Shown here piece after piece: positions 1 to 64,000 of a stretch of 64,000 bases of DNA. The position numbers were made by a program, and so were the translations under genes. The notes beneath the pieces were generated by a model. That model did no database searches, was not told where the DNA came from, and saw nothing but the letters and a program-made list of their open reading frames with translations. The stretch comes from an uncultured bacterium (GTDB lineage: Bacteria; Babelota; Babeliae; Babelales; JABCYS01), in NCBI GenBank assembly GCA_963705705.1, contig CAVPKK010000001.1, forward strand, positions 1 to 64,000. The letters run 5' to 3'. How positions within the stretch are numbered: the stretch's first letter is position 1; every line of letters begins with the position of its first letter.

Positions 1-133
1 CTTTAACCTTAGTCCACTGGCGAGAAAATAAACCAGGTTTATCTTGGTTAGGCTCACCAGCTTCACCAGCTGCCATAACAAGAGAAGAAGTTGCTAGCAC
101 TACAGCTAGACCTAAAAGTGTAAGTTTCTTCAT
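1..133 (-). CDS. 5' part of a secreted hypothetical protein (runs off window start)
   Basis: Manual translation MKKLTLLGLAVVLATSSLVMAAGEAGEPNQDKPGLFSRQWTKVK; GGAGG RBS upstream; signal-peptide-like N-terminus. Confidence 0.75.
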   Translation of the reverse strand, partial: MKKLTLLGLAVVLATSSLVMAAGEAGEPNQDKPGLFSRQWTKVK

Positions 134-360
134 AGAAGAATCCTCCATATAATAAATGATTAAACAAACACGTCGCCCAGCATGCTAGGTAACTTTTTGT
201 GCGTCAACGGGGGGTCAATATGGGGGTTCTGTCTATTTGTGTGAAATGTGCGGTTTAGTTCGATTTGATGGGCAGATTGAAAGCATTTCGGGGATAATAA
301 AATTTGCTATTAGTCAGAGACGGGCGCAAGGGATGGCTATACTCATTCTAATACTAATCT

Positions 361-867
361 TTAGATATCATCTTCATCATCAATGATACGATACTTCCTT
401 TTAACCCCTTCATATAGCTCTTCATGCGATTGGCAATCCATGTGGCCACGTGTATGGGGGATGTCTGGCATCCAATAGGAACTGACCACTAAGGCGGTTC
501 CTGCACCAAAAAAGCCAAGGGCTATGCGTAAAGGCCAAGTATTTGCTTGATTAGACCCTGCTTCCTCGTCTGCCTTATTATTATCATCGCCTAAGATTCT
601 TGATATTTCGTCGTCCGGTCCATATAGATGACCTGGGTGCTTCTGTAGATTAGCTTTCTTCTGACGACCGACTTCAAGTGCTGCAAGATATCTGGCTTCT
701 GCTTGTTTACGTTCTTCTAGAGCTATTTGTATTTCATTTTTTGCTTGAGCAAATTCTTGTTGTGCCGTTTCTAGATCTGGCTGATTTGGATCTTGATCGA
801 TTGCTAGGAAAATAGATGGATGGATACATAGTGAGATGATGAGTAAATTTCTAAATTCTCTGAACAT
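361..867 (-). CDS. Hypothetical protein (signal peptide, coiled coil, one TM segment)
   Basis: ORF 361..906; likely start MFREF at 867 after GAGG; hydrophobic N-terminus and a hydrophobic IALGFFGAGTALVVSSYW segment. Confidence 0.6.
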   Translation of the reverse strand: MFREFRNLLIISLCIHPSIFLAIDQDPNQPDLETAQQEFAQAKNEIQIALEERKQAEARYLAALEVGRQKKANLQKHPGHLYGPDDEISRILGDDNNKADEEAGSNQANTWPLRIALGFFGAGTALVVSSYWMPDIPHTRGHMDCQSHEELYEGVKRKYRIIDDEDDI

Positions 868-931
868 ACGGACCTCGCTGCATTGAGTGGCTGACGCCAA
901 GTACACCCTAGGAATCTTAGATCAATGAATT

Positions 932-1174
932 CTATACGGCTACTACTTTAATAGTAGGTAGTACTTTTTTCAACTCTTCTTCAATGCCGAATTTAACCGT
1001 GAACTGAGATATGGGGCACGTGGTGCAGGCACCTAAGAGCTTAATTGAGACTATGTTATCTTCAATTTTGACAAGTTCGACGTCGCCGCCATCCCGCAAA
1101 ATAAGAGGGCGTACTTGGTTTAGTACGCCCTCAACTTGTTCTTTAATGTTATTTAACATGTGCGAACTGCTCAA
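932..1174 (-). CDS. NifU C-terminal domain (Nfu-type Fe-S carrier)
   Basis: VRPLILRDGGDVELV...LLGACTTCP (CxxC) signature; start may be a few codons downstream. Confidence 0.9.
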   Translation of the reverse strand: MSSSHMLNNIKEQVEGVLNQVRPLILRDGGDVELVKIEDNIVSIKLLGACTTCPISQFTVKFGIEEELKKVLPTIKVVAV

Positions 1175-1534
1175 TTATACCCATTCAACGCGAGCGATAG
1201 GTGCCGTGTCGCTTGGACGGATACCGAGCGAAATCACACGGGTATATCCACCTGGACGTTGGGTATATTTTGGCGCAATGTCAGTAAACAGCTTAATAAT
1301 CGCCTCTTCCTTATATGGTAATAAAGAAAGGATACGGCGACGGGTATTAAAATTATTACCGGTGCGCGCAATGGTCACCAACTTTTCTGCCAAGCGGCTT
1401 GCTTCTTTAGCACGCGCCTTGGTAGTAACGAGGTGTCCATTGGTAATCAAGCTGATTACTTGATTACGCATCATAGCCCGTTTATGAGGGGCTGAGACGT
1501 TTAATTTTTTACGACCGCTTTGATGGCTACTCAT
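1175..1534 (-). CDS. rplQ: 50S ribosomal protein L17
   Basis: TTKARAKE...AEKLVT...RPGGYTRV; follows rpoA. Confidence 0.97.
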   Translation of the reverse strand: MSSHQSGRKKLNVSAPHKRAMMRNQVISLITNGHLVTTKARAKEASRLAEKLVTIARTGNNFNTRRRILSLLPYKEEAIIKLFTDIAPKYTQRPGGYTRVISLGIRPSDTAPIARVEWV

Positions 1535-1549
1535 ATTAATTCCTGATAA

Positions 1550-2728
1550 TTATTCTTGATCTTCGTCTTCGAATTCGTCGTCATCTTCATCTTCAGCTGC
1601 AGTGTTATTGTTGACTGGTTCGAAGTGCGATTTTCCGCTCTTCTGCATTTCTTTCTCTTGCTCTAGAGCTTCTGCTTCGCTGACGTTCATGCCAATATGA
1701 AGATTGTATTTTTGTAGCACGTCTTCGATTTCTTTTAATGACTTATGGCCAAGATTCTTAATCTTGAGCGCAGCATCTTTAGAAAGATTAACCAAATCAA
1801 TAACGCGTTTGATGCCAGCATGAACGAGGCAATTATACGCGCGAACTGAAAGATTAAGATCTTCAACAGGTCTCAGCAAAATATTCAGAGGTTTTTTTTC
1901 TGATGGCTCAGTTGGTTCAACAGCAACGTCTGCAGTAGTTGTTGCTATTTCCGCAGGAGCTGCCGCTGCCTGCTCACGAGAAATTTCATTGAATGCAATT
2001 TCCGGCTTGCCAAGGAAATGTTCAAGTTGAGTACGTAATACCGAAACAGCATAATGAGTTACTTCAACTGGGTGTTCAGAACCATCAGTCACTACTTGCA
2101 GTGATAATTTATCGTAGTCGATTTCGCCGCCAACACGAGTTTTTTCAACTTCGTAGCTTACGCGACGGATCGGCGAAAACATTGCATCCAAGTAAATGCG
2201 GCCATCTTCGGTTAATGACTTATCAGCAGGCCACTGTGCCTCACGATAGCCACGACCATTTTCTACAAAGAAAGTAATGTCGAGGTTGCCATCGGTTGCC
2301 ACATGAGCAAGCACGTGATCACCATTGACCAATTCCAGATGACTATCGCCCTTAATATCAGATACTTTGGCAGTTGCCGGCCCATTAATCTGAAGGCGCA
2401 TCGTGCCAGGATTGCCACTCTTATTTTTAATAACGATTTGCTTGATGTTAAGCACCAGCTGCATTACATCTTCAACAACGCCAGGTATAGAAGCAAATTC
2501 GTTGTTAACACCCTTAATAACGATTGAGCTAACTGCGCAACCTTCAACTGCACCAAGCAGCACGCGGCGCACGGCATTACCAAGTGTAACACCAAAGCCA
2601 GGTTCAAGAGGTTGTACGGTCAATTCTCCACTTGTTGGAGTAAGTGATTTTTGATTCCAGGCAAGTTTCGGCAGAATCAGAGCCTTATATCCCATTTTGT
2701 CCATGCAGGTTCTCCCAAGGTTGCTCAT
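1550..2728 (-). CDS. rpoA: RNA polymerase alpha subunit with acidic C-terminal tail
   Basis: PLEPGFGVTLGNAVRRVLL, LSVRAYNCL, KNLGHKSLKEI; start may be 2704. Confidence 0.97.
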   Translation of the reverse strand: MSNLGRTCMDKMGYKALILPKLAWNQKSLTPTSGELTVQPLEPGFGVTLGNAVRRVLLGAVEGCAVSSIVIKGVNNEFASIPGVVEDVMQLVLNIKQIVIKNKSGNPGTMRLQINGPATAKVSDIKGDSHLELVNGDHVLAHVATDGNLDITFFVENGRGYREAQWPADKSLTEDGRIYLDAMFSPIRRVSYEVEKTRVGGEIDYDKLSLQVVTDGSEHPVEVTHYAVSVLRTQLEHFLGKPEIAFNEISREQAAAAPAEIATTTADVAVEPTEPSEKKPLNILLRPVEDLNLSVRAYNCLVHAGIKRVIDLVNLSKDAALKIKNLGHKSLKEIEDVLQKYNLHIGMNVSEAEALEQEKEMQKSGKSHFEPVNNNTAAEDEDDDEFEDEDQE

Positions 2729-2736
2729 TTAAAATG

Positions 2737-3312
2737 CTATTTAGAGTACATCTCAACGATCAAGTATTCTTCGATCGGTGCTTGAATATCTGCACGCACT
2801 GGCAAACGCAATATGGTGCCGGTACGATCAGCTTTGTTAAGCTCAAGCCAATCTGGAACTTTTACGCCAATGTTAAGACGTTTATCAACCACTTGGCTGA
2901 GGAAGTTAGTTTTTTCGGCCACATTAGGCATCAATGAAACTTTGTCGTTTACATCGACTTGGAATGATGGGCTTGATACTTTTTTACCGTTAACAAGTAC
3001 GTGGCCATGTGTAATGATTTGTCGGCCTTGGCGGCGTGTGCTTGCCAATTTAAGGCGGAATATCACGTTGTCCAAACGGCGCTCAAGCATCATAAGTAGA
3101 TTTTCACCAGGTCCGCCCGGGGTGGCAGCTGCCTTATCAAACCAGTTTTTAAACTGTTTCTCGCGCAAGCCATAATCAAATTTTACGCGTTGTTTTTCTT
3201 CTAATTGTCGACCATATTCAGATTTTTTTGCACGCGGTTTACTGCGTTCTGCTTCTTGAGCACCGCGATCCTTCCCGTGCAACGATCGTTTTTCTACGTT
3301 TGTTTTATTCAT
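2737..3312 (-). CDS. rpsD: 30S ribosomal protein S4 (short N-terminus)
   Basis: SEYGRQLEEKQR, LERRLDNVIFRL, LIVEMYSK. Confidence 0.97.
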   Translation of the reverse strand: MNKTNVEKRSLHGKDRGAQEAERSKPRAKKSEYGRQLEEKQRVKFDYGLREKQFKNWFDKAAATPGGPGENLLMMLERRLDNVIFRLKLASTRRQGRQIITHGHVLVNGKKVSSPSFQVDVNDKVSLMPNVAEKTNFLSQVVDKRLNIGVKVPDWLELNKADRTGTILRLPVRADIQAPIEEYLIVEMYSK

Positions 3313-3323
3313 GATGATGATCC

Positions 3324-3707
3324 TTAAACTCTACGTTTCTTAGGAGCTCGTGTACCGTTATGTGGTAGTGGTGTTACATCGCGCAATAAAGTTACATTCA
3401 GGCCGTTGGACTGAAATGCACGAACTACTGAATCTCTACCAGAGCCAGGGCCCTGCATGTTTACTTCAACATTTTTAACACCGAGTGTATTCATTTCACG
3501 AGCCAACGTTGCTCCGATTTGAGTAGCAACATAGGGCGTCCCTTTTCGGGAGCCTTTAAAGCCTAGTTTTCCTGCAGTTGAACGCAGTAAAACATCGCCT
3601 TCGGTTGTGGTAATAGCAACCATTGTATTGTTGAAGGTGGAGCGAACATGGGCAACCGCAGTATCTACCTGGCGGCGCTGCTTTTTGCTCTTTTTCTTAT
3701 AAGCCAT
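3324..3707 (-). CDS. rpsK: 30S ribosomal protein S11
   Basis: STFNNT, GFKGSRKGTPY, DVTPLPHNG. Confidence 0.98.
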   Translation of the reverse strand: MAYKKKSKKQRRQVDTAVAHVRSTFNNTMVAITTTEGDVLLRSTAGKLGFKGSRKGTPYVATQIGATLAREMNTLGVKNVEVNMQGPGSGRDSVVRAFQSNGLNVTLLRDVTPLPHNGTRAPKKRRV

Positions 3708-3783
3708 TGAATCCCTATTGATTAATTTAAATGATGGCGCCGATTCTTCGATTTACGCAGAATGAGCACCATCATTTAATTAT

Positions 3784-4173
3784 TTATTTCTTAGCAACAA
3801 CTTTCTTAAGTGTAATCTGACTACCTGCTTTACGTGGTCCTTTACGGGTACGAGCATTAGTCTTGGTGCGTTGGCCGCGTACTGGAAGACCACGTTTATG
3901 ACGCGCCCCACGGTATGAACCAATTTCTTGTAGACGCTTGATGTCAAGCATAATCTGTTTGCGCTTTTCACCCTCGGTCTTGTAATGACCTGAGACCTCT
4001 TTTTCAATTGAGGCAACTTCTGCGTCTGTTAAATCTTTTACACGCTTATTCAAGTCGATGTGCAACTTATTTAAAATTTGTTGCGAGGTATGTAGGCCAA
4101 TACCAAAAACATAGGTAAGACCATATTCAATTCGCTTATTAGATGGAAGATTTACACCTTCTATACGTGCCAT
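3784..4173 (-). CDS. rpsM: 30S ribosomal protein S13
   Basis: [36 protein letters not shown]. Confidence 0.98.
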
Positions 4174-4179
4174 TTCTTA

Positions 4180-4296
4180 TTACCCTTGACGTTGTTTATG
4201 ACGTTGATTTTTTTGGCAAATGATACGCACGACACGCTTACGGCGTACCACGCGACAACCTTCGCAAACTTTTTTGATTGATGTACGTACTTTCAT
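4180..4296 (-). CDS. rpmJ: 50S ribosomal protein L36 (below ORF-track cutoff)
   Basis: Manual translation [38 protein letters not shown]. Confidence 0.97.
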
Positions 4297-4308
4297 TTCG
4301 AAATCCTG

Positions 4309-4533
4309 TTAATTCTTATACCGATGGACAATTCGCCCGCGAGTCAAATCATAAGGCGACAATTCAAGTGCAACGCGATCACCGGGTAAAATTCGTATGT
4401 AATTCATGCGCATTTTACCAGAAACGTGTCCAAGGACCAAATGTCCACCTTCGATCTCGACACGAAACATCGCATTTGGGAGTGTCTCTTTGACGACCCC
4501 GTCAACTTTTATGACATCTTCTTTCTTATGCAT
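4309..4533 (-). CDS. infA: Translation initiation factor IF-1
   Basis: [38 protein letters not shown]. Confidence 0.98.
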
Positions 4534-4546
4534 CTTTTAAAAACAC

Positions 4547-5296
4547 CTATATTCTGGTCAAAATCATTGGACCATTTGCCGTAACGGCTACTGTATCTTC
4601 AACATGGGCGGCCCAGGATCCATCCTTAGTCCGTGCGGTCCATTTATCCGGATCAATAACCACGTCTTCGCTACCCATGGTTATCATTGGCTCTAACGCA
4701 AATGTCATACCCGGCTGGAGCAAGGCCCCTTTTCCGGGTTTACCGTAATTCAAAATTTCAGGGTCTTCGTGCATTTTCTTACCAATCCCGTGACCGGCAA
4801 AGATCCGCACTATGCCAAAACCCTCTTTTTCAATGACTGCCTGGATGGCAACCGAAACATCAGAAACCCGGTTTCCAGGAATTGATGCTTTTATACCAGC
4901 ATCAAGTGCCTTTTGCGCACATTCTGTTAAGCGTTGAGCTTTTGGGTCTGCATGACCCACAAAAAACATACGGGCAAGGTCTGCAGCATAGCCCTGCCAT
5001 GAAGCACATACGTCAATTTTTACCAAATCGCCTTCTTTAAGGATTGTGGTTGCACTCGGTATACCATGAACTATTACATCATCGACCGAAATACAACTTA
5101 CGTTCTGGTAGCCCTTATATCCACGCATCATGGAAACCAAACCATGTGCCTTGAGCTGATCACTTATCCAGTTGTCTATTGCCAAGGTATTGGCGCCTGG
5201 TTTTACCAGCTGCTTAACCTCAAGCAATATCTTTGCTAAAGCGGCGCCTGCGTGTGCCATTTTGGAAATAGCAGTTTTGCTTTTAAGGGTAATCAT
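4547..5296 (-). CDS. map: Methionine aminopeptidase type I
   Basis: HGIP, GHGIG..MHEDP, ALEPM, AHVEDTV. Confidence 0.97.
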   Translation of the reverse strand: MITLKSKTAISKMAHAGAALAKILLEVKQLVKPGANTLAIDNWISDQLKAHGLVSMMRGYKGYQNVSCISVDDVIVHGIPSATTILKEGDLVKIDVCASWQGYAADLARMFFVGHADPKAQRLTECAQKALDAGIKASIPGNRVSDVSVAIQAVIEKEGFGIVRIFAGHGIGKKMHEDPEILNYGKPGKGALLQPGMTFALEPMITMGSEDVVIDPDKWTARTKDGSWAAHVEDTVAVTANGPMILTRI

Positions 5297-5301
5297 GCAA
5301 T

Positions 5302-6126
5302 TTAGCCCTGCTCGCGAGGAACAATTTGTTGTACGCCTTCCTGGGCATCGGAAATAACATTTTTATCCCGCGGATGCGAATCAATTTCAAAGGAAGCAAT
5401 ACCTGGCTTATGCAATGTGTGGCTCACCAACCGCTTAAAATCTTCAAAGACATCGTTCAATGATCTATTGGCTGGAATAGCTTTAATGTCAATTTGCTGT
5501 TGGGCAAAATACTCAAGCAAAGCCTGCTCATGACGATAATACGTTTTCAACCGTTCGCGTACCGTTGCTTCTTCATCATCAGCACGTCGGACCAATGTAC
5601 TCGTACATTTATCACAGACCATATGCTCTTTAGACTTATGGGCTGAATCCTCAAGCAAAGAATATACCGCTTGGCAGGTCTTATTCTCACAGGTTGCTCG
5701 GGCACTGAGCCGTTTAATTATATGATCCTCATGAATCCCGAGATGAACGACCGTCAAAGCATATGACGATAATTTATCCTGTAGTAATGAGCAGAGCCAT
5801 TCAGCCTGTGCAACCGTTCGCGGAAACCCATCCAAAATTACGGAATTACCTTGGGCTTCTTGCTCATGCAACCATTCGCCTACCATGGCTGAAATAAGTT
5901 GGTCGTCCACTAACCTGCCAGCATTTATAGCCGCCGCCATCTGCGCCCCCAACTCAGTTCCCTGGGCAATATGCTTGCGCAGTAAATTGCCTGTAGACAA
6001 TGGTACCCATTTCAAGTGGGCAGTACACAAATGTGATAATGAACCCTTCCCAGATCCCGGAGGCCCTGAGAATATGACCAAACTATTGCGGCTCATGCTG
6101 TATCTTTCAAATGGCGAAGAAAGCAC
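5302..6126 (-). CDS. adk: Adenylate kinase with Zn-type lid
   Basis: GPPGSGKGS P-loop, STGNLLR, ILDGFPRT; position between secY and map; start probably near 6097. Confidence 0.95.
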   Translation of the reverse strand: MLSSPFERYSMSRNSLVIFSGPPGSGKGSLSHLCTAHLKWVPLSTGNLLRKHIAQGTELGAQMAAAINAGRLVDDQLISAMVGEWLHEQEAQGNSVILDGFPRTVAQAEWLCSLLQDKLSSYALTVVHLGIHEDHIIKRLSARATCENKTCQAVYSLLEDSAHKSKEHMVCDKCTSTLVRRADDEEATVRERLKTYYRHEQALLEYFAQQQIDIKAIPANRSLNDVFEDFKRLVSHTLHKPGIASFEIDSHPRDKNVISDAQEGVQQIVPREQG

Positions 6127-6173
6127 TAATCTTCGTAAAAAAAAACTTTTAAACCCAGGGCCTCAAGGCCTGG

Positions 6174-7478
6174 TTACCTTGCTGTCCTGCCCTTAAGGCG
6201 ACCGGACGATAGGAAACCTTCATACCGCCGTTCGATGAGGTACGTTTCCATTTGCGCCGATGTATCTAGCGCAGTACCTACACAGATTAGCAGTGAGGTA
6301 CCCCCTACGTAAAATGGTAGGCCAGAAAAACTAATAAGCAGGTTGGGCAATAATGCCAAGCTTGCTAGATAGATAGCACCCACGAGCCCAATACGATTCA
6401 AAATATATGCAAAGAACTCAGCTGTTCGTCGACCAGGCCGTATGCCAGGCACAAAACCGCCGCTTTTGCGTAAATTTTCAGCAAGTTCTTCTGGATTAAA
6501 GATCATAGCTGTATAGAAATAAGTGAATGCAACGATCAACAATGTGTTAAGAATATTATTAGCTACGCTATTGGGGTCAGCCAGCGCAGATAAGAATTCA
6601 AGTTTGTCTGAAAGAAACCGGGCAATTTGTACCGGGAACATCAAAACAGTCTGAGCAAAGATTACGGGCATTACGCTGGCCGGGTTGACCTTGAATGGGA
6701 TATAGGTGCTTTGACCACCGTATACCTTATTGCCAACCATACGCCGTGCATATTGCACCGGAATTTTACGTTCGCCCTTTTCAAGGAAAACGATCGCAGC
6801 GGCAAGTGCTATGAATATAAGAAATACTACAATCGACAACACGGCATCAACTGATCCGATACGAATAAAATGGAGCGTCTTCTGAATAAATCCTGGAAAA
6901 CGCGACACGATACCAGCAAAGATAAGCATTGAGCTGCCATTGCCGATGCCATGCAATGTAATTTGTTCACCCAGCCACATAACGAAAACTGAACCAGCCG
7001 TCAAAGACAACATGAACATGATGCGGAAGCCCCAACCTGGACTTAATACCAGATCATTTCGCTCAAGTACCAACGCATAGAAAAAGCTCCAAAAAAGAGC
7101 TAGCCCAACGGTTAAATAGCGTGTGTATTGATTGATTTCGCGACGCCCATATTCCCCTTCTTTCACTTTAGCTTCAAGTGCCGGAATGGCCATACTCAAT
7201 AGCTGCATCATGATAGACGCTGAAATATATGGCCCGATACCGAGAGCAAAAACGGTTGCATGCCCTAAGGCACCACCCGATATTACATCAAGGTAATTCA
7301 TCAGCCCGCCAAACGATTTTGCACGTTCCATGTATGATGCAAGTGCATTAACGTCAACGCCGACAACCGGAATGAGAAGACCTAAACGATCAATTATGAG
7401 TACGCCAAGCGTAAATAAGATTCTACGGCGCAGTTCCGGAATAAGAAAAATATTTTTGAAACTACTAATTTGGATCAC
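6174..7478 (-). CDS. secY: Preprotein translocase SecY
   Basis: ALGIGPYISASIMMQL, GIGNGSSMLIFAGI, PGIRPG; about 10 TM segments. Confidence 0.98.
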   Translation of the reverse strand: MIQISSFKNIFLIPELRRRILFTLGVLIIDRLGLLIPVVGVDVNALASYMERAKSFGGLMNYLDVISGGALGHATVFALGIGPYISASIMMQLLSMAIPALEAKVKEGEYGRREINQYTRYLTVGLALFWSFFYALVLERNDLVLSPGWGFRIMFMLSLTAGSVFVMWLGEQITLHGIGNGSSMLIFAGIVSRFPGFIQKTLHFIRIGSVDAVLSIVVFLIFIALAAAIVFLEKGERKIPVQYARRMVGNKVYGGQSTYIPFKVNPASVMPVIFAQTVLMFPVQIARFLSDKLEFLSALADPNSVANNILNTLLIVAFTYFYTAMIFNPEELAENLRKSGGFVPGIRPGRRTAEFFAYILNRIGLVGAIYLASLALLPNLLISFSGLPFYVGGTSLLICVGTALDTSAQMETYLIERRYEGFLSSGRLKGRTAR

Positions 7479-7486
7479 GATATCCC

Positions 7487-7996
7487 CTATTTTTTACGTG
7501 ATGTCTTGCGTACTACCTTATCGGATGCCTTAGTCAGGTCATTAATCGGGTTCAATGCTACAGCTTTACCGCCTTGAGCTTCAATTGCTGCAATAGCGGA
7601 TTTGCTAAAGTTATTTGCATGAACATCCAGCTTTTTAGTCAGCTTGCCTGTACCAAGCACTTTTACTAAATATGCTCGGCGAGAATTTGCTGGCTTTATT
7701 AACCCGTGCTCTATTAAAGACTCGCGATCAATAGAATCTCCAGCCTTAAATACACGCTCAAGATCCCTCAGATTCACCGTCAGATATTTCGTTTCAAAAT
7801 TTTTGTTATTAAACCCGCGTTTTGGCAAACGACGAGTTAATTGCATTTGACCACCTTCGAATATTGGTGGTAATGATGGACCTGAACGAGCAAGCTGGCC
7901 CTTATGTCCGCGTCCTGATGTACCACCGCGCTCACCACCGCGGCCTATGCGTTTACGTTTTTTTACGGTGCGTGAAAGTTTATTTAGCTGAAACAT
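7487..7996 (-). CDS. rplO: 50S ribosomal protein L15
   Basis: RIGRGG...SGRGHKGQ, FEGGQ..L.RRLPKRGF. Confidence 0.97.
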   Translation of the reverse strand: MFQLNKLSRTVKKRKRIGRGGERGGTSGRGHKGQLARSGPSLPPIFEGGQMQLTRRLPKRGFNNKNFETKYLTVNLRDLERVFKAGDSIDRESLIEHGLIKPANSRRAYLVKVLGTGKLTKKLDVHANNFSKSAIAAIEAQGGKAVALNPINDLTKASDKVVRKTSRKK

Positions 7997-8522
7997 GTTG
8001 AGCTTTCTTTGTAACAATTTCTTCTAATGTTTTACCACGCATTCTTGCAATAGCTGATGCAGAGCGTAATTTAGATAGCGCATTCAATGTAGCTTTTACA
8101 ACGTTTTGCGGATTTGCTGAGCGCAGAGACTTTGCCAATACATCCTTGATGCCGGCAGCTTCAAATATTGCGCGCATTGCGCCACCAGCAATTACACCAG
8201 TACCTTTAAAAGCAGGACGGATAATTACCTCTGCAGCGCCGTGACGGCCCTTCACATCGTATGGAATGGTGGTGCCACGCATTTGGATTGGGATAAGATG
8301 CTTACGTGCACGTAGGGTTGCCTTAGCGATTGCCGCGGAAACTTCCCGGCCTTTACCAAGTGAAATCCCAACGCTGCCTTGACGATCACCACTCACCACA
8401 AGTACTGAGAAGGAGAACTGTTTTCCACCCTTGGTAACTTTAGTTACCCGGCGAACATCGATCGTTGCATCTACAAATGATTTTTCTGATTTATCTGTTC
8501 TATCTGCTCTATCTGCCATCAT
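7980..8522 (-). CDS. rpsE: 30S ribosomal protein S5
   Basis: RRVTKVTKGGK, GTGVIAGG. Confidence 0.98.
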   Translation of the reverse strand: MMADRADRTDKSEKSFVDATIDVRRVTKVTKGGKQFSFSVLVVSGDRQGSVGISLGKGREVSAAIAKATLRARKHLIPIQMRGTTIPYDVKGRHGAAEVIIRPAFKGTGVIAGGAMRAIFEAAGIKDVLAKSLRSANPQNVVKATLNALSKLRSASAIARMRGKTLEEIVTKKAQHVSAK

Positions 8523-8565
8523 AATTCCTAAATTTTGCTCAATCTTCTAACGCGAAAGATTCGCA

Positions 8566-8919
8566 TTAAATCTTAAGGCCACCTTCGCGAAGACCTTCAC
8601 ACAGTTCCTTTACGCGGCCATGGTAACGATACTCACCACGATCAAAACATGCGGTATCAACACCTTTGGCCTTAGCACGTTTTGCCAATTCTAGGCCAAC
8701 AGTTTTAGCGATAGTTTTTTTATCGCCTTTATTTTTAAATTCTTGCGACGAGCAACTTGAAATGGTATTGCCCTTCGCATCATCAATAAGTTGCGCATAC
8801 ATGTGATTTAAACTACGGAATACTGAAACCCGTGGTAAATTACTTACCAAACGCAATTTATGTCGCACGCTTGCTGCCCGACGCTGGCTTGCTTGTTGTA
8901 TTTTTCTTTGGTTTGACAT
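8566..8919 (-). CDS. rplR: 50S ribosomal protein L18
   Basis: PRVSVFRSLNHMYAQLIDD, FDRGEYRYHGRVK; start MSNQRK at 8919. Confidence 0.97.
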   Translation of the reverse strand: MSNQRKIQQASQRRAASVRHKLRLVSNLPRVSVFRSLNHMYAQLIDDAKGNTISSCSSQEFKNKGDKKTIAKTVGLELAKRAKAKGVDTACFDRGEYRYHGRVKELCEGLREGGLKI

Positions 8920-8929
8920 TGTTAGTCCC

Positions 8930-9481
8930 TTACGCTGCCGACTTAGCTTTACCAGCTTTACGAACGATGGTCTCTGTGGCCAATTTAATGCCAGTACCCT
9001 TGTATGGTTCTGGCGGCCTGAATGAACGAATACGATCACACACGGCGCCAAGTAGCTCTTTATTAGCGCAGCGAATAGTTAATAATTGGCCGGTTTTATC
9101 AATTTCAATGGTCACGCCTTCTGGAATATCCAAATGTAATTTATGCGAGTAACCAAGGGCAAATTCAACTTTTTTACCTTGTAGAATAGCCTTAAAACCA
9201 AGACCGTTAATCACTACTTGCTTTTCAAAGGGATTGTTTGCACCGGCTATTTCATTTGCCAAGATGGCACGATGCATACCCCACAAAATATTATTTTCAC
9301 GCGATTTAATAGCACCGCTTGCAGGCAAAATACGTAGTTTGCCTTGATCAATTTTTGCTTCAAACACGGCAGGAAGCTTATGAACACCGCTGCCTTTTTT
9401 GCCCTTATAGTGGACATCGTGACCAGAAACGTTTACTTCAACGCCCTGCACATCTATTGGTTTTCTGCCTATCTTTGACAT
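8930..9481 (-). CDS. rplF: 50S ribosomal protein L6
   Basis: MSKIGRKPI, LGYSH, RPPEPYKGTGI. Confidence 0.98.
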   Translation of the reverse strand: MSKIGRKPIDVQGVEVNVSGHDVHYKGKKGSGVHKLPAVFEAKIDQGKLRILPASGAIKSRENNILWGMHRAILANEIAGANNPFEKQVVINGLGFKAILQGKKVEFALGYSHKLHLDIPEGVTIEIDKTGQLLTIRCANKELLGAVCDRIRSFRPPEPYKGTGIKLATETIVRKAGKAKSAA

Positions 9482-9546
9482 TGTATTTCCTGCTATTCCT
9501 AAAGCTAACTTTATCTGAAGCAACGGACGATATAGGACGTGCCTGT

Positions 9547-9942
9547 TTACCAGACGGTGCAAAGCACTTCGCCGCCAACGCCTTCTTGTTTTGCCTGTTG
9601 TTGTGTCATCACACCATGACTGGTAGAAAGGATAGTAATTCCCAATCCGCCAATGACCGGTTTAATGGTTTTTGAGCCAGTGTATTCACGTCTGCTTGGT
9701 CGGCTAACGCGAGTAATTTCATGAATTACGGATTCGCCGCCCACATATTTCAAATCAACGGTAATAACTTTTTTACCCGCTTCATCTTCACTGACGGAAA
9801 CGGATCTCACAAAACCTTGATCTTTTAGTAACGAAGCAATTTGTTGCCGCATATTAGAATGCGGAGCTGACACTGAAGGTTTAGCTACCATCACCCCATT
9901 TCTAATAATGGTCAAAAAATCACCAATTGCATCAATAGACAT
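9547..9942 (-). CDS. rpsH: 30S ribosomal protein S8
   Basis: DFLTIIRNG, RVSRPSRREY, LSTSHGVM, GGEVLC. Confidence 0.98.
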   Translation of the reverse strand: MSIDAIGDFLTIIRNGVMVAKPSVSAPHSNMRQQIASLLKDQGFVRSVSVSEDEAGKKVITVDLKYVGGESVIHEITRVSRPSRREYTGSKTIKPVIGGLGITILSTSHGVMTQQQAKQEGVGGEVLCTVW

Positions 9943-10143
9943 TAAATCAACCTCAATAAATCAAACTACATATTTCTCGAGAGGGATATTCCCTCTCTCA
10001 CCCAATCTTAGTGTTTAGCTTTAGAATTCAAAATTCGGCCAAGCTCACACCTGAAAGGTTTAACAACCTCTCCATTCCTTCGCCTCAAGCACTAACCGCC
10101 TACGAAGCAAAGGACTGCGTAGTGGGTGCAGGGCGAGCCCTGC

Positions 10144-10326
10144 CTACCAGCTGGTTTTTTTAACGCCAGGGAGCAATCCGTCAAGGGCATATTTTCTGAA
10201 ACAAAGACGGCAGAGCATGAATATACGCATATATCCACGTGGGCGGCCGCATTGTTTGCAACGGTTACGCGTACGTACCGCAAACTTTGGACGGAGAGAT
10301 TTTTCTATCAGAGCCTTTCTAGCCAT
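10144..10326 (-). CDS. rpsN: 30S ribosomal protein S14, Zn-binding type
   Basis: [10 protein letters not shown]...LCRLCFR...LPGVKKTSW. Confidence 0.97.
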
Positions 10327-10398
10327 ACATATCCTAGTTTAATAAAAACCCTCATCGCAGAGAACGAGTTCTTCGTGCGGGTCCAGGGTGAGCCCTGG

Positions 10399-10971
10399 CT
10401 ATTTAGTTTTCTTAAATGGCATGCCGAATCTTGTCAGCAATTCTCGTGCATGCGCATCTTCTTTTGCAGTTGTATGAATAGTTACATTCATACCAAAAAC
10501 TTTTTCATTATATCCTTGCTCAAGTTCAGGAAAGATAATCCATTCCTTGATGCCAAGGTTGTAGCCACCACGGCCATCAAATTTTGTGCCAACGCCTTGG
10601 AAGTCACGAACTTTAGGAAGTGCAAGGTTAATCAGCTTATCCAAGAATTCATACATATTACGGCGTCGTAAAGTAACCTTTACACCAATTGGTAAATCTT
10701 CGCGCAACTTAAAGCCGGCAATAGAGCGCTTTGAAACTGTTTTAACCGGTGCTTGACCCGTAATCTTGGTAATTGCTTGTTCAACAAGACCAATTAATTT
10801 GCTATCGGATACTGCGCCGGTAACGCCAACGTTGACCACAATCTTATCGATTTTTGGTACAGACATTACGTTTTTAATACCAAGTGCCGTTTTTAATTCT
10901 GGACGGATCTGCTCGGTATAAAGCTGATGATAGCGTGATTGATTCTTTTTAATGTTTTCTGCTTGTGCCAT
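10399..10971 (-). CDS. rplE: 50S ribosomal protein L5
   Basis: ITGQAP, SIAGFKLRE, ALPKVRDFQG. Confidence 0.98.
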   Translation of the reverse strand: MAQAENIKKNQSRYHQLYTEQIRPELKTALGIKNVMSVPKIDKIVVNVGVTGAVSDSKLIGLVEQAITKITGQAPVKTVSKRSIAGFKLREDLPIGVKVTLRRRNMYEFLDKLINLALPKVRDFQGVGTKFDGRGGYNLGIKEWIIFPELEQGYNEKVFGMNVTIHTTAKEDAHARELLTRFGMPFKKTK

Positions 10972-11280
10972 TTAAAATACCTCTTCGCATCGAGCGCATG
11001 CACGTACGCGGCGAGAATCTATTGTTTTAACCTGTACACGAGAAGGTTTTTTACATGCCGTGCAAACTGGCATTACCTTCGCGAGTGGGATAAATGATTC
11101 TTCTTGCTTAATTGCTGCTACGTCACCTTGCTTGCGACGTTTTACGTGACGCGTAACAACGCCAACGCCTTGTACCAAAACTTTGTCTTCAGTTGGAGAA
11201 ACCTTAATGACGGTGCCAAGCTTGCCGCGATCACGGCCTGAGAGCACCTGAACTTTATCATTTTTCTTAACACGCATCAT
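10972..11280 (-). CDS. rplX: 50S ribosomal protein L24
   Basis: KOW motif VKKNDKVQVLSGRDRGKLG. Confidence 0.96.
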   Translation of the reverse strand: MMRVKKNDKVQVLSGRDRGKLGTVIKVSPTEDKVLVQGVGVVTRHVKRRKQGDVAAIKQEESFIPLAKVMPVCTACKKPSRVQVKTIDSRRVRACARCEEVF

Positions 11281-11291
11281 GTTCAGTACCT

Positions 11292-11657
11292 TTATACTAA
11301 TTCCGGTGCACGAGATGCAATTTCTGCATATCGAACACGAACTTCACGAGCAACCGGCCCGAAAACACGTGAAGCTATCGGTTGGCCATCTTTATCAATA
11401 ATCACTGCTGCATTTTCGCCAAATCGCACATAGCTGCCATCTTCACGGCGAAGTTCTTTAGCCGTGCGAACAATGACTGCGTCAACAACTGTACCTTTTT
11501 TTGCTAACCCACCAGGCAAGGCACTTTTAACGGCACATTTGACTGTATCACCGATAAATGCATATCGCTTACGTGTGCTACCATGGATGTGAATACATTG
11601 AAGTAACTGTGCGCCTGAATTGTCTGCTACTTCAAGAAACGATTCTTTTTGGATCAT
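11292..11657 (-). CDS. rplN: 50S ribosomal protein L14
   Basis: MIQ..S.LEVADNSGA, RVFGPVAREV. Confidence 0.98.
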   Translation of the reverse strand: MIQKESFLEVADNSGAQLLQCIHIHGSTRKRYAFIGDTVKCAVKSALPGGLAKKGTVVDAVIVRTAKELRREDGSYVRFGENAAVIIDKDGQPIASRVFGPVAREVRVRYAEIASRAPELV

Positions 11658-11667
11658 GTGTCTACCT

Positions 11668-11907
11668 TTAAATCACCCGAGCGAGATACATATATTTTGT
11701 TTTTGATGCCGGGCGACCTTCAAAGAACTCAACGCGGTCACCAATCTTCGCCTGGCCCTTTTCATCATGCACCTTATATTTTTTTGTTTGGCGCATAACT
11801 TTCTTGAAGATTGGGTGTCGGTAATCACGGCTTACCTGTACCACAATTGTTTTGTCCATCTTGTCGGAGATTACCTCACCAACAAGTAATTTTTTCTTAT
11901 TTTCCAT
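11668..11907 (-). CDS. rpsQ: 30S ribosomal protein S17
   Basis: GEVISDKMDKTIVV, KKYKVHDE. Confidence 0.97.
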   Translation of the reverse strand: MENKKKLLVGEVISDKMDKTIVVQVSRDYRHPIFKKVMRQTKKYKVHDEKGQAKIGDRVEFFEGRPASKTKYMYLARVI

Positions 11908-12136
11908 GCGTGGTTCCTTGCTGCTTGTTCTTTGAGACTTCAGAAGCAAGACGCTCTTTATTGCTGATGTGCGTCATGCCTTGTGCGATAGCTCGACGCA
12001 TTTTAGCAAATTGCGAGTAATCTTTAACATGTTGAGCATGCTTATTTACACGCAGAGAAAAAAGTGCACGACGCGTAGCGTCAACTGCCGCTCCCAACTC
12101 ATCAATGCTCATGTCTCTGATCTGTTTATTATCCAT
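11897..12136 (-). CDS. rpmC: 50S ribosomal protein L29
   Basis: IRDMSIDEL...LFSLR...RRAIA; position between rplP and rpsQ. Confidence 0.92.
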   Translation of the reverse strand: MDNKQIRDMSIDELGAAVDATRRALFSLRVNKHAQHVKDYSQFAKMRRAIAQGMTHISNKERLASEVSKNKQQGTTHGK

Positions 12137-12186
12137 GATGGCACTCTATTATTATTGTTGACTTACGTCGTCTAAATTTCACTTCG

Positions 12187-12654
12187 TTATTGTGTATCTG
12201 CAGGTTTAACAGCTTTTGCATTCACGGATTTAACCGGAGCAGCTATGAGCTCTTCACCCTTTTTAACTATGCGTGTTTTCATTGGCAATTTATATGCCGC
12301 ACTGCGTAAAATCTTACGCGCATCTTTTTCGGCAGTAATCTCGCAAATGAGACGGCCACGCTTAACCACGGCAACCCAGAACTCAGGATTCCCCTTACCT
12401 TTACCCATACGAGTTTCGGCAGGTTTTTTGGAAATTGGTTTATCTGGGAATACACGGAGGTAAAATTTACCTTCCTTACCCAAGCCACGAGAAACTGTTA
12501 CACGAACTGCTTCGATTTGTTGCGCAGTTAACCATGCAGGTTCAATAGCCTGCAATGCATATTCGCCAAAGGCCACTGTTTTTGCGCCCTTGGTTTCTCC
12601 AGCCCGCGTACCGCGCTGATATTTTCTAAATTTTGTTTTTTTAGGCATCAACAT
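12187..12654 (-). CDS. rplP: 50S ribosomal protein L16
   Basis: [33 protein letters not shown]. Confidence 0.98.
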
Positions 12655-13420
12655 GGTGTATTCCTTTATCGCTCAGATCCGCCACGAGGGGCACGCCTAG
12701 CACCAGACATCCCGCCTCTTCTGGCTCAGGTCGTCCGCGCTCATCTTGAGCTTGTCTCATCGCAGGCATAGCTCCGGCTTTTTCTTCAAGTAAGTGAGCA
12801 TATTCGCCTTTGTAAATCCAAACGCTTATGCCAATAACGCCATAAGTGGTTTGTGCGATAGCTCTGTCAAAATCAATATTTGCTCGTAAGGTGTGCAATG
12901 GCACTGAACCAGTACGCAACCATTCTGTTCGAGCGATTTCAGCACCGCCAAGACGGCCTGATACGCGGATCTTAATTCCCTTAGCGCCAGATCGTAATGC
13001 GGTGGTTGCTGCTCGCTTCATCGCACGCTTAAATGAAACACGCTTTTCCAGCTGTTCAGCAATGCTTTGTGCTACCAATGAGGAGTCCATTTCAGGATTA
13101 CGAACTTCTTGCACAGAAATTTCAACCAATCGACCTGGTACCAAAGCACCAATTCTTCGACGCAAAGTATCAATGTCTTGGCCCTTTTTACCAATCACCA
13201 CCCCAGGGCGACCCGAGTTGATGATTACCTTGACTTGCTCACCGGCCTTTTCAATATTGACCGATGATACTTCTGCATTGCGCAATTCTTTATCGATGAA
13301 TTGGCGAATCTTCAGATCGTCCATCAATTGTTTGCCATATGAATCACGAGCAAACCATTGTGCTTTCCAAGGTTCGTAAATTCCTAAGCGAAAACCATTC
13401 GCATTTACTTTATTACCCAC
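12641..13420 (-). CDS. rpsC: 30S ribosomal protein S3 (probable 1-nt deletion near 12723; true stop likely 12666)
   Basis: MGNKVNANGFRLG, RPGVVIGKKG, SGRLGGAEIAR; an alternative frame gives a typical tail RRGGMSGARRAPRGGSER* followed by the rplP RBS. Confidence 0.96.
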   Translation of the reverse strand: MGNKVNANGFRLGIYEPWKAQWFARDSYGKQLMDDLKIRQFIDKELRNAEVSSVNIEKAGEQVKVIINSGRPGVVIGKKGQDIDTLRRRIGALVPGRLVEISVQEVRNPEMDSSLVAQSIAEQLEKRVSFKRAMKRAATTALRSGAKGIKIRVSGRLGGAEIARTEWLRTGSVPLHTLRANIDFDRAIAQTTYGVIGISVWIYKGEYAHLLEEKAGAMPAMRQAQDERGRPEPEEAGCLVLGVPLVADLSDKGIHHVDA

Positions 13421-13423
13421 TGG

Positions 13424-13915
13424 CTATGATCCTTTCACGTCTTTCTTCGGACTGCGGCTTTTGTTGGCTACAGCTGATTTAGTCTTTGCTTTCTTTTCGC
13501 CCTGAGCTGCAATAGCAACTGCTGACTTTTCTCTCTTCACAGAAGTCACAATTGGACTTAGAGAAACGCTGATGTGGCAAAATCTTTTACGCTGCGGGCT
13601 TGCTGAACCACGTGCCGTTGGCTTGAAATAACGCAACAATGGCCCCTGGTCAACCCGGATTTCTGCAACTTTTAAATGTGCTTCTAATGTATTTGGCTCT
13701 TTGTGCTGAGCATTAGCAACGGCAGATGCAAGCACTTTTACAATTGGCTTTGCACGGGAAGTAGAATACGTACATGACCAACGACCTTGCACCTTATGAG
13801 CACCAAGTAATTGCAATGCATATTCTGCTGATTTTCCACGAATAACGTCAACCAATGGTCGTAATTTATATGGCGTATATCTAACGTAACGCGCATGTGC
13901 GGTAAATTGGGTCAT
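13424..13915 (-). CDS. rplV: 50S ribosomal protein L22 with a short insertion and a basic tail
   Basis: PYKLRPLVDVIRGK, SAVANA, VDQGP, ARGSA. Confidence 0.95.
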   Translation of the reverse strand: MTQFTAHARYVRYTPYKLRPLVDVIRGKSAEYALQLLGAHKVQGRWSCTYSTSRAKPIVKVLASAVANAQHKEPNTLEAHLKVAEIRVDQGPLLRYFKPTARGSASPQRKRFCHISVSLSPIVTSVKREKSAVAIAAQGEKKAKTKSAVANKSRSPKKDVKGS

Positions 13916-14220
13916 TATTTTTTACCTCCCTCAGGAGCGGCTGGTGTTTCACCGGCTTTGCGTTGCCCACTGTGAGCACGGAATGTTCGGCTATGTGCAA
14001 ATTCGCCTAGATAATGGCCAACCATATTTTCGGTAATATATACCGGCAAATGTTTGCGACCATTATGTACTGCAATGGTAAGACCCACAAAGTCAGGAAT
14101 TACCATGCTACGCCGTGACCACGTCTTGATTGCTTCTCGCTTGCCAGATTCTTTTACTTTGGCCACTTTTGCGAGCAATGATTGGTCTACAAAAGGACCT
14201 TTTTTTGCTGATCTTGCCAT
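13915..14220 (-). CDS. rpsS: 30S ribosomal protein S19
   Basis: [31 protein letters not shown]. Confidence 0.98.
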
Positions 14221-14229
14221 TGTTATTCT

Positions 14230-15055
14230 CTATTTATTACTTGGTCGTCGTGAAATAATACGATAATCTTTCTTTTTTCTCGTCCGTGTACCCTTACACC
14301 CTTTACCCCATGGCGTCATTGGGTGAGATCCAGATTTTGAACGGCCTTCACCACCACCATGCGGGTGATCGATCGGGTTCATGGCCATACCACGCACTGT
14401 TGGGCGAATACCTAACCAACGTGAACGGCCAGCTTTACCAATGGAGATATTTTTATAGTCAGCGTTGCCTAACGTGCCTACAGTTGCCCAGCAGTTCAAA
14501 TGGATCATACGAACTTCACCACTTGGCATACGCAATGTTGCGTATTCATCGCCTTTTGCCATTAATTGAGCAGCTCCACCAGCGCTTCGCACCAAAGTGC
14601 CGCCACCATTCGGAGACATTTCAATATTATGAATCATAAAGCCAACGGGAATATTTCGCAAAGGCAGTGAATTGCCGTTCTTAGGCTGCGGCCGATTCAC
14701 TCGCCATCACTGCGGCACCAACTTTGAGGCCTTCAGGTAGTAACATATAGCTCTTAGCGCCATTTGCATAATGAACCAACCCAATGCGCACATTGCGATT
14801 TGGATCATACTCAACAGAGGCCAATGTACCAGGCACATTACGATTGCTACGGGTAAAATCAATTACGCAATATTTGCGCTGCGCACCACCGCCAATGTGG
14901 CGGCAAGTAATACGGCCATAGGCGTTTCGTCCGCCAGACTTTTTCAAGCCAACGACTAATGAACGTTCCGGTTTTTTCTTGGTAATATCACTCGAATCCA
15001 AATACGTTTGGAATCGTAATGAAGCGCTGCGTGGTTTTCTTCCAATAATAGCCAT
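14230..15055 (-). CDS. rplB: 50S ribosomal protein L2, split by an apparent 1-nt insertion near 14688
   Basis: Two ORFs carry the N half ([17 protein letters not shown]) and C half ([17 protein letters not shown]); removing one base gives continuous [13 protein letters not shown]. Confidence 0.95.
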
Positions 15056-15057
15056 TG

Positions 15058-15411
15058 TTATTCCTTAGCCGTTTCGGTAGCCGGAGCAGTTTCGGCTTCT
15101 GTATAGTTGCCTTGCCCCATTAGATCAAGCGAGTAGCCAGGCTTGAGCGTAATGAATGCATGCTTCCGTTCTGCTGATTGAGTACTCTTGCGCAATGCAC
15201 GAATAAACTTATTTTTGCCCTTGCGAACCGAAACGCGAACCTCAGCCACTTTTACATTAAAGAGACGTTCAAGCGCTGCTTTAATTTGCGGTTTATTCGC
15301 ATCAGGATGAACCCTGAGCATCAAGGTGTTCATTTTCTTATATTGATGATAGGCCTTATCGGTAAGCACGGGCCCTTGAATAATGTCGTATGTTGTTAAA
15401 TTTACAGCCAT
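15058..15411 (-). CDS. rplW: 50S ribosomal protein L23
   Basis: [32 protein letters not shown]. Confidence 0.95.
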
Positions 15412-16046
15412 GCGTGCACCATTTCTTGTAGAGCATTAATATCTTTTGCGAGCACCACCCATGTTTGTGCTTTTGCAAGATCGAATGCATTAGGTTGATC
15501 AAAGCAAATTGTTTGAACATTGGCCAAATTAGCGAATGAAGCTTGTGCCACTTGATCATCCGGTCGCACAAAAACCATCACTCTTTTACCATGCAGGCCA
15601 GCATCTTTAAGCAATGAATAAGCTGCTGCTGTGCTTGGCTTGCCAGGAAGTTCCTGATCAATTGCAAATACATTGCCCTTGGTCATTTGCTTCCAAAACA
15701 ATGTCTTAAATACTTCTTGTTTCTGACGTGATGTCACATACATCATGCGTGTACGAGGCTGTGGTCCGTGGCAAACGCCGCCGTGACGCCATAGTGGGGA
15801 ACGGGCACTACCGGCACGTGCACGGCCAGTACCTTTTTGACGCCATGGTTTCTTATTTGAGAAAGAAACATCTGCGCGTCCTTTAACACCCACAGTTCCC
15901 TGCCGCCAATTTTGTAACAATGCGCGAACTGCAATTGCAAAACTACGTGAGGATGTTGGCGTATGCTCAACATCACCCAGCGATAAATCTTTTGCTCCAA
16001 GCACCCGAACGCGAGTCTTTGTTGTTGAAGTTGGTGCAGCGCTCAT
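15402..16046 (-). CDS. rplD: 50S ribosomal protein L4
   Basis: [31 protein letters not shown]. Confidence 0.97.
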
Positions 16047-16663
16047 TATTCAGCCTTTCGCAGGTAAACCATCGAGCCCGCTTTGCCTGGCACAGATCCT
16101 TTAACAAGAACCAGTTCCGGCTCAATTTTGATAATTTCTAGATTTTTCATCACTTGGCGATCACAACCCATGTGACCAGGTAATCTTTTACCCTTAATAA
16201 CACGACCACGTGAACGCATAAAGCTCATAGTTCCAGGACGACGATGGAACATCGATCCGTGGCTTTCTACACCACCTGAAAAGCCGTGGCGTTTCATTAC
16301 CCCAGCAAAACCATGACCAATGGTAACACCAGTTGCGTCAACCATTTTCCCTTCTTCAAGGGCAGCTAGTTGAGCGGCTGATTGACCAACGGCAATTCCT
16401 TCAGGAATTGCGCTGTCATGTGTAATTTCGCGAACGCATTGGAAATATTTCTTTACGTCCTTAAGCCAATCAGACGAGAAGGTTTCACCTTCATATCGTT
16501 TGCGTAATCGCCCTACTGCAACTGCAGCATAACCATCGCGTGCTTTGTTTTTCACAGCAGTAACTAACCAATTTGCGGTATCGATCACAGTTACTGGGTA
16601 AACACGATTATTCTTAAAAACTTGGGTCATTCCAATCTTTTTGCCCCAAACGCCTCTAATCAT
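16046..16663 (-). CDS. rplC: 50S ribosomal protein L3
   Basis: [36 protein letters not shown]. Confidence 0.98.
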
Positions 16664-16674
16664 GAATGACCTTT

Positions 16675-16987
16675 CTACTTAATTTCTACATCAACTCCCG
16701 ATGAGATGTTCAATTTCATCAGCGCTTCCATTGTAGAATCTGAAGGCTGCATAATGTCCAACACACGACGGTGTGTGGTCAATTCGAACTGCTCACGGGA
16801 TTTTTTATCAATATGTGGAGAACGTTAATACTGTAAAGCAACGGCGCTTATTCGGTAGTGGCACGGGCCCCACAATTTGGGACCCGGTCCGACGAACCGT
16901 CAACACGATTTGCTTTACTGCTTTATCGAGAAGCTGATGATCGTATGACTTAAGTGTCAAACGAATTCGTTGTTTTTTGATGCTCAT
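16675..16987 (-). CDS. rpsJ: 30S ribosomal protein S10, broken by an apparent 1-nt insertion near 16825
   Basis: N half [14 protein letters not shown]...GPVPLP; removing one base continues [28 protein letters not shown]...GVDVEIK*. Confidence 0.95.
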
Positions 16988-16999
16988 CATCAACTCCGA

Positions 17000-18190
17000 T
17001 TACTCTTGAATCTGGGTAATCACACCTGAACCAACTGTACGACCACCTTCGCGAATTGCAAAGCGAAGATCTTTTTCCATAGCAATTGGAGAAATAAGAT
17101 CAACATCAAGTCCTACGTGGTCACCAGGCATTACCATTTCACGACCTGTTGGCAATGTTACTACGCCAGTCACGTCGGTTGTTCTGAAATAGAACTGTGG
17201 ACGGTAGCCATTGAAGAATGGACTGTGGCGCCCGCCTTCTGCTTGCGTGAGAACGTACACATCGCACTTGTATTTCTTGTGTGGATTGATTGAACCTGGA
17301 GCGGCAATTACCATACCACGTTCAATATCTTCCTTCTTAAGACCACGAAGAAGAAGACCAACGTTATCGCCAGCCATTGCATCCTTCATTTCCTTACGGA
17401 ACATTTCAACACCGGTTACGGTTGTTTTGATGCTGCTGCCAAAGCCAACAACTTCAACTTCATCTCCAACCTTAACTCTGCCTTTTTCAACGCGGCCCGT
17501 AGCTACGGTACCACGACCAGAAATTGAGAAGACACCTTCAACTGATAGAAGGAATGGCTTATCAACTTCACGAACAGGGTCAGGAATAGAGTTGTCGAGT
17601 GCATCCATCAAGCGATCAATTGACTTGCTACCAAGTTCATCATTGTCGCCGCTCAATGCTTTAAGAGCAGAACCACGAATGAATGGCACGGTATCAGCCG
17701 GATAGCCATTCTTTTGTAATAGTTCTTTAATTTCTTCTTCGACCATGTCGATCATTTCAGGATCATCGACCATGTCGCATTTATTTAGGAATACCACGAT
17801 TGCAGGTACACCTACGTTACGTGCAAGAAGAATGTGTTCTTTAGTTTGTGGCATCGCACCATCGGCGGCAGATACTACAAGAATCGCACCGTCCATCTGT
17901 GCAGCACCGGTGATCATGTTCTTTACGTAGTCAGCGTGACCAGGGCAGTCAACGTGAGCGTAGTGGCGCTTAGCAGATTCGTATTCAACGTGTGAGGTTG
18001 AGATCGTAATACCGCGTGCCTTTTCTTCAGGCGCATTATCGATTTGGTCAAACGCTTTAAAATCAGCGAAGCCTTTACCTGCTTGAACTTTTGTGATTGC
18101 CGCGGTTAACGTAGTCTTACCGTGGTCAACGTGACCAATCGTACCGACGTTAACGTGCGGTTTTTTTCTTTCAAATATACCTTTTGCCAT
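17000..18190 (-). CDS. tuf: Elongation factor Tu
   Basis: [36 protein letters not shown]. Confidence 0.99.
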
Positions 18191-18325
18191 GTTGATTACT
18201 CCTAAGGGATTTCGCCCTTATAATTATTAACGTTTAAAACTACGTTATCCTTGTAAATCGCTCATCCTGAGCTTCGCGAAGGATGTCCACTCCATTACTC
18301 TTCTTTTTTCAAATATTTCTGGAAA

Positions 18326-20401
18326 TTATGCAGCCGATGCCTTCACAATTTCTTCCTGTGCTGATTTCGGCACTTCACGATAGCATTCGAATTCCATCGT
18401 ATAGCTTGCACGACCTTTGGTTTTTGATCGTAGGTCAGTCGCATAACCAAACATACCACGCAATGGGACTTCTGCATTTACCACTTGCGTTCCCAAACGG
18501 GCTTCCATGCCCATAATACGACCGCTGCGTGCATTTAAGTCACCAATCACATCACCTAGATATTCTTCTGGTGTTTCCACTTCGATCTTCATAATAGGCT
18601 CAAGAAGCACTGGGCTTGCTTGCGCCATACCAGTCTTGAATGCCATTGATGCAGCAACCTTGAAGGCCATTTCAGAAGAGTCGACATCGTGGTAGGTACC
18701 GTCATAAACCGTTGCTTTAATATCAACGGTTGGATAGCCACCAAGCACTCCGGTGTTCTTCGCTTCATCAAGACCTTTTTCAATAGCGCCAATAAATTCT
18801 TTGGGAATGGCACCGCCGACGACCTTGTTTTCAAATTCGTAGCCTTTACCGCGCTCCAATGGTTCGAGGCGGATGTAGCAGTGTCCATATTGACCACGGC
18901 CACCAGACTGCCGAACATATTTTCCTTCGGCTTCGGTCTTTTTCTGAATAGTTTCTTTGTATGCAACTTGCAATTTACCCTGCACCAACTCAAGCTTTTG
19001 TTCGTGCTTTAAGCGGTCAATGATAATATCCAAGTGCAACTCGCCCATTCCTGAGATAACAGTTTGTCCTGTTTCTGGATTGTATGAGAAGTTGAATGAA
19101 GGATCTTCCTGACGCATTTTGCGTAATGCAATAACCATGCGTTCGTGATCGCCTTTATTCTTCGGCTCAACTGAGGCGTGAATCACTGGCGTTGGTACGT
19201 CAATTGATTCTAATGATATTGGGAATTTTTCATCGCATAGCGTATCGCCTGTGTTGGCATCTTTGATACCAACGACTGCTACGATATCACCAGCAGATAC
19301 GCTTTCGATATCTTCACGCTTATTAGCGTGCATACGAAGCAAGCGGCTTACGCGCTCCTTAGTTCCACTGCGAGAATTAAGCACGTATGAACCAGAATTC
19401 AGTGTACCGGAATAGATACGAATGAAGTTCAAAGTACCGACAAATGGGTCGGTCATAATTTTGAAAACGAGACCAGAGAATGGCGCCTGAGGATCAGTTG
19501 TGCGCGTTTCAACCTCTTTGGTCCCAGGTAACGTACCATCAACTGGCGGTATATCCAACGGTGATGGTAGATAATCAATCACGGCGTCCAAGGCCAGCTG
19601 AACACCCTTATTTTTGAATGCGCTGCCACAGAAAGCTGGAACTATTTTGCGTTCGATAGTTCCCTTGCGAATTGCTGCTTTAATTTCATCGAGACCGATT
19701 TCTTCGCCATTGAGATAGCGCTCAGCCATACCTTCATTGAAGTCGCAGGCCTTCTCAACAACAGCAGTACGCATTTTTTCTGCTTCATCTTTATATTCAG
19801 CAGGAATGTCTACCCATTGTAGTTCAAGGCCGCCTTCACCCACAAATACCGCCATCTTACGAGTAAGCAGATCGATGAGGCCAGTAAAATTTTCTTCTTT
19901 GCCAACCTGGATTTGCATGCAGATAGCATTAGCGTGCAGTTTATCGTTAACTTGATTAACGACTTTTTGGTAGTCAGCACCGACTCGGTCCAACTTATTT
20001 ACAAAAATAATGCGGGGAACTTTATAACGATTTGCTTGGCGCCAAACGGTTTCTGATTGTGGCTGTACACCACCAACGCCACAATAAACGGCGATCATAC
20101 CATCAAGCACGCGAAGTGAACGACCCACTTCGATAGTAAAGTCTACGTGACCTGGGGTATCGATAATGTTAATACGGCTATCTTTCCAGAAACAGGTAGT
20201 CGCAGCAGAGGTGATTGTGATGCCACGTTCACGTTCTTGCTTCATCCAGTCCATGACGGTTTCGCCTTCGTGGACTTCGCCCATTTTGTGAATCATACCG
20301 GTATAGAACAGAATACGTTCTGTAACAGTAGTTTTACCGGCATCGATGTGGGCAGCGATACCTATATTGCGAGTTTTTCTTAAAGGAACATTAGCACTCA
20401 T
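18326..20401 (-). CDS. fusA: Elongation factor G
   Basis: [33 protein letters not shown]. Confidence 0.99.
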
Positions 20402-20407
20402 ATTACC

Positions 20408-20890
20408 CTACCAAGCAAAATGCGAGAACGCACGGTTTGATTCTGCCATGCGATGCACGTCATTCTTTTTTTTAATTGCGCTACCGCGCTGTTCTAATGC
20501 ATCAAATATTTCATGCGCCAATCGCAGACTCATAGTTTTATCTGAACGACTAGCTGCACCATCAATAATCCAACGCATAGCCAAGGAATTGGCGCGGCGT
20601 GGAGGAACTTCTGCAGGAATCTGATAGACGCTACCACCAACCCGGCGAGGACGAACCTCAAGCGCAGGGACCACATTATCAAATGCACGGTGGAATAAAT
20701 CGAGGGCCTTTTGATCTGAACCGCCTGCTTTACGAACAACAACGTCCATTGCACCGTATACAATGCCACGAGCTATGCTCTTTTTTCCGCGTTCCATGAT
20801 TACATTGATAAACTTTTGGATAAGCGGAGAGTTAAAGCGAGGATCAACTCCGATTTCGCGTTGGAAATTTACCGATCTACGTCTTGGCAT
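20408..20890 (-). CDS. rpsG: 30S ribosomal protein S7
   Basis: RRVGGSVYQIP, HRMAESNRAFSHF. Confidence 0.98.
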   Translation of the reverse strand: MPRRRSVNFQREIGVDPRFNSPLIQKFINVIMERGKKSIARGIVYGAMDVVVRKAGGSDQKALDLFHRAFDNVVPALEVRPRRVGGSVYQIPAEVPPRRANSLAMRWIIDGAASRSDKTMSLRLAHEIFDALEQRGSAIKKKNDVHRMAESNRAFSHFAW

Positions 20891-20992
20891 CTAAATTCCT
20901 TAGGTCAATTACTTAATTTCATAACCATTAATCGCTTCCCAAATCTAAATCGCGCTCATTCTGAGATAGCGCGAAAGAGATCAGCGCAAGTT

Positions 20993-21373
20993 CTATTTTT
21001 CAGTTTTTGGTCGCTTAGTACCGTATAGTGAACGAGACTGCTTACGCTTTTCAACGCCGGCACAGTCCAATGCACCACGAACGATATGATATTTCACACC
21101 AGGAAGATCTTTTACGCGACCACCACGAACCAACACCACAGAGTGTTCCTGCAGGTTATGGCCTTCACCACCAATATATGCGGTAACTTCGTTACCATTT
21201 GATAGTTTTACACGAGCAACTTTACGCAATGCTGAGTTCGGCTTTTTTGGCGTTTGAGTGAATACACGAAGACAAACACCACGAACTTGCGGGCTTTGCT
21301 GAAGAGCGCCGCTCTTTGTTTTAACTTTTGGGGTAAAGCGACCAAACTTTATAAGTTGGTTAATCGTTGGCAT
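20993..21373 (-). CDS. rpsL: 30S ribosomal protein S12
   Basis: [27 protein letters not shown]. Confidence 0.99.
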
Positions 21374-21589
21374 AAATGAATCCTAATCGTATATATACGT
21401 CTTCGACACTGCTCGAAATGAGCGGATCGAGTAATCGATTAATGGTAATTTTTTTTCCAGATACTGCTGCTGTGCAACTAGTAGCATTAAGACTGTTGAG
21501 CTTCTCAGGCCACCTCAGAACAGGTTTCCTGGTACATTGATTGGCTCAGAACGCCTTATAGTGCAGTATCGTCAAGGAAAAGTTCAGGT

Positions 21590-21617
21590 AGTATAGAGGT
21601 CATTACGTATTTTTCAA
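21590..21617 (-). promoter_or_regulatory. Putative sigma70 promoter of the str/S10 superoperon
   Basis: Minus-strand TTGAAA-16 nt-TATACT about 215 nt upstream of rpsL. Confidence 0.5.
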
Positions 21618-21723
21618 GAGCCAGGGCTCGCCCTAGGCCCATTTTTCGCAATCTATCTCTTTTTAAGGTCGGTCAACCTACCGATTCCGCAGACTAAAAA
21701 ACATCTTGCCCGCGAATGGGAGC

Positions 21724-22866
21724 TTATTTGGAAGAAGCTTCAGTCTTTTCAGCTTTATGCCAACCGCCTAATAGCTTAATGTCCTTAAAGCTTAAAAACA
21801 GGGTCAATCCGATGAAGAAGACCCACGTTCCAATAGCCAAAACCTCACGAAATCTCATTGGCAGTGGCCGCCGGATAAGAGCCTCTATGGTAACAATAGC
21901 AGCTTGGCCCCCATCGAGGATTGGCAATGGAATTAAGTTAACAATTGCCAGGTTAATGCTAATCAATGCCAGGAAGGCAAAAAATATCTCAACGCCACGC
22001 TCGGCCGATTTTATGGTCTGTGAAAAGATCATAATCGGACCGCCCATGCCCTCGACCGTTCGCTCAGAAAACATCCATTTAAAGATCATAATGAGCTGCA
22101 TGATCATAGCATTTACGCGAGTGACCCCCAGCTTGATTGCTTCACCAAAGGGCTTTGGCTTCAAATCACCCATCTCGAATCCAGTAACGCCAAGCACCCC
22201 CAACTCTTTGCCACCGAATTTTCTTGATCCGAGCTCAACTTGGGCATTTTTGCTTTCCTCGCCGCGAACAAACGTGACTTGAACTTTCTGGTTGGGTTTT
22301 GCATTTATAAGATCAGCATATTCGGTCATGTTGTCGCCAAGTTGTTGGCCATCCACGGCAGTAATGCGATCGCCGGCGATCAATCCAGCTTTTGCAGCCG
22401 GCCCATCAGCAACCAGTGCTGTAATAACCGGGCGGGCATTCTCGGGGTAGAACAATGGAGAAGAAGGCACTCCGACGGCATAAAGTGCGATAAAAACAAC
22501 ATAAGCAAAAATCAAGTTAAATAAGATGCCGCCAGCGATGACCAGCATCTTTTGCCAATATGGCTTATGTTCAAGATAATCGGTCGGACCATGCTTGTGA
22601 GATTCGTCATTCTCCGGCGCCTGTGCAAACTCGACATATCCGCCCCAGGGAATAGCGCTGAGTGAAAACTCAGTCTCCCCAATTTTGCGTGAAATCAACT
22701 TAGGTCCAAACCCAATGGAAAAGGAAGGAGTTTTCATGCGGAAAAGTTTTGCGAATAAAAAGTGGCCAAATTCATGCCAGGCGATAATAAGCCCAACGCC
22801 AACTGCACCGATGGCCAACAAAGGAATTGCTTTAACAAGGGAAACCGCTTTTGCGAGTGAGAGCAT
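21724..22866 (-). CDS. rseP: RIP metalloprotease RseP (M50, PDZ domain)
   Basis: HEFGH, FSIGFGP, PDZ-like GPAAKAGL..GD.I, NLIPLPILDGG. Confidence 0.95.
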   Translation of the reverse strand: MLSLAKAVSLVKAIPLLAIGAVGVGLIIAWHEFGHFLFAKLFRMKTPSFSIGFGPKLISRKIGETEFSLSAIPWGGYVEFAQAPENDESHKHGPTDYLEHKPYWQKMLVIAGGILFNLIFAYVVFIALYAVGVPSSPLFYPENARPVITALVADGPAAKAGLIAGDRITAVDGQQLGDNMTEYADLINAKPNQKVQVTFVRGEESKNAQVELGSRKFGGKELGVLGVTGFEMGDLKPKPFGEAIKLGVTRVNAMIMQLIMIFKWMFSERTVEGMGGPIMIFSQTIKSAERGVEIFFAFLALISINLAIVNLIPLPILDGGQAAIVTIEALIRRPLPMRFREVLAIGTWVFFIGLTLFLSFKDIKLLGGWHKAEKTEASSK

Positions 22867-22993
22867 GTAAATCCTTTTTACAAATTAATTTTTTAAAGGC
22901 CGAAGATATTAGCAATTCTTAGACAGGATAACTAGCTTAATGTCGGTTCGATGCAAAATGAACTTAACAGATAACTAAATGAGCAACAGAAAC

Positions 22994-23026
22994 CCGCTCG
23001 TCCTGAGCCTGTCGAAGGATGCGAGC
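22994..23026. repeat. REP-like intergenic element (related copies ~3743, 18259, 20953, 21400, 47757)
   Basis: Consensus CGCTCRTCCTGAGC...TCGAAGGAT found in both orientations. Confidence 0.7.
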
Positions 23027-23076
23027 TGCGAGACAAAAATATGTGGTTTGGGTGTTAATTGAGAAGCGCGAGCATT

Positions 23077-23103
23077 AAAAAAGGGCGCCGCTGGGACGCC
23101 CTT
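23077..23103 (-). terminator. Rho-independent terminator after rplM
   Basis: AGGGCG(t)CC...GGCGCCCT stem followed by a T-run on the minus strand. Confidence 0.65.
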
Positions 23104-23126
23104 AATCAATTCTAATATGCGATTGC

Positions 23127-23630
23127 TTATTCAGCAGCAGGCTGAGTCTTTTTCGGCGCGGCCTTGCGAGCTGCCTGCTTTTCAGCCTTAGCCTTCTTAG
23201 CAGTTCCAGCAGCAAGCTGAGCCTGATGAGGATGTTCGGTGCCGACATAAACTTTGAGCTTACTTAGCAATGATCTGCTCAAACGACTTTTTGGCATCAT
23301 GCCTTCAACTGCCATCGTAATAAGGCGAGTTGGATCTTTTTGGAATACCTGGCGGGCAGTTTGATCCTTACGACCACCAATCCAACCAGAATAGCTGGTA
23401 TAGATCTTAGTATCCATCTTGTTAGCGGTTAGTTTAATTTTTTCAGCATTGATAACTACTACATAATCACCCGCATCATTATGCGGAGTATAGGTAGCTT
23501 TATCTTTGCCACGAAGGGCATCAGCAATGCTGGTTGCTAAACGACCAAGAACCTTGCCATCAGCATCGAATACGCGCCATTTGGGGTTGCTTGTTTCGTT
23601 ATTTACGTAGTAGGTACGATTAAAGTCCAT
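23127..23630 (-). CDS. rplM: 50S ribosomal protein L13
   Basis: DADGKVLGRLAT, YTPHNDAGDYVVVINAEK, HPHQAQ. Confidence 0.97.
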   Translation of the reverse strand: MDFNRTYYVNNETSNPKWRVFDADGKVLGRLATSIADALRGKDKATYTPHNDAGDYVVVINAEKIKLTANKMDTKIYTSYSGWIGGRKDQTARQVFQKDPTRLITMAVEGMMPKSRLSRSLLSKLKVYVGTEHPHQAQLAAGTAKKAKAEKQAARKAAPKKTQPAAE

Positions 23631-23731
23631 CTTGTTATCCTAGGAAGGAGAATTCAGTTCAATTCTTAAAAACGACGAGGACCAAGAGTATACGGAATTG
23701 GGCGAGAGGCGCAAGCGGACCTTGTCATTCT

Positions 23732-25648
23732 TCAATCGCTGCCCGCCTTTTCTTCTTTCTCACGCTCTATTCTTGCGCGCTTAGATGATTCTTCCGCTTC
23801 AGGAGCAGGGCGTTTTCGCTCGTTCGCTTCACGAGCTTGAGCTTCTTCTTTTTTTCCTGCCTGTTGTAGTTCCGAAATCATCTTCTGAGCCTTGGCTGCT
23901 ATATCACTTTGGGGGGCAACTTTTATTGCTTGTTGAAGTAAAAACATAACCCGTTGAATATCCTGAGGAGCACCTTTTCCTTCATACGTCATGAAAGCAA
24001 GAATAAAATATGCCTGAGCGGCTATGTATGGATTTAGACCTTCGGCAGCTTTGTGAAGATAAACTCGAGCCTGCTTCCAGTCCCGCGGAACTCCGTGACC
24101 TTTTGCATACATTTCAGCAAGCGAAATTTCTGCAGTTTGAATAGCTTTTTTCCCCACATGTGAATATATATCATTTTCAAGTATGTGATGACCTAATTTA
24201 TCGATAGCCAAAGCAAAATATCTAAATGCAGCGTCGTAATTTGGATTCGCACTGTAAAGATCTAGTAGCCCCAAGCAAACTATTGCATGCATGCGCAAAT
24301 TTTTATTTAAGTGCGGCATTGCAATAACTTGGTTGTAATAGTGCTTAGCACGATCATGATTTTTAGGTACGCCAATACCATTTAAATAGGTAGCGCCAAG
24401 GTTTAATTGTGCAACTCCTCGCATTTCTTCATCATGCGGATTTTCCTGCTCGCTCTCAGCTCCCTCAAAATACAGACGGGCCTGATGGCCATTTAACGGC
24501 ACAACGTTTAACTTTTCTATCGGGCCAATATTAGAGTTCAAATACAGTTGACCCAAAATAACTCGCGCTTCTGCGCGCACATTTAAATCATCGATCTGAT
24601 TAGCAGCAGCTTGTAATAGTTTCAGGGCTTCTTGGTACTGATCTTGTTTCTTATCCCACAGTGTTATTTCCGCCCTGCGCAATTGAGATAACGCTTGCGC
24701 TCTCGGATTTGGATGAAGTGCTAATGTCTTATCAAGATACTTATATGCTTTCAGCATCTCTTGATGCTTTGCTTTGGGAGGATAATTTTCAAGCTTCAGA
24801 TAAATTTCTGCCATTAGCACTCCAGCTTCGGGCAAATAACGGCGCGCATCAGAAAGTTCCCTGAGCACCTCTTTTTTTTCATTTTCTATCACTTCATTGC
24901 GCCTTTTAGAACCTAATCTTGCTAACTCGTTGTAATCTGCCCCTCCTTGACCACGCGCCAATACTATTTTAGCTCTTTGAATGATTGCTTGATTCTTATT
25001 ATTTAAATTAACATTTTGCGTCGCTACCCACTCAAAATTTTTCCATGCAGTGCGATAATCTTGCTTAACGCCTAATCCATTCAAATACATCATGCCAAGG
25101 CGTAGTCTGGCTGAGCTCTTTCGTGCTATTTCGGATCTGCTTGTGCCAGAACTTAGTATTATGCTTTCCAAACGGCGCCGTTCTTGTTTCAATGTCTCTG
25201 TCTTTGCTTCCGGTTGCGGTTGTGCAAGCACTGGCGATGGCGGCGGAGGTGGCGGTGACAAAGGCGCGGACAGAGGTAGAGGTGGAGGAGGTGGTGGTAG
25301 CCTTATATGCTTCGGAGCAGGCTGTATAGCCTCTTCTTCTTCGTCAGCTCTCGCAATTTCTTCGAGGCCACACATTTCGAATTCTGCATGCTTTCGCTTT
25401 TCCAATAGGCTCTCAATATTATCTGCTTGTAATGCTTCGCCAGCTTGGCGCAAGCGCTCTATCAAATCATAGGCCTCATTTCGCAATGCATCATCAATTA
25501 TTGAAGCATGACGTATTTTTTCTACCATCCGCCTGTACGAAAAGTTCAAAGGCATTCTAAAACTTTGTGTCGGCGTTGGAGCCGGTACGCTCGTAGCGCA
25601 TAGTTGGCTGACTATGAATAGATTTATACATATGTAGTTGATCTTCAT
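23732..25648 (-). CDS. Secreted Sel1-repeat protein with polyproline tract and C-terminal NLS-like motif
   Basis: Signal peptide; SLR motifs LGMMYLNGLGVKQD, LGATYLNGIGVPKN, LAEMYAKGHGVPRD. Confidence 0.85.
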   Translation of the reverse strand: MKINYICINLFIVSQLCATSVPAPTPTQSFRMPLNFSYRRMVEKIRHASIIDDALRNEAYDLIERLRQAGEALQADNIESLLEKRKHAEFEMCGLEEIARADEEEEAIQPAPKHIRLPPPPPPLPLSAPLSPPPPPPSPVLAQPQPEAKTETLKQERRRLESIILSSGTSRSEIARKSSARLRLGMMYLNGLGVKQDYRTAWKNFEWVATQNVNLNNKNQAIIQRAKIVLARGQGGADYNELARLGSKRRNEVIENEKKEVLRELSDARRYLPEAGVLMAEIYLKLENYPPKAKHQEMLKAYKYLDKTLALHPNPRAQALSQLRRAEITLWDKKQDQYQEALKLLQAAANQIDDLNVRAEARVILGQLYLNSNIGPIEKLNVVPLNGHQARLYFEGAESEQENPHDEEMRGVAQLNLGATYLNGIGVPKNHDRAKHYYNQVIAMPHLNKNLRMHAIVCLGLLDLYSANPNYDAAFRYFALAIDKLGHHILENDIYSHVGKKAIQTAEISLAEMYAKGHGVPRDWKQARVYLHKAAEGLNPYIAAQAYFILAFMTYEGKGAPQDIQRVMFLLQQAIKVAPQSDIAAKAQKMISELQQAGKKEEAQAREANERKRPAPEAEESSKRARIEREKEEKAGSD

Positions 25649-25674
25649 GCTGTTCCTTTTTTTGCAAAATATAA

Positions 25675-26397
25675 TTATTCGTTCTTATACTCATGAAACA
25701 ATATAGTTGATTTAGCTGCCTCTCTATGCTTCTCAAACCATTGCTCAATATCAGGGCTGTTCGCTTTAATCCATGCCAACGCCGCTTCTTTATCACTATA
25801 AAAAGGAAGTGCCGCTCGCAATTCCTCAGAAGAAGAACTGTAATTATAGAAAGCCTTAATATCCTCAGCCGGATAACCGAGCAAACTGCCAATAAGATAA
25901 TGATTGAGATATGCGCTTTCTAATAATGAATATTTATAAAGAAGCAATGCGTCAGTCTTTCCATCCGGTGTAAAAAATATAAATTTACTCAGACGATTTT
26001 TAGGATCAGATATATATTGAAGTTGCAGTTCTGCAAACAATTGTTTCATGCCTTTGATATTAAGTAGCCTGTCTGCAATGTTTTTTTCGGCTATACATAC
26101 ATTTTTATACCCTGCCACAATGCAGCTCATTACAGCTTCTGCATTCCGAGTAGGATGTGAAAGATTTGAGTCGGCTATGCCGGCAACACCCGCTCTGATC
26201 GATGGGCGGCATCGCTCTGCAGTTGGCCGTTCGGTATCGACCAAAAAACGAAACGCATGCTGTGCATCAGGTGAAAGCTTCTGAGCTATTGTCGTATAAT
26301 GAGCCTGCTGCTCAACGGAAGCAGGTATAGGTTCAGCACTTGTGCCGTAGCATTGGCTCGCTATAAATAGATTGAGTACTATAAACTTTGACTGCAT
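25675..26397 (-). CDS. Secreted hypothetical protein, ~250-aa family copy 1
   Basis: Signal peptide; shares AGYKxV, FxPxG, NxYL..LLG, DKxxALxWI with 36827 and 41923. Confidence 0.8.
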   Translation of the reverse strand: MQSKFIVLNLFIASQCYGTSAEPIPASVEQQAHYTTIAQKLSPDAQHAFRFLVDTERPTAERCRPSIRAGVAGIADSNLSHPTRNAEAVMSCIVAGYKNVCIAEKNIADRLLNIKGMKQLFAELQLQYISDPKNRLSKFIFFTPDGKTDALLLYKYSLLESAYLNHYLIGSLLGYPAEDIKAFYNYSSSSEELRAALPFYSDKEAALAWIKANSPDIEQWFEKHREAAKSTILFHEYKNE

Positions 26398-26406
26398 TAC
26401 AATCCT

Positions 26407-28245
26407 TTATTCCGGTTCTTCTTTTTTTATCCGCTTGGCTGGTTCTTCTTCTTCTGCAGCCGGTCGTTTTACTGAAATTCGTTGTTGTTCTTCTTCTTTT
26501 TCAGCATTGGCTTTCTTTTCTTTTATTTCTTTTAAAAATCTCTCTGCATCAATACGAATATTCTGATCTGCCTGTGGGTCTGCAACAACCTGTTCAAAAT
26601 AATGTTTTGCCTTAGCAAAATCTTGCACAATGCCGTGGCCATCCAAATAATAAATTTCACCAAGTCGAACTTGAGCTTTGGCCCCTTCTGATGCAGCATG
26701 CGGATAATTGAGTGCCTGCTCAAAATACCAAATAGCTCGTCTATAATTTTGTAGTTCATAATAAATTTCGCCCAGACCGCGGTACGCTTCAGCCCGCCAT
26801 TCAGGCTCACCAGAAAAGAAATTTCCCAATACAATTGTGAAATAATGCTCCGCTTCCGCTAAACTTTCTGCATCTCTCAGGCGTAGGAAATATTGACCGA
26901 GTTTTAACGCAGCATGAGATTGTGAAACATAATTTAATTCTTGCGCGGCCGCCTGCTTCCAATACCTAATGGCCTTAGGCACATCTTGTTGCACGCCACG
27001 GCCATCCATATACATTTCACCCAGCAAAAAACAGGCTCTGCCCCGAATAGTTTCGGAAAGTTGCGCTACATCTACAGCTTGCCAATACTGAGCCGCTCGT
27101 ACATAGTCTTGCTGTTTATAGTATGTTTCTCCGAGAATGTATTGTGCCTCGTGCCAAGTTGCCGGGTTGTCTTCTGGTCTTATGCGCTCAAGTATCTGGC
27201 GTGCAACGGTAAAATTTTTCGGTACGCAATCACCTTCGTAATAGATTCTACCCAATTCAAGCAACTTGGCAGCCCTTGTGTGAGGGCTTATCGTTCTGCG
27301 ATTAATTGATGTAAGCAAACCTTTAATTGTTGGAGTACGCCCAATATAACGAGAAATAGTTAACCATGGCGCGGCTCGTGGTTGAGCTGGAGCAGGCTGG
27401 GCTTGAGGTTGCAGTTGTGGTAATAAAACTTCTTGCACTTGAGGCTGTGGTGCAGGCACCCATTCGCCTAAGCTGCGTTCATGTGCCTCTTTTTTGCGGG
27501 CTTCATTTATATTTTGATGCTCATCGATTACCAAACGGGTCTCAGGATTCATTCTAAAATCTGATTCGGAAAAAGCGTATTGGAAGCCTTGTGCCGCTTG
27601 GCTCGGATCATATATAAAATATTGGATCTCACCACTTATTGGCAGCATATTAATTGGATTGGTTGGATGAACCACTGCAAGGGTTCCCGTCAATGGATAG
27701 TTTTTGCCAAAACGCCATTCATTAAAGAAATAAGCATCGTAATAATGAACAAACAGTTTGCCAGCTGCATCATAGGTTACAACGCGAGCAATGATCATGG
27801 GGTCGCCATGTTCTTTTTGCCGTTGCAATATATCACCATAAGTTTCATGACTCAGTGGCTCAGAATCTGCAAGGTTAATTTCCTCGGGGCGACCGCGTGT
27901 GAGAGTACTTACTCGAATCGGAATAGTAATCGGCTGGACCGCCGGTGCTACCGGAACTTCTGTTTGCACCATTGCAGCTTCCTTTTTTTTATCTTCAGCG
28001 TCTCTCTCTTCTAATAGTTCCCGTAGACTATCACCTTGGGGTGCTCCGACACTATGCAAGCGGCGTATCAAATCTTCTGCATCTTTGCGCAAAGCAGCAT
28101 CAATAGCCGATGCCAGATCTATTCGCTCAATCATCTGATCATATAGTCGTAACAAATGTGGTGCGGGCGACCGAACTGGAGGAGCGGATGTAGCGGTGCT
28201 TGAGAGCGGCATACAAAGGATGAGCATTAACTTAAGTAGCTTCAT
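26407..28245 (-). CDS. Secreted Sel1/TPR protein with conserved U-box-like domain and NLS-like tail
   Basis: Start MKLLKLML; SLR motifs LGEMYMDGRGVQQD, LGEIYYLDGHGIVQD; tail KRPAAEEEEPAKRIKKEEPE. Confidence 0.85.
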   Translation of the reverse strand: MKLLKLMLILCMPLSSTATSAPPVRSPAPHLLRLYDQMIERIDLASAIDAALRKDAEDLIRRLHSVGAPQGDSLRELLEERDAEDKKKEAAMVQTEVPVAPAVQPITIPIRVSTLTRGRPEEINLADSEPLSHETYGDILQRQKEHGDPMIIARVVTYDAAGKLFVHYYDAYFFNEWRFGKNYPLTGTLAVVHPTNPINMLPISGEIQYFIYDPSQAAQGFQYAFSESDFRMNPETRLVIDEHQNINEARKKEAHERSLGEWVPAPQPQVQEVLLPQLQPQAQPAPAQPRAAPWLTISRYIGRTPTIKGLLTSINRRTISPHTRAAKLLELGRIYYEGDCVPKNFTVARQILERIRPEDNPATWHEAQYILGETYYKQQDYVRAAQYWQAVDVAQLSETIRGRACFLLGEMYMDGRGVQQDVPKAIRYWKQAAAQELNYVSQSHAALKLGQYFLRLRDAESLAEAEHYFTIVLGNFFSGEPEWRAEAYRGLGEIYYELQNYRRAIWYFEQALNYPHAASEGAKAQVRLGEIYYLDGHGIVQDFAKAKHYFEQVVADPQADQNIRIDAERFLKEIKEKKANAEKEEEQQRISVKRPAAEEEEPAKRIKKEEPE

Positions 28246-28326
28246 TGCGAAAAAATTTCGCTCTACAAATTGCGTCGTCACTTGAGCTTCGCTCAAACTC
28301 ATCACGTTGCTTCTCATCACAATCCT

Positions 28327-29427
28327 CTATTCCGATTCTTCTTTTCTTGGTTTCTTGAATGACATTTCTTGTATGGGTGGCCGCATCATTGCGGCACGTC
28401 GCCGCTTAATTTCTTCTTTCTCCAACGCTTCCAGTTCCCTGCGCTCTTCTAGTTGTATCAGATATTTCCAGGCAGATTTTCTGAGGGAGGGTACAGCTTC
28501 TTGTATGGCGACACGACCCAAATATAACTCCGCTCGCGCATTATCTTTCGGAAAACCTAACCCATAGAAAAAAATTAAACCAAGGTGAAACTGAGAGTCG
28601 GCCCGGACCACATAATCTAATTTTTGTTGCGAAGCCAGCTGAAAATATTTCCGTGCATTCACAAAATCCGGTTCATCCAAACCTAGGCCAGAGAAATAGA
28701 GTCGCCCAAGCATTCCTTCGGATCGTATTCGTGCTTCAAGACTGAACTTCTGATTGGCCGCCAACATAAGATATTCACGAGCTGTTGCAAAATTTGGTTC
28801 AACCCCGGCACGACCATGATAGTAGATTTCGCCAATTCGCCACTGACTAAACGCGCGTGCATTAGGATTAACATCTTGAGCCGCAGCATCTTCAAAATAA
28901 CGTAGTGCAATAGCTTCATCCTCATCTACACCAAGCCCCATATAATAGAATTCTCCTAGCCATTCTTGAGCCGCTGCTTTGGCATATGGATTTGCATTCT
29001 GCTCTGCCGCCTGCATAAAATATTTCCATGCACGGGTATAATTTTGCGGTTTTTCCCAGTAATAAAGTTCGGCTAATTGAACTAGCTTAGCTGCCCTTGT
29101 CACTGGATCTGTATCGCGATGTATTGCATCAAGCAGATCATTAATGGCGCCGTTTTTTGCTTTTTTTTCTAGTTTTTCAAATTGCTTAATAAGCACCCTT
29201 ATTTCCGGTTCCCAACAATTCCCCCGATCGCGTAATTGGCTTACCAAATCCGTAACTGCATTATTCAGTTCAGGATTGGGCACCGTTGTTGGCTCCCTCA
29301 TTTCCTTGATCAGATAATTATACTGATCTAATAGAAGGATCGGCATGCTCGGTTGGGATGAAGCAGGCGCTGATGTAGCCGCCATAGAAAAAGGTATACA
29401 GATAATGAGAAGAAATTTGCAGTTCAT
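28327..29427 (-). CDS. Secreted Sel1-repeat protein with NLS-like tail
   Basis: LGEFYYMGLGVDED, LGRLYFSGLG, LGLIFFYGLGFPKD; tail KRRR...KKPRKEESE. Confidence 0.85.
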   Translation of the reverse strand: MNCKFLLIICIPFSMAATSAPASSQPSMPILLLDQYNYLIKEMREPTTVPNPELNNAVTDLVSQLRDRGNCWEPEIRVLIKQFEKLEKKAKNGAINDLLDAIHRDTDPVTRAAKLVQLAELYYWEKPQNYTRAWKYFMQAAEQNANPYAKAAAQEWLGEFYYMGLGVDEDEAIALRYFEDAAAQDVNPNARAFSQWRIGEIYYHGRAGVEPNFATAREYLMLAANQKFSLEARIRSEGMLGRLYFSGLGLDEPDFVNARKYFQLASQQKLDYVVRADSQFHLGLIFFYGLGFPKDNARAELYLGRVAIQEAVPSLRKSAWKYLIQLEERRELEALEKEEIKRRRAAMMRPPIQEMSFKKPRKEESE

Positions 29428-29450
29428 AATTTTTCCAAACTTAATTAATT

Positions 29451-31106
29451 TTACTTCCCACCAAATCTTTTAATTTCTGCATTAAGCAGATCCCTTATTG
29501 GATCTAGAAAAACTGATAAGGTTGTATCCTGACCGAAATATTTTATTTTCATATTCCGATCAATGCCACGAAGCAGGGCTTCAATATATAATGGTTGTGA
29601 AATGCCATAGCCCCCCATTTTTCCAGATGTCCTAAGTGAATCCAATGCATCTTTTACCAACTTAATCTGCGCGGTCATATTATTCTGTTTAAATACATCC
29701 TCTAATGCTTCGAGATTATCCATGAGCCGCTTTTCGTTTGTAGCGTTCAACGAATTCGTTGCTATCTGCTCCCGTTTTTCCTTCAATTCCTTAGCGAATC
29801 GGGCAGCTTTTTCTTTTTCTTTTTGTTCAGCCAGGGCTTTTGATTCGGCTAGCGCTTCCTTGAGCATTTCATCTTCCTTCTGATCTCTTATAATGGTAAG
29901 TGCAAGGCCCGCTTGAACGCGTTCCCACTCGTTTAATGCACCAGACGTAACAGCACGATCTAGATATTGCTGAGCAACCAGATAATTTTTTGGCAGACCG
30001 TCACCCGCAAAGGACATTTTGCCCAAATAATACTGCGCTTTACCTCGGATGGTTGGATTTTCCGCTTGGTTTGCAGAGCGTTCAAAATATTCTCGAGCTT
30101 GTCTGTGATGCTGCATGTCGTACGAAATAATACCTAATGCGAGTTGATTCTCGGGCGTCGACTCCGCGGGATTCCATGATGACCAATGCGACCCAGGAAC
30201 CATAGGTTGCTGCGGCAATAACACTTCTTGAATATACGGCTTTGGCGCTGGCACCCATTCTCCTGCGGCTCTTTCTTCTGCTTCTTTTTTTCTTGCTGCA
30301 TCCATATTTTGATATTTATCAATTATCAATCGGTTTTCTGGATTATCAATTACATCTGCCTCGGTGAAAGCAAATTGAAATCCTAATTCAGGCTCTTTTG
30401 GATTGTAAATAAAGTATTGGACCTTCCCCTGTATTGGAAGTCTATTGAGTGGATTATTTTGTTCTTTAATTTGAAGTGGGCCTGATAGCGGATAATTATT
30501 ACCAAAACGCAATATGTTATAGGTATATGCATCATAATAATGAACAAATAATGGTGCACCAGGTCTCTCGGAAGTGACAACGCGCGCTAGAATCATTGGA
30601 TCATTGTGTTCTTTTTGTCTTTCCAATATCTCACCATATGTTTCCGTGGTAAGTGGCTCTTCATCGGCAAGCACAATCTCTTCTGGTTTGCCACGCATCA
30701 TGGCGCTCACACGCACTGGAATTGCAGTGATTGTTGGTTTTGGTCCCGAAACCGCTGGTTGTTCTGGAATAGCTGGCTTTGGCTGCGGAGCTTGCTCAGC
30801 TCGTTCCTTTTCTTCTTCCTTGGGCATCTCTTTCTTACTAGGCACTTCTTGCTCAGGTAATGTCCCAAGTAAACGCAGTATGGTTTCTGCTTGGGGTTCA
30901 CCGCCAGCATCTCGCAAACGCACAACTAACTCATCTGCCTGTTTACGCAGGGCAGGATCTATCACCTTCGCGAGTCTTAAGACTCTAACTATCCGCGCAT
31001 ATTGGCTTTCCAAACCCAGGGGCAATTTTGGCATTGGAGCTGGCGCGCTTGTAGCGCATAGTTGGCTTGCGATGAATAGATTTAGAATTATATAGTTGCG
31101 CTTCAT
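29451..31106 (-). CDS. Secreted protein: U-box-like domain, Sel1 repeats, UIM-like helix, C-terminal helical domain
   Basis: Start MKRNYIILNL; paralogous to the neighbouring genes; LGKMSFAGDGLPKN; EDEMLKEALAESK. Confidence 0.85.
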   Translation of the reverse strand: MKRNYIILNLFIASQLCATSAPAPMPKLPLGLESQYARIVRVLRLAKVIDPALRKQADELVVRLRDAGGEPQAETILRLLGTLPEQEVPSKKEMPKEEEKERAEQAPQPKPAIPEQPAVSGPKPTITAIPVRVSAMMRGKPEEIVLADEEPLTTETYGEILERQKEHNDPMILARVVTSERPGAPLFVHYYDAYTYNILRFGNNYPLSGPLQIKEQNNPLNRLPIQGKVQYFIYNPKEPELGFQFAFTEADVIDNPENRLIIDKYQNMDAARKKEAEERAAGEWVPAPKPYIQEVLLPQQPMVPGSHWSSWNPAESTPENQLALGIISYDMQHHRQAREYFERSANQAENPTIRGKAQYYLGKMSFAGDGLPKNYLVAQQYLDRAVTSGALNEWERVQAGLALTIIRDQKEDEMLKEALAESKALAEQKEKEKAARFAKELKEKREQIATNSLNATNEKRLMDNLEALEDVFKQNNMTAQIKLVKDALDSLRTSGKMGGYGISQPLYIEALLRGIDRNMKIKYFGQDTTLSVFLDPIRDLLNAEIKRFGGK

Positions 31107-31125
31107 GCTATTCCTTTTTAGCTCG

Positions 31126-31437
31126 CTATTTGCCACCAAATCTTTTAATTTCTGCATTAATTTTATTTTTGATCGGATCTAGGAAGTTGGAAATGGTTGT
31201 CTGCCCGCCCCAAAATGTGATTTTAATGTCCCCATTAATCTTATTTAATTCCTGCAAAGCCGCCTTTAATGGAACCAGCCCATATGGTGTAAATAAGCCG
31301 ACTCCAACTTTGGATGCATCAAGTGATGCTGCAATATTTTTTACCAACTTGACCGATTCTTGCATGTTATTTTCTTTAAGCGCTGCTTCTAATGTCGCTA
31401 AGCTATCAATAATGTCTTTTCTGTTGGCTAAGCTCAT
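31126..31437 (-). CDS. C-terminal domain ORF, homologous to the 29451 C-terminus; probably the -1 frame continuation of 31434..33104
   Basis: Both end ...FLDPI....NAEIKRFGGK; its ATG overlaps the upstream TGA. Confidence 0.75.
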   Translation of the reverse strand: MSLANRKDIIDSLATLEAALKENNMQESVKLVKNIAASLDASKVGVGLFTPYGLVPLKAALQELNKINGDIKITFWGGQTTISNFLDPIKNKINAEIKRFGGK

Positions 31438-33104
31438 TGCTGCTTCTTTTTTTCTTTCTCTTCTCTCGCACGCTGTGCAGCCTTTTGTTTTTCCTCTTGT
31501 TCGGCATGGGCTCGGGATGCCGCCAATCCAATTTGCAAGGCTGTTTCTTCCTGTTCAGCTAGTAGCTCAGAAACCATCTTTTGTGCTTTTGCTTTGTTGA
31601 TCAAAGATCTAAGATTCCTACTTGCAGCACTTAAATATTCTATAGCACGTGGAATATCCTTCTGCACTCCATTGCCTTGTGCATACATCATGCCCAGATA
31701 AAACTGAGCATTGGCTCGAGCTTGGGGACTTGCTGTCTGGTTTAATGCCTTTTCAAAATGTTTCTTTGCTATCACATAATTTGGTGGCATTCGCGCGCCC
31801 AGCAAATTAATGCCTTCGTACGCAATTTCCCCAAGACGCCATTCAGCTTCTGCCTGAATTTTGGGGTTTACTGTCTGGTTGGCGGCTTCAGTTAAATATT
31901 GCAGAGCAGTTGCAGTATTTTTAACTACTCCATACCCATGAAGAAATAATTCTCCTAGCCAGCCGTTCGCAATAGCTCGCGCGTTCTGATTTACCGTCTG
32001 ATTGGCTGCTCGGCCAAAATAATCTAAAGCTTGCGCATAATCATGGCGCCGCTCAAATATCAGCCCAAGACTTACCTGAACGCCAGCCCGCGTAAGAGGG
32101 TCTGTTTCAAGACTATTTGCAGCTCTTATCATTGCTGCCTCCATACTTTCAACTGGCATTGGCTGAGGGTGCGGTTGCGGCTCAGGTATCATAGGCTGCT
32201 GCGGCAGTAATACCTCTTGAACATAAGGCTTTGGCGCTGGCACAAATTCGCCGGCAGCTCGTTCTTCTGCTTCTTTCTTCCGCGTCGCATCCATGTTTTG
32301 ATAGCGATCAACTATTAATCTTGTTTCTGGATCAGTAATAAAATCAGCTTCTGAGAAGGCATATTGGAATCCAGCTTCGGGATTTTTTGGTTCATAAATA
32401 AAATATTGAACCTTGCCCTCTATTGGCATCCGATTAAGCGGATTATTCGTTTCCTTAATTACCAATGGCCCAGATAAAGGATAATTTGGCCCAAAGCGCA
32501 TGGTATTGTAGGTATAAGCATCGTAATAATGAACAAACAGTGGACCGCCAGCCCGTTCACGGGTAACTACACGGACCAAAATCATTGGATCATTGTGCTC
32601 TTTTTGGCGATCTAATAATTCGCCATAAGATTCTGTAGTAAGAGGTTCATCTTCAGTAAGCACAATCTCTTCAGGCTTGCCTCGTATCAGACCGCTTACG
32701 CGCACTGGAATTGCAGTAATTGCTGGCTTGGGTGCTGCAGCCGCTGGTTGTTCTGGAGCCAGAGGCTGTTGTGGAACCGCTGGTTTTTCTGGGGTAACCG
32801 GCCGTACCACCGTAGCTGCCTGTTCCTTTTCCTCGGGGGCTGGTTTCTTGCCTGCCATTCCCAATATGCCGATATAATGCTCGAGGGTTAATGCTTGCGG
32901 CTCGCCGCCAGCTTCTCGTAAATGAATAATTAGATCTTCAACTTCTTTACGCAAGCGAGGATCGATTTTAGCAAACCGCAACGTTCGCAGCATGGCTGTA
33001 TATTGCTTCTCCAAGTTTTGAGGCAACTTTGGAAATGCAGGTTCGCTTGTTGCGCAGAGTTGGCTTGCGATAAATAGATTCAGAAATAGATATTTGAGCT
33101 TCAT
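31434..33104 (-). CDS. Secreted protein: U-box-like domain, Sel1 repeats, UIM-like helix
   Basis: LGELFLHGYGVVKN, LGMMYAQGNGVQKD; close paralog of 29451. Confidence 0.85.
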   Translation of the reverse strand: MKLKYLFLNLFIASQLCATSEPAFPKLPQNLEKQYTAMLRTLRFAKIDPRLRKEVEDLIIHLREAGGEPQALTLEHYIGILGMAGKKPAPEEKEQAATVVRPVTPEKPAVPQQPLAPEQPAAAAPKPAITAIPVRVSGLIRGKPEEIVLTEDEPLTTESYGELLDRQKEHNDPMILVRVVTRERAGGPLFVHYYDAYTYNTMRFGPNYPLSGPLVIKETNNPLNRMPIEGKVQYFIYEPKNPEAGFQYAFSEADFITDPETRLIVDRYQNMDATRKKEAEERAAGEFVPAPKPYVQEVLLPQQPMIPEPQPHPQPMPVESMEAAMIRAANSLETDPLTRAGVQVSLGLIFERRHDYAQALDYFGRAANQTVNQNARAIANGWLGELFLHGYGVVKNTATALQYLTEAANQTVNPKIQAEAEWRLGEIAYEGINLLGARMPPNYVIAKKHFEKALNQTASPQARANAQFYLGMMYAQGNGVQKDIPRAIEYLSAASRNLRSLINKAKAQKMVSELLAEQEETALQIGLAASRAHAEQEEKQKAAQRAREEKEKKKQQ

Positions 33105-33303
33105 GCTGTCCCTTTTTTTACCAAATATAGTTTTTCGTGCTTATGCTCATGAAAAATATAGTTGATTGGGAACCATAAAAACAAGAGTTTTTATTTACAG
33201 GACAACAAAATTGATTGTTTTGGGGGGCGAGTTAACGTATTTATTAAGATTCGCTCTTTTTCTTAGCCGCTTTTTCTTCCATGCGCTTAATCTCAAAGTT
33301 TAA
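33102..33303. repeat. Duplicated block (USP 3' end + promoter + RBS), copy of ~34931-35123
   Basis: CTTAGCCGCTTTTTCTTCCATGCGCTTAATCTCAAAGTTTAA, TAAAAACAAGAGTTTTTA and TTTTCGTGCTTATGCTCA occur in both spacers. Confidence 0.85.
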
Positions 33304-33340
33304 ACAATTGATAATCTGATGTTTCCATAAGAATATGAAA

Positions 33341-34933
33341 CTATTGCAATGAACAACAGGTATTTTGTCCTCTTTGCCTCAAGTATCCATCTTCCTCATC
33401 TGATTCTATTTCTGGTGGTGGTTGAGAAGGCTGCGGCAACAACACTCCTCGACGAGATCTTTGTTCTTTTTCCTTCTGTTCGGCTAAAGTTTTCGATTCA
33501 GCTATGGCTCTTTTGAGTGTTGTTTCGTCTTGCTGTTCATGCATTTGACGATTTATCGAAGCGAGTACTTTTGTAGCCTCACGTTGAGCATATCCCCTTC
33601 TAACCCATCCACTCTTGAGGGCAGCATCTAAATATTCATGGGCTAAGCCCTTATCACGTAGCACAGCGTAGCCATTATAGTACATAAATCCAAGATAGAT
33701 TTGGGCATTTGCCCGCGCCTGAGGGCTCGCTAGTTGATGTAATGCTTTTTCAAAATAGCGTCTTGCCACTACATAATCGGGTGCCACTCTGATAGACGGT
33801 TCTTGGTGCGTATCTATATAGCCGTTATAATTAATTTCGCCAAGCCGCCATTCAGATTCGGCTTTCGCTTTAGGATCGACAATCTGATTTGCTGCATTTT
33901 TAAAATAACCTATCGCTTTTCTCATATGTTGAGGCACACCTTGTCCAAATAAGTAAATTTCCCCCAGCCATCCTTGGGCAATAGCTCGAGCATCAGGATT
34001 TACAGTTTGATTTTCGGCCAGCTCATAATATTCTCGCGCTCGTGCATAGTCTTCGTGGCGATAATAAATGCCAGCAAGCTGTGTTTGTAAATTTGCTCGA
34101 ACAAATGGATCTTCTGTTGCGTCTATCAACCCATGCAAGGCGGCGATTTCAAAATCCTCATTGGGAAGCGTTTGCGGTCGAGGTTGCACTGCGCGTTGTG
34201 GCTGAGGTTCCCCGTGGAATCTGGGGCCTGGTTCTTGCCGATACGGTATTGATTCAGGCACCCGTTCTCCAGAGACATGCTCATAAGCCTCTTTCTTTCG
34301 ACTCGCGTCAATATTTTGGTTCTCATCAACAACTAATCTGATTTGAGGATTCTTTATAAAATCAGATTCCGAGAAGGCATATTGAAATCCATTCACTGGT
34401 TCTTTAGGATTATAAATAAAGTATTGGACTTCGATTATTGGTTCATTATTTAGTGGATCATCAATATGAACTATATTTAAAGATCCCGATAAGGAATAAT
34501 TTCGACCAAAGCGCCATACATTGAATGAATAGGCGTCGAAATAATGGACGAATGATTTATTATCAGCGGGATTATACGTGACTACGCGAGCCAGAATCAT
34601 CTGCTTATTATGTTCCTTTTGCCTTTCCAATAATTCACCGTAGGTTTCTGCGGTTAGCGGCTCGGTATCCTCAAGATTGATGCTTTCAGGTTTTCCTCGA
34701 ATTAAAGGACTTACCTGCACCGGGATAATTTGTGCCTTAACCTCGGGAGCTGCTGAGATTGTTGGCTGTTCTGGCATTGCGGGCATAAGCTGCGAAGCTT
34801 GCGCGGCTCGTTTTTTTTCTTCTTCCTTAGTCATTTCTTTCTTAATTAGCAATTTTGGCATTGGAGGTGGCGCACTTGTAGCGCAAAGTTGGCTTGCTAT
34901 GACTAGATTTAGAAATACACAGATGAGCTTCAT
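33341..34933 (-). CDS. Secreted protein: U-box-like domain, Sel1 repeats, UIM-like helix, C-terminal CaaX (CCSLQ)
   Basis: LGEIYLFGQGVPQH, LGFMYYNGYAVLRD; DETTLKRAIAESK; ends NTCCSLQ. Confidence 0.85.
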   Translation of the reverse strand: MKLICVFLNLVIASQLCATSAPPPMPKLLIKKEMTKEEEKKRAAQASQLMPAMPEQPTISAAPEVKAQIIPVQVSPLIRGKPESINLEDTEPLTAETYGELLERQKEHNKQMILARVVTYNPADNKSFVHYFDAYSFNVWRFGRNYSLSGSLNIVHIDDPLNNEPIIEVQYFIYNPKEPVNGFQYAFSESDFIKNPQIRLVVDENQNIDASRKKEAYEHVSGERVPESIPYRQEPGPRFHGEPQPQRAVQPRPQTLPNEDFEIAALHGLIDATEDPFVRANLQTQLAGIYYRHEDYARAREYYELAENQTVNPDARAIAQGWLGEIYLFGQGVPQHMRKAIGYFKNAANQIVDPKAKAESEWRLGEINYNGYIDTHQEPSIRVAPDYVVARRYFEKALHQLASPQARANAQIYLGFMYYNGYAVLRDKGLAHEYLDAALKSGWVRRGYAQREATKVLASINRQMHEQQDETTLKRAIAESKTLAEQKEKEQRSRRGVLLPQPSQPPPEIESDEEDGYLRQRGQNTCCSLQ

Positions 34934-35060
34934 GTTGCCCTTTTTTTACAAAATATTGTTTTTTCGTGCTTATGCTCACGAACAATATATTTGATTGGGC
35001 TACCTAAAAACAAGAGTTTTTACTTATAGGGCAACAAAATTGGGTGTGTTTGAACGTATT

Positions 35061-36758
35061 TTATTGAGGTAAGCTCTTTTCCTTAGCCGCTTTTTCTTCC
35101 ATGCGCTTAATCTCAAAGTTTAAGCGGCGGATATCGCGAACAGCTTTTTTGGCAGCCTCACCTGTTCCTTGTGCGGCAATCTTTGCTTGTTCAAGTTCCG
35201 CCCGCAATTGGCCAAGTTCATCCTTAGGTAGCGGGACTAATTCTGCAGGTTTCTCAACTTTTTTCGGTTGCTCTATCTCAGCAACTACCGGTTGTTCCAC
35301 GATTCTAGCCGGTTGTCCTTCAGGAGCTTCATTTTCTGAAGGAGGAGCAGACGGGATTGGTAATTGGCTAGGTATAATGACTTTACCCCTTTTTTCTTTT
35401 TCCTCTTCTGGCATTTTCATTTTTGGCACTGATGATGCCTCTTCCTCTTCTTTTTCTGCCGCTTCTTTCTTTTCTACTTCTTCCGCTTCATAGATCAAAA
35501 TGTATGGAAGGGCATTTTCCCGCACAAATCCTTTTTTCTCAAGATCTTTCATTTCGCCAATAGTTTTATGATCTATTTCTTTATCATCATTGGTATAAAA
35601 CCAGCCGGCTGTCGGAGTGCGCACGTACGCAACATAATGCCCGCCTTCGCCGGTGCCAAGATGGCAAATAGCAGCATTAAGCCGATACATGCCACTGCTT
35701 TTGATTTCAGGATCTTGATATTTCTTAATAGACCATCGCAAGGGAATAGAAATTTTGCTATCAATGCGCGCTGAACGATAAACCACCCTTTCCTCTTTCT
35801 CAACTTTTTCTGTTTTGGCAGCGATTTTACTGGCAGGAGCTTTCTTTATTGCTTCCTTTTCTTTTCCCTTTTCTTCAGCTTCTTTCTTAGGAACCTCTAC
35901 CTCAATAACAGTCGGAACACTTTCTGTTCTTTTTATAAGGACTACCAGTTGCTGTGGCGGATGAACAATGATCGTATGTTCATCGAAATAACGATCAGTC
36001 AGCGTAGTCAATGTAAACATGGAACCGGTTTGCCGCAGATCAGGCGGTATGGCCAATAAAAGTTCGTATTGATCTTCGGCCCGGCGAACTCCTTCAGACT
36101 GCGTTTTAAAATTAAATAATGTGTCTGGCAAAAAATCTTTTGCAGTCCCGCCAGTTGATTCAAAATTTTCAAGCCCGTTACGAAAAGCATTAAGCAAGGA
36201 ACGAATAAATTCATCAGGATCGCCTTGCCTATATACCGGCCTACCTTCTTTAGTTATTGATATTGGCGGATTGATGGTATCGTATGCAGCCAATAACATA
36301 TCGTCACTTATAGCATTTCCACGCATTTGTTTAAATACTTCGATAAAGTTAAGTGCCGTTTGATTCCCTTCATAGATTGCTTCATGAGCAAATAAAAAAT
36401 TAATCAATGGCTGTATATCATATAAGGCTTGAAGAGCGCCGTTCATAAAACATACGTTGTTAGGATTTGGTAAAGAAACCGGCTCTCCCTCAACGCGCAA
36501 TCCGAATTGCTTTTTTATCAATATCCGCAGCTTATTTTGATCGTACATACCGCTATATACATCCCAGGCTTGTTGAAGCAAAGGCTCATAAAAAGCCTTC
36601 AAAACATCTTCAGATAGATTAGGCAACATAGAGCGAACAATTACTCTTGCTTCAGCTTTTTGCTGTTGGGTGGGTTGTGCCGGTTTGGGAGCTGCACGTT
36701 TTCCATAACATGGTGCCGCTAAGAATAAGATGAGCAGTACATTTGAAATCTTCATCAT
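35061..36758 (-). CDS. Secreted USP-family (peptidase C19) deubiquitinase
   Basis: Cys box LPNPNNVCFMNGALQAL; QGDPDEFIRSLL; His box YRLNAAICHLGTGEGGHYVAYVR...WFYTNDD; PYILIYE; signal peptide. Confidence 0.9.
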   Translation of the reverse strand: MMKISNVLLILFLAAPCYGKRAAPKPAQPTQQQKAEARVIVRSMLPNLSEDVLKAFYEPLLQQAWDVYSGMYDQNKLRILIKKQFGLRVEGEPVSLPNPNNVCFMNGALQALYDIQPLINFLFAHEAIYEGNQTALNFIEVFKQMRGNAISDDMLLAAYDTINPPISITKEGRPVYRQGDPDEFIRSLLNAFRNGLENFESTGGTAKDFLPDTLFNFKTQSEGVRRAEDQYELLLAIPPDLRQTGSMFTLTTLTDRYFDEHTIIVHPPQQLVVLIKRTESVPTVIEVEVPKKEAEEKGKEKEAIKKAPASKIAAKTEKVEKEERVVYRSARIDSKISIPLRWSIKKYQDPEIKSSGMYRLNAAICHLGTGEGGHYVAYVRTPTAGWFYTNDDKEIDHKTIGEMKDLEKKGFVRENALPYILIYEAEEVEKKEAAEKEEEEASSVPKMKMPEEEKEKRGKVIIPSQLPIPSAPPSENEAPEGQPARIVEQPVVAEIEQPKKVEKPAELVPLPKDELGQLRAELEQAKIAAQGTGEAAKKAVRDIRRLNFEIKRMEEKAAKEKSLPQ

Positions 36759-36826
36759 TGTCCTTTTAAAATTTTCCGGGTCTTCTTTCCAACTATACAA
36801 AATTATAGATGCGATCAGCAAGATTC

Positions 36827-37597
36827 TTAGACTAAAAGGGTAGAATCATCCTCTAATTCATAATCTTCGAATTTTATTAGGCTAACTTCCTTTTGATGCT
36901 TAGCAAACCAATCTTCTATGCCTTGTGTATGTTCTTCGATCCAAGCAAGAGCCTCCTTCTTGTCTTGTTCAAATGCAATCTCCCAAGACGATTGCGTTCC
37001 GCATTTAAAACAACAGTTGTCACAAGCATGTTCTGATTTATATGACATTTGAACTAAAGCTTCATCATGCCCAAGCAAACGCCTGATTAAATATTCATTA
37101 GCAACCGATAGTTTTTTTGCTTTAAAAATCAACAACGCCTCAATCCCACCCTGTGGCGTAAAAAAAAGCATATTTGATCTATTGGACTTGTCTTCATGGT
37201 AGCTCATATAGGAAAAGTGTAATTCTGCAAGCAATTTTTCCATATTTTTATCGCCATTTAACATCGTGTTAAATAGTTTGGCATCTTCCTCCTGATCAGG
37301 CATCCATACATTTTTATAACCTGTTATCATATGCGCAAGCACAGACTCAATGCCACCCTTTTTTACTGCTCCTGCATTAAGATTTTCTGCTTCGCATACG
37401 AGTGCTCTGCAAAGTTCCATACTTGGCTCATAGGTATTAATGAGTCGCCAGAAGGGGCGTCTGGCACTTTCAGAAAGTTGCGTTGACATAGCGCGGAAGC
37501 GTGCTTCATCCTTTGGCGTCCTTGGCGAAGGGGAGACCCTCGTTGCTTGCAAAGAAATTATGGGTGAAAAAATGATGAGAAGAAAGAAACGATTCAT
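36827..37597 (-). CDS. Secreted hypothetical protein, ~250-aa family copy 2
   Basis: Paralog of 25675 and 41923. Confidence 0.8.
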   Translation of the reverse strand: MNRFFLLIIFSPIISLQATRVSPSPRTPKDEARFRAMSTQLSESARRPFWRLINTYEPSMELCRALVCEAENLNAGAVKKGGIESVLAHMITGYKNVWMPDQEEDAKLFNTMLNGDKNMEKLLAELHFSYMSYHEDKSNRSNMLFFTPQGGIEALLIFKAKKLSVANEYLIRRLLGHDEALVQMSYKSEHACDNCCFKCGTQSSWEIAFEQDKKEALAWIEEHTQGIEDWFAKHQKEVSLIKFEDYELEDDSTLLV

Positions 37598-37732
37598 CGC
37601 GCTCTTGCCCTAGTTGAATGAGATCATACTAATACAATAGGGCATTTACATGCAGATAAGCAATAATTTAATGAGTTGAGCAGGTTTCTTTGTTCAGGAT
37701 AGATCTGAATTGAAAGGCTTTAAGAAGTAGAA

Positions 37733-37754
37733 AGGGGAGCCATTTGGCTCCCCT
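37733..37754 (-). terminator. Rho-independent terminator
   Basis: AGGGGAGCC-loop-GGCTCCCCT, then T-rich sequence on the minus strand. Confidence 0.7.
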
Positions 37755-37763
37755 GTAGAATTA

Positions 37764-38018
37764 TTAGCGACGGCATTGGCCGTTAACGCAAGCTGGCTTT
37801 TTAACGCCGTTTTGGGTTGTATTCCCAGCGGCTTTATTTGCCTTACGACCGTGGCCTTTGCCATGGTTCTTGCCGTGGCAGCGTTTACCTTGGCCATTTG
37901 CTGTTTGGGCAGTTTTGCCTTTTCCAGCATGATGGCTGTGCTTATGACCAGCAAAAACTGGGGTAGCAGCTACTAAAGCTAACACTGATAAAAGTGAAAG
38001 AATGTTCTTTCTTAACAT
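37764..38018 (-). CDS. Small secreted His/Lys/Gly-rich basic protein
   Basis: Signal peptide MLRKNILSLLSVLALVAATPVFA; GGAG RBS; terminator downstream. Confidence 0.75.
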   Translation of the reverse strand: MLRKNILSLLSVLALVAATPVFAGHKHSHHAGKGKTAQTANGQGKRCHGKNHGKGHGRKANKAAGNTTQNGVKKPACVNGQCRR

Positions 38019-38247
38019 ATTTAGACTCCATTTAAATAATAGGGTTAAAGGATGATTTCATAATACATATAGAATTAGGGGGCGCAAAAGGTGGGGGGTG
38101 GGGTAAATCCAGACAAATTGTCAGAAAATGACTAAACTGCCCGTTCCCCGAAAGGCTCTTTCGACCCCGAACTCCCTTAAAAGGAACTCTGGTGGCCTAT
38201 TTACCATCAGGGATGATGAAAACGAAAATTTGGAAGACAATACTATC

Positions 38248-39798
38248 ATGATCACTAGTTGGCTGACCCTCGTACCCCCATTGGCGGTGTTATTTCTCGC
38301 CCTTATTACCAAAAAAATTGTACCTGCCCTTTTGTCGGGCATTGTTGTTGCAGCTCTTATAGTTTCCCATTGGGCACCTTTGGCAGCCGTTGAACTTGTG
38401 GCAACTAAAGTTTACGGGGTGGCAACAGACATTGATAATTTATTAATGTTTGGGTTTTTGCCCGTTCTTGGCACCCTGATTATGTTGGTTAAACATACGG
38501 GCGGTGCGCAGGCATGGGTTCATTTGATATCCAAGAAGGTTCACACAAAAAAACGTGTTGAATTAGCTACGCTTGGTTTTTCGTCGCTTTTTTTCATGGA
38601 TGATTATTTTAATACGTGGACGGTTGGCCCAGTAATGCATCCTTTAACAGATCGTTACGGGATTGCTCGCGCGAAATTAGCATTCTTTATTAATATGTTA
38701 GCGCCAAGCTTGGCAATTATTTTTCCGGTCTCAAGCTGGGTTGCAGTAATTCTTGGTCAGATGGAACAATCAGGCATATCAACGCAACCAAATGCTCTAA
38801 TTAAAAGTGATGCTTTTAGCATGCTCCTGCAGGTAATACCATTTATGTTTTATCCGATTATCGCGATTGCACTCACCTGGTTTATTGTCGCAGTAGGCAT
38901 TTCTTTTGGTCCCATGAAAGAACAAGAAGATATAGCCACCGAAGCGCATCACGAAATGCTGGTACCAGCCGGAAAAGGTACCGTTTGGGATTTCATTGTG
39001 CCACTCGGTGTGCTCATGATACTTTCGCCATCAGTCATTTTAGCAACTGGTGGTTACTGGTTATTTGGGGGATCGTACTCATTTCCTGATGCACTCAGCC
39101 ATGCCAATATTTTTAAAGCGTTACTGCTGAGCTCGGGCACCACTTTGCTTTTCACAACCATCTACTATAGCGTTATGGGCAAACTGACTGTGCGTGACTT
39201 TCTTACGCTTGCAAAAGAGGGTACTACAATGATGACCTCTTCTATTACGTTGCTCTTTCTCGCCTTTGTTTTTGGTAGCTTTTTACGTACCGATTTACCG
39301 GCAGGAAACTTCTTGGCTACAACCGGCATAGCTTCATTACCATTACCGCTATTACCTTTTATTTTCTATGCCATTGCTGCTTTCAGCGCAAGCGCTGTTG
39401 GCTCAGCTTGGGGTACTATCATGGTATTTTTCCCGGTAGCTGTACCAATGTTTGTAACTTTATACCATGCCACCCCGCCTGCTATTGCGGCATACCTACC
39501 ATTGCTTGCGCCAACCTTGGGCGCAATATTATCTGGTGCTGTGGTAGGAGCTCAAGTATCGCCAATCGCCGACAATGTAATAACCTCATCTCTTGCGACA
39601 GATACTAATGTTCTTTTGCATGTAAAAACGCAAATTCCGTATATCATTCCGGGCATTATCGCGACTGGTATTTCCTATTTGATTTCAGGATTTATGGTAC
39701 CGACCATGCCACTACTCGGCTGGCTGGTTTCATTAGTAACTGGACTTGCTCTTACGTTTGGCATGCTGCTTGTATTGAATGGACGAAAAATTAAATAA
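38248..39798 (+). CDS. Na+/H+ antiporter NhaC-family membrane protein
   Basis: FFMDDYFN...VG..MHPLTDRY.I.RAKLAF; GSAWGT; GAILSGAVVG..VSPIADN. Confidence 0.85.
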   Translation: MITSWLTLVPPLAVLFLALITKKIVPALLSGIVVAALIVSHWAPLAAVELVATKVYGVATDIDNLLMFGFLPVLGTLIMLVKHTGGAQAWVHLISKKVHTKKRVELATLGFSSLFFMDDYFNTWTVGPVMHPLTDRYGIARAKLAFFINMLAPSLAIIFPVSSWVAVILGQMEQSGISTQPNALIKSDAFSMLLQVIPFMFYPIIAIALTWFIVAVGISFGPMKEQEDIATEAHHEMLVPAGKGTVWDFIVPLGVLMILSPSVILATGGYWLFGGSYSFPDALSHANIFKALLLSSGTTLLFTTIYYSVMGKLTVRDFLTLAKEGTTMMTSSITLLFLAFVFGSFLRTDLPAGNFLATTGIASLPLPLLPFIFYAIAAFSASAVGSAWGTIMVFFPVAVPMFVTLYHATPPAIAAYLPLLAPTLGAILSGAVVGAQVSPIADNVITSSLATDTNVLLHVKTQIPYIIPGIIATGISYLISGFMVPTMPLLGWLVSLVTGLALTFGMLLVLNGRKIK

Positions 39799-39820
39799 TT
39801 TAAATATTGGATCTGGTATT

Positions 39821-41824
39821 TTATTCTGGTTCTTCTTTTTTTATCCGTTTACTTGGTTCTTCTTCTTCACCCCATAGCTGTCGTTTAGCTAAAAGGCGGC
39901 GTTGTTCTTCTTCTTCAGCCTTTACTTTTCTTTCGCGGGTTCTAACAGCGGCAGCTTCCATATCGGCTATATTTTGTTCCGCTTGTTTTCGCAATTGCGG
40001 ATTTGCATTCGGATCCGTAACAATCTGATTATAATAATCCCACGCAAACACAAAATCTTGTAATACACCTGGGCCGCCACGCATATATATATTACCGAGA
40101 AGTAGTTTGACATCTGGGCGATCTGCAATCGGCGCAAGATATCGCCGCGCCAAACCGAAATCCTGAATAACACCGTGGCCCCCGTTGTAAAAGATGTTAC
40201 CAAGTAAATACCGAGCTTGGGCCAGTTTAGCCGAACTAAGTTCGTTAGAATTTACCGCTGCTTCAAGATACATCACAGCATGTCCATAATTCTGTTGCTT
40301 ATCATAAACTAACCCTAGACCATATCGTGCTTCCGCAGGCAGATCATTTGGTATTAATGGATGGCGCAAGACCTTATCAAAATAATTTTGCGCCCGCCTT
40401 AAACTTTCTGGATCCCCAAGATTTAGATAATAATTCCCAAGAGACAGTTCGGCCCGAGCTTGAGAAACCCAATCCACCCCTTGTGCAGATACTGATTCCC
40501 AATAGCCGAGTGCCCGGGGCACATCTCGTTGTACCCCATGTCCATACAAATACATTGTACCCAAGAAGAAACGTGCTTTTTGCAAAGCATTCCAAGAATT
40601 TGCTGGATCAGGATTATCAATAACAGATTGGAAGTATCGCGCTGCTCGTGGATAGTCTTGCTCAACACCAAAGCCGCCCGTATAATAGATTTCACCAAGG
40701 AGCTCCTGCGCCTGCTGCCAGTAACCACCAGAACGTTCTCGCTGTATATGCTCAAAGATTTGGCTTGCCAGGGCATAATTTTTTGGGACGCCTTCACCTG
40801 CATAATAAATTTTCCCCAATGAAAGCGTTTTGGCAGCCCTTTTATCGGGAGCTACGGTACTGCGATTTATTGAAGCAAGCAAAGTACCAATTCTTCGATT
40901 ACGGGGAACACCACGAGGAAGAGTTAACTGCGGTATGGCAGCTTGCGGTTGGGCTGGAGCAGGCCGTGCCCGGGCGGGTTGCATTGGTGGCAGCAATACC
41001 TCTTGAACTTGAGATCGCGGTGCGGATACCCATTCACCGAGCCTCCGTTCACGGGCTTCTTTTTTGCGTGCCTCACTCATATTTTGATATTCATCAACTA
41101 CTAATCGAGTCTCAGGGTTGTTTCTAAAATCGGTTTCAGAAAAAGCTAATTGAAATCCACGTGTCGGATGGTTTGGATCATAACTAAAATATAGAATATC
41201 TCCGCTTATGTTGAGATTATTTATCGGGTTTGAAGGATGAACTACGCCAATTTTCCCCTTCAATGGATAATTATTACCAAAGCGCCATACATTAAATGAA
41301 TAAGCATCGTAGTAATGAATTAACATTTTGCCTGCTTTGTCATAGGTCACAACGCGGGCAATGATCATCGGGTCACCATGCTCTTGTTGTCGTTGCAATA
41401 TCTCGTTATAGGTTTCATGCGTCAATGGTTCATTATCGGCAAGATTTAATTCTTCTCCTCGGCCGCGAACCAATGTACTCATTACAATAGGAATGGTTTG
41501 TGGTTGCGCGGGCTGCACTGCTGGTTCACTTTCTGGTTGAAGGGCCACGGCAGCTTCTTGTTTTTTTTCTTCCGCAGCTCGCTCTTCCATTAGAGATCTC
41601 AACGCATCGCCTTGGGGTGCTCCTACCGTGTGCAAGCGACGTATTGCATCCTCTACCAACTGGCGAACATAGGGAGTAATTGTCGGTGACTGATGTATGA
41701 GTTTTACCATTCTGTCATAGAGATTTAACAAATATGGTGCGATGGGTCGTCCGGGCGCTGGCGCTGAAGTAGCTACCAAAGATAGTGGCAAGCATAGGAC
41801 GAAGAGTAAGTTAATTAGCTTCAT
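39821..41824 (-). CDS. Secreted Sel1/TPR protein with U-box-like domain and NLS-like tail (paralog of 26407)
   Basis: LGKIYYAGEGVPKN, LGTMYLYGHGVQRD; tail KRQLWGEEEEPSKRIKKEEPE. Confidence 0.85.
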   Translation of the reverse strand: MKLINLLFVLCLPLSLVATSAPAPGRPIAPYLLNLYDRMVKLIHQSPTITPYVRQLVEDAIRRLHTVGAPQGDALRSLMEERAAEEKKQEAAVALQPESEPAVQPAQPQTIPIVMSTLVRGRGEELNLADNEPLTHETYNEILQRQQEHGDPMIIARVVTYDKAGKMLIHYYDAYSFNVWRFGNNYPLKGKIGVVHPSNPINNLNISGDILYFSYDPNHPTRGFQLAFSETDFRNNPETRLVVDEYQNMSEARKKEARERRLGEWVSAPRSQVQEVLLPPMQPARARPAPAQPQAAIPQLTLPRGVPRNRRIGTLLASINRSTVAPDKRAAKTLSLGKIYYAGEGVPKNYALASQIFEHIQRERSGGYWQQAQELLGEIYYTGGFGVEQDYPRAARYFQSVIDNPDPANSWNALQKARFFLGTMYLYGHGVQRDVPRALGYWESVSAQGVDWVSQARAELSLGNYYLNLGDPESLRRAQNYFDKVLRHPLIPNDLPAEARYGLGLVYDKQQNYGHAVMYLEAAVNSNELSSAKLAQARYLLGNIFYNGGHGVIQDFGLARRYLAPIADRPDVKLLLGNIYMRGGPGVLQDFVFAWDYYNQIVTDPNANPQLRKQAEQNIADMEAAAVRTRERKVKAEEEEQRRLLAKRQLWGEEEEPSKRIKKEEPE

Positions 41825-41922
41825 CGGATCCTTTTGTTGTATACATTGCATTGTATATACAGCTTAAAGGATCGGAGCCGGCCAAAACAATAGTTGTTGA
41901 TGATTCGTAAAGAAAAATATAA

Positions 41923-42693
41923 TTATGGAAATACGTGAAGAGTTACGCGGTCATTTTGTGTTTTGAACCATTCTTTATAATCTTTTGAATGCTCTTCAAT
42001 CCATTTTAATGCTTCAGCCTTATCGTGCTCAAAAATCTTTTTCCACGAATTGATTTCACCAAAACAAGAGCACCCGTCATCACTCTTCTGACCAAGTTCA
42101 TAGGCTTCGATAATATCTTGTTCGTCATGCCCAAGGAGATGGCGTTTTAAATATTGGTTCTGAAGCCTGAGATATGTGGACTTATAAAATAATATTGCAT
42201 TCCTTTCTCCCTCAGGTAAATACAATAGTGAGTTATGCGATAAAGCAAATTCAATTAATGAAAAATTTGCGATTTCCTCTTGCGTCAGTTCTCGTGTAGG
42301 AAATAGCATATGCGTGATATGCAGCTCATTAAACAGTAATCGCATCGCCCTTTCTTTCAGTAAGGCATTCAGTTTGGGGCGGCCCTCATCACCATCTAAT
42401 AGCCAAACCTTCTTATAACCGGCTACCAGGTGGGCAATAATCGGCTCAATTTCTTTTTCGCCCATTGCAGCCGCATTCAGGCCTTCTTCTTCACACGTTA
42501 ATGTGCGGCATTGTTCTGGAGACGGTTGATATTTTTGGATTAATCGTAAAAAACGTTGCCGTGCATCCGCAGTTAACATCTGAGCGATATCAGGTCTCAT
42601 GGCAGAAAGTTTTGGGGTGGTTATCGGAATGACCTGCGTAGCAGACAACGATAAAGAAAATACTGAAACAATTGAGGTTACGATTTTTTTCAT
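41923..42693 (-). CDS. Secreted hypothetical protein, ~250-aa family copy 3
   Basis: Paralog of 36827 (Y.PS.E.CR.L.CE.E.LNA, LLGHDE, FE.DK.EAL.WIEEH). Confidence 0.8.
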   Translation of the reverse strand: MKKIVTSIVSVFSLSLSATQVIPITTPKLSAMRPDIAQMLTADARQRFLRLIQKYQPSPEQCRTLTCEEEGLNAAAMGEKEIEPIIAHLVAGYKKVWLLDGDEGRPKLNALLKERAMRLLFNELHITHMLFPTRELTQEEIANFSLIEFALSHNSLLYLPEGERNAILFYKSTYLRLQNQYLKRHLLGHDEQDIIEAYELGQKSDDGCSCFGEINSWKKIFEHDKAEALKWIEEHSKDYKEWFKTQNDRVTLHVFP

Positions 42694-42824
42694 TTTTACT
42701 TTCCTTTATGTTAAACCTTATTCTTATAATACTGGATCAGCTTGGGCAATAGCAAGCCTTTCCCGCAATGCAAAAGATTTCGATATTGATAAGCTACCTT
42801 TCCCTAATACAGATAAGGAAATAG

Positions 42825-44069
42825 ATGATTAGACGAGTTACCGGCACCCAAGACTTTTTAGACTTAACCTTACTTAATTTCATTCTTGAGCAATCCAAGA
42901 AATATCTAAAACTTCACCACTTCTCAGAAATTATGGTGCCAATTTTAGAGCCAACAGAACTTTTCAAACGATCGCTTGGCGTAGAAACCGATGTGGTAAA
43001 AAAAGAGATGTATCTCATCTCAGGGCACGAAGATATTTGTTTACGTCCTGAAGCTACTGCATCAACAGCCCGCGCCTTTGTAGAAAACGGGATACAAACA
43101 ACGCCCTGGAAAGTTTTTACCTGGGGGCCCATGTTTCGTCACGAACGGCCACAAAAAGGTAGGTACCGGCAATTCCATCAGTTAAGCATCGAGGTGATAG
43201 GTACGAATGCGATTGCCCAAGATGTGGAAGTTATCACCCTTCTCGATCGTCTATTTTCACAAATTCTTGCCTTTGATTCATATGCGTTGCTTATCAACTT
43301 TTTGGGCTGCCATGAAGATCGCGATGCTTTTAAAGTTGAGCTTCGAAAATTTTTAGAACTGCACGCAAATGAAATCTGCGATACCTGCAAAGTGCGCATG
43401 AATACTAATATTATGCGTGTCTTTGATTGCAAAAATGAGCATGATAAACAGCTCTATACTCAAGCACCACAAATTATTAAACATCTTTGCAAAATATGCG
43501 AAGCAGAATGGCAAGAACTTCAAGAGCTTCTTGAGCTTCTCAGCGTTTCATTTCATGTACAACCAACTTTAGTTCGTGGATTAGATTATTACCAAAAAAC
43601 CGTCTTTGAATTTGTATCTGGAAACCTTGGCGCACAGAATGCCTTCTGCGGCGGCGGGCGATATCACAAGCTAGTAGAAATTGTCGGGGCGAAAGAAGAC
43701 CAGCCGTGCGTTGGTGCAGCCATTGGCATAGAACGATTATTGCTGATGCTTGAACTAATAAAAGATAAATTGCCATTGCCACAGCAACCAGCAATTCAGG
43801 CGGTTATCCCTGTTGAAAAAGCGCAGCATGCAATCGCTTTGCTGGTTGGGCAAGAGCTCATTAAACATGGTATTTGTGCCCAGGTCATGATTGAAAACGA
43901 TTCGCTTAAAAGCATGATGCGCCAAGCCAATAGAATTGGCGCTCAACATGCCATCATCATTGGCACTGATGAACAGGCTAAAAAAGAAGCGCGCGTTAAG
44001 AATATGATGACGGGTGAAGAGCAAAGTGTGAAACAGGCTGAGTTAGTCCAGTTTTTGGGTAAAAATTAG
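42825..44069 (+). CDS. hisS: Histidine--tRNA ligase
   Basis: LRPEATA, MFRHERPQKGRYRQFHQ, LVRGLDYY, GGGRY, GIERL. Confidence 0.98.
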   Translation: MIRRVTGTQDFLDLTLLNFILEQSKKYLKLHHFSEIMVPILEPTELFKRSLGVETDVVKKEMYLISGHEDICLRPEATASTARAFVENGIQTTPWKVFTWGPMFRHERPQKGRYRQFHQLSIEVIGTNAIAQDVEVITLLDRLFSQILAFDSYALLINFLGCHEDRDAFKVELRKFLELHANEICDTCKVRMNTNIMRVFDCKNEHDKQLYTQAPQIIKHLCKICEAEWQELQELLELLSVSFHVQPTLVRGLDYYQKTVFEFVSGNLGAQNAFCGGGRYHKLVEIVGAKEDQPCVGAAIGIERLLLMLELIKDKLPLPQQPAIQAVIPVEKAQHAIALLVGQELIKHGICAQVMIENDSLKSMMRQANRIGAQHAIIIGTDEQAKKEARVKNMMTGEEQSVKQAELVQFLGKN

Positions 44070-44230
44070 ATACGTAAACTAGTTCGTTAACAAAGCAAGC
44101 AAACGCAGCAGAGTGTGGACTGTATCAAAAGTTGAGTTTCTTGCGGTCATTTCAGTAAAAACTCTTGATTTTTACCAGCACGACCTGCTACCTTTAAATC
44201 ATGATATGACAACAACATTAAAAGGATATC

Positions 44231-45352
44231 ATGATCAAGAGGAACATATTTCTGCTATTGCTCAGCTTTGTCTGTTCAGCACAGGCCATTTCTTTCCGCG
44301 ATTATTATCATGGCAATGCGGAATTAGGGATCCCATCACATGAAAAAGACATTGTTGAAGCGGTTAGATTAGGCTCATTGAATTTAAACAATAAAGACCT
44401 TACTGATTTGATTGGCTTCAATGAGATTCCTGGCCTTAACTTGCTTCGAACGCTTTTTCTCAACAAAAATCAGTTCTCTATTCTTCCGGAAAATATTTTC
44501 GATGGCCTAACTTCACTTCAGGAGCTCTACCTCTCCAATAACCAGCTCAATATGCTTCCTGAGAATATCTTCCGTCGCCTAACTGCACTTAAAATACTTG
44601 TGCTCTACAAGAATCAGCTCATTATGCTTTCAGAGAATATTTTCCATGGCCTAATTTCACTTCAGGCGCTTAATCTCGAGAATAACCAACTTATTGCGCT
44701 CCCGGGGAATATCTTCAGTGACTTGCCTGCGCTTCGATTGCTTTATCTCGGCGACAATCCAATACCTTTAAGCCAAGCACAATTACGTAAGGAACTAAGA
44801 TTGCCAGCCAATGTTTTGCTGGAATTTAAAACTCAAAAACAAGAGCGAGCAGAACAGGAACTGTTCAGATCCATTGAGAATGCGGATGTCTCAACATTGC
44901 GTAAGCGACTTGAAGCTATCAAACGCCGCAATATTCTCGGGCCTAAGATGCATACAATAGACATATCAAAAATACGAGATTCCCATGGCGATAATCTATT
45001 GCATGCGGCAATAAGAGATGCAGCCAAAAGAATTGGCATTGTAAATGCTATGACTATTGGTTTGCCAGAGAAGGAAAAGGCGGCGGCTAAAGAAGTTCAA
45101 GCTGAACAAAAAGCAAAGATTAATCAGAAGTACATGAAAATAATAAGCGTTATTCTCTCATGTGGCGAAAAATGCGTTCAAGAAATGCTCTTTACGCCCA
45201 ATGCTGAAGGTGAACAAGTTATTGATGCAATAATCGCCAAACTTGGATTAGATAGTCCAATATATACGGCGATAATCGACGCACTAACTCAAGCAAAAGA
45301 AGAGGAAAAGAAAGAAAAAGAACAAGAAACACAGGCCAAACATGAACTATAA
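44231..45352 (+). CDS. Secreted leucine-rich repeat protein with ankyrin-like C-terminal motif
   Basis: 24-aa LRRs LQELYLSNNQLNMLPENIFRRL; GDNLLHAAI. Confidence 0.9.
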   Translation: MIKRNIFLLLLSFVCSAQAISFRDYYHGNAELGIPSHEKDIVEAVRLGSLNLNNKDLTDLIGFNEIPGLNLLRTLFLNKNQFSILPENIFDGLTSLQELYLSNNQLNMLPENIFRRLTALKILVLYKNQLIMLSENIFHGLISLQALNLENNQLIALPGNIFSDLPALRLLYLGDNPIPLSQAQLRKELRLPANVLLEFKTQKQERAEQELFRSIENADVSTLRKRLEAIKRRNILGPKMHTIDISKIRDSHGDNLLHAAIRDAAKRIGIVNAMTIGLPEKEKAAAKEVQAEQKAKINQKYMKIISVILSCGEKCVQEMLFTPNAEGEQVIDAIIAKLGLDSPIYTAIIDALTQAKEEEKKEKEQETQAKHEL

Positions 45353-46445
45353 AAATACTATATTTCTACTATTGCTTAGCTTAGGCGGCTCTGCACAAGC
45401 CATTTCCTTCCGGGATTATTACCGAGGCAATGCGGATTTGGAAATCCGGCCACACGAGAAAGAAATTAATGATGCAGTTGCATCAGGCACATTGAACTTA
45501 GACAACAAACATCTCACTGATTTATCTGGCTTCAATGAGGTTCCTGGCCTAACTGCACTTCGAACTCTTTATCTCTCCTTCAACCAGCTTACTTCACTCC
45601 CACAGAATATCTTTCATGATTTAACTGGTCTTCGATCACTTTATCTTTACAACAACCAGCTCACTGAACTACCAGAGAACATATTTCATGGCCTGACTAG
45701 GCTTCAATCTCTGTATCTCTACCATAATCAGCTCGCTGCACTCCAAGAAAACGTCTTTCAGGGTCTAACAGCACTTCAAACCATTGATCTTTCTTATAAT
45801 CAGTTCACTTCAATGACAGCCAATATCTTTCGAGGTCTACCTAGACTTCAAAATCTTTATCTCGCCAACAACCCAATATCTTTAAACTCAGCACAATTGC
45901 GCAAAAAATTAGGATTGCCAGCCTATGTTTCACCTCATTTTAAAACGCCGGAGCAAAAGCAAATAGAACGAAGTTTATTCGCATCAATTGAGAATGCTGA
46001 TGTTTCGAGATTGCGCCAACGATTGTATGACATCCAAGTAGGCAAGGTACGCGCGCCGGAGCGAGGTTTTATAGATATCTCAAAGATACGGAATGCCAAG
46101 GGTGATAATCTGTTGCATGCTGCCATACGCGAAGCAGCCAAAAGAATTGGCATTGTACAAGCTATGACTGTTGGGCTGCCAGAAAAAGAAAAAGTTGAAG
46201 CGAGAGAAGTACAAGCCGAACAAAAAGCAACAATTAATGATCGCTATATGAAAATAATAAGCGTCATTCTGTCATGCGGTGAGGAATGCGTTCAAGATAT
46301 GCTCTTTACACCCAATGCCCAAGGCGAACAAGTTATTGATGCAATAGTCGCCAAACTTGGATTGGATAGTCCGATATATGAAGCGATAATCAAAGGGCTG
46401 ACACCTGAAGAATCCCCCGCTGCCACATCAGCCACCGACCATTAA
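45342..46445 (+). CDS. Secreted LRR protein, tandem paralog of 44231
   Basis: LRSLYLYNNQLTELPENIFHGL; highly similar C-terminal domain. Confidence 0.9.
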   Translation: MNYKNTIFLLLLSLGGSAQAISFRDYYRGNADLEIRPHEKEINDAVASGTLNLDNKHLTDLSGFNEVPGLTALRTLYLSFNQLTSLPQNIFHDLTGLRSLYLYNNQLTELPENIFHGLTRLQSLYLYHNQLAALQENVFQGLTALQTIDLSYNQFTSMTANIFRGLPRLQNLYLANNPISLNSAQLRKKLGLPAYVSPHFKTPEQKQIERSLFASIENADVSRLRQRLYDIQVGKVRAPERGFIDISKIRNAKGDNLLHAAIREAAKRIGIVQAMTVGLPEKEKVEAREVQAEQKATINDRYMKIISVILSCGEECVQDMLFTPNAQGEQVIDAIVAKLGLDSPIYEAIIKGLTPEESPAATSATDH

Positions 46446-47690
46446 TTTCTCAATTTCATCGGCGGAGCTTGGTAATTGTTCACTTAGGCATACATTGCCA
46501 CCGTTGACGATCCAATAATTATCTTCGATGCGTACGCCAAGTTCTTCTTGCGGCAGATAGATACCAGGTTCAATAGTAATTACATCGCCCTCTTGCAATG
46601 GTTCAGCCGAAGAGCCAACATCATGGACATCTAGGCCAAGGAAGTGCCCGATACCATGAGGCAACTCATAATTAGCTTTTTCTTTCAAAAATGCCCGAGC
46701 CAGATGATTTAATGATTTATCGGGCTCGTCTTTATTATTCAACCAATACCCAGGCGCTGCTATACCGGCAATAAACTGTTGGCAATCGAGCACGATGTTA
46801 TATACCTCGCGTTGTCGGTCAGAAAATTTGCCGCCGACCGGAAAGGTTCTTGTTAAATCAGCACAATATTGATCATACATGGCACCAATATCGACTACTA
46901 CCAGATCACCCTTTTTCATTTGCCGATTATTTTCTCGGTAGTGAAGCACCGTTGAGTTTATGCCTGAGCCTACAATGCTGGGAAACGCTGCGCCTTGTGA
47001 ACCAGCTTCAGTAAATACATATTCAAGTGCTGCCTGCACTTGGTATTCATAATTATCTGGTTTTATTACCCGGCTGGCGCCTTCATGGGCCATCATCGTG
47101 ACATCAACTGCTTGATAAAGCGCTTCAATCTCCGATGAATCTTTTTTCCGGCGCAGTTTAGCAATTTGGGGTGCAGCATCATGCCAATGAAGATTGGGAA
47201 TATAATTTGCCAATTGGTTCAACATGAACCGCTGTTCCATAAGCATGCATTTTGAAATCGTAAATAAATGGCGAGACTGCTCTACCGAACTGCGCAATCG
47301 TGCTAATAGCTGTTCATATTCTTCTGGATGTAAGAGCGGGCAGATTTCGAATGTTTTGCTTAATGCGCCTAAGAGTTTGATTTCAGCAACCTGAATCTGC
47401 TGAGCTACTTCTTCGGTCGGCAATAACCAGGTATGCATCCAAACGGCACGCTTGTCGCCATAATTGGGTAAATACAAAGTTGCTCTGCCATCAAGCTCTA
47501 ACCATAAAATAGTTGCGGGCTCTTGGATGCCCGTAAAATAGTAAAAGGAACTATCTTGGCGGTAACGATAATGTTCATGTTCGAAGCCGGCGAAAAGAAT
47601 AACGGCGCCTTGTTCAACGCCGAATGAAGTTTTGAGTATGTCGACGAGGGCGGCTCGTCTTTGGGCGAAAATTGAAAAGTCGGTAATCAT
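46428..47690 (-). CDS. pepP: Xaa-Pro aminopeptidase (M24B)
   Basis: YRQDSSFYYFTG, DLTRTFP, HGIGHFLGLDVHD, TIEPGIY, GVRIED. Confidence 0.93.
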   Translation of the reverse strand: MITDFSIFAQRRAALVDILKTSFGVEQGAVILFAGFEHEHYRYRQDSSFYYFTGIQEPATILWLELDGRATLYLPNYGDKRAVWMHTWLLPTEEVAQQIQVAEIKLLGALSKTFEICPLLHPEEYEQLLARLRSSVEQSRHLFTISKCMLMEQRFMLNQLANYIPNLHWHDAAPQIAKLRRKKDSSEIEALYQAVDVTMMAHEGASRVIKPDNYEYQVQAALEYVFTEAGSQGAAFPSIVGSGINSTVLHYRENNRQMKKGDLVVVDIGAMYDQYCADLTRTFPVGGKFSDRQREVYNIVLDCQQFIAGIAAPGYWLNNKDEPDKSLNHLARAFLKEKANYELPHGIGHFLGLDVHDVGSSAEPLQEGDVITIEPGIYLPQEELGVRIEDNYWIVNGGNVCLSEQLPSSADEIEKLMVGG

Positions 47691-47826
47691 GAATTCTCTT
47701 TTTTTAAAGGATGAATTTTATTTTTATATTACGGATAAAGTGGTCTTCGCGCTCTGATCCTTCGATTAACTCAGGATGAGCGCAGTTTAAGTATCTTTTA
47801 CCACAACTAATAAAGTAATGTAATTG

Positions 47827-48465
47827 TCAGAACGGCCGGCGTTCGGAAAGCGCTTTAAATACAGTCAACCTATCCATATATTCCAATGATGAACCAACTG
47901 GAATGCCCCGTGCAAGGCACGTTACTTTAATGGGGGCTTTTCCAATCTGATCTTGTGCGCCACCAGATAATTTAATCTTATGGATTTGGGAAGAAATAAA
48001 GGCAGCCGTTGCCTCGCCTTCGGGTGTCTGATTCGTTGCCAAAATGACCTCATCAATTTCATTGGCAGAAACCCGTGCAATCAATTCCTTAATAGTAAGA
48101 TCATCGGGATTAATACCATCGAGTGGGCTAATGGCGCCGCCGAGTACATGGTACACACCTTGGTAGCCACCGGTTTTTTCGATAGCAATAAGTTCTTGCC
48201 AGGTTTCGACTACACAAATGATTTTTTTATTGCGTCGTGGCGACTGGCAAAAAAGGCAATTACGATCTTTTTCTACCCAGGTAAAGCATTGCGGGCAATG
48301 GATAATATTCTCTTTTGCTGCTTGGATTGCATGGCAAAATTGCTCAGCTCGCTTAGCATCCATTGATAAAAAATAGGATGCTACCCGATAAATATTTTTT
48401 GAAGCAAGATATGGTACTTGCTGCAGTTGTTTGAGGAGAACTTGAAGTGATGGTACATCATTCAT
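47827..48465 (-). CDS. recR: Recombination mediator RecR
   Basis: C4 Zn finger, YHVLGGAISPLDG, TPEGEATA, LARGIPVG. Confidence 0.96.
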   Translation of the reverse strand: MNDVPSLQVLLKQLQQVPYLASKNIYRVASYFLSMDAKRAEQFCHAIQAAKENIIHCPQCFTWVEKDRNCLFCQSPRRNKKIICVVETWQELIAIEKTGGYQGVYHVLGGAISPLDGINPDDLTIKELIARVSANEIDEVILATNQTPEGEATAAFISSQIHKIKLSGGAQDQIGKAPIKVTCLARGIPVGSSLEYMDRLTVFKALSERRPF

Positions 48466-48474
48466 AATAAGACT

Positions 48475-50010
48475 TTATGCCATACGTCTAAATATAATCG
48501 GCGCGGCGCCGACAATAGTGCTCACAATAAAGAACAATGACAATCCGGCTGAAAATCCTACAGCGAAGGCGCCGAAGAACAATGCCATAATTACACCTTG
48601 AACACGCTGCTGTTTTTCACCAGCCGTTATGGTCGTCAACAAGAATGATCCGGCAACCAATACTGGCAAAATATAATATGGATCCTTAGCAGAAAGGTCG
48701 CGCATCCAGAGGAAAGGCGCACGATAGAGCTCAATTGATGACGATAATACACGGTTCATAGCAAAGAAGATCGGTAATTGTAGCAATAATGGTAAACAAC
48801 CGGCGCCAAATCCGCTCAAGCTTGCCAAACCATACTTTTGTATTAAGGCATTTTGTTCACGTTGCAATGCTTCAGGATCATCCTTATAGCGTTGCTTTAA
48901 ATATGCCATCTTTTTTTGCATCTCTTGCGCTTGTTGGGCAGTTTTTGTTGAACGCATTGAAAGTGGTAACAAAAGCAATCGCAGCAATAAAGTAAATATA
49001 ATTATTGACCAGCCAAAGCTATGCAGATAATGTGCAAGCCATTTTAGAATCATGAGCATTGGCTTCGCCATGAATCCAAGCCAACCATAATCAAGTGTAT
49101 CGACTAACCGTGGATCAACGGCGACCAAGGCCTCATGCTCTTTTGGTCCAATGAAGAATGAAAGTTGCCAACTCATACTTTTTGAAACCGTTGGGCCTTC
49201 GAGAATAGGGTATACGTTCTCAACCCCTACACGATAATAGGTTCGTTGCACAAAATGTTGTGGATCAGCAAAAAGAGCATGTAGAAAATAACGGTCTTCG
49301 GCGCCAAAACCTGTCGGTGCCAACCAAAAGCTATCATTAAGTCTTTCGCGATAACCTACAAGACCATATTTAGTGATTGAGCGATTTTCTTCTATAACCC
49401 CCGATACACTTTCCGGTTTGGTATGATCAAATAGATACGGGCTGGCGAAGATTAATCGTGGCTTAATAGATCCGCCCTCATGGGGAGTGACCGTTAATAC
49501 TACATCAATTTTGTAGGCGTCTTTATCAATAATGAATAGCTTTTCGATGGAGCCTGCTTTGGTTGTAGCATGATACTGTACGCGAACCTGCTTTTCATTT
49601 TCGTTCAATTCACCAAGCGTATAGAAATATGGAGTGTACTCATTCAATGCAACTAAAAAGAAGGCTTTTTCGCGATCAACTTCTGGTTTTGGATGAATAG
49701 TTTCTAGATCAATAATTACACCGTCGGTTTTACGCTGATAGATTGCCGAGGTTAGCGCCGCACCATGATTTGAAAAATCTAGTTGGCCATAGTTGGTTTT
49801 AACCGTTGTGCGTTGTTCGGGTACCGCTTCACCTTCAGCAAAGTTTACTTCACGATTAAGTGGCTCTTTTTTTAGCTCTTCCGATTTGGGTGCTTCAAAA
49901 CGTTGGCCTGGCGTTTCAGCTGATGGCTGTTGCGGCCCCATGTACCATTGAATGGCCCAAGTTACGCCGAGTGCTAAAACAACAGGAATGATAAGATCGC
50001 GTATATTCAT
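48475..50010 (-). CDS. yidC: Membrane protein insertase YidC
   Basis: DYGWLGF, GCLPLLLQLPIF, ELYRAPFLW..DLSAKDPYYILP. Confidence 0.96.
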   Translation of the reverse strand: MNIRDLIIPVVLALGVTWAIQWYMGPQQPSAETPGQRFEAPKSEELKKEPLNREVNFAEGEAVPEQRTTVKTNYGQLDFSNHGAALTSAIYQRKTDGVIIDLETIHPKPEVDREKAFFLVALNEYTPYFYTLGELNENEKQVRVQYHATTKAGSIEKLFIIDKDAYKIDVVLTVTPHEGGSIKPRLIFASPYLFDHTKPESVSGVIEENRSITKYGLVGYRERLNDSFWLAPTGFGAEDRYFLHALFADPQHFVQRTYYRVGVENVYPILEGPTVSKSMSWQLSFFIGPKEHEALVAVDPRLVDTLDYGWLGFMAKPMLMILKWLAHYLHSFGWSIIIFTLLLRLLLLPLSMRSTKTAQQAQEMQKKMAYLKQRYKDDPEALQREQNALIQKYGLASLSGFGAGCLPLLLQLPIFFAMNRVLSSSIELYRAPFLWMRDLSAKDPYYILPVLVAGSFLLTTITAGEKQQRVQGVIMALFFGAFAVGFSAGLSLFFIVSTIVGAAPIIFRRMA

Positions 50011-50229
50011 GTAAGCTCCGGAAAATTATATAAAGGACGGGTAGCTTAGCAGATTTACTCGATACATGAAGGTCAAAAAGATGATGGCATAAGCATTAAA
50101 GACTACTCTCTTCTTTGCAAACTGACGTTTGGCTTCTGCATACTAGAGTAACAACAAAAAAGGGCGATTAGCCTAACTAGCAAATATCATTAATATATTT
50201 GGGCATTTCAACTTACTAATTGTGGCTGC

Positions 50230-51045
50230 ATGGAAATAAAAAAATTAGGTGTATTTGATTCCGGCATTGGCGGATTATCCGTTCTTCAAGAGCTTTTTAA
50301 ATTGCCAATACCAAACTTTGTTTATTTTGCTGACACCAAGAACTTGCCTTATGGTGAAAAGAGTCCGCAACAAATTAAAGAGTTCACTCTCAACGCCGTG
50401 CGCTTTCTGGTTGAAAAGGAACAGACTAACGCCATCGTGCTTGCTTGCCATACCGCCTCGGCCATAGCCTTAGAGCATGTACAAATAGCCTTCCCCGATA
50501 TATCAATTTTTGGTGTAATTGATCCGGTGGTGCAGGCTGCAGTTACAGCCACAAAAAACCAGCGCATTGGCATAATAGGCACGCCGGCTACGGTCGCTAG
50601 TGGCATGCATAAAGCCAAAATTCTCAAACTCAATTCGGCATTCCAGATTTTTGCCCAAGCTGCTCCAAAATTGGTACCACTTATTGAAGATGGCAAACAA
50701 AAAACCTCTGCCATGACAGCAGCGATTTGGGAATACCTTGCCCCGCTGCAAGATGCTGGCATCGATACCTTAATTATTGGCTGTACGCATTATGAGCTTA
50801 TTAAAGATGAAATACGCGAATTAGCAGGAACCCCTGTACAGCTCGTCAGCGCACCCGAACTTACTTTAATGGCTTTAAAAGCCGGCTTGGGCAATTCTGC
50901 CAACCATCCACAAAAATGCTTCTACCATGTTTCTGGCGATCTCCAAAAGTTCATACTAAATGCCAGGAAAATTGGCATTGGGCTAGAAATTAATAGCCCG
51001 GAGAATTCAGGTCCTATTGTTGCGGGCCATTTGCTTGAGCATTAA
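50230..51045 (+). CDS. murI: Glutamate racemase
   Basis: GVFDSGIGGLSV, PYGEKS, ACHTAS, GCTHY. Confidence 0.97.
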   Translation: MEIKKLGVFDSGIGGLSVLQELFKLPIPNFVYFADTKNLPYGEKSPQQIKEFTLNAVRFLVEKEQTNAIVLACHTASAIALEHVQIAFPDISIFGVIDPVVQAAVTATKNQRIGIIGTPATVASGMHKAKILKLNSAFQIFAQAAPKLVPLIEDGKQKTSAMTAAIWEYLAPLQDAGIDTLIIGCTHYELIKDEIRELAGTPVQLVSAPELTLMALKAGLGNSANHPQKCFYHVSGDLQKFILNARKIGIGLEINSPENSGPIVAGHLLEH

Positions 51046-51106
51046 AAATATGTAACCTGCACTCCCCGATAATTTAGGTAGGTTTAGGGTAAAGGGTTAG
51101 AATATT

Positions 51107-51445
51107 ATGATTATGAAACATTTCTTTACGCTTTCGATACTAGGGGCCCTGCCAATTTTAGGTGGTTCTGCAACTAGTTCTTTACCAAACAAAAACTCTA
51201 ATGCAGCAATACAATCTACATGCGAGCTTCACCGCCAAAGAATGTTACGCCGATTTACGCTCATGGAACTGCTCGCTCAAACGAATGAAAAATTAGGGCA
51301 AAGCAATGGCATGGATAGTCGTGAAAAAGAACTTAAATCGATTATTGAGCGACTCAATACTGAACTAGATACGCTGAACCAAGAACTTGGACCTCTGCAA
51401 GAAAGCTCTCGCGATGGAACATTCCTTGGCTGCGAGATCATGTAA
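51107..51445 (+). CDS. Small secreted coiled-coil protein ending in a CaaX-like motif (CEIM)
   Basis: Signal peptide; heptad region; C-terminus FLGCEIM. Confidence 0.7.
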   Translation: MIMKHFFTLSILGALPILGGSATSSLPNKNSNAAIQSTCELHRQRMLRRFTLMELLAQTNEKLGQSNGMDSREKELKSIIERLNTELDTLNQELGPLQESSRDGTFLGCEIM

Positions 51446-51507
51446 GGTGACTATGTTGGTCGACCGTGGTATAGATGTTGCATCAAGGCTCCAATAATAG
51501 GAACACA

Positions 51508-52329
51508 ATGAATAGCAAAAAATTGATCTTCATGGCCATCGCATGCAATTCAATTGCTGCCTTGGCAACAAGTGCTGCACCAACTGAGGCACTAGCATTC
51601 CAACAATTCCAAGCTGGCCAAATTGCGGCGCTTACCCAATCAACAGACAGTGAGGTTATTGAATTTTCAGCCCATGACTCTCTGATCTCTGTACGAGCCC
51701 TCTTGCTCAATCTGGGAGCTGTAACTGACCCGGGCAAAGAACCTGCTTTAAAAAGGTTACGCAAAGAATTGCAAAGCCTCTTACAGTTAGCAGAGAAACA
51801 AATGAAAGATAATTCGGCAAGTCCACGTGATGAGATTGAACAGAAAGCCCGATCATCCCAATCTTTTTGTGCCGCAAAAAGTATCGAGCCATTACCTATT
51901 ACCCCAGCAATTTGCACTAAGTTGCTAGGGACCTGTCCATTTACTCAGCGAACTATTGAAGCTGAGATTAATAATGATTCATTGACAGTGCAGGTATTTG
52001 TACGATTAGAAGATTCATCTAACCCACCCAGGAATCCGGATGTTTCGCTCGTTCCGGAACCAGAGCTCTTCGCAACCGCAATGACCATAGAGTTGCCTAA
52101 GACAAAAAAATATCAGTTGTCTTATATCGATGTTCATCGAAATAATGTTTTCTCTATTTATTTAAAAGAAGCTGGCAAAGCGAAAGAGAAACGTATGACT
52201 TTTATGACTGCACACAACCATCCCGTATATCGTTATTGTGGTGCTCATGATGGGTATATGAAACTGTACTTCAACGATTTAGATACCGGAAAAAATGAAG
52301 AAGCTGGTTGGGGTTGCGCTATAATGTAG
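51508..52329 (+). CDS. Secreted hypothetical protein ending in CaaX (CAIM)
   Basis: Start MNSKKLIF; ATSAAP after the signal peptide; C-terminus GWGCAIM. Confidence 0.75.
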   Translation: MNSKKLIFMAIACNSIAALATSAAPTEALAFQQFQAGQIAALTQSTDSEVIEFSAHDSLISVRALLLNLGAVTDPGKEPALKRLRKELQSLLQLAEKQMKDNSASPRDEIEQKARSSQSFCAAKSIEPLPITPAICTKLLGTCPFTQRTIEAEINNDSLTVQVFVRLEDSSNPPRNPDVSLVPEPELFATAMTIELPKTKKYQLSYIDVHRNNVFSIYLKEAGKAKEKRMTFMTAHNHPVYRYCGAHDGYMKLYFNDLDTGKNEEAGWGCAIM

Positions 52330-52392
52330 CTATCTATAAATCTTATCTTAAGCTATTCTCCCGGCTAGGTTTTTTTTAAAAAGGGCTAGAAC

Positions 52393-52929
52393 ATGAGAAT
52401 GCAACCGCGACAATTTCGAATTGGCGAATTGGCAAAAAATCTAGGTGTAGAGCGTTTTGTGGTGCGATTCTGGGAAAAGGAATTTGGACTCAGCACCGCT
52501 CGATCCGAAGGCGGCCAACGTTTTTTTGAAGAAAAAGATCTTGAAAAATTACAGCTCATAAAAAAATTGTTGTATGAAGATGGCCTCACCATAGCCGGTG
52601 CAAAAAGAATCTTGGCCGACAAAGAAAGACTCAAATTAATTGTACCTTCTCACATAACTACCATGGAAGAAGAAGTGGTAGAGACAGCTCCCCACATTAC
52701 TTTAGCAGAACATGAACTAGCCGGCTGCACACCGGATAATTGCAAACTTCGTGATCAATTTGATCAGCTCAAAGACCAATTAATTAAATTAAAAAAGATT
52801 TTATTAAAAGTGCAGTTTCAACCAGCTGAATCATTAACATCGGCTGAAGAATTACAACAAAGTGAAACGCAACTCAGCATGTCAGAAACGTCTACTCCCG
52901 ATTCGGACATAGTTCAATCAACTGGATAA
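52393..52929 (+). CDS. MerR-family HTH protein
   Basis: FRIGELAKNLGV..FVVRFWEKEF...RSEGGQRFF...LLYEDGLTIAGAK. Confidence 0.9.
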   Translation: MRMQPRQFRIGELAKNLGVERFVVRFWEKEFGLSTARSEGGQRFFEEKDLEKLQLIKKLLYEDGLTIAGAKRILADKERLKLIVPSHITTMEEEVVETAPHITLAEHELAGCTPDNCKLRDQFDQLKDQLIKLKKILLKVQFQPAESLTSAEELQQSETQLSMSETSTPDSDIVQSTG

Positions 52930-52940
52930 TTTTAAACAAC

Positions 52941-54353
52941 ATGTATCGCAAAACATCACATTTACATTTCGTTGGCATCGGCGGTATCGGCATGAGCGGT
53001 ATTGCCAAAATTCTTAAATACCAAGGCTATTTTGTTTCGGGCTGCGATTTGGATTTAGAGCAAAAATCGGTTGAAGAACTTGTTGAGCTCGGCTGCCCTA
53101 TAACCCATGGCCATAACACCCCTGCTTGTCACGATCCATCTATTGATGTTTTGGTTTATTCATCAGCAGTTAACGGCTCAAGCCCGGAAATTATTGCGGC
53201 CCAGCAGCGGGGTATTCCAACAATTCCGCGTGCTCTCATGCTCGCTGAACTCATGCGAATGAAATACAGTATAGGAATTGCCGGATCTCATGGTAAAACA
53301 ACCACAACCTCCATGGTCTCACATATTTTGATAGAGGGGCGGTTGGATCCGACTGTAATAATTGGTGGTCATTTAAAAAATATTTCAGCACATGCTCGGC
53401 TAGGCAAGGGCGACTTCCTGGTTGCAGAAACCGATGAGAGCGATCGCTCATTTTTGTATCTCTACACAACGCTCGGCGTTGTTACCAATATTGATTTGGA
53501 ACATTTGGAAACGTATACCGATATGCAGGATATTAAGGAAACATTTAAAAAGTTTCTGAACAACCTGCCCTTCTATGGCAAAGCGATTGTGTGTGTTGAT
53601 GATGAACAAGTTCGTTCACTACTTCCGATGCCACATATTAAAACAATAAAATATGGGTTAGAGGATAACCGGGAATTGGCTGATATATATGCCACCAATA
53701 TCACTCTGCAGGCTGATCATTCCACCTTTACCATCTTTAGTAAGGCTGATCCACAATCTGAATTCAAAGAACTTGGTATGGTTACCTTGGCAATGCCAGG
53801 GCGTCATAATATTTTAAATTCATTAGCGGCGACTACCGTAGCATTAGAATTGGGCGTATCATTTGATACTATTGCCACTGCATTAGCAACTTTTAAAGGC
53901 GTTGATAGGCGCTTCAGCTTCAAAGGTACTTTCAATGGTGCCGAATTATTTGATGATTATGGTCATCATCCAAATGAAATTTACAACACGTTGTTAGTAG
54001 CAAAGAGACGTGCACAAAAAAAATTAACCGTGGTTTTCCAACCGCATCGTTTTACACGGACTCATAAACTCTGGGACAGCTTCATAGATCTTTTTGCCAA
54101 GAGTGATCTTAACCATCTAATTATTACCGATATCCATGCTGCCCATGAGCAACCAATCGATGGCATAACGGCTGAAAAATTAGCGATGGCCATTAAAGAG
54201 CGGAATCCAGCTTGCTTGGTCAGTTATGTACCTTTGGACCCTTCATTTTCACAAATCTCAGCTAAACTGGTTCCCCTTGTGGCAGCCGGTGACCTAGTAC
54301 TCCTCCAGGGTGCTGGTAAAATAAATAAACTTGCCGAAAAGCTCTGCCCCTAA
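52941..54353 (+). CDS. murC: UDP-N-acetylmuramate--L-alanine ligase
   Basis: HFVGIGGIGMSG, AGSHGKTTTTSM, DESDRSF, DDYGHHP.EI, FQPHRFTR. Confidence 0.98.
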   Translation: MYRKTSHLHFVGIGGIGMSGIAKILKYQGYFVSGCDLDLEQKSVEELVELGCPITHGHNTPACHDPSIDVLVYSSAVNGSSPEIIAAQQRGIPTIPRALMLAELMRMKYSIGIAGSHGKTTTTSMVSHILIEGRLDPTVIIGGHLKNISAHARLGKGDFLVAETDESDRSFLYLYTTLGVVTNIDLEHLETYTDMQDIKETFKKFLNNLPFYGKAIVCVDDEQVRSLLPMPHIKTIKYGLEDNRELADIYATNITLQADHSTFTIFSKADPQSEFKELGMVTLAMPGRHNILNSLAATTVALELGVSFDTIATALATFKGVDRRFSFKGTFNGAELFDDYGHHPNEIYNTLLVAKRRAQKKLTVVFQPHRFTRTHKLWDSFIDLFAKSDLNHLIITDIHAAHEQPIDGITAEKLAMAIKERNPACLVSYVPLDPSFSQISAKLVPLVAAGDLVLLQGAGKINKLAEKLCP

Positions 54354-54490
54354 GGGACTATTGCCATTTGTTTACGTTGTGATTATTTGATAGGCTAATG
54401 GTCCTATTCACTATATCTTAACTAAATAAGGCTCCTCCTTTATTGGCTGTGCCCGGCATGGTCCAAGAGGCGAAGCCGGGAGTAAACATC

Positions 54491-55255
54491 ATGTTAAAAC
54501 AACTAAAATGTATGACCCTCTTAGGTGTTGCCCTAGCTGCTGCGCCAGTTTCTGCTCGAGGTGGCTTTGGTGCCGCATTCGGTGGTGCATTGATCGGTAC
54601 TGCTGTTGGCTCTATTGTTGCTAGCAGTTTGGCATGTTCATCGTGCTGCGATTGCTATTACTGCGATCCTTATGCAGCTGCTGAAGCTCAAGCGATTCGC
54701 GAAGAAGCACGTGCCCGAAAACATGAACGCCGTATGTTTGAAGAAATGCGCCGTCAAGAAGAGGCAGAAATCCGTCGCCAAGAACGTGAAGCTCGCCGCA
54801 GACGCCGTATCACCGAAGTTCATACCATCACTCTACCTGCACCGAGCTGTGTGCTTATACAAGAACGACCAATCGTTGTGAAAGAAGTAAGACCAGTAGT
54901 TAGACAAACAACGACCGTTGTAAAAGAAGTACAAACACCTCGCCCTGCTCCAGCACCACGTTATTCGCCAGCACCTCGTCCGGCTCAAAAGCCACAAAAG
55001 GTAGTTGCTGCAAAACGCCCGGTTGTTAAGGAAGTTAAAGAAGTAAAACAAGTAAAAGAAGCACATAAAGTTGCTGAACTTAATGCGCAACGTGCCTTGG
55101 AAGAGGCGCGCACTAAACGCGCAGAAGCAGAAATGAAACTGGCAAAAGCACGCAAAGATGCGGCCGATGCTGAAGCTGCCCTTGCTCGAGCACACAAGCA
55201 AGCTTATGCTGCTGAATCAGAATTAAGCTACGTTAAAGAAATGTTTCTTAACTAA
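54491..55255 (+). CDS. Secreted protein with glycine zipper, Cys cluster and coiled coils
   Basis: Start MLKQLK after GGGAG; GGFGAAFGGALIG; CSSCCDCYYC. Confidence 0.75.
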   Translation: MLKQLKCMTLLGVALAAAPVSARGGFGAAFGGALIGTAVGSIVASSLACSSCCDCYYCDPYAAAEAQAIREEARARKHERRMFEEMRRQEEAEIRRQEREARRRRRITEVHTITLPAPSCVLIQERPIVVKEVRPVVRQTTTVVKEVQTPRPAPAPRYSPAPRPAQKPQKVVAAKRPVVKEVKEVKQVKEAHKVAELNAQRALEEARTKRAEAEMKLAKARKDAADAEAALARAHKQAYAAESELSYVKEMFLN

Positions 55256-55286
55256 AAGAGCTACCTGAATCTTTCTAAAATAACAT

Positions 55287-55322
55287 AACCCCGCAAGCCA
55301 TTTGGTTTGTGGGGTTTTTGTT
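55287..55322 (+). terminator. Rho-independent terminator
   Basis: AACCCCGCAAGCCA-TT-TGGTTTGTGGGGTT then T-run. Confidence 0.7.
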
Positions 55323-55488
55323 TGCCAGATAATCAATCGCGTCAACAAAACGCTCATGAAGCTGCCAGGGCTTTGTTGCTCTCCGCCTAAGCTCATCATT
55401 AAAGCTCACTATTGAATTCCCGAATTCGACTATGCTACCATCGAGATAGACAATACTACCTTGCAACACAACAAAAAAAGGATAACTC

Positions 55489-55764
55489 ATGGTACGTAGA
55501 CTGTTTATTTGCTTAACGATTCTAACCGCTGTGCCTGTCCTCGCGGGACGCAGCACCCCGGATTCTATGGGTCGCAAACTCACTCGCAGACAAAAAATGA
55601 GATTACCTGCGGTATGCGAGGATCAACTTGTTGAATGCCTGAAAGAAGCATTGGTAGAAAAAGAACCTGTGCGCGGGCAAAGAATTAAAGAATGTAATGA
55701 AGAAGCACATCGATGCCAGGAAAGAACTCCTTCCCCGATGGTCGTATCAGATGATGATGAATAG
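55489..55764 (+). CDS. Small secreted twin-CX6C protein
   Basis: Signal peptide; CEDQLVEC...CNEEAHRC. Confidence 0.7.
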   Translation: MVRRLFICLTILTAVPVLAGRSTPDSMGRKLTRRQKMRLPAVCEDQLVECLKEALVEKEPVRGQRIKECNEEAHRCQERTPSPMVVSDDDE

Positions 55765-55784
55765 CAAATAATTGGAGAGAAACA

Positions 55785-56105
55785 ATGATACGTCGTTTAT
55801 TTATTTTATTAGCATTGCTTACTGCAGTACAATCGATTCAAGCTCGCAGGGGCTGGGGTGGTGGCTTCGGCGCCGGTCTAGCAACTGGAGCAGTTGTAGG
55901 CGGTGTTGCTGGTGCGGCAAGCCGTCGTCGCAGCGTGTATGTTGTTGATGGCAACCAAGGTAGACCTGCTAGTACGTGCCAATCTCGCAATCAAGATTGC
56001 CTAGATTTTGCTAATAGCATGGCTGAGAATGATGAGCAGTATAATGATATGGTGCGAAAATGCCGCGCTAATTACAATAACTGCATACGCCAAAATGGCT
56101 TTTAA
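55785..56105 (+). CDS. Small secreted glycine-zipper/twin-CX6C protein
   Basis: GGAG RBS; signal peptide similar to 55489; CQSRNQDC...CRANYNNC. Confidence 0.75.
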   Translation: MIRRLFILLALLTAVQSIQARRGWGGGFGAGLATGAVVGGVAGAASRRRSVYVVDGNQGRPASTCQSRNQDCLDFANSMAENDEQYNDMVRKCRANYNNCIRQNGF

Positions 56106-56139
56106 TTAATCTGAGACCTAACGATACTCTTTTTCAGAA

Positions 56140-56180
56140 CCAAGAAACCCGCAGCGTATGAACACTGCGGGTTTTCTTGT
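56140..56180. terminator. Likely bidirectional terminator between convergent genes
   Basis: AAGAAACCCGCAG...CTGCGGGTTTTCTT inverted repeat. Confidence 0.7.
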
Positions 56181-56217
56181 TGTTATTTGTGTGGCTGCCT
56201 GAATCGGGTAGCAATTA

Positions 56218-56655
56218 TTAAGCAGCAGGGCTTGCAGACTTAACTTTATTCTTTGGCATTACTGGTGCAGCGGCTTCTTTTTGTTCTTTGGTAAGAACTA
56301 ATTCAGCAACACGTGCAGCCTTACCAACGCGATTACGTAGATAATAAAGTTTTGCTCGGCGAACAGCGCCTCTGCGTTTAAAGGTAATAGCTTCGATGGT
56401 TGGGTGTAGAACGGGAATATTCGTTCAACGGCCACAGAATTAGCGCCAAGTTTTCGTACGGTAAAAGGTGCTGGAAGCGCCATTATTTTTGATCGCGATT
56501 ACATCGCCTTCGAAATCTTGGATACGTTCCTTATCGCCTTCTTTAATTTTGGTTGATACTACGATGGTATCACCCACATTAAAAGCAGGGAAATTTCGCT
56601 CTACTAGTCGCTAAGTTTTTTGATTTGTTTCGCGCGTATAATGTTTTGCTTCCAT
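56218..56655 (-). CDS. rplS: 50S ribosomal protein L19 with several apparent indels
   Basis: Across frames: [58 protein letters not shown]; follows trmD. Confidence 0.92.
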
Positions 56656-56799
56656 TGCAAGATCCTCTAAGGAGCCAATTTATATATTTTCGAAATGGAC
56701 TTCTAATATAAAGCAATTCTGTCTGAGTGCCAAATCCTTAACCGCTTTCACGCCATCAGGAGTTACATGGGTCACAATTTTTATGCAATCGAAGACTTT

Positions 56800-58221
56800 C
56801 TACCGCCTGTGGGTCCCAGCCAGCCACCTATCAAAGATAACTGCTGCTGCCGAGCGTACAGATAAATGGTTATAGTCGGTAAAGCCTTTAATAGGCGGCA
56901 ATATATAATCACAGCGCTGCAATAGCCTCTGCGATAACCCTCGGCCAGTCCCAAAAACCAGTAAAATCGGCCGACCGCTTGCCCATACCTTAGCCTGGTC
57001 ATTAAAGCCAATGTTCGGTACCCCGGTCACCGGCCTTGCCGAAGTAGCAATGACCAAGGGCTTTTGTCCCTCTTTTTCCTCAATAGCTGCTAAACAGCGA
57101 TCAAAATTTTCTGCCAACTGGACAAACTGTAATGCTTCATGGCGCTCAGGATTATAATCTATACCAACTTCGGCACGCCAGAAATTTAATAATCGTTCGG
57201 CTATCCGTTCCTGATCTGCCAGGCTAGTGACCAAAAAATACCCTGCCAACCCATAGGTTCTGGCCGATCGGGCAATGTCATGGATATCAAGGGAGGTGAT
57301 GGAGGTTGTGCCTTCAACAATTTTGGCTACCGTATGGGCCAACTCCCCTTCACCCTCCACTAGTTCTTGCTTGACCAATACCTCATTATGCATGAGAACC
57401 GCGTAATGCGGCGGGATATAGCTAGCCCCCAGATCTCGTTCCTGCGTGGTCATTTCGCTGGTGCGGAACCAATCTAAATGTTCACGGACGGTTTTTTTCG
57501 CTGCTGTCTCGAGTTGCCATTTTTGTATCGCTGCATGGTTGCCCGACCTGATAATTGGCGGCACTTCCTGTCCGTGCCAGACTACCGGTTCGGTATATTC
57601 CGGGTGATCAAGGAAAGGGCCGGTAAATGAATCATGAATGACTGATTCTTGGCGTCCGACCACTCCAGGCACCAGGCGAAGAAATCCCTCAAGGAAAACC
57701 ATTGCTGGGATATCACCCCCCATAACCACATAGTCGCCGATTGAGATTACTAGGTCGGCATATGCTTCCTCTACGCGCGCGTCCATTCCTTCGTAGCGGC
57801 CACAAATCAGCATGAGATGGGGCAGCCGCTGATTCTGATATTCCGATTTTTCCATAATGCTTAGGATATATTCCGCGAACTGGGTCGAAGGATCGGTAAC
57901 AAGTTCTCGTACTTTTTCATACGTTTCCTTTAATAATGGCTCAGTGAGTTTCTTGCCCTGGGGCGAAAAGAATATTTTGAATGCCGTCCCAAATTGTTGC
58001 TCATGATCAATGATGGCTTGAGCAACAATGGTCGGCTTTAGGAGCATGCCAGCACCATGGCCAAAGGTTGGTGCATCTATGCGTTCAGTTGGTTTGGCGT
58101 AGGAGAAAAATGAGGTGGTTTTAATATTGACCGTGCCCTTTTCACGCGCCCTCTTAATGAGGCTGGTGTTAAGGAATGGCTCGTATAACTCGGGAAAGAC
58201 GGTCAGGATTGATATGTTCAT
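56800..58221 (-). CDS. trmD: tRNA (guanine37-N1) methyltransferase fused to a second SPOUT (Tm1570-like) domain
   Basis: ICGRYEGMDARV, SIGDYVVMGG, SGNHAAI; C-terminal DIHDIARSARTYG...LVFGTGRGL...YNHLSVRSAAAVIFDR. Confidence 0.95.
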   Translation of the reverse strand: MNISILTVFPELYEPFLNTSLIKRAREKGTVNIKTTSFFSYAKPTERIDAPTFGHGAGMLLKPTIVAQAIIDHEQQFGTAFKIFFSPQGKKLTEPLLKETYEKVRELVTDPSTQFAEYILSIMEKSEYQNQRLPHLMLICGRYEGMDARVEEAYADLVISIGDYVVMGGDIPAMVFLEGFLRLVPGVVGRQESVIHDSFTGPFLDHPEYTEPVVWHGQEVPPIIRSGNHAAIQKWQLETAAKKTVREHLDWFRTSEMTTQERDLGASYIPPHYAVLMHNEVLVKQELVEGEGELAHTVAKIVEGTTSITSLDIHDIARSARTYGLAGYFLVTSLADQERIAERLLNFWRAEVGIDYNPERHEALQFVQLAENFDRCLAAIEEKEGQKPLVIATSARPVTGVPNIGFNDQAKVWASGRPILLVFGTGRGLSQRLLQRCDYILPPIKGFTDYNHLSVRSAAAVIFDRWLAGTHRR

Positions 58222-58295
58222 ATAAGAATAAGAAAACTGCAGAACTAGAAGTTACTCCTAATTCTGCAGTTATAATCAATTTAAAGGTAACAAAC

Positions 58296-58547
58296 TTACC
58301 CGTTTGCTGGTTTGCTGGTAAATACCTTGTGTAGGCGAGCAGCGGTATCACTTAATACAGCGCCCTTCTTTATCCAGCTTTGCACTTTATCAAGGTGGTA
58401 TTGTACAAATTGCTTACGTTCTGGATCATACGTACCCAAGTTTTCAATATATTCGCCATTGCGCTTTTTGCGTGAATCAATAGCTACGAATCGATACATA
58501 GGTGCGGCTTTTTTGCCAATACGAGCAAGTCTTATTTTTACTGCCAT
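58296..58547 (-). CDS. rpsP: 30S ribosomal protein S16
   Basis: MAVKIRLARIGKK..P.YR, IENLGTYDP. Confidence 0.97.
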   Translation of the reverse strand: MAVKIRLARIGKKAAPMYRFVAIDSRKKRNGEYIENLGTYDPERKQFVQYHLDKVQSWIKKGAVLSDTAARLHKVFTSKPANG

Positions 58548-58560
58548 GTAGGTCCTGTAA

Positions 58561-59868
58561 TTACTTATATTTATTGTAGAGCTTTAAAAGTTTAACCATT
58601 TTCTTGCTTTCTTCAAACCGGGTCAATAAAGCATTCACTTCAGCCGGGGTAGTTCCGGACCCCTTAGCAATCCGCATTTTACGCTGCCCATTGAGTAATT
58701 CGGGCCGTAGCCGCTCCTTACGGGTCATCGAAGAAATAATGGCCTTGTACCCTTTGAGCTCCTTTTCAACTCTGGCTAACTGCTCATCGCTTACCGATTG
58801 CCCCCCGGGCATGTAGCGAGCCAAGCTACTTATAGGCCCCATGGAATTCAGCATAGTGATCTGCTGGGCAAAATCTTCCAAGGTGATGTGACCTGAATTT
58901 ATGGTGGCGGCAGCACGGGCTTTTTCTTCCTCGCGCAAGGCAGTTTCAGCTTTTTCAATCAGGGATAAGATATCCCCCAAGCCGATAATCCGCCGAGCTA
59001 CGCGGTCGGGGTGAAAGAGCTCAAGGTCATCAATCTTTTCCCCAGTTCCCATAAAAAGGATGGGTTTTTTGAACTGATGGCGGATTGAAATAGCGGCGCC
59101 GGCCTTGGCTGACCCATCCATCTTGGTCAATAATACGCCCGTATATCCTACCGACTCAAAGGCTTTTCCAATAGCTAATGATTGTTGGCCAGTCATAGCA
59201 TCGAGTACTAAAAATTTGTATGGATTTTCCAGCATTCCAGCTATTTCTTTTAGTTCATCAAGCAAAGGCTCATCAACATGCAATCGCCCTGCTGTATCAA
59301 GAATTAATAGATCATATTTTTTTGCTTCATATTCATGCTTAATTTCTCGTGCGGCATCAATTGGATTGGTGGAAGCTGTTCGATAAAAATCACAGCTTAC
59401 TTTGCCGGCTAATTGTTCGAGCTGGTCAATCGCTGCCGGCCGGTTGAAATCCACGGACGCGAGCAATATACGCTTTACATCCGATTTCATGGCATGAGCC
59501 GCAATTTTCCCAGCCATAGTTGTTTTACCCGCCCCCTGCAAACCAAGTAATAGCACGACTGACGGTGCTTTAAAGGTAAAAGGCTGTTGGTTACCACCCA
59601 AAAGCTCAACCAGCTGCTCGTAAACGATTTTAATAAAATGATCACCAGCTTTTAACCGGGCATGGACTTGTTCATTCATTGCCCTGCTCTTTACCCCAGC
59701 TAAGAAGCTTTCGGCAACTTCATACGGCACATCGGCTTGCAACAGGATATCGAACATCTCAGTGCAAGCGCCTTTGATACTCTCTTCGGTTAGCTTAGAT
59801 TCGCCGGAGATACGGCTAAAGAAATTAGATAATGAACGCGATATGGTTTGAAACATGGTGCAATCCAA
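58561..59868 (-). CDS. ffh: Signal recognition particle protein Ffh
   Basis: GLQGAGKTT, DTAGRLH, TKMDG, RMRIAKGSG-like M domain; start may be MFQTI. Confidence 0.96.
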   Translation of the reverse strand: MDCTMFQTISRSLSNFFSRISGESKLTEESIKGACTEMFDILLQADVPYEVAESFLAGVKSRAMNEQVHARLKAGDHFIKIVYEQLVELLGGNQQPFTFKAPSVVLLLGLQGAGKTTMAGKIAAHAMKSDVKRILLASVDFNRPAAIDQLEQLAGKVSCDFYRTASTNPIDAAREIKHEYEAKKYDLLILDTAGRLHVDEPLLDELKEIAGMLENPYKFLVLDAMTGQQSLAIGKAFESVGYTGVLLTKMDGSAKAGAAISIRHQFKKPILFMGTGEKIDDLELFHPDRVARRIIGLGDILSLIEKAETALREEEKARAAATINSGHITLEDFAQQITMLNSMGPISSLARYMPGGQSVSDEQLARVEKELKGYKAIISSMTRKERLRPELLNGQRKMRIAKGSGTTPAEVNALLTRFEESKKMVKLLKLYNKYK

Positions 59869-60139
59869 TGTTAGCGAAGCGAATCGGGAAATTTAGTTCC
59901 CAAACCCAGCGACATATAGGTGATGATAGTCACACAACAATTTAGAAGTAATTATAAGTAATGTAGCAAAGAAAGTCCGGTTAGAGGAGCCTAAATTCTA
60001 TTAATAACATTCAAGGCGCTCGGTGTGCCATAAAAGAGCCTATTTCTTTCAATAGGAAAACTATTCAACCTTTAACCTAGCCCTTTTGATAGGAAGTAGG
60101 CCATGGTAGCCTATAAAAGCTTATTTCGGAGGAGCAACA

Positions 60140-61042
60140 ATGAAAAATATCATATTTCTACCATTGGCACTGATACTTGCCTCAACTACATTTGGCACAA
60201 ATAATACAGCCGATGTTCAACCTGATCATGCTGTAGCTTTGCTAAATTCAATACAAGACACGGTTAAACATCTTATTCTGCCACCAGCGCAACGAGTTCA
60301 ATGCTCACCAGAGCAAGCGGTTGCCGTTAAAGAGCAGTTACAATCTATAAAATCTTGTTGTGTGTGTTTGGATGGCATGCCGCTTAAAGACCTATTAACA
60401 GAATTACCAATTAAGGAATGGTTCGCACGTGCAAAAACAGCAATGCAAGGGAATCGAGGTTCGTTAATTAAATTAATTAATGATCAGCCCGAAAACCTCT
60501 TTAATAATAAGAGCACTGCGGTAAAACTGTTGCGTGCTTGTCTTGAATCAGTTGGCGATCCAGCATTCCAACAGTTGCTGGTGCAACATATTAAAAGCAT
60601 TCATCGCCATCTATTGGCAGTAGCGGAAAAGCATGTTCATGATCTGGCTAATAAGATTAATGTCGATTCGCACGTAGCGAATAAAACATTAGCGCAATTG
60701 AAAACTATCGAACCGCACGTTGAGAGGCTGGTAAAAATCAGCTGCGGCTTAGCGCACAATCATACAGTTCCTTTTTATAACAACCTTGCTTCGGAACTAG
60801 CGGCCGATGAAAAAACACAATTTCCTAAAAAGCGCGGCATCGCATGCTCATTCAAGCCAATGGCAACGTATGCATTAGTTAAAAACTTTTATGATGAAGC
60901 CATAAAACCATGGTGGGTAAGCGCGAAGGAATTACCTGATGAGGCTGTCGATTTAGATACTATCTGCCTAAAATCCGATTTCTTCATGGCATTGTGTGAT
61001 GAGCTCATTACGATTTGCGATACGAAAATTCAATCAAATTAA
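60140..61042 (+). CDS. Secreted helical hypothetical protein (local family copy 1)
   Basis: GGAGGAG RBS; signal peptide; terminator downstream. Confidence 0.8.
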   Translation: MKNIIFLPLALILASTTFGTNNTADVQPDHAVALLNSIQDTVKHLILPPAQRVQCSPEQAVAVKEQLQSIKSCCVCLDGMPLKDLLTELPIKEWFARAKTAMQGNRGSLIKLINDQPENLFNNKSTAVKLLRACLESVGDPAFQQLLVQHIKSIHRHLLAVAEKHVHDLANKINVDSHVANKTLAQLKTIEPHVERLVKISCGLAHNHTVPFYNNLASELAADEKTQFPKKRGIACSFKPMATYALVKNFYDEAIKPWWVSAKELPDEAVDLDTICLKSDFFMALCDELITICDTKIQSN

Positions 61043-61054
61043 GAATATTAAACA

Positions 61055-61084
61055 AAATGGGCCTAGTTGATCTAGGCCTTTTTT
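61055..61084 (+). terminator. Rho-independent terminator
   Basis: GGCCTAG-loop-CTAGGCC followed by T-run. Confidence 0.7.
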
Positions 61085-61114
61085 GTTGCCTGGAAAACAA
61101 AATTGCCACATCCG

Positions 61115-61159
61115 AGTTGCGTTGAAAACATAATTTGTTACCCTACTTCGAACTTAATT
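61115..61159 (+). repeat. 45-bp direct repeat (second copy 62352-62396), probable duplicated promoter
   Basis: AGTTGCGTTGAA(A/T)ACATAATTTGTTACCCTACTTCGAACTTAATT, one mismatch between copies. Confidence 0.85.
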
Positions 61160-61320
61160 TATCTCTTCAGGGAGTTTCCATGACAGGTTAGGTCATGTGC
61201 CGGGGCTTTGTGTTTGTGTCTAAAAGAAACACACTTCTCAATTATTGCTGACACCGTTTGCGACGTGTTGCAATCTTGCTAGGATGCTCATCCATCTAAA
61301 TTCATATATCTGGAGCCGAC

Positions 61321-62322
61321 ATGCACCGCATCTTATTTTGCTCGATTTTAATGTCATCATTCTGCCCCCCCATGCAAGCGGGCAATGCCAAATTGTCCAA
61401 AGGGATAGACCAACCTAAGCAACGATGTATTGCGCATCATGCGATAAAAAACTTGGTAATCAATCCTTCCTTTATCAAAGTTGTTAATGCATTCGAAAAC
61501 TTGATCAACAAAACCGGCATTCTAATTTTAGATCAAGTCTCCTTAACTAAGGAGGAGGCTGAATACTTAAAAACATTTTTTAGCGCCCTGGCAATGGACT
61601 TTTCAACATCTGGACAATTCCCAACTTTTAAAGGGATTATCGATACATTTGATAAAGTGTGTGATACTACGTGGTGCGATAGAACCATGCTGAAAATCAA
61701 AATAGGCGATGCATTTATCCGGGTTTTACTCTTTCCAGAATTCCAAACAGAATTAACCAAGGTAGTTGGAATTTTGGCGGATGCGGCTGACGATCTGCCG
61801 TCGCCTAAGATTCCATCGAAAAGAAAAATTTCAGTTTTTAGTGATATTGAAGAAGTTCTCAGACAATTGCACGTTTGCAAACCAAGACTTGCAAATTGGG
61901 TAAAATATGGATGCGAAATTTCACACAATATGATTCTTGACCAAATAAACGGTCTGGCTAGCTGCTATACCGCTTTTGCGAATAGAATGACATACCCTAT
62001 GTGGGGTGCTCCTACTGAATATTATAAAATTAGATCACTCGAACAACCAATATGCCTTTCAGCGGAATCTCTCAAAGTTCATAATGAAGTTATTGAGTTC
62101 AGCGCGCTCAGTTTTCCGTCATTAAAAAACGCAAAGCATGACGTAGATATCAAACATCTAAAGGAAGAAATTTTACTTCTAATTAATGCTTTTCAAGCTG
62201 CAGGCATTAAAACAGTGCCGGCAATAATCGAACGTTGGATCAAAACAATTGAGGAAAAAGCTATTTTGACCGAAGAAAACGATCCTTATGATTTAAGATG
62301 CTTTTTATTTCAAGTTTCATAA
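61321..62322 (+). CDS. Secreted helical hypothetical protein (local family copy 2)
   Basis: GGAG RBS; signal peptide; weak similarity to 60140. Confidence 0.75.
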   Translation: MHRILFCSILMSSFCPPMQAGNAKLSKGIDQPKQRCIAHHAIKNLVINPSFIKVVNAFENLINKTGILILDQVSLTKEEAEYLKTFFSALAMDFSTSGQFPTFKGIIDTFDKVCDTTWCDRTMLKIKIGDAFIRVLLFPEFQTELTKVVGILADAADDLPSPKIPSKRKISVFSDIEEVLRQLHVCKPRLANWVKYGCEISHNMILDQINGLASCYTAFANRMTYPMWGAPTEYYKIRSLEQPICLSAESLKVHNEVIEFSALSFPSLKNAKHDVDIKHLKEEILLLINAFQAAGIKTVPAIIERWIKTIEEKAILTEENDPYDLRCFLFQVS

Positions 62323-62418
62323 GTAAAACGTTGCTCCTGCGCCATTTTCTCAGTTGCGTTGAATACATAATTTGTTACCCTACTTCGAACTTAATTCATA
62401 TTTCTAGGAATAAACACC

Positions 62419-63054
62419 ATGATTAAACTCCGCTCACTTTTGGCGATAAGCATCCTTTCCCTTCTGGGCCTTTCCGGCTGCGCTCGATACAAGGCGAAGC
62501 CGCTAAATAAATTATTTACCAACACGAGCAAACAGCATACGCATCAGTGCATTTGCTTTAATCATTACGCCTTTACGCGTTCAGATTGCAAAACACATCT
62601 TGATCGCAATGTGATTGCCGAAGGTTACCAACCGGTACAAATTGAAATCACAAATAATTCAAACCATAGCCTACGCCTGTCGGCTGATTCATTCCCATTC
62701 CCAATTGCATCGCCTGAAACCATTGCGCGACTCGTTCACACCGATACAGTCGGCCGCTCGGTAGGATATGGTGTGCTTGGCTTCTTTATGTGGCCGTTTA
62801 TCATCCCTGCAATCGTTGATGGTATTGGTTCTGCAGAAGCTAACGAAGCGCTTGATGACGACTTTGCACAAAAAAGCCTACGTGCTTCTCATATTATTCA
62901 GCCGAATAGCTCAGTGAACGGCCTTATCTTTGTGCCAGTCAATGAGTTTTATGAAGACTTCAGCTTCACGCTTGTAGATACCGAGAACAATAAGAAATAT
63001 GTGTTGTCGGCGGCTAAGCCAAAAGTTATGGTCGTTAGCCACATAGTTGGATAA
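62419..63054 (+). CDS. Putative lipoprotein
   Basis: Lipobox LSGC after a hydrophobic stretch; internal hydrophobic GYGVLGFFMWPFIIPAIVDG. Confidence 0.8.
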   Translation: MIKLRSLLAISILSLLGLSGCARYKAKPLNKLFTNTSKQHTHQCICFNHYAFTRSDCKTHLDRNVIAEGYQPVQIEITNNSNHSLRLSADSFPFPIASPETIARLVHTDTVGRSVGYGVLGFFMWPFIIPAIVDGIGSAEANEALDDDFAQKSLRASHIIQPNSSVNGLIFVPVNEFYEDFSFTLVDTENNKKYVLSAAKPKVMVVSHIVG

Positions 63055-63074
63055 CCTTTTTTTAGAATATTTTT

Positions 63075-63108
63075 AAAAGGTCCCTGGTTTATACCGGGGA
63101 CCTTTTTT
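63075..63108 (+). terminator. Rho-independent terminator
   Basis: AAAAGGTCCC...GGGACCTTTTTT. Confidence 0.75.
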
Positions 63109-63215
63109 GTTGCAAAAGGAAATGTACAAATCCAGCTATAGTACGAGCTATTGCGCGCCTAAAAAGTTGTGTTAGGCTCAGCGACCTCATAGCATTACAT
63201 AACTGGACTTTTTAT

Positions 63216-64000
63216 ATGCAACGTACATTTATCAGAACCCTTCTTGCAACATTACTCATATGCCCGTTCCTTTTAACGCAGCAAATCGAAGATATGCCAT
63301 CCCCACATGATGATATTTGGCGGGATGAAGAACACTGTTATGACCCTGAACCACAAAGCACCGCCACGCCGCAATATTGGAGTCATGATAAGCGCGAATT
63401 AATGGCGGAAAAGATCAGAATCGCTATCAAGGATCACCCTATTGAATGTGCTGAAATTAAAGCAATTATCTATGATCTCATTGCAGTATGGGCAAAAACA
63501 ATTTCTCAATATATAGATCTAACACCACAAGAAGCGGCGCGAGCAAAAGAATATTGCATCAAATTAAAGACGGAACTTTCCGTGAGCAGTGAGACGGCTT
63601 GCTCAATTTTTTCTGAGATTAGCCCACAAACTGAAGAGTTATTTCCGGGTAAAAACAATAGTCGTTGCAATGCGCTCCGCGATGCTTGGAAAGAAATTGT
63701 CTTAGATCAAGCATTTAGGCACTATGTAATTGAACAGTTAGATAAACTAATCCCTGCATACATCGCCTTGCTAAGGGATGTTCATTTTAAGGATCCACAA
63801 TTACAGGAAGCAATTCAGGCATATCGAGCCAATCTACAATTCTCTAATGATCATCTTGATGCGGTAATTTGTTGCGCGTGCACCATGTTCTATGCCTTGT
63901 TTGAATTCGGTCCGTTCGACAACAGGCTTGGAAGACTTTTGGAAGTCTTGGTGCAGAAAGATATTGAACATGCAGCCAAGCATTTACTGGATGATGGCGC
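63216..64000 (+). CDS. Secreted helical hypothetical protein (local family copy 3, runs off window end)
   Basis: Manual translation open from MQRTFIRTLLATLLICPFLL to the end of the window. Confidence 0.75.
   Translation, partial: MQRTFIRTLLATLLICPFLLTQQIEDMPSPHDDIWRDEEHCYDPEPQSTATPQYWSHDKRELMAEKIRIAIKDHPIECAEIKAIIYDLIAVWAKTISQYIDLTPQEAARAKEYCIKLKTELSVSSETACSIFSEISPQTEELFPGKNNSRCNALRDAWKEIVLDQAFRHYVIEQLDKLIPAYIALLRDVHFKDPQLQEAIQAYRANLQFSNDHLDAVICCACTMFYALFEFGPFDNRLGRLLEVLVQKDIEHAAKHLLDDG

Follow-up and report, generated by a model that had tools for sequence, protein, structure and literature searches.

A tandem cluster of exported genes with a candidate U-box-like domain that probably acts on the host-cell ubiquitin system

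Introduction

Among U-box E3 ligases, CHIP combines TPR repeats with a U-box and Prp19 combines a U-box with WD40 repeats. LubX of Legionella is a bacterial U-box E3, and Legionella AnkB is injected by Dot/Icm. The relevant part of PMC11323580 describes AnkB as a ubiquitin-ligase adaptor tethered to membranes through farnesylation by the host. Amoebophilus asiaticus and the Parachlamydiaceae carry TPR/SEL1, LRR, ankyrin, F-/U-box and USP proteins, as stated in an excerpt of PMC8831229. For Chromulinavorax, a section of PMC6561590 gives signal peptides on 44% of the CDS and proposes secreted effectors.

Here we describe a cluster of exported genes within a window of 64,000 nucleotides, which is the whole stretch of DNA that was analysed. 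Similar to U-box E3s (PF04564), the domain shared by five of its proteins is zinc-free, has RING/U-box domains as best structural neighbours and shows collinear motifs, and within its family it is joined to repeats of the TPR-like, WD40, ankyrin or LRR type. In contrast to U-box E3s, it is not matched by the Pfam U-box model and measures about 160 aa, about twice the size of a U-box. Loop 1 is followed by an inserted helix, the strands of the hairpin are long, a loop of some 28 residues precedes the second conserved loop, and further strands and helices flank the core. Within the protein the domain follows a Sec signal peptide and precedes the repeats, and its activity is a prediction. Fungal DUF5092 proteins contain the same domain by HMM, whereas the bacterial copies match the profile from position 1 to about 91 of 145 only and come with a signal peptide and repeats and no C-terminal membrane anchor. 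The CSLQ tail of one protein of the cluster (g8) would work in the same way as the farnesylated end of AnkB, its prenylation being predicted; AnkB, however, recruits SCF through an F-box and is injected, while a U-box-like domain and a Sec signal alone are found here. The ubiquitin-related repertoire is similar to that of the amoeba symbionts, likewise obligate intracellular bacteria of protists, but it belongs to another phylum, contains DUF5092 instead of a canonical F-box or U-box, and its genes are arrayed in tandem with address tails. The first-pass annotation had not recognised this architecture among described effectors. We found no paper on the DUF5092 family, while parts of the cluster have known precedents in AnkB and the Amoebophilus repertoire.

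Results

Between positions 23732 and 42693 the ORF list gives 12 co-oriented ORFs on the minus strand, and 11 of them open with a signal peptide at or close to the ORF start (Table 1). The N-termini of these 11 are basic, then hydrophobic, then continue with ATSAP-like residues; g6 is the sole ORF lacking a signal peptide. The row consists of seven modular Sel1 paralogs, three members of a family that we call family X and one USP protease, and is broken by one small ORF and by a gene for an NhaC-like transporter on the plus strand (38128-39798). The modular exported cluster that the first-pass annotation had reported, with its eleven co-oriented signal-peptide genes, is thereby confirmed. Its treatment of ATSAP as a cluster module does not hold: a related pattern occurs in 13/1186 ORFs of the 1.38 Mb source genome, and ATSAP is the general signal-peptidase region of this genome. 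The order hisS, NhaC, USP, family X, DUF5092, DUF5092 is retained in the sole other genome of the genus. Synteny extends no further than the genus; beyond it, among the places listed, family X, USP and DUF5092 genes are far apart or on separate contigs.

Table 1. Genes and sequence features of the exported cluster (positions in the window)
Feature	Position	Strand	Description
g1	23732..25648	-	638 aa; signal peptide, helical module, Sel1 (82.1 bits), bipartite-NLS-like tail
Bipartite-NLS-like tail of g1	23768..23818	-	residues 611-627; regex
g2, family X	25675..26397	-	240 aa; signal peptide
g3	26407..28320	-	637-aa ORF; helical module, U-box-like DUF5092 domain, Sel1/TPR repeats, NLS-like tail
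Bipartite-NLS-like tail of g3	26419..26469	-	residues 618-634; regex
DUF5092 / U-box-like domain of g3	27448..27933	-	Pfam, profile searches
g4	28327..29427	-	366 aa; signal peptide, helical module, Sel1 (80.6 bits), basic NLS-like tail
NLS-like tail of g4	28345..28401	-	residues 343-361; regex
g5	29451..31157	-	568-aa ORF; helical module, U-box-like domain, short Sel1 region, UIM-like helix, RFGGK-ending C-terminal module
C-terminal module of g5 ending RFGGK	29454..29762	-	residues 466-568
UIM-like helix of g5	29823..29876	-	residues 428-445; regex
DUF5092 / U-box-like domain of g5	30243..30731	-	copy used for structure model
g6	31126..31437	-	103 aa; C-terminal module alone, no signal peptide
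g7	31434..33104	-	556 aa; signal peptide, helical module, U-box-like domain, Sel1 repeats, UIM-like helix
UIM-like helix of g7	31497..31556	-	residues 517-536; alignment, coordinates by hand
DUF5092 / U-box-like domain of g7	32232..32720	-	Pfam, profile searches
g8	33341..34933	-	530 aa; signal peptide, U-box-like domain, Sel1 repeats, UIM-like helix, CaaX tail
CaaX-type C-terminus CSLQ of g8	33344..33355	-	second Cys just upstream
UIM-like helix of g8	33476..33529	-	residues 469-486; regex
DUF5092 / U-box-like domain of g8	34250..34735	-	Pfam, 37.2 bits
g9, USP-type cysteine protease	35061..36821	-	586-aa ORF; signal peptide starting near residue 22
USP catalytic domain of g9 with Cys box and His box	35490..36473	-	PF00443, USP2 alignment
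g10, family X	36827..37597	-	256 aa; immediately upstream of USP
g11	39821..41851	-	676 aa; signal peptide, helical module, U-box-like domain, Sel1/TPR repeats, NLS-like tail
Bipartite-NLS-like tail of g11	39836..39886	-	residues 656-672; regex
DUF5092 / U-box-like domain of g11	41018..41503	-	Pfam, profile searches
g12, family X	41923..42693	-	256 aa

All-against-all BLASTP and alignment reveal module shuffling among the Sel1 paralogs. The proposal that all eleven genes are built from shuffled modules is correct for these paralogs but not for the three family X genes, which have the signal peptide alone in common with the rest. The N-terminal helical module is present in six of the seven paralogs and missing in g8. 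The shared domain of about 160 aa occurs in five, the number of copies described before, and is seen by BLASTP, alignment and Pfam alike. In g1 its place is taken by a proline-rich tract, and g4 lacks it. Sel1 repeats are found in all seven paralogs; six exceed the PF08238 cut-off of 30.7 bits (45.4-82.1 bits), and g5 stays below it at 27.5. The signal peptides of g3 and g5 begin at residues 26 and 18. g11 and g3 share 50% identity by BLASTP. The small g6 is 42% identical to the tail of g5, overlaps g7 by 4 bases in a different frame, and g7 plus g6 are collinear with g5. From this arrangement g6 is probably the split-off C-terminus of g7.

The shared domain corresponds to Pfam DUF5092 (PF17010, curated cut-off 27 bits). 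A six-frame search of the genome places all five copies above the cut-off (29.1-39 bits), and a protein scan places four above it (30.1, 29.7, 37.2 and 34.5) with g3 at 26.2. The U-box model PF04564 has no match at E<=0.01 in the 14 proteins scanned and none in the source genome, and a canonical U-box occurs in 2/261 genomes of the phylum. A profile search of the PDB with the shared domain gave no match. Alignment to the U-box by hhalign reached a probability of 2.6%, which is not significant; its sole match, equally not significant, sits exactly on the last conserved motif. Across 152 family domains there is no conserved Cys/His column, and the median is one Cys per domain. The reading as a RING finger was rejected because the eight Cys/His zinc ligands are absent, and the domain is for the same reason U-box-like rather than RING. 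The family motifs follow in the order EP-hydrophobic-T, P-F/Y-I-L-A-R-V, H-Y-Y-D-A..N..F and N/D-P-x-N-x-x-P-I. This order is collinear with CPIT, NPIV, YSYEE..F..YL and NSPMTGLPL in a U-box of this phylum that Pfam detects.

The AlphaFold model of the g5 domain has a pLDDT of 92.4 and a pTM of 0.87. Compared with 48,161 chains, it yields a best Z of 4.1 and no strong structural match, in a search tool where Z < 8 may mean only a common arrangement. RING/U-box or E3-ligase entries account for 41 of the 50 best structural rows. The fold that unites RING and U-box domains is a cross-brace beta-beta-alpha arrangement. Nearly the full length of small domains is aligned, as in the Prp19 U-box with 55/56 residues at an rmsd of 2.6 and RNF20 with 56/60 residues at 2.7; for RNF12, 54 residues align at 2.2. 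Foldseek with the domain model returned nothing at E<=0.001 in PDB or BFVD. Given the best Z and the Foldseek result, the fold similarity is weak in absolute terms. The RING/U-box-like character suggested in the first-pass annotation is borne out by the structural neighbours and the collinear motifs, but not by the Z values or Foldseek. We consider a RING/U-box fold likely and put real E3 activity of the domain at somewhat below even odds.

The C-terminal tails differ between the paralogs. A bipartite NLS consists of two basic residues, a spacer of 10-12 residues and three basic residues out of five. The pattern with an acidic spacer matches four of the seven Sel1 paralogs, as had been claimed, and 30/1186 ORFs overall, that is 26 others; coordinates of these tails were worked out by hand from the regex matches. 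Since the four tails are paralogous, they are not independent evidence, and nuclear import is a prediction from the pattern. Many K/R-rich NLS-like ends are also found in family members from other sources (152 listed). The CaaX box reported on one gene is present as CSLQ at the end of g8, where prenylation is predicted. CaaX patterns occur in 6/1186 ORFs of the source genome and at the ends of 6 of the 152 listed family proteins, five besides g8, and the member P0151 ends with the same CaaX-type tail as g8.

In the UIM consensus an acidic run is followed by hydrophobic-x-x-Ala-x-x-x-Ser. A single motif, present in three paralogous copies, accounts for the UIM-like helices; in g7 Gly replaces the conserved Ala, and the other two fit the consensus by eye. 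A strict UIM regex matches 3 places in the 1186 ORFs, two of them inside the cluster, and PF02809 has no match at E<=10 in the three tails. The three UIM-like copies proposed earlier are real as copies of a motif but are not found as UIMs by Pfam. The domain ending in RFGGK is present on two genes of the cluster as described, and this C-terminal module is common to at least nine proteins across the source genome. Ubiquitin-like modifiers have a beta-grasp fold with a conserved Gly-Gly at the end; such a role was considered and rejected because the terminal GG is not conserved here; seven paralogous C-terminal modules end without it, and so do the relatives P0015 and P0013.

The USP deubiquitinase noted among the cluster genes is confirmed at the level of the sequence. 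g9 matches PF00443 with 96.2 bits (3.2e-27; cut-off 23.9), and its alignment with USP2 (1.6e-8) spans the Cys box (N-x-C-F-M-N) and the His box (G-G-H-Y). Both boxes also align with human USP12, USP46 and USP28. g9 differs from other USP/UCH deubiquitinases in being bacterial, in its signal peptide, in a Lys/Glu/Pro-rich C-terminal tail of 120 aa and in a charged insertion within the USP domain. g9 is quite likely an active deubiquitinase, and cleavage is predicted. A bacterial USP is not unusual in this phylum, as 90/261 genomes carry one. The idea that the domain and a deubiquitinase are paired as a conserved unit fails, since a USP is found in 11/30 domain-bearing genomes versus 90/261 overall, no more than expected by chance.

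For family X (240-256 aa), a structural model aligns with NleE (4r29_A) over 123 residues at an rmsd of 4.4 with Z 5.0, far below the safe level, and with an uncharacterised Porphyromonas protein (2guk_B) over 102 residues with Z 5.4; both barely exceed the background of helical-hairpin matches. The model alignment is a lead towards the NleE/OspZ cysteine methyltransferase effectors; sequence searches give no match, and the family alignment contains no invariant catalytic residue. We do not assign family X to these effectors. In another genome, a relative of family X carries a tandem UIM (21.3 bits, cut-off 21).

The DUF5092 family comprises 851 cluster representatives at E<=0.001, and its members mostly carry signal peptides. 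Repeat domains were detected in 68/111 representatives scanned, with Sel1 in 54, TPR only in 6, WD40/beta-propeller in 5, ankyrin in 2 and LRR in 1. These partners are repeats of the kind through which E3s typically bind their substrates. The domain has a patchy, multi-copy distribution over 30/261 genomes of the phylum. Outside bacteria, it occurs in tail-anchored proteins of the early-diverging fungi Piromyces, Lobosporangium, Nowakowskiella and Acaulospora, which match a profile made from the bacterial copies. The literature search found no paper describing the family and no function in print for the bacterial or the fungal group. An E2 gene (PF00179) was found in 0/261 genomes of the phylum, and the same search found none in 14 control genomes, so that its absence is unproven. 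With no E2 gene found in the 261 genomes, a ligase would need the E2s of the host.

Discussion

The best overall explanation of the cluster is a set of tandem-expanded, exported U-box-like effector genes aimed at the host, to which we assign a probability of about 0.5. That the proteins are exported, host-directed effectors is in itself very likely. The ubiquitin-effector interpretation of the first-pass annotation is partly supported.

A U-box-like fold need not mean a ligase. The DUF5092 domain could be a binding module, one that traps E2s and so blocks ubiquitination in the host, for instance, or one that binds ubiquitin or another protein, and the proteins may serve as scaffolds or inhibitors and not as writers. 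This alternative has to account for conservation that is strongest, family-wide, in two loops and the central helix, which in the U-box form the E2-binding face, and for the fusion to many types of substrate-binding repeat, which is the usual E3 layout. The weak fold match, some 30 extra loop residues together with flanking strands and helices, and the lack of a sequence-level tie to active U-boxes speak for it, as does the U-box-like domain of IFT172, reported to bind ubiquitin in a part of PMC13290226 (2026 eLife). We consider a non-ligase function rather unlikely. A further alternative is that these are ordinary periplasmic or envelope Sel1/TPR proteins serving the bacterium itself, whose Lys/Glu-rich tails would resemble an NLS, a CaaX box or a UIM by chance. 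All proteins indeed have Sec signal peptides and a dedicated injection signal is not known, their Sel1 matches fall in unrelated free-living bacteria, and both the frequency of the NLS regex in the genome and the negative Pfam search for UIMs are in line with chance. We regard it as very unlikely, because the domain is otherwise eukaryotic, found in fungal proteins, a USP lies within the cluster whereas the search of the phylum for E2s gave none (nor did the 14 control genomes), five further listed family members have CaaX ends, the family includes WD40, ankyrin and LRR partners, and its patchy multi-copy spread is typical of effector families.

The most far-reaching alternative, a stronger form of the first-pass interpretation, is a single coordinated and co-inherited system, with ligases as writers, UIM proteins as readers and the USP as eraser acting on the same host targets. 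Close spacing on one strand, the gene order kept in one other genome of the genus and the Pfam-significant tandem UIM in the family X relative are consistent with such a unit. Pfam, however, does not confirm the UIM helices of the cluster, the USP is not enriched in domain-bearing genomes, and outside the genus the three gene types lie on different contigs or far apart. A coordinated writer-reader-eraser unit is improbable.

We return to the reading of exported U-box-like effectors. The cluster would have arisen when genes for Sec-exported effectors expanded in tandem within one lineage, in an intracellular parasite of protists that has a small genome and probably belongs to the Dependentiae/Babeliales. 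The five genes that combine a zinc-free RING/U-box-like domain with Sel1 repeats would most likely encode single-chain E3-type adaptors, in which the U-box-like domain may recruit an E2 of the host that carries ubiquitin or a ubiquitin-like protein, and the host target may be gripped by the Sel1 repeats. Bipartite NLS tails would direct some paralogs to the nucleus, and the CaaX tail would direct another to membranes via host prenylation. The exported USP next to them could strip ubiquitin off host proteins or off the effectors themselves. Here we infer delivery into the host cytosol, E2 binding, ligase activity and the use of the tails. Taken together, the exported cluster probably rewires the ubiquitin system of the host cell. 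If true, this parasite would export ligase-type effectors and a ubiquitin-removing protease against the host ubiquitin system.

Fold and motifs of the shared domain

The module of ~160 residues shared by the cluster proteins g3, g5, g7, g8 and g11 corresponds to the Pfam family DUF5092 (PF17010). Its five copies, the only ones in this genome, all score above the family cut-off in the genome search, and four of them also do so in the protein scan. The first-pass annotation had proposed a RING/U-box-like, E3-ligase-type role for this domain. An AlphaFold2 model, computed from an alignment of 22 domain sequences of this and related genomes (A2), has a mean pLDDT of 92.4 and a pTM of 0.87. With this model, Foldseek returned no match at E ≤ 0.001 from the PDB or from viral models (BFVD), and the sequence-profile search of the PDB with the domain gave 0 matches. 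Exhaustive structural alignment against 48,161 PDB representatives gave low scores only, with a best Z of 4.1 in a tool for which Z below 8 can mean a shared arrangement only. Nevertheless, RING/U-box domains or E3-ligase modules account for 41 of the best 50 rows, a few of them assigned by what we take the named protein to be. They include the Slx1 RING, RNF4, Pirh2, RNF12, TRIM69, the OsCIE1 U-box, Rbx1, MDM2, CHIP, Prp19, Ufd2 and Ube4B. The other rows are seven large complexes, in which the matched chain cannot be named from the title, and two unrelated structures. The matches fall on model residues ~20–116 and cover small domains almost completely (55 of 56 residues of the Prp19 U-box with an rmsd of 2.6, 56 of 60 residues of RNF20 with 2.7). 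Because the best Z lies under the warning level of 8, we hold the fold assignment as probable and not proven, and from the predicted model we put the probability of a RING/U-box fold at about 0.7. The earlier proposal is partly supported, by the make-up of the best structural rows but not by their scores or by Foldseek.

A zinc RING is excluded, since no Cys/His column is conserved over 152 family domains, with a median of one Cys per domain; a U-box is compatible with this pattern. The same 152 domains share four collinear conserved motifs, E-P-(F/I/L)-T...F..L-I, P-(F/Y)-I-L-A-R-V.T, H-Y-Y-D-A..(L/F)-N...F and (N/D)-P.N..P-I...Y-F. In matching order, CPIT, NPIV, YSYEE..F..YL and NSPMTGLPL stand in a canonical U-box protein that a different genome of the phylum encodes and that Pfam recognises at 52.4 bits. 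Alignment of the domain family to a single U-box sequence with hhalign gave a probability of 2.6%, which is not significant, and aligned only the last motif. Canonical U-box genes occur in two of the 261 species genomes of the phylum set, which all belong to one order and, where listed, have sizes of ~0.5–2.1 Mb.

Distribution and domain partners

Among 1.84 billion proteins, the A2 profile matches 851 cluster representatives at E ≤ 0.001, of which 461 reach E ≤ 1e-10. DUF5092-type domains are present in 30 of the 261 genomes, a single genome having as many as 14 matches, and their distribution is patchy and expansion-prone. The strong full-length Pfam matches are eukaryotic, namely hypothetical proteins of Piromyces, Lobosporangium, Nowakowskiella and Acaulospora, and DUF5092 is therefore common to bacteria and eukaryotes. 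Three full-length fungal sequences (P0102, P0104 and P0126) end in a hydrophobic membrane anchor; these three also have a disordered N-terminus and a long insertion within the domain. Word-indexed homology searches returned only proteins of the same genome or one near relative, and the whole g8 protein matched genome contigs only in Sel1 regions of unrelated bacteria. Our literature search, which covered few subscription journals, found no paper on "DUF5092" or "PF17010", on a function of the fungal members, on a U-box-like fold of the family or on its expansion in the phylum.

Most of the 152 listed family proteins open with a signal peptide. A repeat domain accompanies DUF5092 in 68 of 111 Pfam-scanned members, as counted by reading the scan output: Sel1 in 54, TPR only in 6, WD40/beta-propeller in 5, ankyrin in 2 and LRR in 1. 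This arrangement, in which a putative ligase module is fused to a repeat that binds substrate, is the one seen in single-chain E3 ligases. CaaX-type tetrapeptides end six of the 152 proteins (CSLQ twice, CAIS, CVIC, CVIA and CTVQ), and many others carry K/R-rich, NLS-like tails.

Organization of the gene cluster

The cluster consists of 12 minus-strand ORFs, bounded by the genes for ribosomal protein L13 and histidyl-tRNA synthetase (hisS), in an assembly of 1.38 Mb on 9 contigs that is 96% complete. It had been annotated as eleven co-oriented signal-peptide genes built from shuffled modules. A signal-peptide-like N-terminus is indeed found in 11 of the 12 ORFs, and all-against-all BLASTP together with an alignment of seven proteins (A1) identifies g1, g3, g4, g5, g7, g8 and g11 as modular paralogs, but g2, g10 and g12 form a separate family. 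The sequence ATSAP was rejected as a special module, being the common signal-peptidase region across this genome. An abundance of signal-peptide proteins like the one in this genome is also described in a paper on Chromulinavorax, where 44% of CDS carry signal peptides (PMC6561590).

The cluster shows the G+C content of its flanks, so it is no foreign island by composition. The order hisS, NhaC, USP, family X (truncated), DUF5092 and DUF5092 with Sel1 recurs in the only other genome of the genus; outside the genus, the USP, family X and DUF5092 genes lie far apart or on separate contigs. Since the gene types are scattered in this way and USP and DUF5092 show no association, the cluster is a local effector-gene pile-up and not a conserved operon. 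The small ORF g6 is a 103-residue copy of the C-terminal domain that g5 carries in one piece, and it overlaps the g7 stop codon by 4 bases in a different frame. Because g7 and g6 together are collinear with g5, g6 is probably a piece split off from g7 by a recent gene split or frameshift.

Several further observations concern single genes. Where its paralogs have the U-box-like domain, g1 has a proline-rich tract with runs of 6 and 7 prolines that looks like the eukaryotic sequences to which SH3, WW or profilin binds. The N-terminal helical module has one extra copy in this genome, in a 420-residue protein (E = 1.4e-13). The 84-residue ORF that interrupts the row weakly matches the CopL metal-binding family (E = 3.9e-4, under cut-off). 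Two neighboring leucine-rich-repeat genes just past hisS, the first with a signal-peptide-like N-terminus, are further candidate host-interaction genes adjoining the cluster.

Coordinates of the cluster genes and other features (C1, C3 and C5–C8, contigs of this assembly; short-motif coordinates are hand-derived)
Feature	Position	Strand	Remark
Ribosomal protein L13	23127-23630		cluster boundary
g1	23732-25648	-	Sel1 paralog
g1 proline-rich tract	25200-25270		
g2	25675-26397	-	family X
g3	26407-28320	-	DUF5092, Sel1
g4	28327-29427	-	Sel1 paralog
g5	29451-31157	-	DUF5092, Sel1
g6	31126-31437	-	
g7	31434-33104	-	DUF5092, Sel1
g8	33341-34933	-	DUF5092, Sel1
g9	35061-36821	-	USP
g10	36827-37597	-	family X
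84-aa ORF	37764-38018	-	interrupts the row; signal-peptide-like start, His/Lys/Gly-rich body
NhaC-like transporter gene	38128-39798	+	breaks up the row
g11	39821-41851	-	DUF5092, Sel1
g12	41923-42693	-	family X
Histidyl-tRNA synthetase	42825-44069		cluster boundary
LRR gene, first	44231-45352	+	
LRR gene, second	45342-46445	+	
CAIM-ending protein	51475-52329	+	
CIIS-ending protein	C1:69220-69906		same contig as the cluster
Helical-module protein	C7:172233-173495	+	
RFGGK-type module carrier	C5:53325-54437		HMM
RFGGK-type module carrier	C5:170896-172320		HMM
RFGGK-type module carrier	C8:993-3113		HMM
RFGGK-type module carrier	C7:147622-149973		HMM
RFGGK-type module carrier	C7:153211-155505		HMM
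RFGGK-type module carrier	C6:85421-88168		HMM
RFGGK-type module carrier	C3:190267-192096		HMM
Family X relative, genome G110	L032:1477-2334	-	tandem UIM
Multi-USP frames, genome G143	G143:C17, about 7357-23664		

C-terminal tails and UIM-like helices

A bipartite-NLS pattern within the last 35 residues is found in 30 of 1186 genome ORFs, among them g1, g3, g4 and g11. The tails of g1, g3 and g11 have an acidic spacer and a second cluster of the form KR.(R/K)(I/K). As the four NLS-like tails are paralogous, they count as one observation and not as four. The proteome has six CaaX-like ends, among them the CSLQ tail of g8, which is a candidate for prenylation; a precedent is the Legionella effector AnkB, which is farnesylated by the host (PMC11323580). 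Two other proteins on the same contig have such ends: one of 284 residues with a signal peptide, an ATSAAP cleavage region, no Pfam family and the CaaX-type end CAIM, and a signal-peptide protein with the CaaX-like end CIIS.

The domain ending in RFGGK, previously listed as a feature of the cluster, is not special to it. An HMM built from its two copies finds this module of ~95 residues at the extreme C-terminus of seven further proteins across the genome, most of which have signal-peptide-like N-termini. One of the seven has a phosphatase-like motif (PP2C-type, by eye) at its start. A ubiquitin-like Gly-Gly tail was rejected, for GG is not conserved in the 9 paralogous modules and none of the seven further ones ends in it. 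The module is a shared C-terminal module that perhaps has a role in targeting or export.

The UIM consensus is an acidic run and then hydrophobic-x-x-Ala-x-x-x-Ser. Three UIM-like helices had been proposed for the cluster; those of g5 and g8 fit this consensus and the g7 copy has Gly for Ala, but Pfam UIM gives no match at E ≤ 10 in any of the three. Across the ORF set (422,229 residues), a strict UIM regular expression matches at 3 places, two of which are the g5 and g8 helices. Given the blank Pfam result, ubiquitin binding by these helices stays a guess, made from the sequence pattern, that we would sooner doubt than accept.

USP protease and family X

The g9 protein is a USP-type protease (PF00443 at 3.2e-27) with a signal peptide, a charged insert and a charged tail, and its alignment to human USP2 spans the Cys and His boxes (E = 1.6e-8). 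USP genes occur in 90 of the 261 genomes, so the presence of a USP is normal for the group. The first-pass annotation had paired the ligase-like effectors with this deubiquitinase. The USP does lie within the cluster, but the gene order is kept only in the genus and there is no genome-level association: USP is found in 11 of the 30 genomes with DUF5092-type domains (37%) versus 34% overall, and a co-inherited pair was rejected on this count. In genome G143, open frames of 1884 and 3751 residues with at least five consecutive USP-domain matches would amount to an unusual giant protein with several USP domains or to an unusual gene array.

Family X, formed by g2, g10 and g12 (mutually 27–38% identical), is present in 18 of the 261 genomes. 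It matches no Pfam or NCBIfam family, its sole Pfam trace being a weak DUF3793 hit (E = 5e-4, under cut-off). Its predicted model has a pLDDT of 80.8. Foldseek against the PDB gave nothing at E ≤ 0.001, the ESM Atlas no usable match and the PDB sequence-profile search a single match at E = 0.48. In structural alignment the top rows are 2guk_B, a Porphyromonas protein that is uncharacterised (Z 5.4 over 102 residues), and 4r29_A, the NleE effector methyltransferase (Z 5.0 over 123 residues). The two lie barely above the background of helical-hairpin matches, and the modeled likeness to NleE is a lead only. The family alignment contains no invariant candidate catalytic residue. A cysteine protease was rejected, as both conserved Cys positions vary and one of them is occupied by His in two of the window copies. 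One relative has a tandem UIM of two stretches directly after its signal peptide (21.3 bits against the Pfam cut-off of 21), and another has an ankyrin-like N-terminus. These fusions loosely tie family X to host proteins and ubiquitin.

Discussion

We propose that the cluster proteins would be exported via Sec and then reach the host cell. The five DUF5092–Sel1 proteins would act as U-box-type adaptors that recruit host E2 carrying ubiquitin or a ubiquitin-like protein, and the Sel1 repeats would bind the targets to which the charged E2 is brought. The tails would decide whether an adaptor goes to the nucleus, membranes or another place, and the USP would trim ubiquitin.

The main rival explanation is that DUF5092 binds E2 or ubiquitin but does not catalyse transfer. 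In U-box/E2 complexes, the two loops and the central helix make up the E2-binding face. An E2 gene (PF00179) was found in none of the 261 genomes, and as the same search was also blank in the 14 control genomes, absence from the phylum is unproven; three giant-virus records examined contained no E2 sequence. It is unlikely that the cluster products are ordinary envelope proteins, because the domain is eukaryotic in its affinity, a USP is present and CaaX ends recur. Returning to the adaptor mechanism, we can suggest only tentatively that DUF5092 is an undescribed, zinc-free branch of the RING/U-box superfamily that occurs both in tail-anchored proteins of early-diverging fungi and in hundreds of exported proteins of Dependentiae-type parasites. 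In the bacteria it may form a plug-and-play E3 toolkit that combines one ligase module with swappable target-binding repeats (Sel1, TPR, WD40, ankyrin, LRR) and address tails (NLS, CaaX), for which type III/IV injection would not be needed.

The Dependentiae, a widespread phylum of protist parasites, are almost uncultured, and to our knowledge their host-manipulation proteins are essentially uncharacterised. Ubiquitin-directed eukaryote-like proteins are well known from amoeba symbionts, for example the TPR/SEL1, F-/U-box and USP proteins of Amoebophilus (PMC8831229). The cluster raises the question of how Sec-exported proteins of this phylum get to the host cytosol. Should DUF5092 function as a ligase domain of the U-box type, this so far functionless Pfam entry would gain a testable role in both fungi and bacteria, and a new family would be added to the short list of bacterial RING/U-box mimics. 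The cluster would then also offer a naturally occurring set of paralogs whose main difference is the address tail (nucleus, membrane, other), a convenient system for the redirection of one effector scaffold within the eukaryotic cell.

Follow-up and report, generated by a model that had tools for sequence, protein, structure and literature searches.

Five paralogous genes on the minus strand of the window, the 64,000-nucleotide stretch of DNA analysed here, share a domain of ~175 aa, and the locus raises the question of what this domain is and what the proteins that carry it do. An earlier note had read the domain as a Cys-free U-box or RING with a likeness to NleG and, tentatively, to a microsporidian/early-fungal family, DUF5092. 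The window encodes RpoA, SecY, EF-Tu, EF-G, YidC and MurC and is therefore bacterial DNA. Its source genome is that of a Dependentiae (Babeliales) parasite, with an assembly of 1.38 Mb in 9 contigs that is 96% complete. The phylum set used for comparison contains 261 species genomes of a single order, with listed sizes of 0.5-1.7 Mb.

A conserved domain in five paralogous genes

The genes and the parts of them discussed below are as follows.

29451..31157, minus strand: paralog 1, a 568-aa ORF (the called gene, P0001, begins 17 codons later, at ~31106) with, in order, a signal peptide, a helical leader module, a Pro/Glu/Lys-rich linker, the DUF5092 domain, a short Sel1 region and a C-terminal module of ~100 aa that terminates in KRFGGK
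30204..30734, minus strand: DUF5092-type domain of paralog 1 (177 aa), used for structure prediction; 30243-30723 lies within it
30399..30671, minus strand: predicted RING/U-box-like core of paralog 1, 91 aa
26407..28320, minus strand: paralog 2, with the domain at 27409-27936, Sel1/TPR repeats and a bipartite-NLS-like tail, KRPAAEEEEPAKRIKKEEPE
31434..33104, minus strand: paralog 3, with the domain at 32193-32723 and Sel1 repeats; its C-terminal module is split off as the next ORF
31126..31437, minus strand: ORF of 103 aa that is a homologue of the C-terminal module found in paralog 1, with 42% identity and E 3e-21
33341..34933, minus strand: paralog 4, with the domain at 34214-34738, Sel1 repeats and a C-terminal CSLQ, a CaaX-like box
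39821..41851, minus strand: paralog 5, with the domain at 40979-41506, Sel1/TPR repeats and an NLS-like tail, KRQLWGEEEEPSKRIKKEEPE
23732..25648, minus strand: Sel1-only relative with a signal peptide and leader module as in the paralogs and an NLS-like tail, lacking the DUF5092 domain
28327..29427, minus strand: Sel1-only relative of 366 aa, between paralogs 1 and 2
35061..36821, minus strand: USP/UCH-type deubiquitinase with an N-terminal hydrophobic leader, inside the paralog run

The ATG of the 103-aa ORF overlaps the TGA stop of paralog 3 and lies directly past a run of seven A.

The paralogs exhibit a common architecture of leader, helical module, Pro/Glu/Lys-rich linker, RING-like domain and Sel1 repeats, and a full-length alignment of the five ORFs gives 40-61% identity to the first copy. 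Sel1 repeats (PF08238, cut-off 30.7 bits) score 45-67 bits in four of the paralogs, while paralog 1 falls below the cut-off at 27.5 bits. The segment singled out earlier, 30243-30723, corresponds to residues 146-305 of the 29451-31157 ORF and hence to the domain. All five ORFs carry the consensus proposed for it, so that a shared domain is confirmed, and by eye the proposed motif string is a fair consensus, each of its elements occurring in at least three of the five copies: EPLT is found in four (EPLS in 26407), FVHYYDAY in three and NP[LI]N in four (DPLN in 33341). The claim that the domain is much better conserved than the attached Sel1 arrays holds because mean pairwise identity is 63% in the domain (55-79%), compared with 33% in the C-terminal Sel1 part (26-48%) and 45% in the N-terminal part. 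Cysteine is absent from the domain in all five copies, as had been noted.

The conserved core spans ~100 aa (profile positions ~15-115), and the window copies carry ~60 further conserved residues beyond it. No column of the core exceeds 5% Cys in 80 relatives, and there is no four-ligand pattern. Conservation is highest at positions such as the loop residues E26, T29, N94, P95 and N97 and the hydrophobic position 28; P95 is conserved in 97%, N94 in 84% and N97 in 82% of the relatives, and position 28 is F, L or I in 93%.

The domain belongs to the DUF5092 family

The likeness to DUF5092 suggested earlier proved right. All five proteins match Pfam PF17010 (E 3.6e-9 to 9e-6) over model positions 2-91 of 145. 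With a cut-off of 27 bits, four of the five lie above it in the protein scan (26.2-37.2 bits) and all five in the six-frame scan (29.1-39 bits); the six-frame scan of the whole source genome gives exactly five matches, which are the five window paralogs. The profile of the five-copy domain alignment (A2; mean column identity 75%) matched 279 proteins at E<=1e-3, 32 of them at E<=1e-10, among 1.84 billion representative proteins, so that sharing of the domain is far above chance. PF17010 was found at E<=1e-4 in 88 of 98 scanned matches (P0004-P0101, from 150 listed of the 279); one match, P0071, is a TQ/SpaA adhesin and a false positive of the profile search. Its distribution in the phylum is uneven: 14 of 261 genomes, from 13 of 145 genera, have the domain, often in several copies, with nine DUF5092-type matches in one genome (G093), eight in another (G192) and five each in two more (G000 and G091).

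Other searches added no members. A search of genome contigs with A2 gave 47 pattern matches and one of viral contigs gave 45, none of which was confirmed, and a homology search with the window domain returned the window's own proteins alone. A PDB sequence search with the domain profile found no match at E<=10, and an ESM Atlas look-up with the domain gave no usable match.

The family falls into two types. A search seeded with the fungal-type protein P0053 (Racocetra fulgida CAG8560392.1) gave 181 matches, and each organism-named one among the 120 listed is from an early-diverging fungus: glomeromycetes, chytrids, blastoclads, Mortierella relatives, Neocallimastix relatives and the rozellid Paramicrosporidium. 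The proposed early-fungal occurrence of the family is thus correct for the named members listed. Two of the fungal lineages were verified by look-up; the phyla given for the remaining fungal matches are presumed. The listed fungal proteins are all annotated as hypothetical. Fungal-type proteins match all 145 positions of the model at 100-138 bits; they contain long inserts and no other domains or repeats, whereas the bacterial type matches only the first ~90 positions. In a crude hydropathy scan, the fungal type shows a hydrophobic segment at the N-terminus in 0/72 and at the C-terminus in 48/72 proteins, the bacterial type in 39/78 and 4/78. Fusions of the bacterial type, among the 98 proteins scanned, are to Sel1 (33/98), to Ank (P0013) and to WD40 (P0031), and P0012, P0014-17, P0019 and P0020 contain two to four tandem copies of the domain.

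The core of the fungal proteins (for example the Racocetra protein and Spizellomyces SPPG_01209) is homologous to the window domain, with the motifs ILARVxT, YYxA..N and NPLNNxPIxGxVxYF in common. The window proteins do not show the full model coverage and the fungal architecture; they have signal peptides and Sel1 repeats in place of the C-terminal anchor. In a quick maximum-likelihood tree of the core, fungal and bacterial types are parted by one branch (SH-aLRT 94), with 29 fungal-type rows and P0077 on one side and 50 rows on the other. Because sequence motifs were used to define the groups beforehand and the tree has no root, it shows one deep split and not a direction of transfer. From the partial model coverage, the differing architecture and the separate clade, we conclude that the window proteins form a distinct bacterial subfamily that has the N-terminal core in common with the fungal proteins.

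Sequence tests for U-box, RING and NleG

The Pfam comparison proposed in the earlier note came out positive for DUF5092 in all five proteins and negative for U-box/RING and for NleG/DUF1076, neither of which was listed. The scan of the five proteins gave no U-box or RING family at E<=0.1, and for the 80 relatives, scanned at E<=10, neither U-box nor RING ranks in the 25 families seen most often. With the U-box HMM, the source genome gave no match at E<=0.1, and only 2 of the 261 genomes of the phylum have one. Against the single good Dependentiae U-box, hhalign aligned 10 columns (NNPLNRLPIQ/NSPMTGLPLK) with E 0.11 and a probability of 0.5%, and a homology search with this U-box returned itself alone. 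As all of these sequence tests are negative, the domain does not belong to the Pfam U-box family, and our claim therefore concerns its fold and its likely mode of action.

The likeness to NleG was dropped for want of a sequence signal: NleG/DUF1076 (PF06416) is not listed in the Pfam scans of the five proteins and of the 80 relatives. The best 50 structural matches listed for the whole domain and for the core, both capped lists, include no NleG chain. Searches for E2 genes (PF00179) found none in the source genome and none in the 261 genomes of the phylum, and a search for F-box-like genes found none in the source genome; control genomes were likewise without match in both searches, which makes these negatives weak.

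Predicted fold

AlphaFold2, run without templates on an 80-row alignment, predicts the 177-aa domain with a pLDDT of 94.6 and a pTM of 0.86 (pLDDT of at least 90 at 149/177 residues) and the 91-aa core (30399-30671) with a pLDDT of 95.5 and a pTM of 0.84 (at least 90 at 87/91). The predicted core starts with loop 1 (EPLT), which is followed by an inserted helix, a beta-hairpin (MILARVVT / LFVHYYD), a central helix (AYTYNILRF), a long loop 2 ending in NNPLNRLPI and a strand (VQYFI). The model has the two long loops, beta-hairpin, central helix and cross-brace order of a RING-type fold, and the Cys counts show the absence of zinc ligands that distinguishes the U-box variant, where polar networks take their place.

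We searched 48,161 PDB representatives all-against-all with VIA-align, which is independent of Foldseek. The best 50 matches listed for the core (Z 6.2 to 4.0) are all RING or U-box modules or complexes that presumably contain one. About 39 of the 50 bear RING, U-box or E3 in the title; in the other 11 (entries of the APC/C, spliceosome, TFIIH/MAT1, Slx1-Slx4, SEA complex and cytoplasmic lattice) the aligned range is presumably a RING or U-box subunit. In the whole-domain search, two of the best 50 listed are clearly unrelated (NosL and vasohibin), and the rest belong to the RING/U-box superfamily. The matches cover whole target domains at an rmsd of 1.7-3.3, with only 55-65 of the 91 core residues superposable. 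For the Prp19 U-box, 55 of 56 residues align to the core, starting at core residue 3, which would place E-P-L-T opposite the U-box C/D-P-I-[ST], in agreement with the equivalence drawn earlier. Foldseek against the PDB found no match at E<=0.001 for either model (best E 0.14 and 0.65).

The fold match puts two loops at the E2-facing side, and these hold the best-conserved non-core positions. In the predicted model, the order of elements, the absence of Cys and the conservation of the loops form the pattern of a zinc-free, U-box-like RING. The Cys-free U-box/RING reading thus finds support at the level of the predicted fold, and on this model we regard the DUF5092-type domain as a new branch, free of zinc, of the RING/U-box fold. 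Its predicted E2 face might be changed or masked by the inserted helix and the long loop.

Export signals, tails and a neighbouring deubiquitinase

A Sec-type leader is seen in all five paralogs, by eye and partly by a hydropathy scan, and the helical leader module is common to the paralogs and the Sel1-only neighbours 23732-25648 and 28327-29427. By eye, the tails of the paralogs differ, being NLS-like, CaaX-like (CSLQ in 33341-34933) or a ~100-aa module (29451-31157), and bipartite-NLS-like ends occur in two paralogs and in both Sel1-only neighbours. A Sec signal peptide alone delivers a protein to the periplasm only, and we know of no route into the host cytosol in Dependentiae. For the cultured Dependentiae parasite Chromulinavorax, Deeg et al. 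2019 (PMC6561590) report signal peptides on 44% of CDS and on 78% of ankyrin proteins, and take signal-peptide proteins as secreted effectors.

The deubiquitinase at 35061..36821 is the sole PF00443 gene of the genome (E 3.2e-27). A USP gene adjoins DUF5092-type genes again in a genome of the same genus (G084); of five further DUF5092-rich genomes that were checked, three lack USP, and in G184 it is 21 kb distant. We therefore rejected a general rule of USP linkage, the linkage being confined to the genus. A 256-aa neighbour family was considered in the same way: it occurs in 18 of 261 genomes, and general linkage to DUF5092 was rejected because only 5 of the 18 also have DUF5092. This family has no PDB match by sequence at E<=1, and an ESM Atlas look-up with it gave no usable match.

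Possible functions

U-box ligases (CHIP, PUBs, Prp19, LubX) are typically built from an E2-docking module and a solenoid of repeats. The architecture, the USP gene in the cluster and the secreted effectors of Chromulinavorax lead us to favour, with a probability of about one half, the view that the five genes encode Sec-exported, host-directed U-box-like E3 ligases of a protist-parasitising Dependentiae (Babeliales) bacterium. The analysis itself shows the paralogy, the DUF5092 homology, the lack of Cys, the predicted fold, the architectures and the gene context; delivery into the host, binding of an E2, activity as a ligase and the targets are what we infer. The RING-like core would dock a host E2~Ub via its central helix and the conserved loops E-P-[FLI]-[TS] and N-P-x-N-x-x-P-I, a host target would be gripped by the Sel1 array, and the protein would act as a U-box-type E3 ligase. 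Differing C-terminal tails might send the paralogs to separate host compartments, and the co-located, exported USP deubiquitinase might edit or reverse the ubiquitin marks. The order of signal peptide, RING-like domain and repeats and the presence of the genome's only USP in the cluster are consistent with host-directed E3 ligases. Counting against the ligase reading, sequence methods show no link to U-box or RING, Foldseek is silent, and the USP linkage is limited to the genus.

Many RING-fold domains are not ligases, and the fold evidence applies equally to a rather unlikely but serious alternative in which the RING/U-box fold has no ligase role and is a protein-binding module, with the Sel1 repeats as a scaffold. 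Such a protein could sequester a host E2, or mimic or compete with a host DUF5092-type protein, which in fungi is a membrane protein with a tail anchor. Non-catalytic RING-fold domains are common, the inserted helix and long loop deviate from canonical U-boxes, and the eukaryotic relatives have a different topology (N- and C-terminal segments in 0/72 and 48/72, compared with 39/78 and 4/78 in the bacterial type), which suggests a conserved eukaryotic cellular role that the parasite could copy. However, conservation is strongest in precisely the two loops that form the E2 face of real RING/U-box ligases, varied substrate-binding repeats and tandem domain copies are typical of E3 adaptors, and the matches listed (120 of 181) contain no named non-fungal DUF5092 host.

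The Sec-type leaders of all five proteins, judged by eye and partly by hydropathy, would also suit a role in the bacterial periplasm or at the cell surface, as envelope proteins or adhesins of the Sel1 type that are unrelated to host ubiquitin. Other bacteria have Sel1 proteins that act in the envelope, and our analysis identified no route of secretion into the host cytosol. We consider this reading improbable, as the domain is otherwise known only from tail-anchored proteins of fungi, on their cytosolic side, its relatives include eukaryote-type Ank and WD40 fusions, and the tails resemble, by eye, eukaryotic sorting signals. The cluster also holds the USP deubiquitinase, an enzyme for which we know of no substrate in bacteria. 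The signal-peptide proteins of the cultured relative, moreover, are viewed as effectors that are secreted (PMC6561590). Least probable of all is that the RING/U-box likeness arises merely from a small alpha/beta arrangement or from the prediction itself, with fold and function unrelated, since chance would yield a mixed list whereas the best 50 core matches and 48 of the best 50 whole-domain matches belong to one superfamily, cover whole target domains at an rmsd of 1.7-3.3, and derive from models with a pLDDT of at least 90 at 87/91 and 149/177 residues.

Comparison with known ligases and Sel1 proteins

The five proteins differ in several respects from the eukaryotic U-box E3s (Prp19, CHIP, Ufd2/E4B and plant PUB/OsCIE1; PF04564), to which they show no detectable sequence similarity. 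The window core is ~91 aa, compared with ~60-70 aa, and has a helix inserted past loop 1 and a long loop ahead of loop 2; the window domain adds a conserved beta/helical extension of ~60 aa after the core, and the window proteins bear signal peptides.

Bacterial effector ligases of the U-box/RING-like kind reportedly include Legionella LubX, GobX and RavN, E. coli NleG and Pseudomonas AvrPtoB. Their E2-docking module is zinc-free and RING-like, tandem in LubX and invisible to sequence comparison in RavN. The window proteins may share with them the concept of an intracellular bacterium that deploys a zinc-free RING-like module. They form a separate family, with no Pfam U-box or NleG/DUF1076 match, and no chain of LubX, GobX, RavN, NleG or AvrPtoB is among the best 50 structural matches listed. 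In contrast to the type III or IV signals of these effectors, delivery of the window proteins would use a Sec leader, and the phylum is Dependentiae. Secreted Sel1-repeat proteins of intracellular bacteria, such as Legionella LpnE and EnhC, combine a signal peptide with a Sel1 solenoid; the window proteins are like them in this, whereas LpnE and EnhC are without a RING-like module.

Implications

A full-text literature search found no paper on DUF5092 or PF17010, current Pfam/InterPro clan placement aside, and a literature search on Dependentiae and ubiquitin found nothing on the DUF5092 family. Judged on this literature, a zinc-free family of predicted RING/U-box fold that is invisible to sequence methods and common to early fungi and a parasite phylum is new.

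A wider proposal, which we advance tentatively, is that DUF5092 is an unrecognised zinc-free branch of RING/U-box E3s, an ancient fungal tail-anchored ligase that was exchanged once with Dependentiae, and that the window holds a 'ubiquitin island'. After the single exchange, the family would have radiated in Dependentiae into multi-copy secreted effectors. The island would comprise five ligases with nuclear, prenylated-membrane and other host addresses together with a single USP, and through it a Sec-only 1.4-Mb parasite might rewrite host ubiquitination.

If the ligase reading is true, it would provide a function and a fold for a Pfam domain of unknown function that spans Chytridiomycota, Blastocladiomycota, Glomeromycota, Mortierellomycota, Neocallimastigomycota and Rozellomycota, and the few bacterial RING/U-box mimics listed so far would gain a new family that sequence comparison does not reveal. 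The two conserved loops are direct targets for mutation. To our knowledge, Dependentiae are a widespread phylum of protist parasites whose biology is almost unstudied, and the five proteins would represent the first concrete, testable effector mechanism for it.

Shared modules and gene order

The DUF5092-Sel1 paralogs carry a conserved helical module directly after the signal peptide, with the pattern Y..M...L....IDP.LR..A.DLI.RLR..G. The same module is found in the Sel1-only neighbours that lack DUF5092 and in distant relatives (proteins P0004, P0006, P0008 and P0011), and it could represent a sorting or translocation signal. The gene runs are flanked by three paralogs of 240-256 aa, which share 31-40% identity, a hydrophobic leader and an LLG[HY] motif. 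Searches of Pfam, PDB sequences and Atlas gave no usable match for this family, which is found in 18 of the 261 genomes of the phylum and also adjoins the deubiquitinase (USP) and DUF5092-domain genes in G084, a genome of the same genus. Just outside the cluster, an adjacent pair of leucine-rich-repeat (LRR) genes adds further eukaryote-like repeat proteins.

Features in and beside the cluster
about 30960-31050 and equivalents (-), conserved helical module
25675-26397 (-), 240-256 aa family
36827-37597 (-), 240-256 aa family
41923-42693 (-), 240-256 aa family
31126-31437 (-), 103-aa ORF
44231-45352 (+), LRR protein (LRR_8, E 7e-23)
45342-46445 (+), LRR protein (LRR_8, E 2e-28)

A possibly split C-terminal module

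The 103-aa ORF and the module at the C-terminus of paralog 29451-31157 are homologous (42% identity, E 3e-21). The start codon (ATG) of this ORF shares bases with the TGA stop codon of paralog 31434-33104 (-), which lies upstream, and an A7 run immediately precedes the overlap. The junction may be due to a frameshift or to an assembly error in the homopolymer, or the split may be real and translation of the two ORFs coupled.

Related genes in other Dependentiae

Tandem arrays of DUF5092-domain genes also occur in other Dependentiae genomes, with four matches within 6 kb (G192:C3:326416-332473) and three within 2.5 kb (G091:C5:53648-56145). The sole clear canonical U-box of the phylum (52 bits) lies in another genome, at locus L013 (G048:C80:962-3292), where it is located N-terminally in a large protein that is GTPase-like and has a hydrophobic leader; for protein P0152, the precomputed Pfam annotation lists MMR_HSR1, Dynamin_N and RsgA_GTPase.

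C-terminal tails

Read by eye, the last four codons of 33341-34933 (-) encode a CaaX-like box (terminus ...TCCSLQ*). Host prenylation via CaaX boxes is used by Legionella effectors. Inspection by eye also revealed acidic and basic C-termini in four ORFs, 26407-28320, 39821-41851, 23732-25648 and 28327-29427 (all (-)), for example KRPAAEEEEPAKRIKKEEPE and KRPAPEAEESSKRARIE. These tails resemble bipartite nuclear localisation signals, which suggests that the four proteins are targeted to the host nucleus.

Follow-up and report, generated by a model that had tools for sequence, protein, structure and literature searches.

Does a bacterial chromosome encode a catalytically competent USP (peptidase C19) that leaves the cell, and on whose ubiquitin would such an enzyme act? 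The question is raised by a minus-strand open reading frame (ORF) at 35061..36758 of the window, by which we mean the whole 64-kb stretch of DNA that was analysed. The ORF has a stop-free translation of 565 amino acids (P0001), and the motif strings and Lys/Glu-rich insertion that an initial annotation had quoted were all found in it once their coordinates were checked. The start codon is ambiguous: the longest ORF begins at TTG 36821, the database copy (P0002, 564 aa) begins at the second ATG, 36755, and AAGGA lies 2-5 nt upstream of both ATGs. GC content (0.417) and GC3 (0.334) of the gene are in line with those of its neighbours. A scan of 34700-38200 was uninformative, yielding 7 promoter-like sites where 6.6 were expected and 5 terminator-like sites where 3.5 were, and Rfam returned 0 matches at gathering scores across the whole window. 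The gene and the parts of its product are as follows.

35061..36758 (stop codon 35063-35061), minus strand: USP gene including the stop codon, encoding the 565-aa USP-type protein P0001
36702..36758, minus strand: predicted Sec-type signal peptide or signal anchor, residues 1-19 (Kyte-Doolittle mean 2.84 over 11 residues)
36474..36701, minus strand: N-terminal extension, residues 20-95, with three helices predicted by the model (31-44, 50-63, 74-84)
35487..36473, minus strand: USP (peptidase C19) catalytic domain, residues 96-424 (PF00443, pLDDT, Foldseek)
36423..36458, minus strand: Cys box NVCFMNGALQAL, residues 101-112, with catalytic Cys103 (alignment of 135 USPs)
36207..36227, minus strand: QGDPDEF, the USP 'QQD..EF' box, residues 178-184 (alignment of 135 USPs)
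35787..35903, minus strand: Lys/Glu-rich insertion, residues 286-324 (56% K+E), predicted disordered (block pLDDT 54-71)
35625..35666, minus strand: His box CHLGTGEGGHYVAY, residues 365-378, with catalytic His374 and aromatic gatekeeper Tyr375 (alignment)
35583..35603, minus strand: WFYTNDD, residues 386-392, with third catalytic residue Asn390 and invariant Asp391 (alignment)
35487..35507, minus strand: PYILIYE, residues 418-424, last palm strand and end of the catalytic domain (alignment, model)
35229..35486, minus strand: Glu/Lys/Pro-rich linker, residues 425-510, mostly predicted disordered, with a short helix at 431-441 (model)
35064..35228, minus strand: two C-terminal helices (513-529, 534-562), residues 511-565 (confident prediction)

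Catalytic domain and active site

The protein matched the Pfam UCH family (PF00443) at 96.3 bits, against a gathering cut-off of 23.9 (E = 2.9e-27), its residues 96-423 aligning with profile positions 3-254 of 254; this full-profile match bears out the original USP assignment. A phmmer search of PDB sequences placed USP2 at the top (E = 1.4e-8), and all 60 listed of the 66 matches were USP or Ubl carboxyl-terminal hydrolase chains. When P0001 and its orthologue P0003 were aligned with 133 other USPs, both carried the consensus residue in 21 of the 21 columns conserved in at least 85% of those USPs, a count biased upward because the comparison proteins were picked for similarity to the query. 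These columns include N98, C103, Q110, D180, E183, H374, Y375 and D391, in keeping with the earlier statement that the catalytic boxes are intact.

Across the 135 aligned proteins, the Cys103 column holds cysteine in 133, and the oxyanion Asn98, five residues ahead of it, is asparagine in 129. The residues of the QGDPDEF box recur in many of these proteins (Q178 in 119, D180 in 133, E183 in 119 and F184 in 108). Asp391 is invariant and the neighbouring Asn390 column is split between asparagine (79) and aspartate (53); by USP7 and USP2 numbering, we take Asn390, not Asp391, to be the triad residue. His374 is histidine in 134 of the 135 and Tyr375 is tyrosine in all of them, the position of the aromatic gatekeeper of USPs (PMC10643670, PMC10719079). 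Glu183 occupies the position of the conserved glutamate that binds ubiquitin Arg72 in canonical USPs (role as given in PMC10719079). PYILIYE, described initially as terminal, does end the catalytic domain and contains Tyr423 (tyrosine in 133 of 135), but the protein runs on for 141 residues beyond it. From these residues, we infer that the gene product is a catalytically competent cysteine isopeptidase of the USP family (peptidase C19), a prediction from sequence.

Predicted fold, Fingers and hairpin

An AlphaFold2 model of the protein had a mean pLDDT of 83.1 and a pTM of 0.71, with catalytic-domain blocks mostly at 84-97 outside the insertion. Foldseek returned 322 PDB matches at E <= 0.001, the best being USP28, USP14, USP7, USP2 and USP1 (probability 1.00, target-normalised TM 0.59-0.71), in a thumb-palm-fingers fold with reduced Fingers; sequence identity to solved USPs in the structural alignment was 15-19%.

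The suggestion that the Fingers region is shortened held up, as its first half (the LF..KR span) comprises 62 residues against a median of 85, and only 1 of the 133 other USPs is shorter. Finger strands were predicted at 217-221, 228-236, 262-289 and 320-331. A four-Cys zinc ribbon, a common though not universal element of USPs, was sought in the Fingers and was absent; C17, C103 and C365 are the only cysteines of the whole protein, so the Fingers, having none, lack the ribbon. At least two CxxC motifs occur in this span in 20 of the 133 other USPs. Because the Fingers are short and cysteine-free, ubiquitin binding may differ from that of canonical USPs or be weak.

Between the KR(F) and FP motifs runs a long β-hairpin (strands 278-289 and 320-331), the tip of which is formed by the Lys/Glu-rich insertion. 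This KR..FP span measures 62 residues in P0001 and 57 in P0003, whereas the 133 other USPs have a median of 20 and none exceeds 45; the hairpin, with about 40 extra residues after KR(F), is the longest of the 135 compared. It presumably sits where canonical USPs carry blocking loop 1 and may, with its Lys/Glu tip, contribute to substrate recognition. No loop has been added after the His box, the His..Y423 span being 49 residues against a median of 47.

Outside the catalytic domain, the 76-aa N-terminal extension is without a Pfam match and shares 47% identity with that of P0003, the linker is poorly conserved (29% identity, with 27 gapped positions) and the C-terminal helices are 49% identical. 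It is our guess that these helices serve targeting or oligomerisation. A motif shared by the USP tail and Sel1 paralogues was considered and rejected (BLASTP E of 2.0 or worse).

Relatives and bacterial origin

P0003, encoded at locus L001 of a second metagenome-assembled genome (MAG), aligned over 99% of the length with 49% identity by BLASTP and 55% in a pairwise alignment. It was the sole close relative (E = 5.5e-151) in a search of 1.84 billion representatives, among which no other bacterial or unnamed relative scored better than E = 6e-14. We checked 20 of the best 150 matches: 3 were vertebrate 'low quality/hypothetical' multi-USP predictions, and the others carried at most generic function names. 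Whether queried with the full-length protein or with residues 88-428, word-index searches recovered nothing beyond P0003 and the copy in the window itself, and a single genome-contig scan found L001 only. Phylogeny, which the initial annotation had proposed, yielded a robust pair and no supported placement of it among other USPs: in a quick IQ-TREE tree (135 USPs, 364 columns), P0001 and P0003 were joined on a long stem with 100% SH-aLRT, and the next rows lay at least 2.67 changes per column away. No donor can be named because no wider supported clade holds the two proteins.

The window carries rpoA, secY, genes for ribosomal proteins, EF-Tu and EF-G, and rseP, hisS, recR, yidC, murI, murC, trmD and ffh. 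The USP gene lies within one co-directional array with bacterial genes on both sides, and its orthologue at L001 follows murI, yidC, recR, pepP, hisS and a Na+/H+ antiporter gene and is followed by genes for DUF5092/Sel1 proteins. Chromosomal housekeeping flanks, matching GC and GC3 and this synteny confirm the bacterial location, and together with SecY they suggest that the gene is bacterial and vertically inherited. Among 120 listed SecY matches, 5 of the 6 that named an organism were Dependentiae/Babeliales (62-66% identity), and the sixth was labelled Limnocylindria. The source bacterium is thus, as judged by one marker, SecY, most likely a member of the phylum Dependentiae, order Babeliales. 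Dependentiae live inside protists.

Predicted export signal and gene neighbourhood

The N-terminus, MMKISNVLLILFLAAPCYG followed by KR, comprises an n-region (MMK), a hydrophobic core and then CYG ahead of KR, and P0003 begins with an equivalent hydrophobic segment. The signal peptide proposed at the outset is again predicted, as judged solely by the hydrophobic core (Kyte-Doolittle 2.84) and by the small residues that precede the putative cleavage site. Just 1 of 15 cytosolic housekeeping controls reached a Kyte-Doolittle value of 1.75, compared with 13 of 13 ORFs of the run that surrounds the gene.

23732..46445, no strand given: run of 13 signal-bearing ORFs around the USP gene (Pfam/NCBIfam scans, hydrophobicity)

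The segment could equally be a membrane anchor rather than a cleaved signal peptide; as a signal peptide, it would have the protein exported from the cytoplasm. Sec export alone leads to the periplasm, and secretion-system genes were absent from the 64-kb window. Signal peptides are found on 44% of the coding sequences of Chromulinavorax, most ankyrin effectors among them (PMC6561590), TM6 genomes have components of the type II secretion machinery in common (PMC4776705) and TssM is a USP-type deubiquitinase secreted via a type II system (PMC10719079).

Besides the USP, the run comprises six DUF5092 proteins that carry Sel1/TPR-type repeats, two proteins with Sel1 alone and two with LRRs; its family-less members are two 256-aa paralogues and one 240-aa protein, and it is interrupted by the Na+/H+ antiporter gene and hisS. 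PADLOC matched none of the 7 locus proteins scanned, and NCBIfam gave 0 matches for the USP and its neighbours. E1, E2 or Ubl genes of a Bil/Bub-type operon were not present among the neighbour ORFs scanned with Pfam or NCBIfam.

For DUF5092, an Atlas feature search returned NleG, U-box and Baculo_RING clusters at 0.83-0.89, under the 0.9 line that marks a 'lead only'. A full-length model (domain pLDDT 60-86) gave Foldseek matches that were all to Sel1 repeats, the DUF5092-domain profile found nothing better than E = 1.1 among PDB sequences, and a Pfam scan at E <= 10 returned DUF5092 alone. A U-box-like fold was accordingly set aside as an unconfirmed lead, the feature resemblance being weak and the profile, Pfam and Foldseek checks lending it no support. 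The literature searched contained no mention of DUF5092.

Comparison with known USPs

The statement that USPs are known from only a few intracellular bacteria stands for assayed enzymes, namely Burkholderia TssM and Simkania SnUSP1-3, but it had missed the C19 predictions from Babela (PMC10643670, PMC10719079 and PMC4378268). Three secreted C19 ubiquitin C-terminal hydrolases were predicted in 2015 for Babela massiliensis (Dependentiae), including the 459-aa, SignalP-positive Babela_gene_298, and a table in the same paper places COG5533 members in Amoebophilus, Protochlamydia and Cardinium too (PMC4378268). Likened by their published description, the Babela proteins share with ours the likely phylum, the C19/COG5533 family, a predicted secretion signal, compact size and prediction-only status, but the present protein is isolated in sequence, with P0003 its only close relative among the 1.84 billion representatives searched.

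SnUSP1-3 resemble it, again by description, as bacterial USPs with hydrophobic regions, all canonical active-site residues and the gatekeeper. All three are reactive towards Ub-PA, and two of them, SnUSP1 and SnUSP2, also cleave ubiquitin chains (PMC10643670). Simkania, an amoeba-infecting intracellular bacterium, belongs to the phylum Chlamydiota, and its USPs are active on ubiquitin probes, whereas the present protein is a predicted enzyme. TssM is likewise a bacterial USP-fold deubiquitinase; its secretion depends on Sec and a type II system, and the region with which it recognises ubiquitin is reduced. It has wholly lost the Fingers, uses a 'Littlefinger' loop situated late in the domain and begins with an Ig-like domain (PMC10719079). 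Unlike TssM, the protein described here has predicted finger strands and a helical N-terminus, with no added loop beyond the His box, and its Fingers are reduced to the 62-residue LF..KR span rather than lost completely.

With eukaryotic USPs (USP2, USP7, USP14, USP28) it shares the full PF00443 match, the Cys, QQD and His boxes, the oxyanion Asn, the gatekeeper and the thumb-palm-fingers fold. It differs from them in being bacterial, in its predicted export signal, in the missing zinc ribbon, short Fingers and long hairpin, and in what is added to the domain, a 76-aa helical N-terminal extension and a tail of 141 aa that closes with two helices. Giant-virus (Nucleocytoviricota) USPs are also compact (250-414 aa); they form the nearest language-model feature clusters (0.93-0.95), a nearness that by the Atlas's own note is no sign of gene transfer, and provide the best structural matches among viral models (target-normalised TM 0.72). 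However, identity over the best of these matches is at most 18%, and no supported phylogenetic link was obtained.

Proposed function and alternatives

We consider it likely that the protein is a USP isopeptidase of a protist-dependent Dependentiae bacterium that is exported and acts on host ubiquitin. The N-terminal signal would direct it to the Sec translocon, and onward exit may proceed via the type II secretion system shared by TM6/Dependentiae or via outer-membrane vesicles; alternatively, it would stay tethered at the cell surface. In the host cytosol, the thumb-palm cleft would bind the C-terminal tail of ubiquitin, with Glu183 pairing with Arg72 and Tyr375 packing on Gly75, and the triad Cys103-His374-Asn390 with oxyanion Asn98 would hydrolyse the bond after ubiquitin Gly76. 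Ubiquitin would thereby be stripped from host proteins, or else from the surface of the bacterium or its compartment, blunting ubiquitin-dependent degradation or autophagy. The enzyme is, as its sequence features suggest, probably used for host manipulation; its host targeting and ubiquitin specificity, and the roles of the insertion and the C-terminal helices, are features that we infer.

Several other functions would fit parts of these data. The signal, with no type III, IV or VI context, would place the protein in the envelope or just outside it, where it could serve as a surface hydrolase that prefers non-lysine (ester-linked) ubiquitin on LPS or the envelope and has a TssM-like role, not that of a general isopeptidase. 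The departure of its reduced Fingers from canonical USPs points the same way, as do the TssM authors' argument that an enzyme secreted by a type II system must be stripping ubiquitin off the bacterium's own surface (PMC10719079) and a preprint that describes esterase activity on ubiquitylated LPS (PMC10371091). Nevertheless, we judge such a surface role improbable, as the architecture is not TssM-like: finger strands were predicted at 217-236, 262-289 and 320-331, there is no Ig-like domain and no loop follows the His box. Protist hosts are also not known to possess a surface-ubiquitylating ligase. Specificity for a host ubiquitin-like modifier (NEDD8 or another UBL ending in Gly-Gly), or dual specificity, is conceivable given that bacterial USPs can cross-react and that S1-site specificity is not fixed by sequence alone. 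Most characterised USPs, however, prefer ubiquitin. E183 and Y375, at the positions that read the ubiquitin tail in canonical USPs, are conserved here, and all three Simkania USPs react with Ub-PA (PMC10643670); we regard a UBL protease as improbable.

The remaining alternatives would remove the host, or the bacterium, from the picture. The predicted signal peptide would take the protein at least to the periplasm, and its contact with the host is presumed. It might act in the periplasm as a cysteine protease on something other than ubiquitin, or it might be the peptidase that belongs to a ubiquitin-like conjugation or defence pathway of the bacterium itself. The scanned ORFs contained no E1, E2 or Ubl, PADLOC was empty for the 7 locus proteins, the ubiquitin-tail-binding residues are conserved and the signal-bearing neighbours have eukaryote-type repeats (Sel1, LRR) typical of host-interaction genes, all of which make a purely bacterial process very unlikely. 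USPs are mainly eukaryotic, and the closest feature clusters and best viral structural matches came from Nucleocytoviricota, as would be expected had eukaryotic or giant-virus DNA been mis-assembled or mis-binned into the contig. That explanation is hardly credible against the bacterial flanks on both sides in a co-directional array, the GC and GC3 match, and the independent MAG contig that places the orthologue in the same housekeeping neighbourhood. Action of an exported isopeptidase on host ubiquitin is the reading that we retain.

Significance

The gene is a new and very divergent USP in a phylum for which secreted C19 enzymes had already been predicted. Since the Babela C19 proteins date from 2015 and activity of the Simkania USPs has been demonstrated, its novelty is smaller than first assumed, and it opens no new question, given the earlier prediction of secreted C19 enzymes for the phylum.

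A bolder reading, which we hold to be doubtful, is that in the two-member lineage bacteria have remodelled the face with which a USP binds ubiquitin for a second time, independently of the TssM Littlefinger. The zinc-ribbon half would have been cut back, and a 60-residue hairpin with a Lys/Glu-rich tip, at the presumed place of blocking loop 1, would recognise ubiquitin, a certain chain type or an acidic host surface; the gene would also supply the erasing activity of an island devoted to manipulating ubiquitin, in which the six DUF5092 proteins would act as new U-box-like ligases or E2-binding effectors. The ligase part of this reading has the weak NleG/U-box feature resemblance (0.83-0.89) as its sole basis.

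To our knowledge, Dependentiae are widespread and almost uncultured parasites of protists whose host-manipulation tools are known from predictions only. Among bacteria, activity of USP-class deubiquitinases has been demonstrated in two genera only (PMC10643670, PMC10719079). The sequence isolation of this protein and the atypical geometry of its Fingers and hairpin make it a sensible choice for probe assays and structure determination, and each further lineage bears on how often intracellular bacteria have adopted eukaryotic USPs and on how much remodelling the fold tolerates.

An intact USP gene with a complete catalytic core

The gene encoding P0001, the USP-type protein under study, is a single uninterrupted minus-strand ORF whose longest form (35061..36821) begins at a TTG. 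The start at 36758, chosen in the initial annotation, yields 565 aa, and the database copy P0002 begins one codon later (36755; 564 aa); AAGGA lies immediately 5' of both ATGs. Every motif string quoted in that annotation was found in the translation, with coordinates checked by script, and its proposed Lys/Glu-rich insertion was borne out (residues 286–324, 56% K+E). PYILIYE, which had been described as terminal, marks instead the end of the catalytic domain, with 141 residues remaining after it.

Parts and motifs of P0001 (residues; secondary structure and pLDDT from the AlphaFold2 model; identity measured against the orthologue P0003)
1–19, hydrophobic signal-like segment
20–95, three-helix extension without a Pfam family, 47% identity
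101–112, NVCFMNGALQAL, Cys box
103–215, helical thumb in the model
178–184, QGDPDEF
217–289 and 320–331, finger strands in the model
286–324, disordered Lys/Glu-rich tip, block pLDDT 54–71
341–425, palm in the model
365–378, CHLGTGEGGHYVAY, His box
386–392, WFYTNDD
418–424, PYILIYE
425–510, Glu/Lys/Pro linker, disordered for the most part, 29% identity
513–529 and 534–562, two confidently modelled C-terminal helices, 49% identity

A Pfam search for UCH, the check suggested initially, matched PF00443 at residues 96–423 (profile positions 3–254 of 254; 96.3 bits versus a gathering score of 23.9; E 2.9e-27). Searching PDB sequences with phmmer returned 66 chains at E ≤ 0.01, the best being USP2 (E 1.4e-8), and the 60 chains listed were all of the USP family (USP or Ubl carboxyl-terminal hydrolase). 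We aligned P0001 and P0003 with 133 other USPs drawn from the representative-protein search (alignment A2). Both matched the consensus in all 21 columns in which at least 85% of the 133 agreed, a count that leans toward agreement because the 133 were chosen for similarity to P0001. These columns include Asn98 (oxyanion), the catalytic Cys103 and His374, Gln110, Asp180 and Glu183 of the QQD..EF box, the gatekeeper Tyr375, Trp386 and Asp391, and the description of the catalytic boxes as intact holds. Asn390, which we take to be the third triad residue (USP7/USP2 numbering), falls in a column with N in 79 of 135 sequences and D in 53.

The AlphaFold2 model built on this alignment had a mean pLDDT of 83.1 and a pTM of 0.71, with the catalytic domain mostly above 90. 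Foldseek returned 322 PDB matches at E ≤ 0.001, led by USP28, USP14, USP7, USP2, USP1, USP16 and USP30 (probability 1.00; target-normalised TM 0.59–0.71 for the leading USPs); among predicted viral structures, Megaviridae and Hyperionvirus USPs matched best (TM 0.72). Judged by sequence and predicted fold, P0001 agrees with peptidase C19 on each criterion that was testable.

Atypical Fingers and a long hairpin

The suspected shortening of the Fingers is real: the LF to KR(F) segment spans 62 residues, compared with a median of 85 in the 133 other USPs, only one of which is shorter. Because its cysteines are limited to C17, C103 and C365, P0001 lacks the zinc ribbon of canonical USPs, as do many USPs. 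The hairpin from KR(F) to FP is presumably equivalent to the USP7 blocking loop 1, which contacts ubiquitin. At 62 residues it exceeds that of every other USP compared (median 20, maximum 45 in the other 133; 57 in P0003). Among the sequences compared, this design is common only to P0001 and P0003.

Chromosomal context and relatives

The window is bacterial chromosome, carrying rpoA, secY, ribosomal proteins, EF-Tu, EF-G, rseP, hisS, pepP, recR, yidC, murI, murC, a trmD fusion and ffh. Its source is taken to be a Dependentiae (Babeliales-like) MAG on one marker, SecY: of the 120 matches listed, six carry an organism name, five being Candidatus Babeliales or Dependentiae (62–66% identity) and one Limnocylindria (59%). 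The trmD fusion (56800–58221, minus strand, a single 473-aa ORF) joins TrmD, the tRNA m1G37 methyltransferase, to Methyltrn_RNA_4 (PF09936, E 2.7e-57), also a SPOUT-type domain. An Rfam scan of positions 1–64000 gave no family at gathering score, although it included ribosomal-protein operons, which frequently have leader elements.

P0003 (560 aa) is encoded on an independent MAG contig, L001, and shares 49% identity with P0001 by BLASTP and 55% in a separate alignment, over 99% of the length. The order on L001 (murI, yidC, recR, pepP, hisS, a Na+/H+ antiporter, the USP, then DUF5092 and Sel1 proteins) reproduces the neighbourhood in the window, and the GC (0.417) and GC3 (0.334) of the USP gene lie inside the range of neighbouring genes. 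Because of this shared neighbourhood and neighbour-like composition, we regard the USP gene as an integrated, inherited bacterial gene; the same synteny and base composition argue against contamination.

A full HMMER pass with P0001 over 1.84 billion representative proteins gave 435 matches at E ≤ 0.001 and three at E ≤ 1e-30: P0001 itself, its orthologue P0003 and a vertebrate protein of 3205 aa, labelled 'low quality', with 20 matching stretches. Beyond P0003, this pass found no bacterial or unnamed relative better than E 6e-14, and of the 20 matches looked up by cluster, three vertebrate predictions were the only ones carrying an organism name. A quick maximum-likelihood tree joined P0001 and P0003 on a long branch and gave the pair no supported sister group. 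A language-model Atlas placed the domain nearest Nucleocytoviricota USP clusters (0.93–0.95), which is a lead and not evidence of gene transfer.

USPs have already been predicted in this group, and P0001 is not new in kind. Three C19 hydrolases with predicted secretion were reported in 2015 from the Dependentiae bacterium Babela massiliensis; one C19 protein in that paper's supplement (file 9) has 459 aa and tests positive in each of the three SignalP modes, and file 2 assigns COG5533 proteins to Amoebophilus, Protochlamydia and Cardinium (PMC4378268). Early-infection expression is described for Amoebophilus USPs (PMC8831229) and experimental activity for Simkania SnUSP1–3 (PMC10643670). A literature search of limited scope found no publication on Dependentiae USPs other than Babela's.

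A run of signal-bearing ORFs

The USP lies within a 13-ORF run (23.7–46.4 kb) that also contains six paralogues with a DUF5092 (PF17010) domain and Sel1/TPR-type repeats (Sel1 slightly under the Pfam cut-off in one), two Sel1-only proteins, two 256-aa paralogues, a 240-aa protein matching no family and two LRR proteins. All 13 begin with a hydrophobic stretch (11-residue Kyte–Doolittle mean 1.75–2.95), whereas a value of 1.75 is attained by only one of 15 cytosolic housekeeping proteins encoded in the window.

Features near the USP gene
26407–34933 and 39821–41851, minus strand, six DUF5092 copies
L001 12009–14910, plus strand, two DUF5092 copies
36827–37597 and 41923–42693, minus strand, 256-aa paralogues with signal-like N-termini (38% identity, E 4e-54)
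37764–38018, minus strand, 84-aa ORF with a signal-like N-terminus and His/Lys/Gly-rich body, matching no family
37754–37733, terminator-like hairpin directly downstream of the 84-aa ORF (9 pairs, 7 G-C)
44231–46445, plus strand, two tandem LRR proteins (373 and 367 aa) with signal-like N-termini ending AQA|IS

DUF5092 copies adjoin the USP in both window and L001. In these signal-bearing paralogues, a conserved domain roughly 145 aa long precedes Sel1 repeats and scores near the Pfam cut-off (26–41 bits versus 27). In an Atlas feature search, the clusters closest to this domain were NleG, U-box and Baculo_RING (0.83–0.89), which we treat as no more than a lead; the structure model, Foldseek and a profile search of PDB gave no confirmation of a fold. 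Neither of the 256-aa paralogues matched anything in Pfam, NCBIfam or PADLOC; in the window, one of their genes is the immediate upstream neighbour of the USP, a place where L001 has no such gene. The LRR proteins showed weak NCBIfam likeness to type III effector LRR regions (SlrP, XopL, XopAC), all far under cut-offs, and their genes sit between pepP and hisS, where L001 has an AAA-ATPase/PD-(D/E)XK gene.

Predicted mechanism and alternatives

The USP gene is bacterial, is retained in two genomes and encodes the full catalytic machinery of a USP together with its fold. By family knowledge, Cys103–His374–Asn390 would hydrolyse the bond after ubiquitin Gly76, with Asn98 as the oxyanion hole. 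Glu183 would pair with ubiquitin Arg72 and Tyr375 pack on Gly75, roles described for the glutamate and gatekeeper positions in studies of USP-type enzymes (PMC10719079, PMC10643670).

Other activities are conceivable. P0001 is possibly a TssM-like surface esterase, but its model has finger strands and a helical rather than Ig-like N terminus, and it lacks a Littlefinger-type loop (span from the His to Y423 of 49, versus a median of 47). Its sequence also leaves room for a UBL-specific protease, which it may be. A role internal to the bacterium is unlikely, as the ORFs scanned included no E1, E2 or Ubl gene and PADLOC gave no match.

The P0001 gene is a real, intact and very divergent USP-type deubiquitinase gene, of predicted activity, from a Dependentiae-like bacterium. 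That it has a remodelled ubiquitin-recognition surface and belongs to a ubiquitin-manipulation island strikes us as improbable. The protein is probably exported, amid signal-bearing repeat proteins. Its context suggests that Sec would export it, with type II secretion or vesicles as possible routes out of the cell. Published accounts describe type II components shared by seven TM6 genomes (PMC4776705), the Burkholderia USP-type deubiquitinase TssM as a type II substrate (PMC10719079) and, in Chromulinavorax, vesicle budding and signal peptides on 44% of CDS and 78% of ankyrin proteins (PMC6561590). In a protist host, it would probably strip ubiquitin from host targets, or else from the surface of the bacterium or its compartment.
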